From the sequence record SRR31156797_5071: a stretch of DNA of 38,413 nt. One strand, written 5' to 3'. This document shows, piece after piece, positions 1-38,413 of the stretch. Position 1 is the first letter of the stretch. Every line of letters starts with the position of its first letter. The position numbers were made by a program, and so were the translations under genes. The notes under the pieces were generated by a model. It was given only the letters and a program-made list of their open reading frames with translations, was not told the DNA's origin and ran no database searches.

Positions 1-24
1 CTCTCGGAAAGGAGAGGTTAGAAA

Positions 25-192
25 ATGACTACCGACCAGAGGGGCAAAATCGGTGATATACAGGAACAAAGTGTATTTGGGGTACTTGGCAAACCTGATT
101 ACCTTCGTCCTGACAATGGAAATTTATTGACCAGTTTCTGTATTGGCCATGCGAACAGAAAACCGACTACTATCCTCTCACCCATTGAATAG
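25..192 (+). CDS. Possible small hypothetical protein (55 aa, MTTDQRGKIG...LSPIE)
   Basis: ATG at 25 preceded by strong SD-like AGGAGAGG (10-17); frame open to TAG at 190-192. Not in the supplied ORF track; no recognisable family. Confidence 0.25.
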   Translation: MTTDQRGKIGDIQEQSVFGVLGKPDYLRPDNGNLLTSFCIGHANRKPTTILSPIE

Positions 193-678
193 CTTGAAAG
201 ATCTTTTCAACAGCAGATTCGGTAATACTCGATATGTGATGCGTGCCCTCCACCTGCGTACCTACCTATCTGTAACACCGGTGGCCTTATAGGTAATTTA
301 TGTCTTCTCACCTAAATATAGCTCCATTTCCAAGATCATTGGGCGTTCTAGCTGGGAATATTGCTTTATCAATGAAAAACAGAAAAGAGGAGGAAAGTGC
401 CCCTTCTATCATTTGTTAACGAGCAGGTAGGTAGAGACTGCAGGAGCAGTTTGATGTTCTGCAAGAATTCCTGGAAGGTTGAACCATACCTCAAAAGGCC
501 TATCTACTACCGTTTTCAGCAGTAAAACTTGGTTTCACTTACCCTCATGAGCAGTTATTTCCAAAATGGACAGGAACAGTATAAATTTTCAGATTTGCTT
601 AAGTGGCTATAGTTTCCGTAAGAAACATTAAACGGCCTCAGGGCAATATCATTAATTTTTCCATTAAATATAACGTTA

Positions 679-2460
679 CTAAAAATAATACCAGATCGTG
701 TTATAATCCTGCAGATTTTCCCCGTCTTTTTCAAGCCTTTTTAGGTAGTCCAGAATCGGCACATCAACGTAAGAGTATGTGTTCGTTGTGTTAGATAAAT
801 TTTTCTCCCAGGAGTAGAATTCATATACTCTAGCACCAGTCGGCAAGATCGAAAGTAGATCTCGATGCTCCCTTGATTTAAGATAATTCTTCCCCAGTCT
901 AGGTACGTTAAAAACTGCTTCATCTGTCCTTTCCAGACCGGGTAGCAGCCGAGCCTCTTCTTGTTGTTCCATGACCAATCGTGAAATGGGAACACGGTAG
1001 GCCTGGGTCTCCTCTTTTCCTTTTGTGTTAAAAGTATAGTATGGGTCAATTCCGACCAAACGCAAGTGTCTCCGTAAGGCTGAAGCCTCAAATCTTTTTG
1101 AGACAAAATAGGTGTATACCAGCTGGTTGTATACAGGAATTCCGCGGGAGCGCAGTCGGTCCACCGCTTTGACTAGTTGAGGAGTGACTTCATAGGGGGT
1201 TTGGACATGAGTGGTAATCGCCACCTCCCGTCTTCCCAAATCACGGAACTGTGAAAGAATATCAGCCAGGTCGGCTGTAATGCGCATTGGCATGGTAACA
1301 GGGATACGGGTGCCAATGCGTATTCTGTCAACACTCGAAATATCAGCTATTTTAGCAAGAATGTTGGATATTGTTACATCGCCCATGGCGAGTGGATCTC
1401 CACCGGTTATGAGAACCTCGTGTATGGTCGAATGTTCTTTTATCCATCTGATGGCCGCATTGATCTGCTCAATGCCCGCAAATGCTTTAGGCGACATGGC
1501 GTCATCAATTTCCCAGTTGCGCTGACAGTAAACACAAATCTGTGGACAGGTGTTAAAAGGTTTGAATATACAGATAGCCGGGTATCGCCGGGTAATCAGG
1601 TCAAAGGGCGACGTATCCTCCTCTCTCATAAAATCAAGATTAGATGCCTCCCTATTGGAGATGACTTGAGCCACATAATCGGCAGGCGGTAGAACCTGGG
1701 CTCTGATTGAGATGTCACGCCGACTCTGGGTGTCATCCATAAGTGAGAGATAATAAGGTGTGATTCCGAATGGAAGGTTATGTCTTCTGGCTTTTTTAAC
1801 CGCCTTTTTTTCTTCTCTGCTCAGTTTAACGAGGTCCTGAAGTAGTTCAGGCTCTTTTATAATATTTCTTATCTGCCAATGCCAGTTTTGCCAATCATCC
1901 AGTGAAGCATTTAGTTTTGTAATAATTTTGTCGCGCCGTTTATTTCGCCTGGCAATCGAACGCTTGTCGAGTCCGGTTTTATAGTGATTAATTTTCTGAT
2001 CAACTTCTGAACGAATCGCATCAAGCTGTTGGGAACGATGAATTGCCGCAGGTCTTCCTTGGTCATTTATAGCCGAGAGGTGGATGTCATCAAAGGCCTT
2101 ACGGGATCCTTTGCCCTCAATTCCCGAAAGAAGGTGGTACAAGTCTGCATAAAATGCAGGAGTCAAATCGGGACGCGGAATCTCATGAGCTATGTCATAA
2201 ATCACTTGGCCGATGGAAAAACCGGCAAGGTCCTCTGACCTTTTTTTGAGCATATTGCGAAGAACTTGAGAGGTATCACGAATACGGGCAAAAATCGCGG
2301 CGTCCTGATCGTATGATTCGGACGACTCATGCTCTATGTTATACAGATGAATGGCTATTTTTCTACGCACCTGATAAAGGTCTGTACTCTCTTTAGCAGC
2401 GGCAAAAAAACGTGGGTTGACCAATTTCAGTGCTTGAGGGGTGTATTCTAATGTATTCAT
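679..2460 (-). CDS. KamA-family radical-SAM/PLP 2,3-aminomutase (593 aa) with long N-terminal extension; glutamate 2,3-aminomutase-like pocket
   Basis: Radical-SAM motif CPQICVYC; KamA-typical DWQNWHWQ, ITPYYLSL, RRYP, LITGGDPL, RIGTR and PYY; candidate PLP lysine in NVPRLGK (K524). Confidence 0.9.
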   Translation of the reverse strand: MNTLEYTPQALKLVNPRFFAAAKESTDLYQVRRKIAIHLYNIEHESSESYDQDAAIFARIRDTSQVLRNMLKKRSEDLAGFSIGQVIYDIAHEIPRPDLTPAFYADLYHLLSGIEGKGSRKAFDDIHLSAINDQGRPAAIHRSQQLDAIRSEVDQKINHYKTGLDKRSIARRNKRRDKIITKLNASLDDWQNWHWQIRNIIKEPELLQDLVKLSREEKKAVKKARRHNLPFGITPYYLSLMDDTQSRRDISIRAQVLPPADYVAQVISNREASNLDFMREEDTSPFDLITRRYPAICIFKPFNTCPQICVYCQRNWEIDDAMSPKAFAGIEQINAAIRWIKEHSTIHEVLITGGDPLAMGDVTISNILAKIADISSVDRIRIGTRIPVTMPMRITADLADILSQFRDLGRREVAITTHVQTPYEVTPQLVKAVDRLRSRGIPVYNQLVYTYFVSKRFEASALRRHLRLVGIDPYYTFNTKGKEETQAYRVPISRLVMEQQEEARLLPGLERTDEAVFNVPRLGKNYLKSREHRDLLSILPTGARVYEFYSWEKNLSNTTNTYSYVDVPILDYLKRLEKDGENLQDYNTIWYYF

Positions 2461-3470
2461 TGCGCCTGTCTTTCGGTTCTTGTATCACAGGGGTTTCATG
2501 TGCATAGAATGTCGTTAAAATCGACTATCGATGATAACCCATAACTTAAATTATACAACCTGTTCATGTAGTACCGGGCACATATTTTTTTGAAAAGATT
2601 CGCCCGTTGGGGCGTGATTTTAGATAAAGGCTTGTAATTTTTTCGTCATAAATTGCATGAAAAATGGGGGATTTTTTTTACAACTTTGATCAAGAACTGC
2701 CCCTCTACTCTTGCCAAATGCAATAGCGTTAGCTGGTAAGATGTTCCAAAAGGTTTTAATTTCAATTAAGGCTAAAAAAATAAATACTACCACAGGCAAG
2801 TTCTTCATAAAATTAGCTTAGCCAACAAAGTAGAGAGATTTCCTGTCCTTTTAGGATAATAGCATTGAATTTGCGTAATTTGACCTCCCCTTTTGTTTAA
2901 GTGCAGGAAGCATGATGCTGGACTTCAGGACGGACGCTTTTTGCGTATCCGGATGTGCTAAAGGTTCCAGGAAGGTTTGTACTGATGAAGATCTATCGCT
3001 AAAATCGAGCATTGGAACCATACTTTCAACTGTAGTGCTCTCTAGCAGGATCTAGCCAAAAAGCTATAAAGACATCATGCTCTCAGAGCATTTATCCCCC
3101 AAGAGATATCTCTATGAGTCTTCTCTAAGTCTCCCGCTCCAGCTATTCAGGATAAGCCTCCGCTCATCAACGGAAAACACACATTTACAGATAATTGCAC
3201 CCAATATCTTATTTTACAATGTCTAGGCTTCCAGACATAGAGTACGCCGGGCCGTTCAGTATCTATTTTTCTCAAATAAATCCCTCTGTCCAGGAAAGCA
3301 ATTCCATTTACTTCGGTCTCAGCCACTCCTCAAGCAACCTTGTGACTTACTCGATTGGGATGTCTGTGGCACCGACAGCCTACGAGAACGTTGTTGACGA
3401 TATTTCCAAAGCCCATTTTGTTTTTTGATCTCATCCATTTCTATGGGTTAAAATAAATGACAGTACAATA

Positions 3471-3500
3471 ACTGCACTGAACTGAACTGAACTGAACTGA
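3471..3500. repeat. Pentanucleotide tandem repeat ACTGC + (ACTGA)x5
   Basis: Read directly: actgc actga actga actga actga actga, in the intergenic region about 350 bp upstream of the kinase. Confidence 0.9.
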
Positions 3501-3849
3501 AGTAATTTCACACTCCCCTCTGCTTTCATGACCAAATCTGCTTGTATATGTAATTATTTATTTATTGGTTATATCTCATTACATTGTGATGAAAAGTAAA
3601 TCTTCACTAACTGTCTGCTATTGTGGTACAAGAATAAGGTTACTGACAGTCTTTGTGCTCTTTTAATGCTTTGGGTAATTTAGCATAACTATACCATTAT
3701 ATTGCATTGTGCCGTTTTCATCTTTATATCTGAAAATTGAAAAAAATAAAAAGCCAATCTAAACACATGGTAAAAGGCTGATATTATAACAAACTTCAAC
3801 TATTGACTTAATACTCACTGCTTTTGAGCATGATAAGGTGGGCTTACTT

Positions 3850-6800
3850 ATGAAAATGAAAATAAGTATTATGTTAGTTGTCATTAATATCATAATGATA
3901 CTTCCAGCTGTATCCTTTCTAGCTAGCCAACCAAGGAATATTCTTTACATCAGTTCATATCATCCAGGGTTCGAAACTTTTCATTATCAAGTAGCAGGAT
4001 TGCAATCATTACTTGACACAGATGATATTTCGCTAGACGTCGAGTTTATGGATTCAAAGAGATTTCCTAGTGTTGATCAAAAAGAACTCTTTTACAACTC
4101 GTTGAAATATAAAATAGAGCATAACAGGGAATACGAGTTAATAATTGTTGCTGATGATAATGCTTTGACATTTGCTTTAGAACAACAAAAAAAATTATTC
4201 AGAGACATCCCAATTGTTTTCATGGGGATAAACAACATAGAAAATGCCTTAACTCAAAATGAAAATAACCAGGTAACAGGAGTCGTGGAAGATGTTTCTA
4301 TGGCCGAAACAATAGAATTAATGATTCAACTTTTTCCTGATACAAGAAGAATTGTCGCAATTGTTGATAATACGCCATCTGGCCAAGGAGATTTGAAAAA
4401 ATTCTACGAGGTGGGAAAACAATATCAAAATCATCAATTTTCAGAAATATCTCTTAAAAACTATCCCTGGCCTGCTTTTTTAAATGCTCTAAGTACACAT
4501 GGAGGAGAAAGCTCATTTCTCCTTTTATCTGCATATAAGGATAAGGAGGGTAAAACATATACATTCGAGGAAAGTTTGCAGAAGCTCAAAGACGTTACTT
4601 CTCTACCTATATTTCATTTATGGCACCATGGTATTGGGGAGGGACTAATTGGCGGTAAAGTGATTAGCCACTTTGAACAGGGAAAAATTGCGGCAACTAT
4701 CGCAATGAAAGTGTTGTCAGGTATGCCTGTTTCGGACATGAACGTTAAGCTTACAAGTCCAAATAAATATATTTTTGATTATACAGAACTAAAACAGCAC
4801 CATATCGACATATCGGCACTTCCAGGAAAGAGTGTTCTTATAAATGAACCAGATTCATTTTACAAGAAATACACCATATTAATTTGGGTTATTACTGTAA
4901 CGTTTGTCTTGTTGTCAATAGCATTGTTCGTGTCGATTTTTAATATCTCGAAGCGAATAAAAACTGAATTAAATTTGAAAAACAGTAAGGCTATTTTGAC
5001 GGCACTGATTAACGCATCTCCTGAATCAATTTTTCTTATAGATGCGGATGCGAATGTCTTACTTGCAAATAAAATAACTGCAGACCGTTTAGGGATTACA
5101 TTAGAAGATCTTATTGGACGTTGCGCCTATGAATTGCTACCCCCTGAAATAGCGACCTCCAGGAAAAGGGAAATTGACGATTCTTTTTCCAATAACAAAT
5201 CCAACGTATATTATGATGAACGCGATGGGTTACATTTTGAACACCACCTTTATCCAATACAGAGTGCCAATGAAGATTCAAAACAGATGGCAGTTTTTTC
5301 ACGGGACGTAACTTACCAAAAACACTCTGAGGATGAATTAAGGAAGAATTCACTCACACTAACGACTATTTTCAATAGTGCACCATTCATTCTTGTCGTT
5401 ATTAATGAAGACGGAAGGATTGATGATATAAACTATAAAGGGGTTGAATTCTCAGATAAGAAAAAATTTGATATTTCCGGACACCTTGAGGGAGAAGTTT
5501 TTAATTGTCTGAACTCCTTTAAAGGTAAAGGGTGCGGCTTTAACGATAATTGTGAGTCTTGTCCAATCCGAACTAAAGTGGAATCAACTTTTCAATCAGG
5601 CGAGTCACGCATGGAAGAAGAGGGATGTATGACATTCCTAGTTGGTGGACATCCTACTGTAAAAAACCTTCTTATATCGACTAATTTAATAGACATACAT
5701 GGCGAAAGAAAAGTGCTCTTGACTATCGCAGATATAACATCCCGAAAAGAGATGGAGAGCTCGTTGCGTGAGAGTGAAGAACGATATCGACTGTTATTTG
5801 AAAATAGTAGTATGGGAATTGGTATATCCGATATGTCAGGAAACGTAATCATAGCTAACAGTGCTATGACCAAAATGACCGGATACAGACTTTCTGAGTT
5901 ACAACAAATCAACGTGGGTCAATTATATGTGAACTCAAATGACCGCAAAAGACTGCTACGATTAATTGAAAAAAATGGGATAGTTGAAAATTATGAACTT
6001 CAAATGTTAAATAAACAAAAAAAACCATTTTGGGTGAGTATTTCGATAAACCAGATACAAATTAAAGGCGACCAGTTCTTATTAACATCGCAAACCAATA
6101 TCGATAAAAGAAGACATACGGAAGATGCTCTTGAGAAGAGGGTTCTCGCCTTAACTCGCTCAATAGATGATAATGAAAGTATAGAATTTGAAGAACTTTT
6201 CAATATCGAGGATATACAACAGCTTCAAGATCAGTTTGCTACAGCTACTGGGGTTGCATCTATTATCACCAAGGTCGATGGTTCACCCATCACTAAAGGG
6301 AGTAACTTTTGCAGGTTATGCGGTGAAATTATAAGGAAAACTGACAAGGGCATGCTTAATTGCATCAAGTCGGATGAAAGGATAGGACGCTACAATCCAG
6401 ATGGACCCAATATTCAACCCTGCTTAAGCGGTGGCTTGTGGGATGCAGGTGCCGCTATTTCTATCGGTGGAAAGCATATCGCTAACTGGTTAATTGGTCA
6501 GGTTCGTGATGAAACACAATCTACTGAAATAATACGTGAATATGCCCATGAAATAGGCGTTGACGAAGATGTCATGGTTACCGCGTTTATGGAGGTGCCA
6601 GCGATGCCTCGTGAGCAGTTTGAACTTATTGCTCAGGTGCTCTTTACACTAGCCAATCAACTCTCTACATCGGCGTATCAAAACGTCCAGCAAGCTCGCT
6701 TTATAACAGAGCTTGAGCAGTCACAGGACAAACAGAGGCTACTGCAGGACCACTTGAATCAAGCGCAAAAAATGGAAGCCATTGGCACTCTTGCTGGTGG

Positions 6801-7884
6801 CATTGCACATGATTTTAATAACATCTTATCTGGCGTGATTGGTTATACAGAATTGGCTTTAAATGAAGGTAAGGATATCCCCTCTGTTTCAAAACATCTT
6901 CATAGAGTTTTAGAAGCTGGTGGCCGTGCTACTGATTTGGTCAAACAGATACTCTCCTTTAGCAGGAGGCATGAAAGTGAGGTTAAGCCGGTTTGCCCTG
7001 TGAGTATTACCAAAGAAGTTCTAAAGTTGATTAGATCTACAGTGGCATCAAATTTGACTATAAAAGAAGATCTAACATCTGAAAGCTACATACATGCTGA
7101 TCCAACAAACATTCATCAGGTCATCATGAACCTCTGCACAAATGCGACCTATGCTATGAGGCAAAAGGGAGGAGTTCTTTCAGTTGAGGTGCAAGATATA
7201 CATTTGGAGAAAGAAGACCTTTCAATGCATCCTAGAGTTTTGCCTGGCAAGTTTGTTAAGATAAGTGTTGAAGATTCTGGGGTAGGAATGACTAAAGAAG
7301 TCCAGGGAAAAGTTTTTGATCCTTTTTTTACCACCAAGGAGCTTGGTGAAGGAACAGGAATGGGGCTCTCAACTGTACATGGCATTGTAACTAAATTAGG
7401 TGGTTTTGTATCTTTATATAGTGAATTAGGTAAAGGCACAGCCATTCACCTTTTTATTCCGTTGATTCCTGCTAGTTCGAATGAACAAAAAGAAAACGAC
7501 TTCATAGAATTACGAGGTGGTAATGAAAAAATTCTATTTCTTGATGATGAGCAATTTTTGGTTGATCTAGCAAAAGATCAGTTAACGAGATATGGATACC
7601 ATGTTGATGCTTTTTCAGACTCCATAAAGGCTTTAAATTATTTCCAGCGACACTCCAAAGAGTATGATCTTATTATCACGGATGTGACAATGCCCAACAT
7701 GACAGGTGATGAATTTATAAAAAAAGTACGAATGGAGCGAGAAGATATTTCGGTGATTTTATGTACAGGCTTTAGCTATATAATCAATGAAGAAAAGGCT
7801 AATCATTTGGGTGTAAACGCATTTCTTAACAAACCAATAGTTTTAGCAGACCTGTTAAATTCAATTAGAGAGGTGCTAGATTAA
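3850..7884 (+). CDS. Hybrid sensor histidine kinase/response regulator (ABC substrate-binding-like periplasmic domain, TM, ~3 PAS, PocR, HisKA, HATPase_c, REC)
   Basis: H-box LAGGIAHDFNNIL; N-box QVIMNLCTNA; G-boxes DSGVGM, FDPFFTTK and GTGMGLS; receiver LFLDDE...DLIITDVTMP...KP; PocR-like LQDQFATATG...SNFCRLC...GLWD...WLIGQV. ATG 3850 follows AAGGTGG (ORF track starts at GTG 3838). Confidence 0.93.
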   Translation: MKMKISIMLVVINIIMILPAVSFLASQPRNILYISSYHPGFETFHYQVAGLQSLLDTDDISLDVEFMDSKRFPSVDQKELFYNSLKYKIEHNREYELIIVADDNALTFALEQQKKLFRDIPIVFMGINNIENALTQNENNQVTGVVEDVSMAETIELMIQLFPDTRRIVAIVDNTPSGQGDLKKFYEVGKQYQNHQFSEISLKNYPWPAFLNALSTHGGESSFLLLSAYKDKEGKTYTFEESLQKLKDVTSLPIFHLWHHGIGEGLIGGKVISHFEQGKIAATIAMKVLSGMPVSDMNVKLTSPNKYIFDYTELKQHHIDISALPGKSVLINEPDSFYKKYTILIWVITVTFVLLSIALFVSIFNISKRIKTELNLKNSKAILTALINASPESIFLIDADANVLLANKITADRLGITLEDLIGRCAYELLPPEIATSRKREIDDSFSNNKSNVYYDERDGLHFEHHLYPIQSANEDSKQMAVFSRDVTYQKHSEDELRKNSLTLTTIFNSAPFILVVINEDGRIDDINYKGVEFSDKKKFDISGHLEGEVFNCLNSFKGKGCGFNDNCESCPIRTKVESTFQSGESRMEEEGCMTFLVGGHPTVKNLLISTNLIDIHGERKVLLTIADITSRKEMESSLRESEERYRLLFENSSMGIGISDMSGNVIIANSAMTKMTGYRLSELQQINVGQLYVNSNDRKRLLRLIEKNGIVENYELQMLNKQKKPFWVSISINQIQIKGDQFLLTSQTNIDKRRHTEDALEKRVLALTRSIDDNESIEFEELFNIEDIQQLQDQFATATGVASIITKVDGSPITKGSNFCRLCGEIIRKTDKGMLNCIKSDERIGRYNPDGPNIQPCLSGGLWDAGAAISIGGKHIANWLIGQVRDETQSTEIIREYAHEIGVDEDVMVTAFMEVPAMPREQFELIAQVLFTLANQLSTSAYQNVQQARFITELEQSQDKQRLLQDHLNQAQKMEAIGTLAGGIAHDFNNILSGVIGYTELALNEGKDIPSVSKHLHRVLEAGGRATDLVKQILSFSRRHESEVKPVCPVSITKEVLKLIRSTVASNLTIKEDLTSESYIHADPTNIHQVIMNLCTNATYAMRQKGGVLSVEVQDIHLEKEDLSMHPRVLPGKFVKISVEDSGVGMTKEVQGKVFDPFFTTKELGEGTGMGLSTVHGIVTKLGGFVSLYSELGKGTAIHLFIPLIPASSNEQKENDFIELRGGNEKILFLDDEQFLVDLAKDQLTRYGYHVDAFSDSIKALNYFQRHSKEYDLIITDVTMPNMTGDEFIKKVRMEREDISVILCTGFSYIINEEKANHLGVNAFLNKPIVLADLLNSIREVLD

Positions 7885-8162
7885 AAAGTAGTAAACATTC
7901 TAAAACTCAAAAATTTTTAGTTACAAAATTAACAATAGAGCTTCTCTGGACTGACTATTTAACCTTTTATTGCCCCCATTACACATCCTCACGATGCGAT
8001 ATTGTTACTCGTTGGCTTTACAAGTAGAAATCGATTTTATTCTAAGAAATCTTCCCAGCCTTTTTCATCCAGATGGTTCTGCTTATTTTCCCACTGCATC
8101 AACTGAGCTTAGAGCTTGCGAATAAAACATTGCATGTCGCTTAATATGCGGTTGGAGGGGCA

Positions 8163-8194
8163 CTGTGCAGGGTACTAAAACATACCCCGCACAG
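8163..8194 (-). terminator. Stem-loop immediately after the dctM stop
   Basis: Minus strand CTGTGCGGGGTA-8 nt loop-TACCCTGCACAG (one G-U pair). No U-tract, so it may be a stabilising hairpin rather than an intrinsic terminator. Confidence 0.5.
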
Positions 8195-8197
8195 AGT

Positions 8198-9532
8198 TTA
8201 TTCAACCATTTTATTAGGTAGAAAGGAAACGATCTCGGGAAATGCGGTGATAATGATCACCATCAAAATCATAATCATGAAAAACGGAAACGTAGCCTTA
8301 AGGATATTGCCTACTTTTTCGTTGGAAATACCTTCTATAACAAAGATACTGAATCCGACTGGCGGTGTTATCTGAGAAAGCTCCACCATAAAGACCAGAA
8401 AGATACCAAACCAAAGTGGATCGAATCCAGCAGCTACAATTATAGGGAGAACAATGGGCAGGGTCATGACTACGATGGAAATGCCGTCTAGAATCATACC
8501 CAGAATGAGATACATGATAGCAACGACAAGAATCAAAAGATATGGCGAGAGCCCAAGCCCTGAGATATACAGGCTCAGCGCCCTTGCAATACCAACAAAT
8601 CCTACCACCTGAGAAAGAAATGCTGCACCAACGATGATAAACGAGATCATCGAGGTTGTTTTAACCGCTGAAAGGACGGCTTGTTTAAAGTTTGCAAAAG
8701 TCAGGTTTTTAAACCAAAGGGCAAGCCCAAAGGCCCCCACAACGCCAATTGCTGCAGCTTCTGTTGGGGTGGTTATACCCATGTAGATGCCGCCAAGAAC
8801 GATAAATATAAGTAACAGTACGGGGAATAATTCCTGTGAGGATTTAATTTTATCCTTCAAGGTGTACCTTTCCTGCTCCTCTGGCATGACACTAGGGTTG
8901 ATGATCGCCCTTGCTGCAATATACAACGCATATGCAGAAGCCAGTAACAGACCGGGAATAACACCGGCGATGAACAGCTTGCCAATGGAGGTATCAGAAA
9001 GAATACCGTAGATGATCATGATAAGGCTGGGCGGAATCAGAAACCCAAGCGTGCCAGCACCTGCTAAAGAACCAATAGCAATCCCTCGGTCGTAGCCTCT
9101 TTTAGAGAGCTCATCCAAAGTAATTTTCCCTACTGTTGCCGTAGTTGCAGCGCTGGAACCGGAAACCGCAGCAAACAGTGAACAGGCAACAACATTAATA
9201 TGGAGCAGCCTGCCAGGTATGTTTGACAACCACGGCTGCAAGCCATTCAGCAGGCGGGTAGATATCTGGGTCCTGTATAAAATTTCTCCCATCAGAATAA
9301 ACAGAGGCAAAGCGGTCAAAGACCAGGAGTTAGTGCTGTTCCAGATAGAGTTTGCCAGCAGGCCTCCGATTTTATCCCAGATGGAGATAGTCGGCGGCAG
9401 GTTGAGGTCAAACAGCAGCATGCCGACCACACCTGAGGCCATCAGTGAAAATCCTATCCACAATCCGGACAATAACAGCAAAAACATGATCCCGAACAAC
9501 GCAAAAGTCAGGATTAACGGGTCGGAGATGAT
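8198..9532 (-). CDS. dctM: TRAP transporter large permease (DctM); start codon anomalous (ATC at 9532)
   Basis: LPLFILMGEIL, SGSSAAT, GTLGFLIPPS, TPTEAA, FDPLWFGI, QITPPVG. SD TAAGGAGG at 9545-9538 points to ATC 9532-9530; the ORF-track start at 9658 runs inside dctQ and is implausible. Confidence 0.9.
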   Translation of the reverse strand: MISDPLILTFALFGIMFLLLLSGLWIGFSLMASGVVGMLLFDLNLPPTISIWDKIGGLLANSIWNSTNSWSLTALPLFILMGEILYRTQISTRLLNGLQPWLSNIPGRLLHINVVACSLFAAVSGSSAATTATVGKITLDELSKRGYDRGIAIGSLAGAGTLGFLIPPSLIMIIYGILSDTSIGKLFIAGVIPGLLLASAYALYIAARAIINPSVMPEEQERYTLKDKIKSSQELFPVLLLIFIVLGGIYMGITTPTEAAAIGVVGAFGLALWFKNLTFANFKQAVLSAVKTTSMISFIIVGAAFLSQVVGFVGIARALSLYISGLGLSPYLLILVVAIMYLILGMILDGISIVVMTLPIVLPIIVAAGFDPLWFGIFLVFMVELSQITPPVGFSIFVIEGISNEKVGNILKATFPFFMIMILMVIIITAFPEIVSFLPNKMVE

Positions 9533-10005
9533 AACAGCCTCCTTAGGAAACCGCTTGCCAGTTGCAGGATAAACAGCAACAGGCCCACAGGGATAACCAG
9601 CTGGGGAATAAAAATGGGTGTTTCGGAAATCGAGTCTGCAGTCATACCCAGATCCCACACATCATAGGTCATCAGGATCGCGTGATACAGAGCAAAACTG
9701 GAGAGGACAAGGGCAATCAGTAAAACGATCAAATCTAATATCCGTTGACCCTGTTGAGAAAGTCTGCTTCTGACAATGCTGATGCGGATATGAGCTCCCT
9801 CTTTCATGGAAAAGGCAAGACCCGACATCACTACAGCTACAAAAAAATATGCGCTGTACTCGTCACTAATCAAAGTTGAAGTGTTAAAAACGGTTCGAGC
9901 AACGATTTCAACTACAATCAGGAGTACAATCAGGATCATAAACAGGCCGGAGATATATCCTCCGGCACGTGAAATTGCCTCAATAGCAGCAATGAACTTT
10001 TTCAT
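9514..10005 (-). CDS. dctQ: TRAP transporter small permease (DctQ)
   Basis: 163 aa, four hydrophobic segments, DEYS and HIRI motifs; lies between dctP and dctM; TAATG coupling to dctP. Confidence 0.92.
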   Translation of the reverse strand: MKKFIAAIEAISRAGGYISGLFMILIVLLIVVEIVARTVFNTSTLISDEYSAYFFVAVVMSGLAFSMKEGAHIRISIVRSRLSQQGQRILDLIVLLIALVLSSFALYHAILMTYDVWDLGMTADSISETPIFIPQLVIPVGLLLFILQLASGFLRRLLSSPTR

Positions 10006-10985
10006 TACTTTATGTATTTTCCAAGAACAGCAGCTTCTGCTTTTTTAGCCTTTTTAAGAAATTTTTGCTGGATTTGAGCAGCAGCAGCATCCAGTTCTGT
10101 TGTAAAGGCAGGCTCTTCCATAGTTACAGAAATACCCTTTTCTTTAATTGTTTGCAGAGCCTCTTCACTCCTTGCTTGGGATTTTTTCCACTGAGCCGTC
10201 TCGGTTTCATCGGCAGCTTTCAACATTGCTTCTTGCTGCTCAGGGGTCAATGCATTCCAGTAATCAAGATTAATGGTGACCATGTTCAAGGGGTAGGCAT
10301 AGTTAATGGGCTTAAAGTTATTGAGAACCTCCCAGAACTTACCATTTTTTGCAGACTCAGAAGATGTAAGTACGGAATCGATCATGCCTGTACGCAGAGA
10401 GGCATACACTTCTCCCCAAGGCATTGACAGTGGCATACCACCCATTGCTTTGAGAAATTCTGCGCCGTTTTTATCATAGGTACGAGTCTTGATGCCTTTA
10501 ATTTCGGCAGCACTGTTGATAACTTTTTTGGTTACAAGGCCACTTGGTGGCCATGGAGCGGCATAGAGCAATTTCTGATTCCACTTGGTGGCAGCCTTTT
10601 CGTAAAGCGGCTTGGTATCATTATACAGGGCATGGGCATCATCATAGGATTTAACAAGCCGCGGCAGAGAGCTTATGCCAAAGACGTGGGAACTACCAGC
10701 AACAACGCCCATAAGGATGTCTGACATTGGAACCTGCCCGTCTTTAACAACCTTAAGGAGTTCTGGTCCCTTAAAACCAAGGCTGCCGCCAGGGTGAACA
10801 GTGATAAGTACTGACCCATCGGTCTGGGTTTCTACTCGCTTGGCGAAATCCATAGCGCCTTGGGTATGAAAGCTGGTAGCACCATAAACAGCATTAAGAT
10901 CAAGTTTTGTAGGGGCAGCCAGAACTGCACCAGCGGAAAAAAGGACAAGGGCTGTAACGGCTAATAACGTTTTTACTCTTTTCAT
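10005..10985 (-). CDS. dctP: TRAP transporter substrate-binding protein (DctP), probably for 5-oxoproline or a related carboxylate
   Basis: Signal peptide ending AVLA; HPGGSLG, WPPSGL, KGIKTR (conserved Arg) and MPWGEVYASLRTGMID; downstream of pxpABC. Ligand is inferred from context. Confidence 0.9.
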   Translation of the reverse strand: MKRVKTLLAVTALVLFSAGAVLAAPTKLDLNAVYGATSFHTQGAMDFAKRVETQTDGSVLITVHPGGSLGFKGPELLKVVKDGQVPMSDILMGVVAGSSHVFGISSLPRLVKSYDDAHALYNDTKPLYEKAATKWNQKLLYAAPWPPSGLVTKKVINSAAEIKGIKTRTYDKNGAEFLKAMGGMPLSMPWGEVYASLRTGMIDSVLTSSESAKNGKFWEVLNNFKPINYAYPLNMVTINLDYWNALTPEQQEAMLKAADETETAQWKKSQARSEEALQTIKEKGISVTMEEPAFTTELDAAAAQIQQKFLKKAKKAEAAVLGKYIK

Positions 10986-11134
10986 GAATTGCGTACTCCT
11001 TGGTTGTGGTAATGAGATTGATCCACGGCTAAGGCTGTCTCAAAACAGGATTTTCAGAAGACCTTAAAGGATCAGTACGTGTGTTCTGGGATTACGAGTT
11101 TAATATTGATAGGTTGATTCCTGTGCCTGACACG

Positions 11135-12169
11135 TTACATCTGGCGCAGAAAGTTGATGATTTTCTCGCTGAATATCTCACTTTTATAATACTGTTTACC
11201 CAAGACAGCAAATGATTGCTCGTTGCTATATTCTGCTTTAAGAAGTCGGAACAACTCACTACTTTTCCGTTCCATATCCATCGCGTCATCAATGGACACC
11301 TTTTGAAACCGAATGGTGTCCCCTGGCATAGCCTGCGCTATTTTTGCGATATCCTCTCGGATGACAGTTGCAATTTTAGCATATCCGCCAACGGTTTGTT
11401 CTGAAAGCAGGATAATAGGATCCCCACCTTCCGGAACCTGTACTCCACCAGGTAGGCTTGGTTCGGAAATAATGCTGGCAGGCATGTTTTTTTTGCGCTC
11501 GATCTTCGGTCCTTTTAACCTGTACCCCATTCGATTAGCCTCCGGGCTAACGATGAATTCCTGACTAAAAAAAATTTCCAGTCCATGATCAAAAAAATCA
11601 TCCTGTGGCCCAGGGAGAGCACGAAGTTCCCAGTTAGAAGTGTGGGTTGGCACATAGGCTGCTGGAATAGTTCGGGGCTCAATATTTTCAGCCAATTTAT
11701 CTAAATTAGCTAGTACATCACCGACCGCAAGAGGGCGGCCTTCATGGCCACCGAACCGGCCGTCGGTGTAACAGGAGCGGCTGCCCATAATCACAGGTAC
11801 GTCTATCCCGCCGTTAATACCTAGGTAGGCACGGCAACCTCTTTCAGCATGTCCTATTGTGACAACGTCCCCTTTTGCAACTGCAAAAGACGACCAATTA
11901 TCCACGAGATTACCGTTGATTTTGACTGGCATTGCTGCACCAGTGACAGCTAATGTGCACGGGGTCAGCACCTCTAAAATGGGCCCAGCAAGGGTTATTT
12001 CCAACACAGCGCTGTTTTCGTGATTGCCTAACAGAAAATTTACCGTTTTGGCAGCAAACCTGTCAACAGCGCCACTTGGAGGCACCCCATAACGCTGGTA
12101 TCCGAATCTGCCTAGATCCTGGACGGTGGAATATGCTCCAGGTTGTCTGACTTTTAATACCGCAGACAT
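11135..12169 (-). CDS. pxpC: 5-oxoprolinase subunit PxpC (KipA/AHS2 family)
   Basis: STVQDLGRFGYQRYGVPPSGAVD, LEITLAGP, GSRS, NRMGYRL, GGVQVP and TVGGYAKIATV; third gene of a coupled pxpA-B-C run. Confidence 0.93.
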   Translation of the reverse strand: MSAVLKVRQPGAYSTVQDLGRFGYQRYGVPPSGAVDRFAAKTVNFLLGNHENSAVLEITLAGPILEVLTPCTLAVTGAAMPVKINGNLVDNWSSFAVAKGDVVTIGHAERGCRAYLGINGGIDVPVIMGSRSCYTDGRFGGHEGRPLAVGDVLANLDKLAENIEPRTIPAAYVPTHTSNWELRALPGPQDDFFDHGLEIFFSQEFIVSPEANRMGYRLKGPKIERKKNMPASIISEPSLPGGVQVPEGGDPIILLSEQTVGGYAKIATVIREDIAKIAQAMPGDTIRFQKVSIDDAMDMERKSSELFRLLKAEYSNEQSFAVLGKQYYKSEIFSEKIINFLRQM

Positions 12170-12885
12170 CAGGACTTCCCGGGCAGCAGTTTAAAAAAAT
12201 CTTGGCGAGAAACAGGGATAAAACGAAGGTGATCACCTGCTTTAACAAGAAAAGGATTGGAACGAAGTGGATCAAAAATCTTGTAGGGACACCTACCGAT
12301 TAATTGCCAGCCACCGGGACTATCAATAGGATAAATGCCGGTTTGATTGTTGGCGATACCCACTGATCCTGCCTGAACAGTGCTTCTTGGCGTTGCAAGG
12401 CGCGGAGTATGTATTTTAGCAGAAAGACCTCCAAGATAGGGGAAGCCAGGTGTAAAGCCGATCATATATACTGGATAAATAGTTTCTGAGTGTATCCTTA
12501 TAACATCTTCTGCTGACACTCCATTGTGGCTTGCTACTTGCTCTAGGTCTTCACCAAACTCGCCGCCATAGCATACAGGAATCTCAACTATCTCAGGATT
12601 AGAGACCGGACTGCTTTCCAAATCAGAATAGAGAGAAATGAGTTCTTTTTGTAATTCCTGTAGATCTGTCAGCAGTGGCTCATAAACCAAAACCAGAGAC
12701 CTATAAGAAGGGATTATTTCTATGACCCCTTCAGGCAGTGGGTTTTCAAGTGATTTGCAAAAAGCATGAATTTTTTGATTAGTTTCTAAATCAATCTCAG
12801 CACTGAACTCGACCAGTAACCCTCTGTCACCCACATGCCGAAAAACTGGTTCCGAGAATAATTTACTCTGCTGTTTGTTTACCAT
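12169..12885 (-). CDS. pxpB: 5-oxoprolinase subunit PxpB (KipI/AHS1 family)
   Basis: GDRGLLV, IPSYRSL, IPVCYGGEFGEDL, IGFTPGFPYL and YPIDSPGGWQLIGR. Confidence 0.95.
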   Translation of the reverse strand: MVNKQQSKLFSEPVFRHVGDRGLLVEFSAEIDLETNQKIHAFCKSLENPLPEGVIEIIPSYRSLVLVYEPLLTDLQELQKELISLYSDLESSPVSNPEIVEIPVCYGGEFGEDLEQVASHNGVSAEDVIRIHSETIYPVYMIGFTPGFPYLGGLSAKIHTPRLATPRSTVQAGSVGIANNQTGIYPIDSPGGWQLIGRCPYKIFDPLRSNPFLVKAGDHLRFIPVSRQDFFKLLPGKS

Positions 12886-13664
12886 TATGTAACAAGATCA
12901 AGTACGGGTTTAACATTTATCCCAGCTTTTTCCAGAGCCTGGCGAATGGTTCTCACCAAAACTCCAGCATGGCTTGTGTCTCCGTGCAAACACAGTGTTT
13001 CGGCTTCAATCTCTATTGTATTGCCCAATGTGTCGATAATTTTACCTTCTTCGGCCATCATCAGGGCGCGATCGGCAATTTCAGATGGATCTGTCTTTAC
13101 TGATCCCTCCTGGTCACGTGGGGCAAGATTGCCATCAGGTGTGTATGCTCTGTCAGGAAATGCTTCGTAGATGACCCGGAGTCCGAACTCTTCCCCTACC
13201 TTTGCCATAATCTTTCCCTTTTCGCCAGCTAGGGCAATAAAGGCTATTTTTTGGCTGACGTTGACAATCCCTTCAGCAATAGATTTTGCGATATCTTCGT
13301 TTTCAACGGCCTTGAGATAAAGGCTGCCATGGGGTTTTACGTGACTGACTCTGGTGTTGTGAACACTGCAAAAACCTTGTAGTGCCCCTACTTGGTAAAT
13401 AATGTAATTGCGAATTTCCACAGGGGTGAGGTTCATTGGTCGACGACCAAACCCCATAAGGTCGGGATAACCCGGATGCGCACCTGTATTGACGTTGTTT
13501 GCAATGGCCATTCGTATCGTACGATCCATAACCATGGGATCACCAGCATGCCATCCGCAGGCAATATTTGCGGAGGTAATATGCGGCATCACCTCATCGT
13601 CAGCTCCCATTTGATAGGCGCCGAAACTTTCTCCCATATCGCAATTGAGGTCAATTTGTTTCAT
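12885..13664 (-). CDS. pxpA: 5-oxoprolinase subunit PxpA (LamB/YcsF family)
   Basis: IDLNCDMGESFG, SANIACGWHAGDP, GAHPGYPDLMGFGRR, HVKPHGSLY, EAFPDRAY and TLCLHGD; SD AAGGAG. Confidence 0.96.
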   Translation of the reverse strand: MKQIDLNCDMGESFGAYQMGADDEVMPHITSANIACGWHAGDPMVMDRTIRMAIANNVNTGAHPGYPDLMGFGRRPMNLTPVEIRNYIIYQVGALQGFCSVHNTRVSHVKPHGSLYLKAVENEDIAKSIAEGIVNVSQKIAFIALAGEKGKIMAKVGEEFGLRVIYEAFPDRAYTPDGNLAPRDQEGSVKTDPSEIADRALMMAEEGKIIDTLGNTIEIEAETLCLHGDTSHAGVLVRTIRQALEKAGINVKPVLDLVT

Positions 13665-13873
13665 GGCAGTGCTCTCCTTTGCTCAGGCGGGTACTATGTG
13701 GAACTTAGGCTGAAAGGTTTTATTAAAACCTGATGTTACACCAATTCTGTGGAATAGACTTGCTAATAAGAAAATTTCATTTACAAGGCTAACTGACTGT
13801 CTAGAGGTACTTTCAGGTGGCTAGAAGCCGGCCTGGTCACGTCAGATCGTTATTAACCCTTAAAATAATATTT

Positions 13874-13957
13874 AATATATGTCAAACGTAATCTAAATAT
13901 ATCTGTTTTATATCTGAACCTGAAAATTGATGGTATCTCTTTAAATTTACATATATT
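13874..13957. promoter_or_regulatory. Divergent pxpA/gntR control region with four AATATAT(G/C)T-like boxes; candidate GntR operator
   Basis: AATATATGT (13874), AATATATCTG (13896), TTTATATCTG (13907) and inverted ACATATATT (13949). The outer two are part of TTGACATATATT (minus strand) and TTTACATATATT (plus strand). Confidence 0.5.
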
Positions 13958-14015
13958 GTGGTATTATATTTTATGCTTTGTAGCGAATAAGTATTAAAAG
14001 GGGTAAACAGGTAAA

Positions 14016-14687
14016 ATGAACAAACGAAAGCTATCAAAGGTGGAGATCGCCTACGACAAAATTTTTCAGCAGATAATGACCACCGAGTTTCATCCGGGAC
14101 AGCAGCTTGAAGAGAAATACCTCATGGAAACCTTGCGCATTGGCCGTACTCCCATTCGCGAGGCTTTATTGCGTTTGGAGATCAACATGATGGTTGAATC
14201 CCAGTCGGGCAAGGGGTTTACCGTCAGACCGGTTACTCTCCAGTCCACCAGAGCAGTCTTTGAAACCCTGGCTATTCTTGAAAAAGGAGTCGCAGATCTG
14301 GCAGCAACCAAAGAAATAGGCGCTCAACTGAAAAAAATGGCTGCAGCCAACCAAAATTTACAGAACGCAGCCGAGCAGTTCGACACTTTAGGGATGGTTA
14401 AGGAAAACTACACTTTTCACCTGGCTTACGCAGAATGTTCGCACAACGAGTACCTGATCCATGGCATCACAGCAGTCCAGTGTGAAACAAGGCGACTCGC
14501 CTACCTCTCCTTTGGTGACCGGATTAATGACCGAAACAGCCTAAGCGAACATTACCTGAGGGTGATTGATGAACACCAGCAAATAGTTGACTCGCTCAGG
14601 GACCGTGACATCGAGCGCCTAAAAGAAATTATCGACCTTCACGTCGCAGCATTTAAAACCAGAATTGTTAGTTTTTTGGTAGGATAA
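14016..14687 (+). CDS. GntR-family transcriptional regulator (FCD ligand-binding domain)
   Basis: N-terminal wHTH (PGQQLEE...IGRTPIREAL...GKGFTV); FCD histidines in FH, EH and LH; divergent from pxpA. Confidence 0.92.
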   Translation: MNKRKLSKVEIAYDKIFQQIMTTEFHPGQQLEEKYLMETLRIGRTPIREALLRLEINMMVESQSGKGFTVRPVTLQSTRAVFETLAILEKGVADLAATKEIGAQLKKMAAANQNLQNAAEQFDTLGMVKENYTFHLAYAECSHNEYLIHGITAVQCETRRLAYLSFGDRINDRNSLSEHYLRVIDEHQQIVDSLRDRDIERLKEIIDLHVAAFKTRIVSFLVG

Positions 14688-14723
14688 CCATTCGGTACGG
14701 AGCAAATGAATAAAGACTTGGTC

Positions 14724-14903
14724 CTCTTATTTTGCTCCCGGCGCTCTAGTTTAATCAAGGCGTGCTCAGCTGCTTCTCCCATGTTGCTTAGAGTTATCGG
14801 CTTGGTAAAATAGCCTTCAAACCCAGCTTCTCTACAACTTGCCAGCTCTAATAAGGATACTCCCGGTAACGCCAAATGGGATCGCCATTGGCCATTTTGC
14901 CTG
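14724..14903 (-). pseudogene. Frameshifted C-terminal remnant of a single-domain response regulator (REC)
   Basis: Minus strand reads QAKWPMAIPFGVTG, then shifts frame at 14861-14858 into SLLELASCREAGFEGYFTKPITL...ALIKLER. This matches receiver beta4 (T-G) and beta5 (Y/F-x-x-KP); no N-terminal half is visible. Confidence 0.6.
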
Positions 14904-15222
14904 ACAACCAGTTTGAATGACAGCTTTTTTCTTTATCCAAGTTATTTTTTAAAGTAAAAAAAGCAGAGTACCCTAGTGAGACACACGAATGTTGTTCACA
15001 CTGATTTGCGAAGCAATTCTCCATTCTATTCGAAGTCCTTGTGCACAATTCTACAGCTTTCGCCGATGGTCCTAGTGCAGCAGGAACGTTAATTTTTTGT
15101 CGACAAAATTTTGGCATTATGCAAACATACCCGTGATATCGTAACAAATATGTTGCTTTGCATGACTTGGAGGCTGCTCTTTTTCGGTCATCCGTACTCC
15201 TTACCCTCATCATACTCAAACG

Positions 15223-15927
15223 GTGATACACGTGTTTACATATCAAACCGATAGTAATAATACCAGCGATGACCCCCAACCGGTTACCCTGTTTATGGAT
15301 TGTTGTGTCGCCGCAGGATACACCGGTCGCAACCAGGAAAGTGTCCAAGCACATATTGAAGAGCTAAAAAAAATCGGTGTTGCTACCCCCTATGCCATTC
15401 CAGCACTGTACTGGATTAGTCCTGCCAGACTGACCAATGCAGACGAACTGCTGGTTGTTGGTGATCAAACTAGTCCTGAAGTTGAGTTTTTTCTGGCCAA
15501 AGACAAGGATGGTACTCTTTATGTAACTGTTGCCAGTGATCACACCGACCGTGAATTGGAAGCTGTATCTGTGGGGAAGGCCAAACAGATTTGCGACAAA
15601 GTGCTTGGCGATCATTTTTGGAAGGTAGACGATGTGGCAAATCATTGGGATCAAATTGAAATCCATTCACAAGTACTTAAAGAAGAACAATGGGTTGCTT
15701 ACCAGTCAGGAACCCTCGGCCAGATTCTTCATTACAGCGAACTGCTCAAAATAATAGCAGACGACAAACCCTGTGGGGAAAAGCCTGCTTTACTTAGTGG
15801 TACCATTCCACTTATCGGCGGTGACGCAGTTTTCACCTCTGCCTGTAGAATTACGATGAAAGATCCCGTGCTCAACCGCGAGATAGAAAAAAGGTACAAA
15901 ATAACATTGATACCAGACAGGAGTTAA
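15223..15927 (+). CDS. DUF2848-family protein
   Basis: AGYTGRNQ...HIEEL..IGV..P, TSPEVEF, SDHTDRELE.VSV..AKQ.C.K, HWD and YQSGTL match my recollection of DUF2848. The GTG start has no clear SD. Confidence 0.8.
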   Translation: MIHVFTYQTDSNNTSDDPQPVTLFMDCCVAAGYTGRNQESVQAHIEELKKIGVATPYAIPALYWISPARLTNADELLVVGDQTSPEVEFFLAKDKDGTLYVTVASDHTDRELEAVSVGKAKQICDKVLGDHFWKVDDVANHWDQIEIHSQVLKEEQWVAYQSGTLGQILHYSELLKIIADDKPCGEKPALLSGTIPLIGGDAVFTSACRITMKDPVLNREIEKRYKITLIPDRS

Positions 15928-15934
15928 CCAGCTT

Positions 15935-16714
15935 ATGCAGATTGCTGTGATTCAGCCGACAATTTTTAGCGGTAACAAAAAACGTAACTATCAAAGGGTT
16001 TCCCAATTAGTCGAACAGGCTGTAGACAATTCCCCCAAAACTGATGTTATAGTTTTGCCCGAGCTTTGGTCCACTGGCTATGCCTTGCCAGAGCTTAACC
16101 ACATTGCAAGCGACCAGGGATTGGAAGAAGCAGCGTTTCTTAGTGATCTCGCCATAAAACATGACGTCTGGTTTGCAGGAGGTTCTGTCGCAGCCAAAAC
16201 TAATAAGGGAGTTACCAACCGTGCCCAGATCATTAATCGTCAAGGACAGCTTGAGGCATACTACGATAAAATCCATCTTGTCCCCATGCTTGATGAACAT
16301 CTCTTCTTAACCGCCGGTAACAAAACTTGTGTGCATAATATAGAGGAAATAACCTTTGGATTTGCCATTTGTTATGACATTCGCTTCTGTGAATTTATGC
16401 GAAAATTAGCCCTTGACGGTGCCCAGGTTATGATTGTTGCTGCCCAGTGGCCTTTGGTCAGGCTCAGTCACTGGCAGGCACTGCTTAAAGCAAGGGCTAT
16501 CGAAAACCAATGTTACCTGGTTGCTGCCAATAACACAGCAATGGGCGAGGCACCCTTTGCAGGTCACTCTACCGCTTTAGGTCCAGACGGCAGCACTCTT
16601 ATTCAGTTTGAATTCCTGGAAGGGGTACAGCAGGTTACCGTTGATGTGACCAAAGTCGAGCAAATAAGAAAAGCAGTCCCTGTTTTCAAAGACAGACGAC
16701 CTGATTTGTATTGA
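15935..16714 (+). CDS. Carbon-nitrogen hydrolase (nitrilase superfamily; omega-amidase MtnU/YafV-like)
   Basis: Glu-Lys-Cys triad in LPELW, YDKIHL and ICYDIRF; ARAIENQ, GHS and DRRPDLY. Confidence 0.9.
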   Translation: MQIAVIQPTIFSGNKKRNYQRVSQLVEQAVDNSPKTDVIVLPELWSTGYALPELNHIASDQGLEEAAFLSDLAIKHDVWFAGGSVAAKTNKGVTNRAQIINRQGQLEAYYDKIHLVPMLDEHLFLTAGNKTCVHNIEEITFGFAICYDIRFCEFMRKLALDGAQVMIVAAQWPLVRLSHWQALLKARAIENQCYLVAANNTAMGEAPFAGHSTALGPDGSTLIQFEFLEGVQQVTVDVTKVEQIRKAVPVFKDRRPDLY

Positions 16715-16761
16715 GCAACATTTGAACGTTTAATACGTTTTTCACCTTATGGAGAAATTAA

Positions 16762-17535
16762 ATGACTCCTGCAGAATTAAGAGCCTTATCTGCTGCCGGA
16801 AAACTTGACAAACCCACTGCTGGCTACTGTCCAGGATATGTACAGGCAAATCTGGCAGCCTTTCCGAAAAAAGATGCTGCTGATTTTGAAAAATTTTGCA
16901 GTGCTAATCCAAAACCATGCCCCCTACTCGAAGTCATTGGTCCGCAAAGCCATACGTCCAGATTCCTTGCTCCTGGAGCAGATATTAGAGATGTTATTCC
17001 ACGTTATCAGATATGGCATGACGGTATCTGCACCGATACAGTCCAATCGCTCCACTCAATAGATACCAGTGATTTCGTTTTTTTCCTTTTAGGCTGCAGC
17101 TTTTCTTTTGAGGAGGCCCTGGTTGATGCAGGAATTTCCCTGCGCCATATTGACCAACATAAAAATGTAGCCATGTATCGCACCAATATTCCTCTTGAAC
17201 CAATGGGATTGTTTGATGGCAACATGGTGGTTTCCATGCGTCCCATTCCTGCACACCAGGTAGAGTTAGCAGCCAAAATTACAGGTATGTTTCCAGATGT
17301 TCATGGTGCACCTGTCCACACCAATGACCCGCAAGCAATTGGTATCCAGCAGATTGACCAACCTGACTATGGAGAGTTTGTGGAGATTAAGGCCAATGAA
17401 GTTCCAGTTTTCTGGGCCTGTGGAGTGACACCGCAAAATGTTGTTCGGAAAGCAAAACTCCCTTTTGCCATCAGCCATGCTCCCGGATATATGTTTGTTA
17501 GTGATATTAAAAACAGTGATTACGCAGTCAGGTAA
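16762..17535 (+). CDS. Putative hydro-lyase, UPF0317/DUF1445 (YcsI; D-glutamate cyclase-like)
   Basis: TAGYCPGYVQANL, NPKPCPLLEV, LGCSFSFE, MVVSMRP, HGAPVH, PVFWACGVTPQ and HAPGYMFVSD; SD GGAG. Confidence 0.92.
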   Translation: MTPAELRALSAAGKLDKPTAGYCPGYVQANLAAFPKKDAADFEKFCSANPKPCPLLEVIGPQSHTSRFLAPGADIRDVIPRYQIWHDGICTDTVQSLHSIDTSDFVFFLLGCSFSFEEALVDAGISLRHIDQHKNVAMYRTNIPLEPMGLFDGNMVVSMRPIPAHQVELAAKITGMFPDVHGAPVHTNDPQAIGIQQIDQPDYGEFVEIKANEVPVFWACGVTPQNVVRKAKLPFAISHAPGYMFVSDIKNSDYAVR

Positions 17536-17587
17536 GAATATCTCCTGCTGTCTATGTTGGAACCATTAACCAGTTTTGGAGGATTTT

Positions 17588-18628
17588 ATGAAGTTTGGGA
17601 AAAAAATTGCAGCAATAGTCTGCATGGGATTTGTAGTTTCTTGTTCCACGGCTCTGGCCAAACCCGATACATTGCGAGTTGTCGGCAGCTGGAATAGCTT
17701 AACCTTATATAAAAATTTTGAAAAACCTTTCTGGACAGAAACCGTCCCTCAAGAACTGGGCATGAAGACAAGCATGACTTCTTTGGGCCAGGTTAAGCTC
17801 AAAGGGCCTGCCGTCGTACGCCAAATGGGTATGGGTGTTTTTGATGTTGTGCATACTGTAGCTGACTATATTGTTTCCGATTCCCCTGATCTTGCGGCAC
17901 TTGACCTGCCAGGCGTTACAACTGACATTGAAACCGCGAAAAAAACCGTGGATGCATACAGGCCTACTTTGGAAAAGAATCTTGCCCGCGATTTTGATGT
18001 CAAGCTTCTCAGCGTAGTTCCCTACCCTGCCCAGGTTCTTTTCAGCCGAGTGCCCATTAAAGGACTTGATGATCTGAAAGGCAAAAAAATTAGAGCGTCG
18101 GGCTGGACCACCTCAGAATTTGTTACTGCTTTAGGGGCCACGGGTGTGACGCTGTCTTTTAGCGAGGTACCTCAATCACTGCAGCGCGGCGTTGTTGACT
18201 GTGCAATTACCGGTTCCCTTTCCGGGTATTCTGCTGGCTGGGGAGAGGTTTCCAAGTATATCTATCCGCTTCCCATTGGCGGCTGGGATTATGTTATAGG
18301 CGTAATGTCCATGAACACATGGAATAAACTGTCCAAAGAGCAGCAACAAAAATTACAGACTTTGATAACCGAAAAGCTCGAAAAACCTGGCTGGGCCGTT
18401 ACTGCCAAAGAAACCCAGGAAGGAGTTGATTGTCTCACCGGTAAAACATGTCCACATGGTGAGCCGCAGCATCTCATAGAAGTTCCCGTTACGAAAGAAT
18501 CCATAAGCAAGGTTCAGGAAGTTTTGGTCAACGATGTCCTGCCTGCACTGGCGGAAAAGGTTACCCCGGAAACCATGTCCACCTGGAATAAGACCATCGG
18601 TAAAGTGGTTGGCATTCAGGCGAAGTAA
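17588..18628 (+). CDS. dctP: TRAP transporter substrate-binding protein (second DctP)
   Basis: GGAGG then ATG 17588; signal peptide ending ALA; DLKGKKIR and FSEVPQSLQRGVVDCAITG. Confidence 0.9.
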   Translation: MKFGKKIAAIVCMGFVVSCSTALAKPDTLRVVGSWNSLTLYKNFEKPFWTETVPQELGMKTSMTSLGQVKLKGPAVVRQMGMGVFDVVHTVADYIVSDSPDLAALDLPGVTTDIETAKKTVDAYRPTLEKNLARDFDVKLLSVVPYPAQVLFSRVPIKGLDDLKGKKIRASGWTTSEFVTALGATGVTLSFSEVPQSLQRGVVDCAITGSLSGYSAGWGEVSKYIYPLPIGGWDYVIGVMSMNTWNKLSKEQQQKLQTLITEKLEKPGWAVTAKETQEGVDCLTGKTCPHGEPQHLIEVPVTKESISKVQEVLVNDVLPALAEKVTPETMSTWNKTIGKVVGIQAK

Positions 18629-18643
18629 TATTTACCCCTTTTA

Positions 18644-18677
18644 AACGGATTCTGCTGCATACGCGGCAGAATCCGTT
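18644..18677 (+). terminator. 15-bp stem-loop between dctP and dctQ
   Basis: AACGGATTCTGCTGC-ATAC-GCGGCAGAATCCGTT (one G-U pair) with a weak T-tail; likely a leaky terminator or mRNA stabiliser favouring dctP. Confidence 0.7.
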
Positions 18678-18799
18678 GTTCGTCAGTTAAAACAAACTCC
18701 TTTAGGTGTTTAGCCTGTTTGAAAAAGCTGGGCTATACAGCCTTTGCAGAGTTTATCACCAGAGAACGTAGAAGTTAGCCCAAATTAGGGAATGGTTTT

Positions 18800-19387
18800 A
18801 TGAGCGGATTACTACACAGAACAGAAAAAATTTCTCAGGTGGCAGCATGGTGCTCGGGCTTGCTCCTTTTTTTAGCCTCCATCATGATAGCGGTTGAGGT
18901 CATCCTACGCAAAGCTTTTGCCTATTCTATAGGAGGAGCAGATGAATTATCAAGTTACGCTCTAGCCATCAGCTGCACTTGGGGATTTAGCTATGCCCTG
19001 TTTCGTAAATCCCATATCCGTATCGATGTATTGTACAGTCGTCTGCCAGCTGCTGGGCGTTACCTGCTTGATTTAATCGCACACCTGTTGCTAGGAACCT
19101 ATATTGTTGTTCTCTGCTATTTCGGTTTTTTCGTAGTCAAAACCTCGATTGTGAAACATTCTGCCGCCAATACCCCTCTGGCAACCCCGTTATGGATTCC
19201 TCAGGGTCTCTGGCTCTTAGGGTTATTGTGGTTTGCGTTCTGTATCGCCATGATTCTTGGCGGTACCATTTTGCACCGTGTGCAAAACAACCACCGCGAA
19301 GCCAACAGACTTTCCGGAATATCCACCCTGGATGAAGAAATTCAAGAAACTGCTGAAATAAGCAAATTCCCAGAGGCTGCCTCATGA
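18800..19387 (+). CDS. dctQ: TRAP transporter small permease (DctQ)
   Basis: GADELSSY, HIRID and TPLWIPQ; ATGA overlap with dctM. Confidence 0.92.
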   Translation: MSGLLHRTEKISQVAAWCSGLLLFLASIMIAVEVILRKAFAYSIGGADELSSYALAISCTWGFSYALFRKSHIRIDVLYSRLPAAGRYLLDLIAHLLLGTYIVVLCYFGFFVVKTSIVKHSAANTPLATPLWIPQGLWLLGLLWFAFCIAMILGGTILHRVQNNHREANRLSGISTLDEEIQETAEISKFPEAAS

Positions 19388-20670
19388 TTATTACCGTAAC
19401 GCTGGCAATCCTGCTGGCTCTGCTTCTGCTAAGCGTCCCCGTGGCCGCAGCCCTTATAGCACTTGGACTATCCATTGGAGAAATTTTTTCAGATTTCCCA
19501 CTCTACCGTGCAATTGGGGAAATATCGTGGTCGGCAAGTACTGATTTCCTGCTGCTTTCTATTCCACTGTTTGTCATGCTTGGAGAAATTTTGCTGCGAG
19601 CAGGGATTGCGGCAAAGACATATAATGCCCTTAATAAATGGTTATCCTGGCTGCCGGGTGGGCTTTTGCAAGCCAATATAGGTACCTCCGCCCTTTTTGC
19701 AGCTACTTCCGGTTCATCTGTAGCCACGGCCGCAACTATTACTACAGTCGCTCTCCCCCAAGGAAGACTATATAATTACTCTGAAAAACTTTTTGCTGGT
19801 TCCATTGCAGCTGGCGGTACGCTGGGAATCCTTATCCCACCGTCAATCAACCTTATTGTATATGGCTTTCTCACCAACACCTCAATTCCGCGCCTTTTCC
19901 TGGCAGGTATTGTTCCCGGCATCCTACTGGCTATACTCTTTATGATGTGTATTGGAATTGCCTGTTTTCTCAACCCAAAATTGAGCGGAGGCAAACAGGC
20001 CGCTACCTGGCAGGAACGATTTGATAGTTTAAAAGACCTTATTCCGGTCCTTATCATTTTCGTGGTCGTCATTGGTTCAATCTATGCGGGGCTTGCTACG
20101 CCAACAGAGTCTGCAGCCTTGGGCGTACTCGCATCGCTGCTCCTTGCCTTTCGCTACCGCGCGGTCAGTATCGATTTTTTCAAACAGGTCTTTGAAGGGA
20201 CCATGCGCACAAGTTCCATGATAATGTTGATCCTTATTTCAGCAAACTTTCTCAACTTTATCCTGGATTCCATCGGTCTTGCCGAGATGCTCAATGAATT
20301 TGTAACCAACCTGGGAGCATCCCCGCTCAATACGCTGTTGGTAGTTATAGCGCTCTACATAGTTCTTGGTTTCTTTGTTGAAACCCTCTCACTTATGGTC
20401 ATCACTATTCCCATTGTTGCCCCGATACTGGTCAATATGGGATATGATCCCATTTGGTTTGGCATACTTCTGATCCTGTTGATTGAAATGGCCTTGATCA
20501 CGCCGCCAGTTGGTTTAAATCTCTATGTAGTTCAGGGAGTGCGACGTACAGGCTCCATCACCGATGTCATGGTTGGTGCGGCACCTTTTGTTGTTATGAT
20601 AGCAATCATGATTGTACTGCTCATCATTTTTCCAGAGATAGCCTTGTACTGCACCCAGTTTGTGAATTAA
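19384..20670 (+). CDS. dctM: TRAP transporter large permease (DctM)
   Basis: IPLFVMLGEIL, SGSSVAT, GGTLGILIPPS, TPTESAA, YDPIWFGI and ITPPVGLNL. Confidence 0.95.
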   Translation: MIITVTLAILLALLLLSVPVAAALIALGLSIGEIFSDFPLYRAIGEISWSASTDFLLLSIPLFVMLGEILLRAGIAAKTYNALNKWLSWLPGGLLQANIGTSALFAATSGSSVATAATITTVALPQGRLYNYSEKLFAGSIAAGGTLGILIPPSINLIVYGFLTNTSIPRLFLAGIVPGILLAILFMMCIGIACFLNPKLSGGKQAATWQERFDSLKDLIPVLIIFVVVIGSIYAGLATPTESAALGVLASLLLAFRYRAVSIDFFKQVFEGTMRTSSMIMLILISANFLNFILDSIGLAEMLNEFVTNLGASPLNTLLVVIALYIVLGFFVETLSLMVITIPIVAPILVNMGYDPIWFGILLILLIEMALITPPVGLNLYVVQGVRRTGSITDVMVGAAPFVVMIAIMIVLLIIFPEIALYCTQFVN

Positions 20671-20872
20671 TAAATATCAACCAAAGACCAGACTATATAT
20701 TTCCTGATTACGTACAATACACAGCCAATTATACAAGCCGACAGGGAACTGATTATATTTTTCTTTACACCAATGAGGCAGATCGAAACCTGCACGGAGA
20801 AATTCAATCTGTCTCCTTAAGCGGGAAATGGCTGAGTTTCATAGGTAATCAGACTAAACTTTGGATAAACCA

Positions 20873-21409
20873 ATGAAAAAAAGAACACCACCTTCTCCCA
20901 ATGTCCCTTTTTCACCTATTGTATCTTCCGAGCATCTGGTTTCTGAAGATACATGGCCATTGAGTGAATTTGAATATGGTCTGATCACCGCCCATCACGT
21001 TTTTTCCCGATGGATGATCCGCTGTATGCATGCTGCAGGATATGATGATTTCAGTCCACTGGATGTATTGGTTATCCATAATCTCAACCATAGAGACAGG
21101 CAGAAGCGTTTGGTTGATATCTGCTTTGTCCTCAATATAGAGGACCACCATACCGTCAACTATTCCCTTAAAAAACTCATCAAGGGCGGTTTGGTGCAAC
21201 GTGAAAAACGTGGTAAGGAAATGTTTTATTGCACCACAGAGAAGGGGAAGGAAGCGTGCCGTAAATATCGTGATATTCGTGAAAAATGCCTTTGTTCAGA
21301 ATACAGAGGGCTCGGCAAAGAAGCATCAGAGGTCAGCGAAGCAGCATCCCTGCTTCGACTCATGTCCGGTCTTTACGACCAGGCATCCAGGGCAGCATCA
21401 TTACTGTAA
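20873..21409 (+). CDS. MarR-like winged-helix DNA-binding protein
   Basis: IVSSEHL...LSEFEYGL...RWMIRCM, ICFVLNIED.HTVNYSLKKL..GLV and TEKG wing. ATG 20873 (TTG 20861 alternative). Confidence 0.85.
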   Translation: MKKRTPPSPNVPFSPIVSSEHLVSEDTWPLSEFEYGLITAHHVFSRWMIRCMHAAGYDDFSPLDVLVIHNLNHRDRQKRLVDICFVLNIEDHHTVNYSLKKLIKGGLVQREKRGKEMFYCTTEKGKEACRKYRDIREKCLCSEYRGLGKEASEVSEAASLLRLMSGLYDQASRAASLL

Positions 21410-21455
21410 AAAAAACTAGCTACCGGTCGCTCCGCACAAAGGATAGCCCAGAAGC

Positions 21456-21486
21456 ATCTCCTGTGACACCGTATGTTACAGGAGAT
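21456..21486 (+). terminator. Stem-loop between the convergent marR-like and nim-like genes
   Basis: ATCTCCTGTGACA-CCGTA-TGTTACAGGAGAT followed by ATCTTTTATT. Confidence 0.7.
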
Positions 21487-21491
21487 ATCTT

Positions 21492-21980
21492 TTATTCCTT
21501 GCTTCCCTTCGTGCCACTTGCCGGAGCCCTTTTCCCATCAATATGTTTGATTTCAATTTTTATAACTTTCGTAGCTTTATCGAGTTTTTCAATATACTTT
21601 TTGCCTTCTTCCATAAATTCTGGCGAATATTTCTCTAACAACCATTCTAGGGCATTATAACGCTCAGTTCCCTGTACCTCAGATGCAACCCCAAAGACTA
21701 CTGCGCTCACATAATTAGTAGAAAAATCAGCAGGTAGCACTTCTACATCCCCCACCACACAAAAAGATACTTGAGGATTATTATCAATGTTATCAAGCTT
21801 GCAGCCTGTTAAAGCACAGTGAAAATAAACCGCATTATCCTTAAACACATAGTTCAAGGGAACGCCGTAAGGCTGCCCATCTTCTCCGACCGTTGACAGG
21901 ATACCGTATTCTTCATTGGTAAGTAACGCGGCAGTTTCTACCACACCAAGTTGTTTATCTTTTCTTCTCAATTCCTTCAT
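21492..21980 (-). CDS. Pyridoxamine 5'-phosphate oxidase-like flavin-binding protein (Nim-like)
   Basis: LRRKDK N-terminus, YGILS, PYGVPLNY, YFHCA..G.K, NPQVSFCVVG, Y.SAVVFG and L.EKYSP. Confidence 0.85.
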   Translation of the reverse strand: MKELRRKDKQLGVVETAALLTNEEYGILSTVGEDGQPYGVPLNYVFKDNAVYFHCALTGCKLDNIDNNPQVSFCVVGDVEVLPADFSTNYVSAVVFGVASEVQGTERYNALEWLLEKYSPEFMEEGKKYIEKLDKATKVIKIEIKHIDGKRAPASGTKGSKE

Positions 21981-22060
21981 GAAATTTCATTCCTGATAAC
22001 TGAATTTATCGACTATGCAACGAGTACCACAGAACCTCGCCTTCTCCCCTATCTGAAACA

Positions 22061-25000
22061 TTACAGTTGCACTTCACACCCTATTCCGGCTTTCTCTCGC
22101 CCTGTAATGTGCTGCACCAGATCAGTAACATCGTTTGTGATCATAAACAGGCAGGGGATAAGTATTAAGACAATAATGGTGGCAAAAATAATTCCGTATC
22201 CTAGCGATAAGGCCATAGGAATCATGAACCGTGCCTGCCTGGAAGTTTCAAAAATCATCGGTGCCAACCCACCAAAAGTAGTCAAGGTTGTTAGCACAAT
22301 GGGGCGAAATCTTCGTAATCCAGCTGCATGAATAGCCTGGTACGGCTGCATTCCCTTTGCCATTTGTTTATTTGCAAAATCAATGAGTACCAGTGAGTCG
22401 TTCACCAAGACCCCAGAAAGTGCCACCATACCCATCATACTCATAACACTGAGGTTGTACCCCATCAGCATATGCCCCAAAACAGCTCCCACAATACCAA
22501 AAGGTATCGCCATCATGACCACAATCGGCTGTATATAACTCTTAAAAGGTATGGCTAACAGAAAATAAATTATGAGCATTGCCCCCCCAAATCCAAAAAC
22601 CAGGCTTTGCATACTTTCTGTTTTATCGGCCTGTCTGCCTTCATATCCATACGAAAGTCCAGGATATTTCTGTAAAAGAGCTGGCAGAATAGTGCTATCG
22701 AGAGCAGCACTGATGATATTGCTGTCACCGATGGGGTCAACGTCCGCCCCGACCATTACGGTGCGACGCCCCTCCCTTCGACTGATACTGGTATACGCCC
22801 GGCCTCTCTCCATCTCAGCAGCATAACTGAGCGGCACAAATTCCCCGTCTGGCGATTTGATAAGCATTGACTCAATGGCATATTCACTCACTCGCTGCGC
22901 TTCAGGTAATCGTACCCGAACAGACACCTCATTTCTTGCCCGCTGCTGCTTTAATGCGATAACACCCTGAAAACTGTTTCGCACCTGGCTCGCGATTGCT
23001 GCGGCTGTCAATCCGAGGCTTTCTCCTTCCGGCGTAATCTTAAAGTCGAGCTGCTCTTTACCCGGATTAAAGCCATCGTCAATATCTTTTATCTGGGAAA
23101 ACTCTGCTAACTGTTCGGCAAGGTCACTGCTGGCCTTGTCCAGCACACTAATATCACGATGGGACAGTTCCACTGAAAGTGATTTCCCTCTACCTGGGCC
23201 GCCCCTATCAAATTCAAACCGAAGAGACTGGAGGCCGATGATCGAGCCTGTTGCTTTCCGCCAAGTCTTTGTCATTTCCCTCGTCGACATGGTACGCAGT
23301 TCCTGATCTGCAAGATAGGCGGTTATTATGACAATATTATTATCAATCTTTGTAAAAATGTCTGTAACCAAATTCTTTCCACCGTTCTCCTCAACAACGT
23401 GCTCCAATGAATCTACCAATTTATCCCGTACTGCTATTGCCTTATTGTCCGGGCTGCCATAGGGCAAAGTGGCGGTAACAACAGCGTAGTCTGACTCAAC
23501 TCTTGGCATGAGGATGATACCAACCCTGCCGCTTAGTACATAACCAAGAACTATAACGAGGACAGTTATACCTGTTGCAACCGACAGGTATCTTTTGCGC
23601 AGTAAAAAATGGAGCGCAGGCCCGTATCCCCTGTCAATAAACCAAAGGAGTCCTTTACAGAATTTCTGTTGCCATCTGTACAGCTTTTTCGTGACAATAT
23701 TACCGGCCCCGTTCTTGGTGTGAGCAAGATGCGCTGGAAGAATGAAAATTGACTCTACCCAGGAAACAATAAAAACCGTCACCACGACGATAGGTATCAC
23801 CTTCCATATTTTACCCATAACCCCAGGAACAAAGAACATGGGAAGAAAGGCAGCAATATTAGTTAAAATACTAAACGTAATTGGGATGGCGACATCTTTT
23901 GCCCCTTGAATGGCCGCCTCGGCAAAGCCCATGTTCTGCTGCCGGTATTCATAAATATTTTCTCCGGCTATAATTGCATCATCAACTACTATCCCCAAAG
24001 CCACAATAAAGGCGAACATGGAGATCATATTTATGGACACGTCAAACAAGGGAAGAAAAAGCATACAGCCAAGAAAAGAAACAGGAATGCCCATGGTAAC
24101 CCAGAAGGCAAGTTTAAAATCCAAGAATAGACCAAGCAGTACCAACACCAACAGTAACCCGATAAAGGCATTTTTAAACAACAGATCCAGCCGCTGCTGA
24201 TACACCTCGGACATATCTCTGTTAATTTCCCACTGGATACCTAAAGGGAGGTCAGGCTCTATTTCAACCATTGCTGTTCGTACCGCACCAGAAACACCGA
24301 GCGGTGTCTGGCTGCCGACCCTGTATATGTCAAGAGCAATGGTCGGGTTGCCGTTAAAGGTGACTACTTTATCTGACTCTTCAAACCCCTCTTTAACTGT
24401 TGCAATATCCTCAAGGTACAGCACGGTCCCATTCATTGCTGTGACGACAGGAATCTTGCTGAACTCCTCTGCCCAATCATGACGCTCTTTCACTCGGAGG
24501 AGAATATCTCCACTCGTTGTTTCAATTTCTCCACCAGGAATCTCAATAGAAGCCTTGTTGATTGTTTCAGCAACAGTTGCCAAGCTTAAATTATGTGCAC
24601 GCAGTTGATCCTGGCTGATTTCGACCTGGATCTCATAATCCCTTGCGCCAACAATACTTACCTGAGAAATGTCCTGCTGTAGCAAAAGACGATCACGCAC
24701 TTGTTCGCCCAGCTCTCTTAAGATTGATTCCGATACCTTTCCATAAAGACTCAATTGCAAAACTTCCCGCTTTCTCGAGCTTAGGGACACAACGGGTTCT
24801 TCTGATTCATCGGGAAAGGTGGTAATCCTATCAATTTCCTGCTTGATTTCTTGGAGAACTTTTTGCCGATCAGCACCATCAATAAGTTCTGCTGTTACAG
24901 TTCCTGAGCCTTCAGTTGCGTTGGCTGTAATTTCCTTTACACCTTCAATCGATTGAACTGCCTCTTCTACCACCAGTAAAATTCCCTGCTCTACCTCTGC

Positions 25001-25195
25001 TGGGCTTGCGCCTGGATATGCAACACTGATAATTACATTATCCATTACAAAATCAGGAAAGACTTCTTTCTTTATATTCAAAGAAATTAGAAATCCACCA
25101 ATAACAAGAAGTATCATCAGCAGATTGGGAGTCACACCATTGTTGACCATCCATGAGATTGGCCCTTGAGATGACATTCTTTTCTCTTTCATCAT
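22061..25195 (-). CDS. RND efflux permease (AcrB/AcrD/AcrF family)
   Basis: 1044 aa; YPGASPAEVE, GIVVDDAI...EN, IPFGIVGA, GVLVNDS and RFRPIVLTTLTTFGGL. Confidence 0.96.
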   Translation of the reverse strand: MMKEKRMSSQGPISWMVNNGVTPNLLMILLVIGGFLISLNIKKEVFPDFVMDNVIISVAYPGASPAEVEQGILLVVEEAVQSIEGVKEITANATEGSGTVTAELIDGADRQKVLQEIKQEIDRITTFPDESEEPVVSLSSRKREVLQLSLYGKVSESILRELGEQVRDRLLLQQDISQVSIVGARDYEIQVEISQDQLRAHNLSLATVAETINKASIEIPGGEIETTSGDILLRVKERHDWAEEFSKIPVVTAMNGTVLYLEDIATVKEGFEESDKVVTFNGNPTIALDIYRVGSQTPLGVSGAVRTAMVEIEPDLPLGIQWEINRDMSEVYQQRLDLLFKNAFIGLLLVLVLLGLFLDFKLAFWVTMGIPVSFLGCMLFLPLFDVSINMISMFAFIVALGIVVDDAIIAGENIYEYRQQNMGFAEAAIQGAKDVAIPITFSILTNIAAFLPMFFVPGVMGKIWKVIPIVVVTVFIVSWVESIFILPAHLAHTKNGAGNIVTKKLYRWQQKFCKGLLWFIDRGYGPALHFLLRKRYLSVATGITVLVIVLGYVLSGRVGIILMPRVESDYAVVTATLPYGSPDNKAIAVRDKLVDSLEHVVEENGGKNLVTDIFTKIDNNIVIITAYLADQELRTMSTREMTKTWRKATGSIIGLQSLRFEFDRGGPGRGKSLSVELSHRDISVLDKASSDLAEQLAEFSQIKDIDDGFNPGKEQLDFKITPEGESLGLTAAAIASQVRNSFQGVIALKQQRARNEVSVRVRLPEAQRVSEYAIESMLIKSPDGEFVPLSYAAEMERGRAYTSISRREGRRTVMVGADVDPIGDSNIISAALDSTILPALLQKYPGLSYGYEGRQADKTESMQSLVFGFGGAMLIIYFLLAIPFKSYIQPIVVMMAIPFGIVGAVLGHMLMGYNLSVMSMMGMVALSGVLVNDSLVLIDFANKQMAKGMQPYQAIHAAGLRRFRPIVLTTLTTFGGLAPMIFETSRQARFMIPMALSLGYGIIFATIIVLILIPCLFMITNDVTDLVQHITGREKAGIGCEVQL

Positions 25196-26508
25196 TTCTT
25201 CTCATTATGGTATTGGGCATATTGATTATTGGGTTCGTTTACATCTGTCATCCCTAATGCTGCAGATTTTGAACGGCGCAGCAACATACCGTGCACTGGT
25301 GTAGAAAGGCTGGATACGATCAGCTCTTCCTTCTCCTCTATGCCTGCTGTAACCAACACGTTTCCCTGGTTTTTAAAGGCAATAGTCACTTCGCGAATAT
25401 CCAGTGTTCCATCATCTTTCAGTACCCACAGCTCTTTCCCGTTACGCAGAAACTCCCGCGAAACTTCGAAAGAGTGTGAAACAGGAACGCCTTCAATAGA
25501 TACCCGCACAAACGAATCAATGAGCACCTTGGGTTTATCTAAATTAACAGGATCGATGGACATGGGATCCTCCACAGCAACAAGCAATCTTGCCATTCGC
25601 CCCTCGCTCTCCAGCGAAGGCAGAAGCTGGATAACTTGACCCTGCCGAAAATTCTCCTCACCCCAGGCTGCAGGATTATAAATTTTTACTCCTGCCCCTT
25701 GTTTCCCGTCTTTATCTGGTACAGATATCCATTGCAGCTGCTCTTCAGGGACAGAGACTTCGACCCAATAGGTGTCGGTACCAATAAGAGTAGCTATCGA
25801 GGAGGATGAAGATACCCAGGTCCCAATATTCACATCTCGGCTTTGGATCATACCATTAAAAGGTGCCCGAATTCTGGTTCGTTCAAGGTTGAGTTGAGCC
25901 TGCTCATATTGAGCCTGGGCAACTTGCAAATCGTTTTCGAGATTATGTAATTGCGGCTGTCGCAGCATCAATCCTTTTTCAAGCTCAGACACCTCTTCTC
26001 CAAGGAGGTCAAGCTCCCGTTGCGCAACCAGTTGGTTACCCTTTTCAAGTTCAATATTATTTTTTGCTTGAGCCACTTGACTTGCCTGCTGCCTTAGAAG
26101 AAGTTCATAGTCCTTAGGGTTAACTTGCAGCAAAGTATTCCCTTTGGTAAAATTACCGCCAGGGATGAGCTGATCGCTTATTACAGTTACCTCCCCGCTT
26201 ACCTGGGGCTTGAGCTCAATTGTTTGTGCAGGTTTAACCACCCCCATAGCATCAATAACTGTTGGATAGGTGCCAAACAGAGCAGGAACTGTTTCCACCA
26301 AAACAACATTTTTACTCTTAGGTATCGGTTTGGCCTGGGGACCAGATCCAAGTAAGTGAACAGTAATTAATCCACCGGTAACGAGAACTGCAAACGGGAA
26401 AAAAACTGTCCAAATAATGAAGGCGAATTTGGATTTACCCACATGAGATTTTGGTGGAAAGGAGTGTGATTGTCGTTTTTCCACATTACAAGATTGGATA
26501 GTATTCAT
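25192..26508 (-). CDS. RND periplasmic adaptor (membrane fusion protein)
   Basis: N-terminal TM, PQVSGEV lipoyl half, coiled hairpin, LERTRIRAPFNG; ATG 26508 after AGGAG; ATGA overlap with the permease. Confidence 0.93.
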   Translation of the reverse strand: MNTIQSCNVEKRQSHSFPPKSHVGKSKFAFIIWTVFFPFAVLVTGGLITVHLLGSGPQAKPIPKSKNVVLVETVPALFGTYPTVIDAMGVVKPAQTIELKPQVSGEVTVISDQLIPGGNFTKGNTLLQVNPKDYELLLRQQASQVAQAKNNIELEKGNQLVAQRELDLLGEEVSELEKGLMLRQPQLHNLENDLQVAQAQYEQAQLNLERTRIRAPFNGMIQSRDVNIGTWVSSSSSIATLIGTDTYWVEVSVPEEQLQWISVPDKDGKQGAGVKIYNPAAWGEENFRQGQVIQLLPSLESEGRMARLLVAVEDPMSIDPVNLDKPKVLIDSFVRVSIEGVPVSHSFEVSREFLRNGKELWVLKDDGTLDIREVTIAFKNQGNVLVTAGIEEKEELIVSSLSTPVHGMLLRRSKSAALGMTDVNEPNNQYAQYHNEKK

Positions 26509-26553
26509 AGTGCTCCTAAGTAGCAATGCTCAAATGGTTTGCTTTTGTTCAGG

Positions 26554-27951
26554 TTAGATATTACGAGGATTCTCGCTATAATCCCAACCACTGCCAAGGG
26601 CGCGGCACAGTTGGATTCGATTGACCAGGACAGTTGTTTGGGCAGTTATTTCGCTTTGCTGCAATGCCTGGAGGGATGTCAAGGCAGATAGTACCCGTTC
26701 GTAATTTTCAACACCCTTCAGATAACGCTCCTTGACCTGGTCCATACTTTGGGTTGCGAGATTAAGTTGCACCTTCAGACTGTTAATATATTGTAGTTGT
26801 TGCTTTTCCTGGATCAACGCATCTTCGACCTCACCTGCTGCAACAAGTATTGCTTGGCCATAATCATGGAGTTGTTCGGCTGCTGCAGCTTTTGTCCTTT
26901 CTACTTCTGCCTTGCGCTGCCCTCCATCAATAATAGGACCGACCAGGCTCGAAGCAAAAGAGGCTATATAGCTGTTAAAAATATCACCTCCATAATAGCC
27001 AGATGTCTCAAGGGAAACTGTAAACCTAAGTGCAGGGAATCTATCTGCAATTGCAGCTGCTACCCTTTTGTCGGCGGCTTCTACAGCCAGAAATGCACTG
27101 CGTATATCCGGACGTTGCCGAATCAATTCTGCGGGTATCCCTGTTTGGGGTAGCTCTGGCAGCAAGGTAAGCGCTAAAGGTACTTCATAGGATTTCATTC
27201 CAGGTACCAAACCGAGAAGTATGGTTAACTGGTGTTCACTTTGTTTACGTTCAGCCTCTTTTTGAATTTTTTCACCGGTTGTTGATTCCACTAACTGGCG
27301 TTGCTGCAAAACATCTGCTATGGAGACCTGGCCAGTCTTGAACTGAGCAGTAACTATTTCAAGTCCCTTCACATTAGTTTCTATCTGTTTTCCCAGCAAA
27401 CGGATGGCACATGTCTGTTCAACCAACTGGTACCATGTGGTTGCCACCTCTGCGGTTAACGTCATTGCAGCTGCATCTAGATCAGCTTCGGTTGCCTGCA
27501 TATCAAGCCAAGATGCATCAGCAGTCGAGCCGATCCTCCCCCATAAGTCGAGTTCGTATTGTGCCGAAATGCCGAGAGCCAGCTGGTCGGTTTTCACTGT
27601 GGTGTCATCACTTTCAGCCGCGCGATGGGAACCGCTTGCTTCTCCATCAAGTGCGGGAAATAGGTCAGAGCGGGTTTTGCTATAAACAGCCCTTGCCTGT
27701 TTAAGCCTGTCCCAGCTGCTCATTAATGAAAAATTATTATTCAAGGCCTGGTCAATCAGGTCGTTAAGCATGGGGTCATTAAATGACAGCCACCATGATG
27801 GTGCCTGCACCGCAGTACCAGACGTGGAAAAAGAGGAAGGGAGTTCAACCGGTGCAGAGACAGGTGCATGTTTGGTGCTGCATCCTGTTATCAGTAATAG
27901 TGAGAGTATGCCGGTTGCAATGTGATATCTTGTACTTCTTTTTGTATTCAT
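26554..27951 (-). CDS. Outer-membrane efflux lipoprotein (NodT/TolC family)
   Basis: Lipobox LITGC after MNTKRSTR (ATG 27951); WWLSFNDP.L, YELDLWG, RPDI and ALGSGW. Confidence 0.93.
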   Translation of the reverse strand: MNTKRSTRYHIATGILSLLLITGCSTKHAPVSAPVELPSSFSTSGTAVQAPSWWLSFNDPMLNDLIDQALNNNFSLMSSWDRLKQARAVYSKTRSDLFPALDGEASGSHRAAESDDTTVKTDQLALGISAQYELDLWGRIGSTADASWLDMQATEADLDAAAMTLTAEVATTWYQLVEQTCAIRLLGKQIETNVKGLEIVTAQFKTGQVSIADVLQQRQLVESTTGEKIQKEAERKQSEHQLTILLGLVPGMKSYEVPLALTLLPELPQTGIPAELIRQRPDIRSAFLAVEAADKRVAAAIADRFPALRFTVSLETSGYYGGDIFNSYIASFASSLVGPIIDGGQRKAEVERTKAAAAEQLHDYGQAILVAAGEVEDALIQEKQQLQYINSLKVQLNLATQSMDQVKERYLKGVENYERVLSALTSLQALQQSEITAQTTVLVNRIQLCRALGSGWDYSENPRNI

Positions 27952-28016
27952 ATTTTTGGTAGCGGATAATGATATTAAGACTTTGCTTGGTAAGTGATGC
28001 AGCAAAAATACCCTGC

Positions 28017-28049
28017 CAATTGGTAAGAAATGAGGAAACAATGTGTAAA
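28017..28049 (-). promoter_or_regulatory. Three 11-bp-phased direct repeats; candidate OmpR/BaeR-family binding site
   Basis: Minus strand TTTACACATTG / TTTCCTCATTT / CTTACCAATTG, between the efflux operon and the divergent two-component genes. Confidence 0.45.
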
Positions 28050-28141
28050 TGCATATTTTTTGTGCATCTTGACCATTCATCGCTTAAAGAAGGGACAAAC
28101 GTATTGCCAGTTCAGATCATATCAGGGAGATCGATTGAAGA

Positions 28142-29587
28142 ATGAAAATTACCATTCAATACAAACTTTTCATGTTCATGCTTGCTACGGCAGCGTTGGT
28201 AATAGGGTACATGGGGGTGGTTACTCAATGGAGTTTTGACAAAGGATTCCTTGAATATATTGATACTCAAGAACAGGAAGAGATGGAGCTGGTAGCCACT
28301 GGGTTAGAGGCCTATTATGGAAAACACAAAAGTTGGGAAGATTTAAAAAATAATCGGTACGAACTTTTCACCATTTTTGCTCAAACTCTCCCTGAGGGAA
28401 GAAAAAAACGATTTATTCAGGAAAGAATCCGCAATAAAGAATTACCAAGATGGATTGGCGAAAAAACCCAAAAAAAAGATTCCAAACACCCCTCCCATCC
28501 GTTGGAACGCACATTGATATTAGATGAATTTGGACTTCCGTTTTTCGGTAGTCAACGGGGAGATAATTTGCCAAGCCTTCGAATACTTACCTTTCAAAAT
28601 CAGCAAATTGGTGCCATTGGCCTCTACCCTCCAGAGGTTCTCCAAGACAGTCACCAGCTGCTTTTTGTTAAAAAACAACGATTTATTATAATGGTGGTAG
28701 GCATTGCGGCCATCCTTATTTCCATTGGGTTGTCCCTCCCCCTTGCCTTCCAACTGACCAAGCCGGTACGTAGGCTGTCGGAAGCTGCCAAGCGACTAAT
28801 CAGCGGCGATTACTCTACCCGAGTCCAAGTGAGTTCTAAGGATGAACTGGGCGCACTTTCACGAGATTTCAATACCCTGGCAGAAACCCTTGCCAATAAT
28901 GAAACCCAGCGCAAACAATGGTTCAGTGATATTGCTCACGAGCTCCGAACCCCCTTGACCACTCTTCAAGGAGAAATAGAAGCGGTACAAGATGGTATCC
29001 GTCAACCTGACCAGCAAACTTTTACCAATCTCCACCAGGGAGTATTACGGTTAAACCGACTTGTTGAAGACCTGTATGATTTATCTCGTTCGGAATTAGG
29101 AGCGCTCTCCTTTTATCGAGAACAGATTGACTTTCGCGCCTTACTAGCTGATGAAATCACATCCAGACAAAATGATGCAGGAAAAGCTAACCTCAGCCTG
29201 CGCCTTAAAGCAGAACAAGAACCAGTAATTATTTCCGGTGACAAACAACGCCTGCAGCAGCTTATCAATAATTTATTAGGGAACAGTATTACGTATACAG
29301 ATCAGGGCGGAGCCATAGAAATCACCCTGCAAAGTGATGGATTTAAGGCGCAGATGGACATTATGGACTCTGCACCAGGAGTACCTGACGAAGCCTTACC
29401 ACAACTTTTTAACCGTTTATTTCGAGTTGAACAAAGTCGGAACCGATCCCTTGGCGGTGCAGGACTCGGGCTTGCGATCTGTGAGCAGATCGTGACAGCC
29501 CACAATGGAACTGTTACAGCCAACCATTCACCTACCGGAGGCCTGTGGGTCCAGGTTAGCTTACCGCTTTTGGGAGAAGCAACATGA
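28142..29587 (+). CDS. BaeS-like HAMP sensor histidine kinase
   Basis: Two TMs, HAMP (KPVRRL...DELG.L..DFN.LA), DIAHELRTPL, QLINNLLGNS, DSAPGV and GGAGLGLAI. Confidence 0.93.
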   Translation: MKITIQYKLFMFMLATAALVIGYMGVVTQWSFDKGFLEYIDTQEQEEMELVATGLEAYYGKHKSWEDLKNNRYELFTIFAQTLPEGRKKRFIQERIRNKELPRWIGEKTQKKDSKHPSHPLERTLILDEFGLPFFGSQRGDNLPSLRILTFQNQQIGAIGLYPPEVLQDSHQLLFVKKQRFIIMVVGIAAILISIGLSLPLAFQLTKPVRRLSEAAKRLISGDYSTRVQVSSKDELGALSRDFNTLAETLANNETQRKQWFSDIAHELRTPLTTLQGEIEAVQDGIRQPDQQTFTNLHQGVLRLNRLVEDLYDLSRSELGALSFYREQIDFRALLADEITSRQNDAGKANLSLRLKAEQEPVIISGDKQRLQQLINNLLGNSITYTDQGGAIEITLQSDGFKAQMDIMDSAPGVPDEALPQLFNRLFRVEQSRNRSLGGAGLGLAICEQIVTAHNGTVTANHSPTGGLWVQVSLPLLGEAT

Positions 29588-30258
29588 ACAAGAGGATATT
29601 GATAGTTGAAGATGAACCTTCGGTAGCGGAGCTGCTTAATGATTACCTGGAGGCATCAAATTACACTCCCCACATCATTGCTAATGGCCTGGAGGTGGTT
29701 ACCTGGGTGCGACGATATGATCCAGCACTAATCCTGCTCGATATCATGCTACCAGGGCTGGATGGGGTTTCTGTGTGTAAAGAATTACGAGCTTTTTCCA
29801 AAGTACCTATCATCATGACCACTGCCAGAGTGGACGAAGTAGATCGTCTGCTTGGGCTCGAACTTGGTGCGGATGACTATGTTTGCAAACCGTACAGCCC
29901 ACGGGAGGTAGTTGCCAGGGTAAAGGCGGTTCTCAGGCGGACGGGGGATGCCGGCAAAGATAGGCCAAGCAATCAGGTAACAATTGACGAAGCGGGCTGC
30001 AAGGTCTTGCTGAAAGAAAAAAATCTCAATCTAACAGCTGTAGAATACCAATTGTTTGTTACTCTGTATGCCCAACATGGGAGAATTTTTTCAAGAGATC
30101 AACTTATTGATACCATCTATCCTGATCGACGAATTGTGAACGATAGGACCATTGACAGCCATATTAAAAAACTTCGTTTAAAAATTCATAATGTCCAACC
30201 AGGAGTAGAGTTTATCCATTCTGTGTATGGGGTCGGATATAAATACGAAGATTCTTGA
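29584..30258 (+). CDS. BaeR-like OmpR-family response regulator
   Basis: ILIVEDE, LLDIMLPG, GADDYVCKPYSPREVVARV, RTIDSHIK and VYGVGY; ATGA overlap with the kinase. Confidence 0.95.
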   Translation: MNKRILIVEDEPSVAELLNDYLEASNYTPHIIANGLEVVTWVRRYDPALILLDIMLPGLDGVSVCKELRAFSKVPIIMTTARVDEVDRLLGLELGADDYVCKPYSPREVVARVKAVLRRTGDAGKDRPSNQVTIDEAGCKVLLKEKNLNLTAVEYQLFVTLYAQHGRIFSRDQLIDTIYPDRRIVNDRTIDSHIKKLRLKIHNVQPGVEFIHSVYGVGYKYEDS

Positions 30259-30360
30259 ACTGATTGGTCACAAACAACTCATGAGTATTCAAAGAACTTG
30301 ATATCGGCAAGATAGGGCTCACTGCTCGAGTAAAATGTTAAATGACCGTGAGTATACCAA

Positions 30361-32841
30361 TTATGACATGTTTTCAACCGGACTGGTTTTTTCCTGAAAA
30401 AATGTTTTTATCGTCCCGCTATCTACGGACCGCAAATGCAAATCTCTTTGAGGAAAAGGGATCTCTACTTCTGCAAGTTGGAATTCCGACTCAATATCTT
30501 GATTAAGCTCGCTTAAGACCAGAAGTTTATCGTCAAAATCAGGAATCCAGGCACGGAGTTCGAAATCAAGAGAACTCTCGCCAAAAGCCAGAAAGAGAGC
30601 AGTTGGTTTGGGGGTGCTGAGTACTCTTGGGTTTGCTTCTGCACTGGAAAGGAGAATATTAAGAACCGTTTCTATGTCAGTACCATAAGCTACTCCGACA
30701 GGAATGCGAAGGCGTACTTTCTTTTCTGCCAGAGTCCAATTGGTCACACTGTCTGTTATTAATTGTGAATTTGGGATGACAATCTCAGCGTTGTCAAAGG
30801 TCTGAACGGTTGTAGCCCTGAGCCCCAACTCCTTTACCTCACCCACCTGGGTACCAATTTCAATATAATCACCTACTTTTACAGGCCGTTCAAAAAGAAG
30901 AATTAATCCGCTGACAAAATTATTAACAATGGCTTGGAGGCCAAAACCTATACCGACCCCAAGTGCACCTCCAAGAATTGTAATCTGACGAAGTCCAAAA
31001 CCCAGCATCTTAAGAAGAATAATAACTCCAATAAACAGTATTGCGTAGTGTACAAGCCTTGAAATAGATATCTGCACTCCTTTCTCTACATTGTGACGAG
31101 GCAAAACGTCCAAGAGTAGAAAAGCTCGTACTCCTCGAGAAAAAAGGATAGTCGCATAGAGAACAACAATGATGGCAACAATTGAACCCGGAGTAACAGT
31201 GGTTGCAAATAATGTAAACTGAAGGGAACTTATAGTCTTAAAGGCTGTATTGAGCGTGGGAAATACCCAGAGTACCGTCAAAGCAGAAGCTATCCAAAGA
31301 ATAATATGCAGCAGAGCAAGAATCGGGTTCACTTGCTTCATGATAACGTCAGTATTGTTACTGATAAGATTCCATGGAATTAGGAAAAGAATGAGCTCTA
31401 ACAGGCCTCGATTGAACATAAGTAAGACTGCAATGGTAAGTGACATAGAGACAAGAGAAAGTACCTTACCAAAAAGATCCACAGCCAACTGGTCATAGCC
31501 GCCTGCTCCCACCAAAATGATCCCTACCGGGAATACTCCCCACATCGCCAAAGCCCAGGTAATCTTTTTATCGCCGCTGAACCTGCGTTTTATATACCGG
31601 CCCAGATAGTAAAAAAGGAGAAGAGCTGAAGCATAAAAAACAAAGAGGAAAAACAGTATCGAAGGTACACCTACGATGATGACTGCGATTGTAAGACCTG
31701 TATAGAAAAGCAACTGCCTCAGCAGTATCGTCTGCCAAGGTGTTTTGCTGATGAGGTCGACAAAATACCCCACCGAAACGAGTAGCGGAAAATATATTAA
31801 TGTGCCCCAGCTCGGAGGTAGATTTATATTAATTGAAAAAATATTAGCAAAACTAAAGAAAACACTGAAAATTAAAAAAGCGGAGATGACGGGATTAGCT
31901 GCAAACGGATACCAGATATATGAAGGTTTCACCAGTTTTTGTGAAAACCAGACTAATAGGGTCAACACAAAAACAATGAAAAAGCCAGAGCTAATAATGG
32001 TGACATTCTCTTTTAAATATCTCCATTGATAATGGAAAAAACGTTTGAGATTTTGCAATCCATTTAAAAATAAATGCAGATCGATCTGGTCATAAAACTC
32101 AATTGAAAGCATGGATGGGGAGGTTTGCTGTGTTCCTATTTCATGTACCTCCCTGACTAACGTTGATGTAACCTCATTTAACTCGTATATCTTGGTTTGC
32201 ACCTTGCCAATGGAGTGGCCATTCACCAGATTTGGCCCCAAACGTTCTTCAATCAACTCTTTAGCCGTTACCAGCAGTTCTTTTAAGCTCTCCACATCCG
32301 GCAACGCATCTCGAATGCCCGAATCGTTTTGTACGAGATTTAAAATTATGGAAAATTCCTCTTCTTTAGATAGCCAGTATTTATAGAGACCTTCTAATTT
32401 ATTGATATTAAAACTTACCACATCACTAATATCTTCGAGTTTCGCTCCGATTTTTATGAGTTTTGTTTCAAACCGGGTTAAGTCATGACCCGTAAGATTT
32501 GGATTAGATGTGAGACTTGTTGCCTCCCACTCCAACTCTTCAACTTCATTTTCAATGACAGGCAGCGTCTTATTTAGATCGTTGATATCATATAATTTAT
32601 CAACCTCTCGCCTCAGGTCGATGAGTTCTTTTGGTAACTCGTTTGCCCACGTGTAAACTTCTATTATACTCAGTTTCTGCTCGCTCGATATGGCCTCAGG
32701 TGTGTCTTCTGCTTGTACAATGTTGGAGTTTACTGCAGGAAGAAAGACAATTGCCACAAGCAGGATAAACAAAGACCAATGAAGGGTACCTTTTACTTTC
32801 TGCATAAAAAAAAGTGGCTCTGATTTTTTTCTTTTAAACAT
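30361..32841 (-). CDS. Large MscS-family mechanosensitive channel (MscK-like architecture)
   Basis: Signal peptide, helical periplasmic domain, many TMs, then GALGVGIGFGLQAIVNNFVSGLILLFERPVKVGD, IPNS, VTNW and IPFPQRDLH. Confidence 0.93.
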   Translation of the reverse strand: MFKRKKSEPLFFMQKVKGTLHWSLFILLVAIVFLPAVNSNIVQAEDTPEAISSEQKLSIIEVYTWANELPKELIDLRREVDKLYDINDLNKTLPVIENEVEELEWEATSLTSNPNLTGHDLTRFETKLIKIGAKLEDISDVVSFNINKLEGLYKYWLSKEEEFSIILNLVQNDSGIRDALPDVESLKELLVTAKELIEERLGPNLVNGHSIGKVQTKIYELNEVTSTLVREVHEIGTQQTSPSMLSIEFYDQIDLHLFLNGLQNLKRFFHYQWRYLKENVTIISSGFFIVFVLTLLVWFSQKLVKPSYIWYPFAANPVISAFLIFSVFFSFANIFSININLPPSWGTLIYFPLLVSVGYFVDLISKTPWQTILLRQLLFYTGLTIAVIIVGVPSILFFLFVFYASALLLFYYLGRYIKRRFSGDKKITWALAMWGVFPVGIILVGAGGYDQLAVDLFGKVLSLVSMSLTIAVLLMFNRGLLELILFLIPWNLISNNTDVIMKQVNPILALLHIILWIASALTVLWVFPTLNTAFKTISSLQFTLFATTVTPGSIVAIIVVLYATILFSRGVRAFLLLDVLPRHNVEKGVQISISRLVHYAILFIGVIILLKMLGFGLRQITILGGALGVGIGFGLQAIVNNFVSGLILLFERPVKVGDYIEIGTQVGEVKELGLRATTVQTFDNAEIVIPNSQLITDSVTNWTLAEKKVRLRIPVGVAYGTDIETVLNILLSSAEANPRVLSTPKPTALFLAFGESSLDFELRAWIPDFDDKLLVLSELNQDIESEFQLAEVEIPFPQRDLHLRSVDSGTIKTFFQEKTSPVENMS

Positions 32842-33028
32842 GTGTTCTCAGGTTGAAGCTAATAGAATATGTGCAATAAAAATGCACGATGTGGCTTCTC
32901 TCTAATCCATGCAGGTAACAAATACCGTCAGCAAGCACGTTCATGGCGTTCTTTCTGCATGTTATATTACCTCTCCGTTGTCATTTAAAATCTAGCTTAC
33001 AAAATCAATGTCCCTTCTGCCCTGGAAT

Positions 33029-35323
33029 TTATTTCAGGCCGTTAAGAAATTCCCGAGCAGGAGTGAAATCAGGATTATTTTCAAGTTGTTTAGCCGCCAG
33101 AATTCTGGCACGTTCTCTCATTCCAAATTGGAGATATAAGCCTGTTAGGGTTGTAAAATACTGGCTGTTAACCGGTTCCGTCTCAACTAACCAGAGTAGC
33201 TGCTGCTCACCCTCCTGCCAATGCTGCAGTTTCAGAAGCACCAGCGCGTAATTATAACGAACCCTCAAATAATCCGACATTCCATCTGCAGCTTGTTTAA
33301 GATAGACTGCTGACGACTCATACTTCTGCATTTCAGCAAGAAGTAACCCCAGGGAATAAGAAACTTCATACAGTTCAGGTCGCTCTTGCACCACTTGTTT
33401 GAACAGCTCCGCAGCCTTTTCTTTCTCTCCTGTTTGGTTCAGCGCCATGGCCAGGTTGACCTTTGCCGGATAGAAGTGTTTATCAATGGCAATAGCTGCT
33501 CGGTAGTAGCTCAATGCCCCTTCATGATTGCCGAGGGCAGCCTCAAGATTACCAAGATTATAACGCTGCGGGGCAAAATCACCGTTGTACAACATCGCCT
33601 GCCTGTATTGTACCAGTGCTTTGTTAAAAGCGTCCTGGTGTTCAGGCTGAACGCTCACCTTATGCCTGGCCAGTACTGCGGCTGCCTCTATACGTACAGC
33701 TTTCACTTGATCATACAGTTTTGGCTCCAACAGCTTCACCTGTGCTGTTGGTTCAAGGACATCGATATTTCTGATGGCGGTGTATCTTAAAAGAGGATCG
33801 GGGTCTCCTAGTGCCTTAATATAAGCAGGCGCTGTCGTATTACTATTATAATGAGCCAGCAACGTTAATGCCGTTGCCCGGACAATTCCAGCCTGTAGAG
33901 GATCACCCGCTAGCTGCAATAATTCGTTAACTGCTTCTGCATCATGGTTACGTCCTGCTGCTAAAATCTCTCCATAGTGGGGCTTACGAGCTATACCGTA
34001 CCATTTGTTATAGTTCTCAGTAACCCACTCGAGTCCTTTATCCTTATGACAATCAGCAGTTGAGCAGCTATTTGGCACACCAATGGTCCGACTTAAATCC
34101 GGCCTCGGCACACGGATGCTATGGTCAGGACGATAATCAAGCCCCATATACACTTGCCCTGGCATGTGACATTTTACGCATAGATGCCCTTGGCTTGGTT
34201 TTCCCTCATGTTCACGCTTATGGAAATGATGGGTTTGCGAATCATAGGTTGCTGCCCTGTGGCACTGCATGCAGACATCATTTCCTTCGCGATGCAGCTT
34301 CAGGCTGTGCACATCGTGACAATCTGTACATCGAACCCCGTGCCGGTACATCTTGGACTGGACAAAAGAACCGTATACATACACTTCATCAAGAATTTGT
34401 CCATCCGGGTGATAGAGACCTTCATTGAGCAGTGAAGGCACCATGGTGTCCAGAAGTTCTCCACCTTCATGGGTATTGTCTCCAAGTTGAAACCGTCGTG
34501 AGTGACAGGGAGCACAGAGTGTAATCTGCCTGGTGTTTTCCACAACTGAGGTCTCAACAACCAGTTTGTAATTTTCCACCTCCGGCCTCCCCATTTGTGG
34601 TTTTTCAGCCCAGGTTACATGGCTCGATCCTGGACCATGGCAGGCCTCGCATCCCACATCGATCTCAAACCAGGCGGTCGTATAGGAGTCAGTATCGGGG
34701 TTAAATTTTTTCTGTAAACGTGTCGAGTGGCACTCAGCACACATAGTATTCCAGGTTTGTCCTCCAGCTGTCCAATGCAGCCAGTCACCTTGGCCATCAA
34801 CATCATAGGGCGGTACCCTATACCATTTTTCATCTTTTACATTCCATGCGATATTAAAACATTGCAACCGCCCACCAGGAAAGGGAACGAGGTATTGCTG
34901 CAGAGGAAACACACCAAAAACATGGGTTATTTGGTAGTCTTTTGCTGGCTCCCCCTCCCTTTTTATTGCAACATAAAATTTACCCTCCTCTCGAAAAAAA
35001 CGGTTGGTGGTTCCAGCATGCGGATCTTCATAGTGCGCATTGTTAAAGTCCCCGAGTACAGTCTGCTCATTGGCAACATCCATGGCCAGATCGTGGTGAG
35101 ACCCTTGCCATTTTGTAAATACCTTTTGGTGGCATGTCCCGCATTTTTTGCTGCCGACAAATTTTGGTGACGAATCTTTTGGGGATCTATTCTGATCAGC
35201 CTGCAGGAGATACGCAAAAGGTGATACAAGAATACAACATGCGGCAATAACAGAAAAAAGTTCCCATCTACCTATACCAGACTTGGAACTATCGGGTCTT
35301 TTACTCTTGCCGTCTTGATCCAT
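33029..35323 (-). CDS. Multiheme cytochrome c (7 CxxCH + 1 CX4CH) with C-terminal HEAT-like and TPR repeats
   Basis: CGTCH, CAECH, CEACH, CAPCH, CTDCH, CMQCH, CVKCH and CSTADCH; N-terminal hydrophobic segment; VRATAL/LRYTAI/VRIEAA HEAT-like and YNLG/YSLG/YNYA TPR-like repeats. ATG 35323 lies 1 nt after the Rieske stop. Confidence 0.88.
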   Translation of the reverse strand: MDQDGKSKRPDSSKSGIGRWELFSVIAACCILVSPFAYLLQADQNRSPKDSSPKFVGSKKCGTCHQKVFTKWQGSHHDLAMDVANEQTVLGDFNNAHYEDPHAGTTNRFFREEGKFYVAIKREGEPAKDYQITHVFGVFPLQQYLVPFPGGRLQCFNIAWNVKDEKWYRVPPYDVDGQGDWLHWTAGGQTWNTMCAECHSTRLQKKFNPDTDSYTTAWFEIDVGCEACHGPGSSHVTWAEKPQMGRPEVENYKLVVETSVVENTRQITLCAPCHSRRFQLGDNTHEGGELLDTMVPSLLNEGLYHPDGQILDEVYVYGSFVQSKMYRHGVRCTDCHDVHSLKLHREGNDVCMQCHRAATYDSQTHHFHKREHEGKPSQGHLCVKCHMPGQVYMGLDYRPDHSIRVPRPDLSRTIGVPNSCSTADCHKDKGLEWVTENYNKWYGIARKPHYGEILAAGRNHDAEAVNELLQLAGDPLQAGIVRATALTLLAHYNSNTTAPAYIKALGDPDPLLRYTAIRNIDVLEPTAQVKLLEPKLYDQVKAVRIEAAAVLARHKVSVQPEHQDAFNKALVQYRQAMLYNGDFAPQRYNLGNLEAALGNHEGALSYYRAAIAIDKHFYPAKVNLAMALNQTGEKEKAAELFKQVVQERPELYEVSYSLGLLLAEMQKYESSAVYLKQAADGMSDYLRVRYNYALVLLKLQHWQEGEQQLLWLVETEPVNSQYFTTLTGLYLQFGMRERARILAAKQLENNPDFTPAREFLNGLK

Positions 35324-35324
35324 C

Positions 35325-35843
35325 TTATATCCGGGCAGCCTGGGAAGAATGGAAGGATTCACGTTTCATTGGCAGGGAAACATCTACCTTGACCATGCCA
35401 TTTTCGATTTTCACTGGGTAGTAATCCAGTGGTCTTACTGCGGGTGCAGTCAGGATTTCACCTCGTTGATCAAAGGTCGAGCCATGGCAGGGGCAGACAA
35501 ACTTTCGTTGTTCCACATCCCATGGAAGTGTACAACCCAAATGGGTGCAGGTTCGTGACAGAGCAATTAATTGACCATCCTCAAGACAGGATAGATAAAA
35601 CCGCCCTTGAGGAACAGCGGTGACTTGGCCAGGTTTAAACTGAGTTATCTCACCTGCATCTATAATAGTTACCGAGTTACCTGATTCTCTGCCCGTCCTT
35701 TTTGCGCGAAGGATCAACCCTGTCAACCAGCCTGCTTCCAGAATCGCAAGAGCAACTAATCCAGTCCAGACTCGACCCAACAATGAACGGCGCCCTACTT
35801 GGTGGGCCCCCCCTCTTTCCTGCGCCATATGTTTTTCACACAT
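35325..35843 (-). CDS. Rieske [2Fe-2S] protein (PetC/QcrA-like)
   Basis: Twin-arginine GRRSLL followed by a TM anchor; boxes CTHLGC and CPCHGS; SD AAGGA. Confidence 0.93.
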   Translation of the reverse strand: MCEKHMAQERGGAHQVGRRSLLGRVWTGLVALAILEAGWLTGLILRAKRTGRESGNSVTIIDAGEITQFKPGQVTAVPQGRFYLSCLEDGQLIALSRTCTHLGCTLPWDVEQRKFVCPCHGSTFDQRGEILTAPAVRPLDYYPVKIENGMVKVDVSLPMKRESFHSSQAARI

Positions 35844-35854
35844 ATTAAATTCCT

Positions 35855-37135
35855 TTACCCTGGTAACAAAAGAGACATACCCGGACCTCGGAACACGACA
35901 CCGACCAGTGTCAGGCCGACTGCGATCGCAATGTTCAACATAGCCATTCCCATGACAGCGTGTGCCCTCCTACATCCTCCCTTACCTCTCCAGGCCGCAT
36001 ACCATGCAGCCATCAGCAAAATATATCCGCTGTAAGGAAGTAATCCACGGTACAACCATGATTTGCCTGTATCTACGACAGCAACAGGTATAAAATGATC
36101 CAACAGCACAACACAGATAACGCAACAAAATCCTGCCCCCACTGACCACATGGCGATCCACGCCCCATGCCTATTACCAAACCAAACTCCCCCTTGGAGG
36201 ACCGTGTTTTTCCCATAAGGAAAAAACAAAAAACCAGTCAGCAGTGTTATGGGAACAATACAAATGACAAAGATAGGATGCATGTGGAGAAGAAGCTCCT
36301 GCAACCCCATAAAGTACCATGCCGCTTTGGCAGGATTCGGACTCTCGCCCGGATTAGCTATGCTTCCTATTGGCGCATCGACCAAAGTTGAAAAGAGGCA
36401 CACTACAGCAAGCAACCCAAGAGCGAATGCGATTTCACGTCGTATAAGGTGTGGACTGACCAAAACCATATGGTCCATGCCTGGAGTTTTTTTGTCTCTA
36501 CGAACAAGACCTCCAGCTTTACGAACCAGCCAGAAGTGGCGGAAAATAAAATAGAGAAGAAGAGCAGGAAGGATGCCGACATGCAGTGCAAAAAATATAC
36601 TAAGAGTCTGTTGATCAACTTCCTGGCCGCTTCGTAGTAACGCCGCCAGGGACTCACCGAAGATTGGGACATACATCACCATGGATAAAAAAATTGTTAC
36701 TGCCCAGTAGGCCAATTGATCCCAAGGCAAAAGATACCCAGTAAAATTCATAAAAAGGATGGTTAGCAACAGTACCATTCCAACACACCAGTTATATTGC
36801 CTTCCCTCAGCCAGGGCTCCTGTCAACAGTACCCGCAGCATATGAAGGAAGGTGACAACCACCAATAAATTACCACACCAATGATGAATATTTCTTAGAA
36901 ATCCCGCAGGATTCCCGGGGGCATACATCTTCAACACAGACGAATAGGCACCAGGAATTTCAGCAGAATAGGACAACAACTGAAAAACCCCTGAGATAAA
37001 TAAAGCGACCACCAAGGTCATGGCCATGCCTCCCAGCCCAAAGCTCAGAGTGATACGGAGGGTATCGATTTGGACTTTACGAGGGTGGAGGTGTAATAAA
37101 AATGCGCTTAACGATCGGCTCTTTCCATCAGTCAT
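35855..37135 (-). CDS. Cytochrome b of a Rieske/cytb complex (b6-like N-half and subunit-IV-like C-half in one polypeptide)
   Basis: LGG, RNIHHW...LHMLRV, TGYLLPWDQLAYWA, FALHV...RHFW and NPAKAAWYF; four heme-b histidines present. Confidence 0.92.
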   Translation of the reverse strand: MTDGKSRSLSAFLLHLHPRKVQIDTLRITLSFGLGGMAMTLVVALFISGVFQLLSYSAEIPGAYSSVLKMYAPGNPAGFLRNIHHWCGNLLVVVTFLHMLRVLLTGALAEGRQYNWCVGMVLLLTILFMNFTGYLLPWDQLAYWAVTIFLSMVMYVPIFGESLAALLRSGQEVDQQTLSIFFALHVGILPALLLYFIFRHFWLVRKAGGLVRRDKKTPGMDHMVLVSPHLIRREIAFALGLLAVVCLFSTLVDAPIGSIANPGESPNPAKAAWYFMGLQELLLHMHPIFVICIVPITLLTGFLFFPYGKNTVLQGGVWFGNRHGAWIAMWSVGAGFCCVICVVLLDHFIPVAVVDTGKSWLYRGLLPYSGYILLMAAWYAAWRGKGGCRRAHAVMGMAMLNIAIAVGLTLVGVVFRGPGMSLLLPG

Positions 37136-37205
37136 ACTGGACGTATAAACTCATAGTTCTGGTTAAAAAGTTGTTACCGGCGTTGACTCATCACCATTTT
37201 TTGCA

Positions 37206-38207
37206 TTACTCTTTATAAACAGTGTTCCAGTCTTTTTTCATATCCATGATTACCCAACCGCGTTTATGTCCTTCATCCAGGCCGCGATCCAATCGGCCGA
37301 TATGAGAATCACGATCATATGCATATTCACGATCCGCATCGGTGTGATGTACCAACATCCCGAATCTTTCCCCTGATCCGCTTGTGGTCCATTCCAGCAT
37401 CTGAAAATCACCGTCTGAGTTACCAAATGCCATAACAGGACGGTGACCTATATGCTGATTAATGGCAACAGGTTTTCCCTCTTTATCGTCGATGAAGTTC
37501 AGCTCTTTGAGGCGGACAATGGCAGGCTTTCCATCCAGAACTTCATACTGTGTTTTAACGCTTGATCCTATGACCTGTTCTGGAGGAATACCATAGACAC
37601 CCTCTGCCCAGGGACGCATAAATTCGATTCCGCCACCGGAAACTATATACGTCTTAAAACCATTATCTCTAAGATAATCGAGCAACTCCAGCATCGGTTG
37701 ATAAACCATATCGATGAAGGCCTTTCCTGTCTCTGGATGTTTTGCCCTCTTGATCCATTCAAGAACAATATACTTAAACTCCTCGGTAGTCATTCCACCA
37801 TGGGTTGTCATTACCATTTCAAGTAAAGGTTTCATTCCCCCAGACAAAGCCTTTTTAATGTCACCGTTAAGGACAGAAGCAAAAGGTTCTTTATCTTTCC
37901 ATTCTGGATGCTGCGGTGCAAGCTGTTTGACTCTGTCTAAAATAAAATAAACTTGGAAATATACTGGCTGTTCAGCCCAAAGGGTGCCATCGTTATCAAA
38001 TACGGCAATGCGCTGTTCAGGTGAAATATACCCTGGACTTCCCTCACTGGTGACAGTAGATACAAATTCTAAAATTCTCTGCTTGGGAGTGGTTTCATTC
38101 CATGAGGCTAAGGACGCATCTTGTGCATGAGAAGTTGTGTTAAGTAAAACAAAGGCTGTAAAAACAGCTATAAAAAAACACCACAGGGAATTTTTCTTTT
38201 TTTGCAT
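37206..38207 (-). CDS. Secreted HAD-superfamily phosphatase (nonspecific acid phosphatase-like)
   Basis: Signal peptide ending SHA; motif I FDNDGTLW, motif II VSGGG, GKP and motif IV GNSDGD; SD AGGAG. Confidence 0.9.
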   Translation of the reverse strand: MQKKKNSLWCFFIAVFTAFVLLNTTSHAQDASLASWNETTPKQRILEFVSTVTSEGSPGYISPEQRIAVFDNDGTLWAEQPVYFQVYFILDRVKQLAPQHPEWKDKEPFASVLNGDIKKALSGGMKPLLEMVMTTHGGMTTEEFKYIVLEWIKRAKHPETGKAFIDMVYQPMLELLDYLRDNGFKTYIVSGGGIEFMRPWAEGVYGIPPEQVIGSSVKTQYEVLDGKPAIVRLKELNFIDDKEGKPVAINQHIGHRPVMAFGNSDGDFQMLEWTTSGSGERFGMLVHHTDADREYAYDRDSHIGRLDRGLDEGHKRGWVIMDMKKDWNTVYKE

Positions 38208-38251
38208 CTTTATTCTCCTGATTTAAAAACATCATAATAGAACTGGTTCTG

Positions 38252-38293
38252 CAAAAGAAAAACAGTACCAGATCTCAAGACCTGGTACTGTTT
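38252..38293 (-). terminator. Intrinsic terminator on the minus strand upstream of the HAD gene
   Basis: Perfect 12-bp stem AAACAGTACCAG (38260-38271) / CTGGTACTGTTT (38282-38293), followed on the minus strand by TTCTTTTG. Confidence 0.75.
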
Positions 38294-38413
38294 GGTGGCT
38301 AACCCGGATTTCCCATGAACAATATGTCAATTTGTTTAATTGCAAACAATCCCATTATTTGGGGTGAAAATTCATGGAGTTACAAATTTGCACAATGTTC
38401 ACCAAAGGTCAGT

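Follow-up and report, generated by a model that had tools for sequence, protein, structure and literature searches.

A probable pyroglutamate import and ring-opening unit joined to a widespread, little-studied uptake operon in a bacterium of the sulfate-reducer type

Gene content and control regions

The window analysed here is a stretch of 38,413 nucleotides from a sulfate-reducer-type bacterium. Between positions 8198 and 21409, it carries a probable pyroglutamate import and ring-opening unit (arm 1, dctP1QM-pxpABC, minus strand) joined to a widespread, little-studied uptake operon (arm 2: gntR, DUF2848, a Nit-type amidase, DUF1445, dctP2QM, and a marR-like gene). The ORF list and profile searches placed 14 of 14 genes with strong family matches, which bore out the gene content in the preliminary description; three start codons were adjusted slightly. 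The features are as follows.

8198-9658 (longest ORF), minus: dctM1, TRAP large permease, arm 1 (PF06808, 1.8e-92; TIGR00786 above cut-off)
9514-10005, minus: dctQ1, TRAP small permease, arm 1 (PF04290, 2.8e-24)
10005-10985, minus: dctP1, TRAP solute-binding protein of the pyroglutamate-binding (DctP6/DctP7/6WGM) type (DctP family, 5e-41)
11135-12169, minus: pxpC (CT_A_B), 5-oxoprolinase subunit C-like (PF02626, 3e-90; TIGR00724 above cut-off)
12169-12885, minus: pxpB (CT_C_D) (PF02682, 1e-77; TIGR00370 equivalog, 236 bits, cut-off 145.55)
12885-13664, minus: pxpA (LamB/YcsF) (PF03746, 1e-94; NF003814, 336.7 bits, cut-off 226)
13665-14015, no strand: divergent control region, pxpA/gntR (alignment of three genomes)
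14016-14687, plus: GntR/FCD-type regulator (PF00392 and PF07729)
15095-15108, no strand: perfect 14-bp palindrome TTTTGTCGACAAAA, candidate GntR operator (sequence inspection and conservation)
15232-15927 (listed ORF 15223-15927), plus: DUF2848, predicted FAH-fold enzyme (PF11010, 3e-61)
15935-16714, plus: Nit-branch carbon-nitrogen hydrolase (amidase) (PF00795, 8e-48)
16762-17535, plus: putative hydro-lyase of the DUF1445/D-Glu_cyclase family (PF07286, 3e-65; NF003969, 367.9 bits, cut-off 324)
17576-18628, plus: dctP2, TRAP solute-binding protein of the BB0719 (4n4u)-like type (PF03480, 2e-23)
18648-18673, plus: hairpin in the dctP2-dctQ2 spacer (inverted repeat)
18800-19387, plus: dctQ2 (PF04290, 2.5e-22)
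19384-20670, plus: dctM2 (PF06808, 1e-85; TIGR00786 above cut-off)
20873-21409 (listed ORF from TTG 20861), plus: MarR-like winged-helix regulator (HTH_27/MarR_2) (PF13463, 2.4e-19)

The longest ORF of dctM1 shares 145 nt with dctQ1, so the true start of dctM1 is probably further downstream, near the dctQ1 stop. For the DUF2848 gene, GTG 15232 is the most likely start, since the resulting product of 231 aa has the length of most homologues and Desulfogranum marinum DSM 2058 (L002) has an ATG at that position; for the marR-like gene, it is ATG 20873. The order of the 14 genes was identical in L002, and in L001, a Desulfobulbus MAG contig, it was the same from pxpC onward as far as the contig end. 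This recurrence indicates that the layout is no chance neighbourhood.

The pxpA-gntR region was 87% identical in the alignment of three genomes and contained a conserved GC-rich block at about 13786-13860. The minus-strand fold at 13775-13870 gave z = -2.9, and an Rfam search of the region returned zero matches. The palindrome TTTTGTCGACAAAA abuts a candidate arm-2 -35 element, TTGGCA (15111-15116), with a candidate -10 element, TGATAT, at 15134-15139. Apart from one change, L001 and L002 keep the block that contains it, and we take the form of the palindrome to fit a GntR operator. The 10-mer core occurred once in the window, at arm 2, and 72 of 100 shuffles gave at least one match; a search of the window for an operator common to both arms found none. 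An FCD-type GntR gene lies directly 5' of DUF2848 in L016, L026, L034, and L046, and in L064 an MFS gene and an amidase gene stand between the two. Arm 2 would form an operon of its own, probably controlled by the GntR/FCD regulator, which would act via the promoter palindrome. The dctP2-dctQ2 spacer is 171 nt long, and its hairpin has 10-nt arms with one mismatch. The marR-like gene closely follows dctM2 in L001 and L002 too, and in L074 a MarR-like homologue (166 bits) is divergent from pxpBCA.

The two transporters and their enzymes

The best PDB matches of dctP1, near full length, were 6wgm (3e-46), a solute-binding protein from a marine metagenome, and DctP6/DctP7 of Bordetella pertussis (2pfz, 8e-40; 2pfy, 4e-38). 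The titles of all three entries name pyroglutamate, and the P-W-P-P-x-G and R-x-Y stretches are common to dctP1 and these proteins in the alignment. Since dctP1 is nearest to three solved pyroglutamate binders, arm 1 probably acts on pyroglutamate. L-Pyroglutamate would be imported by the DctP6/DctP7-type TRAP transporter and converted by PxpABC to L-glutamate, with consumption of ATP. The available part of PMC13274462 places an oxoprolinase gene in the neighbourhood of the Bordetella receptors, whereas here the TRAP genes form one unit with PxpABC. In three genomes of relatives, an oxoprolinase and a dctP1-like TRAP form a free-standing unit (twice pxpABC, once hyuAB). In the genome of D. marinum, the nearest cultured relative, which has the same layout, the locus pxpA was the sole PF03746 match, and a search for PF02538 gave zero matches; PxpABC is probably the sole oxoprolinase of the cell.

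With pxpR-pxpTABC of Corynebacterium glutamicum, described for growth on 5-oxoproline in the accessible part of PMC13274462, and with pxpA-ycsG-ycsI-pxpBC of Bacillus subtilis, the locus has in common an importer, PxpABC, and a regulator of the GntR type. However, the importer here is of the TRAP type and theirs is an Nramp/APC-type carrier, the GntR gene and candidate operator lie at the DUF2848 arm rather than at pxp, and DUF2848 and the Nit amidase are extra. The control search gave a DUF1445 match in B. subtilis, presumably ycsI, inside the pxp operon. The earlier view that the locus goes beyond metabolite repair is not novel, since pxp-dependent growth on 5-oxoproline has also been published for Pseudomonas putida (bioRxiv 2021.12.09.472016). 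Butyrolactam rather than 5-oxoproline is the substrate of a pxpABC paralogue in P. putida (same preprint), so pxpABC need not act on 5-oxoproline. The locus pxpC scored 231 bits against the NF045499 equivalog, under its 500-bit cut-off. Both observations count against the explanation preferred below.

The best PDB matches of dctP2 were 4n4u (5e-18) and 2pfy (2e-17). Its model (pLDDT 86) was closest to 4n4u (BB0719, TM 0.89), with which it groups and whose entry title does not name the ligand. It is about 20% identical to DctP7 and 23% identical to dctP1. As dctP1 and dctP2 appear from their sequences to be distant paralogues, two ligands are likely, which agrees with the earlier proposal of two related ligands, each with its own transporter. 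In the alignment, dctP2 retains the carboxylate-binding Arg and overall frame of DctP7, yet differs from all three pyroglutamate binders in conserved stretches (W to Y, G to V, and R-x-Y to R-x-S).

The AF2 model of DUF2848 (pLDDT 91) predicts an FAH fold. Foldseek matched it to 2q1a (2-keto-3-deoxy-D-arabinonate dehydratase, the best at 6e-8), 4dbf (Cg1458 oxaloacetate decarboxylase), 8sut (YisK), and HpcE, with values of 6e-8 to 5e-4 and TM of about 0.5-0.65, whereas sequence identity is just 9-17%. DUF2848 also keeps an E-x-E plus Asp pattern. The invariant residues in the homologue alignment include E86, E88, D106, D109, K119, and K121; the E-x-E pair with the later Asp and Lys presumably forms the metal-binding and catalytic motif of FAH enzymes. 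A relative from the cluster scores above the PF01557 threshold; the locus protein stays below it even at E = 10. A literature search for the term DUF2848 found no mention, and no reaction is described for any member.

The amidase matched 3p8k (1.5e-53), followed by yeast Nit3, NitFhit, and mouse Nit2 (all near 1e-25), and scored 124 bits against PRK10438 (Escherichia coli YafV-type). By these matches, it is closest to the Nit2/Nit3/YafV omega-amidase branch. It keeps the Glu-Lys-Cys residues (E43, K112, C146, conserved in at least 95% of 48 sequences) but falls under the cut-off of every NCBIfam equivalog model. Unlike the glutamine transaminase/omega-amidase pathway, the locus encodes no transaminase, and the amidase gene lies beside an importer, DUF2848, and DUF1445. 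Its company of an importer and two enzymes without assigned function suggests that the amidase serves to break down a compound taken up from outside and not for internal clean-up. DUF1445 matched 3db9 (2e-80) and 2pif (1e-76), both structures without assigned function.

Neighbourhoods of the two arms

DUF2848 served as the anchor for 80 loci, the top scorers among 569 confirmed relatives; many of them are closely related, and the counts therefore do not represent independent events. Among these 80, an amidase adjoins DUF2848 in 65 (CN-hydrolase in 53, AS amidase in 12), two unrelated families interchanged at the same position. DUF2848 and the amidase are thus the best-conserved pair of arm 2, and they frequently occur without DUF1445 or an oxoprolinase. 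The dctP2-type TRAP is paired with DUF1445 in 22 of 24 of these loci; the alternative importers are other anion carriers (another TRAP type in 21, ACS-type MFS in 11). In a survey of 401 Pseudomonadota genomes, DUF1445 was adjacent at all 11 high-scoring places of dctP2 orthologues, and the two form a tight pair. Seven of these 11 had an oxoprolinase in the 19-kb stretch (six pxp, one fused OplAH of 1186 aa).

Within 8 kb of DUF2848, pxp or hyu was found in 7 of the best 80 of 569 loci, in at least five arrangements (L001/L002, L011, L025/L038, L073, and L074). L038 (Desulfurellales, Campylobacterota) has hyuAB-DUF1445-dctP2QM-DUF2848-dctP1QM, with both TRAP types and one oxoprolinase. The HyuAB/OplAH family of ATP-dependent lactamases (5-oxoprolinase, caprolactamase CapAB) has no member in this window, but its enzymes replace PxpABC beside DUF1445-TRAP-DUF2848 in L025, L038, and L143; their nearest NCBIfam models are CapA and CapB. 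This replacement indicates a coupling to the ATP-driven opening of lactams as a class. The arm-2 module adjoins an oxoprolinase in Thermodesulfobacteriota, Deferribacterota, Campylobacterota, Bacillota, and Pseudomonadota, in varying gene orders. Because it adjoins PxpABC or the unrelated HyuAB/OplAH in several phyla, the two arms are likely to be functionally coupled, as first proposed. Linkage within close relatives is mixed: the arms are joined in L001/L002, but apart in most Desulfobulbales, seven of which (L003-L006 and L008-L010) have a complete arm 2 without pxp within 10 kb. In three of these genomes, the oxoprolinase is on other contigs or far off, with its own TRAP.

Possible roles of arm 2

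The ligands and reactions of both arms given here are those that we infer. In the preferred explanation, two catabolic modules that can exist apart would converge on one ATP-dependent lactam hydrolase, with L-pyroglutamate for arm 1 and a second lactam or amide for arm 2. The BB0719-like TRAP would import a second, pyroglutamate-like carboxylate, and DUF1445, the FAH-fold metal enzyme DUF2848, and the Nit-type amidase would convert it to glutamate or 2-oxoglutarate and ammonia, with PxpABC as a shared or alternative ring-opening step. As a whole, we consider this plausible, though not quite probable. Against it also stand the seven Desulfobulbales loci with separated arms, the failure to find an operator common to both arms in the window, the low scores of DUF2848 against PF01557 and of the amidase against the equivalog models, and the 4n4u entry title, which gives no ligand. 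Our best guess for the substrate, a rather unlikely one, is the pair 2-hydroxy-5-oxoproline/2-oxoglutaramate. 2-Oxoglutaramate would be imported in its lactam form, the ring handled by DUF2848 and/or DUF1445, and the open-chain amide hydrolysed by the amidase. It combines a 2-oxo acid and an amide in one molecule, and its cyclic form resembles pyroglutamate; of the fate of this form, PMC6302742 says that it "has seldom been explored". DUF1445 has no clear job under this idea. The minimal loci L141 and L143 (LysR-DUF1445-dctP2QM plus pxpBCA or OplAH, without DUF2848 or amidase) also fit it poorly; in these, dctP2 may bind pyroglutamate or the opposite enantiomer.

The preliminary description had named the L- and D-enantiomers of 5-oxoproline as an example of the two lactams. 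A split of this kind, with 5-oxo-L-proline for arm 1 and the D-enantiomer or D-Glu/D-Gln-type compounds for arm 2, we regard as unlikely. It is equally doubtful that 5-oxo-D-proline enters via dctP2 and that DUF1445 interconverts it with D-glutamate or readies it for PxpABC. The constant pairing of DUF1445 with the dctP2-type TRAP and the content of L141 and L143 agree with such a route, and the residue changes in dctP2 are those expected for a related, different ligand. The reaction of D-glutamate cyclase runs towards the lactam, however, so if a cyclase worked alongside an ATP-driven ring opener on one enantiomer, the result would be a futile cycle. The split as written also leaves DUF2848 and the amidase, the best-conserved pair, without a role. 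In Thermodesulfobacteriota, the usual neighbours of DUF1445 are ABC importers, binding proteins of the amino-acid type, or class-III aminotransferases rather than oxoprolinases. The claimed relation to mammalian D-glutamate cyclase (DGLUCY, 9030617O03Rik) held for the PF07286/DUF1445 domain. The mouse protein makes 5-oxo-D-proline from D-Glu, which favours the D-enantiomer, but it has a second domain, DUF4392, absent from the single-domain bacterial protein, and the available part of PMC5339696 maps the activity to neither domain.

Arm 2 might instead feed PxpABC, its three enzymes trimming an imported glutamate-derived compound to 5-oxoproline or glutamate for the oxoprolinase to complete the route; we think this improbable, as are its candidates (for example, substituted pyroglutamates, gamma-glutamyl amides, and N-substituted forms of 2-oxoglutaramate). 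There is some interchange between amidase and ATP-dependent lactamase: L025, L038, and L074 have an oxoprolinase and lack an amidase, and the reverse holds, as far as the range covered shows, for the Salinicola loci and L136. The OYE-type flavin reductase gene between the amidase and pxpABC in L134 and L138 hints at extra steps in some lineages, and the known substrates of Nit1/Nit2 relatives are 2-oxoglutaramoyl amides. However, a feeder role points to no specific compound, FAH-fold enzymes are known for 2-oxo or diketo acids and are not known for amino-acid amides, and many DUF2848-amidase loci among the best 80 of 569 have no oxoprolinase or DUF1445 nearby. That a housekeeping pyroglutamate unit and an independent amide pathway merely landed side by side is very unlikely: the separate arms in Desulfobulbales, the divergent transcription, and the lack of a common operator in the window agree with it, but the module meets two unrelated oxoprolinase families in five phyla and varied gene orders. 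In L011, pxpA comes after dctM2 in the same orientation, and in L137 and L141 pxpBCA is immediately 3' of DUF2848 or dctM2.

The joined locus, read preferably as two modules converging on PxpABC, is a testable lead to the roles of DUF2848 and DUF1445, two enzymes of the arm-2 uptake operon.

Gene content, flanking genes and regulation

The locus consists of a minus-strand arm with the oxoprolinase genes (arm 1) and a plus-strand arm with a second TRAP transporter (arm 2). Every gene named in the preliminary description was present, as seen in the ORF list and in the Pfam and NCBIfam scans.

Genes of the two arms (window coordinates, strand, gene)
8198-9658, minus, dctM1 (longest ORF; overlaps dctQ1 by 145 nt)
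9514-10005, minus, dctQ1
10005-10985, minus, dctP1
11135-12169, minus, pxpC (PF02626)
12169-12885, minus, pxpB (PF02682)
12885-13664, minus, pxpA (PF03746)
14016-14687, plus, gntR with wHTH and FCD domains
15223-15927, plus, DUF2848 ORF
15935-16714, plus, CN-hydrolase amidase
16762-17535, plus, DUF1445
17576-18628, plus, dctP2
18800-19387, plus, dctQ2
19384-20670, plus, dctM2
20861-21409, plus, HTH_27/MarR-like ORF

Because of the overlap with dctQ1, the true start of dctM1 is probably downstream of that of the longest ORF. The DUF2848 gene most likely starts at GTG 15232, giving 231 aa as in most homologues, with ATG at this place in Desulfogranum marinum DSM 2058 (L002). For the marR-like gene, ATG 20873 is the most likely start. 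In the genome collection, a Desulfobulbus MAG (L001) and L002 had the DNA closest to that of the window. The cultured strain L002 has the 14 genes in the order of the window, followed by a nim-like gene, and L001 keeps this order as far as its contig reaches. To the left of arm 1 lies a hybrid histidine kinase of 1348 aa (3838-7884, plus) with an ABC_sub_bind-type periplasmic domain, PAS, PocR sensory, HisKA/HATPase and receiver domains. To the right, a Nim/PNPOx-family gene (21492-21980, minus; NimABCDEF 112 bits vs a 260-bit cut-off) is convergent to the marR-like gene and occupies the equivalent place in L001 and L002. A 13-pair hairpin (21456-21486) lies between these two genes, and an AcrB-type efflux pump gene (22061-25195, minus) follows the nim-like gene.

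The spacer between pxpA and gntR is 87% identical among the three genomes. Within this AT-rich spacer, a GC-rich block (13775-13870) is nearly invariant. Its minus strand, which would be the sense of a pxpA leader, is predicted to fold into an extended, imperfect hairpin (-27.8 kcal/mol, z = -2.9; 4 of 200 shuffles did as well). The block could be a leader or small-RNA element; its three similar sequences are too few for covariation, and Rfam gave no match in 13500-15400 at E <= 1. A perfect 14-bp palindrome (15095-15108), conserved in the three genomes, lies in a conserved block upstream of DUF2848 and abuts candidate -35 and -10 hexamers. Its form would fit a GntR-family operator (GT-N-AC type palindrome). 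The 10-nt core of the palindrome occurs once in the window, and it is no rarer than chance. FCD-type GntR genes are found directly 5' of DUF2848 in distant phyla, so arm 2 is probably where the GntR regulator belongs. In L001 and L002, only a short gap separates the marR-like gene from dctM2, and a homologue adjoins pxpBCA in a Paracoccaceae MAG (L074).

The search for an operator common to both arms and the region upstream of marR gave only short, chance-level words. One shared 10-mer lies in a window-specific insertion. Scans of 8000-22000 with promoter and terminator consensus sequences gave counts at shuffle level. About 160 nt between dctM2 and the marR-like gene (20700-20860) are specific to the window, and the gap is about 40-50 nt in L001 and L002. 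The spacer between gntR and DUF2848 (14688-15090 region) is also longer, at about 535 nt (L001, about 200 nt; L002, 370 nt). Within the additional DNA is a minus-strand stop-to-stop frame (14639-14932) whose end resembles the C-terminus of a response-regulator receiver domain. This frame had no Pfam match at 1e-5 and may be a gene remnant.

The oxoprolinase arm

PxpA, PxpB and PxpC are encoded together by overlapping genes (11135-13664; PF03746, PF02682, PF02626). In B. subtilis, the pxp operon includes ycsI. The PxpA subfamily and PxpB equivalog scores exceeded the NCBIfam cut-offs, and the PxpC equivalog reached 231 bits vs a cut-off of 500 bits. The PxpABC of the window is predicted to hydrolyse 5-oxo-L-proline with ATP, and this is backed by its context, a pyroglutamate-type solute-binding protein (SBP) adjoining it. 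The closest PDB entries to dctP1 over residues 26-322 were a marine metagenome SBP (6wgm, 3e-46) and DctP6 and DctP7 of Bordetella pertussis (2pfz, 8e-40; 2pfy, 4e-38), and the PDB titles of all three name pyroglutamate as ligand. The stretches P-W-P-P-x-G and R-x-Y, including the conserved Arg, are common to dctP1 and these three proteins. With this Arg and its near full-length similarity, dctP1 falls within the pyroglutamate-binding DctP subfamily (DctP6/DctP7/6wgm).

In the L002 genome, pxpA of the locus is the sole PF03746 match, and HyuB (PF02538) has no match. Arm 1 is therefore probably also the housekeeping oxoprolinase of the cell. Relatives with arm 2 alone carry an oxoprolinase elsewhere, adjoining a dctP1-like TRAP transporter; it is pxpABC in L081 and L082 and hyuAB in L083. 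In a fourth such genome (G003), which may be incomplete, neither a pxpABC- nor a hyuAB-family match was found. Since L081 and L082 pair the TRAP transporter with pxpABC and L083 pairs it with hyuAB, the oxoprolinase and the dctP1-like TRAP form a free-standing unit, which tolerates the swap of the enzyme for one of an unrelated family.

According to passages of published reports, C. glutamicum grows on 5-oxoproline via its pxp genes and has a GntR-type 5-oxoproline sensor (PMC13274462). Growth of P. putida on 5-oxoproline via pxp genes is likewise described, and its second pxpABC paralogue has butyrolactam, not 5-oxoproline, as substrate (bioRxiv 2021.12.09.472016). In SAR11, pxpABC is described as adjoining a pyroglutamate ABC importer (PMC11485210). 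The use of pxp genes beyond metabolite repair is therefore already known. The preliminary description had proposed such a role for this locus; in view of the published cases, it is not new.

Proteins and genomic contexts of arm 2

Because comparison of the DUF2848 alignment profile with PDB sequences gave no relative and one chance-level match, the fold was found by structure. The AlphaFold (AF2) model (pLDDT 91) has the FAH beta-sandwich fold. It matched 53 PDB structures at E <= 0.001, and those listed were all of the FAH family. The best matches were 2-keto-3-deoxy-D-arabinonate dehydratase (2q1a, 6e-8) and the oxaloacetate decarboxylase Cg1458 (4dbf, 9e-8), followed by YisK, HpcE and fumarylpyruvate hydrolases. 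The FAH domain PF01557 had no match in the DUF2848 of the window at E <= 10; among relatives, it reached 26.3 bits in P0101 (cut-off 23.9) and 18.1 bits in the protein of L039. Six residues were invariant among 19 sequences: E86, E88, D106, D109, K119 and K121 (numbered from the 15223 start). The FAH metal site consists of an E-x-E pair and a later Asp, and the invariant Glu, Asp and Lys residues may correspond to the FAH metal-binding and catalytic Lys motif. No literature on DUF2848 by that name was found in the full-text library.

The nearest NCBIfam families to the amidase were YafV-type amidohydrolase (123.8 bits vs 249) and deaminated-glutathione amidase (110.1 vs 355), and its PDB neighbours were 3p8k, yeast Nit3, NitFhit and mouse Nit2. 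The catalytic Glu-Lys-Cys (E43, K112, C146) is conserved in 95% or more of 48 sequences. By its sequence, the amidase is placed in the Nit / omega-amidase branch of the nitrilase superfamily, but it is not a called orthologue of curated members.

DUF1445 scored 218.7 bits against PF07286 (vs 25) and 367.9 against NF003969, the 'putative hydro-lyase' equivalog (vs 324). Its PDB matches were two solved proteins of unknown function (2e-80 and 1e-76). In the passages that describe it, conversion of D-Glu to 5-oxo-D-proline is shown only for the mouse two-domain D-glutamate cyclase, which adds DUF4392 to DUF1445; these passages name no active domain. The literature found for DUF1445 in the full-text library was, by title or abstract opening, apparently unrelated. 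Of 301 genomes sampled from the phylum to which L002 belongs, 52 had PF07286. The immediate neighbours were surveyed in the best 30 places (1.5 kb each side; 43 of 88 flanking ORFs Pfam-scanned). They were ABC importer parts (PF04392 and/or ABC_tran) in 8/30 loci, class-III aminotransferase in 5/30, Peripla_BP_6 binding proteins in 5/30, pxp genes in 4/30, and SBP_bac_5 and arm-2-type genes in 1/30 each. The aminotransferase lies directly 3' of DUF1445 in five Thermodesulfobacteriota (L085, L086, L089, L090, L096), and in eight other Thermodesulfobacteriota genomes DUF1445 lies among PF04392-type ABC importer genes. The aminotransferase and ABC importer contexts are unrelated to oxoprolinase. 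Since the neighbours in this survey were mostly importer or aminotransferase genes, DUF1445 is a general companion of uptake systems, not of oxoprolinases alone. In a tree of 55 rows, the module-linked copies were not united in a single supported clade (at least 2 changes); neither a single context nor subtypes of DUF1445 were supported by this tree.

The two binding proteins are 23% identical. The nearest structure to dctP2 is BB0719 (4n4u; 5e-18, TM 0.89), whose PDB title names no ligand and for which the literature search gave no relevant paper; DctP7 (2pfy) was second (2e-17). The conserved Arg is kept. Whereas the pyroglutamate binders have P-W-P-P-x-G and R-x-Y, dctP2 reads P-Y-P-A-Q-V and R-A-S, as 4n4u does, and by similarity and these stretches it falls outside the pyroglutamate-binding DctP subfamily. 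This pattern would be expected for a ligand related to, but different from, pyroglutamate, and is no proof of one. VIA-align was rejected as a guide to the ligand: DctP7 and DctP6 came out on top, yet dozens of TRAP SBPs came within 1-3 Z units of them (Z 33.7 vs 30-32 for many others). Two Cys are invariant in 24/24 dctP2-type proteins (C-L-T-G-x-x-x-C-x-x-G, window residues 286-295). They lie outside regular secondary structure in the model and may form a disulfide specific to the dctP2 subfamily.

The genomic context of DUF2848 was analysed in the best 80 of 569 confirmed relatives. These include close kin (11 Salinicola-type and about 10 Desulfobulbales loci), so the counts are loci and not independent events.

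Genes within 8 kb of DUF2848 in 80 loci (at least 80 bits, GntR at least 28 bits; queries, window proteins and eight locus proteins)
CN-hydrolase amidase, 53/80
Amidase-signature (AS) amidase, 12/80
Either amidase, 65/80
DUF1445, 24/80
dctP2-type TRAP, 24/80
DUF1445 and dctP2-type TRAP together, 22/80
Other DctP type, 21/80
ACS-type MFS, 11/80
pxp genes, 5/80
hyuAB, 2/80
GntR-like gene, 41/80
LysR, 13/80
MarR-like homologue, 3/80

Twelve of the 80 loci had neither amidase nor DUF1445, and at least 5 of them were short contigs or matches at a contig end. Pfam checks covered 96 neighbouring ORFs from 16 loci. HyuA-HyuB immediately precedes DUF1445-dctP2QM-DUF2848 in Deferribacter (L025) and in a Desulfurellales MAG (L038), which additionally has a dctP1-type TRAP (419 bits). 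The nearest relative of the L025 HyuAB is caprolactamase CapA/CapB, of the ATP-dependent lactamase branch. The order is LysR-DUF1445-dctP2QM-DUF2848-AS amidase in Salinicola and DUF2848-AS amidase in a SAR116 genome. Bacillota have GntR-(MFS)-amidase-DUF2848 units, and a Bacillota MAG (L073) has DUF2848-amidase-Nramp-pxpBCA. In L074, the marR-like gene is followed by divergent pxpBCA-LysR-DUF1445-dctP2QM-DUF2848.

When 401 sampled Pseudomonadota genomes were searched with a dctP2 profile built from 24 sequences, 18 of them gave 20 places. These are L074 and 19 places that were compared with about 9 kb on each side. Eleven places scored above 480 bits; here, DUF1445 and a LysR gene adjoin in 11/11, DUF2848 is present in 7/11 and AS amidase in 4/11. 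An oxoprolinase lies within the stretch in 7/11, pxp in 6 and a fused OplAH (1186 aa) in 1. Minimal loci consist of LysR-DUF1445-dctP2QM only, followed directly by pxpBCA (L141) or OplAH (L143); L140 and L142 had no oxoprolinase in range. Among the 9 weaker places, two were hyuA-hyuB-dctQM-dctP, one was a full module with pxp 5-7 kb off, one was cut by a contig end, and five had none of these genes or just weak AS-amidase-like matches. Between AS amidase and pxpABC, L134 (14940-16106) and L138 (3052-4287) carry an OYE-type flavin oxidoreductase gene (PF00724) and an ORF without Pfam match, and L135 has equal amidase-pxpABC spacing. With the OYE-type gene, some versions of the module may include a reductive step.

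Probable coupling of the arms and candidate substrates

Arm 2 combines two gene pairs: DUF1445 goes with the dctP2-type TRAP, and DUF2848 goes with an amidase. Either pair occurs alone, the first with oxoprolinase only and the second with other anion importers. The two arms are separable modules, and the arm-2 module is linked to ATP-driven lactam opening. This link recurs in five phyla, with varying gene order and with oxoprolinases of two unrelated families. Linkage of the arms, which the preliminary description expected in relatives, holds as proximity to an oxoprolinase, but within the order to which the window belongs, the arms usually stand apart: pxp is absent within 10 kb of a complete arm 2 in the Desulfobulbales loci L003-L006 and L008-L010. 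With the link recurring in this way, we consider it unlikely that the arms are unrelated neighbours. In the lineage of the window and in L038, two TRAP types share one oxoprolinase, which argues for two ligands.

Arm 1 very probably imports L-pyroglutamate and opens it to glutamate. For arm 2, the probable cargo is another anionic compound related to pyroglutamate, and the arm 2 pathway is probably coupled to the ring opener of arm 1. For the identity of this compound, we tentatively prefer 2-oxoglutaramate in its lactam form, 2-hydroxy-5-oxoproline, because it is at once a 2-oxo acid, an amide and a lactam that looks like pyroglutamate. As a 2-oxo acid, it would suit FAH-type chemistry. The amide is a known substrate of the Nit2/YafV branch, and AS amidase could hydrolyse it equally. 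The lactam suits a DctP7-related binding protein and is a possible oxoprolinase substrate; its fate has seldom been explored, according to a passage of PMC6302742. Among the papers listed by a literature search, none dealt, by title or abstract opening, with a bacterial gene cluster for either form. Against 2-oxoglutaramate, DUF1445 has no clear role, there is no sign of its availability to these anaerobes, and the minimal DUF1445-TRAP-oxoprolinase loci fit pyroglutamate or the D-form better.

The latter point favours the suggestion of the preliminary description that the arms serve the L- and D-enantiomers of 5-oxoproline, each with its own TRAP. The known cyclase for the D-form is the mouse protein with its additional DUF4392, and we regard the D-enantiomer as an unlikely substrate of arm 2. 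Another glutamate-derived compound, which arm 2 would trim to 5-oxoproline, is in our view similarly improbable.

For imported 2-hydroxy-5-oxoproline, we propose, as a doubtful scheme, a glutamine-derived lactam route that has not been described. DUF2848 would be the first enzyme to open or otherwise convert this ring, on an FAH-type metal site, and the Nit amidase would then free ammonia and 2-oxoglutarate. In parallel, DUF1445 and the ATP-dependent oxoprolinase would serve as an interchangeable branch that acts on C5 lactams of the same family.

The protein families are known, and the arm 2 pathway is uncharacterised. In architecture, arm 2 is an ordinary regulated operon for uptake and catabolism. 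The window shows the most complete form, with both TRAP transporters, all three enzymes, PxpABC and two regulators, and the cultured relative Desulfogranum marinum DSM 2058 shares this layout. That pyroglutamate truly supports bacterial growth is a recent insight (C. glutamicum 2026, SAR11 2024, P. putida 2021). The locus shows a recurrent association of the unit for its uptake and ring opening with a module built on DUF2848 and DUF1445, core enzymes for which no reaction in bacteria is described. Unrelated families replace one another at equivalent positions (PxpABC or HyuAB/OplAH; Nit or AS amidase; TRAP or MFS), and the chemistry is therefore narrowed to an anionic C5-type amide or lactam, which is testable with a handful of compounds. 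Salinicola and Paracoccaceae strains offer variants of the module in aerobes, which are easier to handle. If the lactam route is true, it would give reactions to two widespread domains of so far unknown function and would mean that bacteria scavenge 2-oxoglutaramate from their surroundings.
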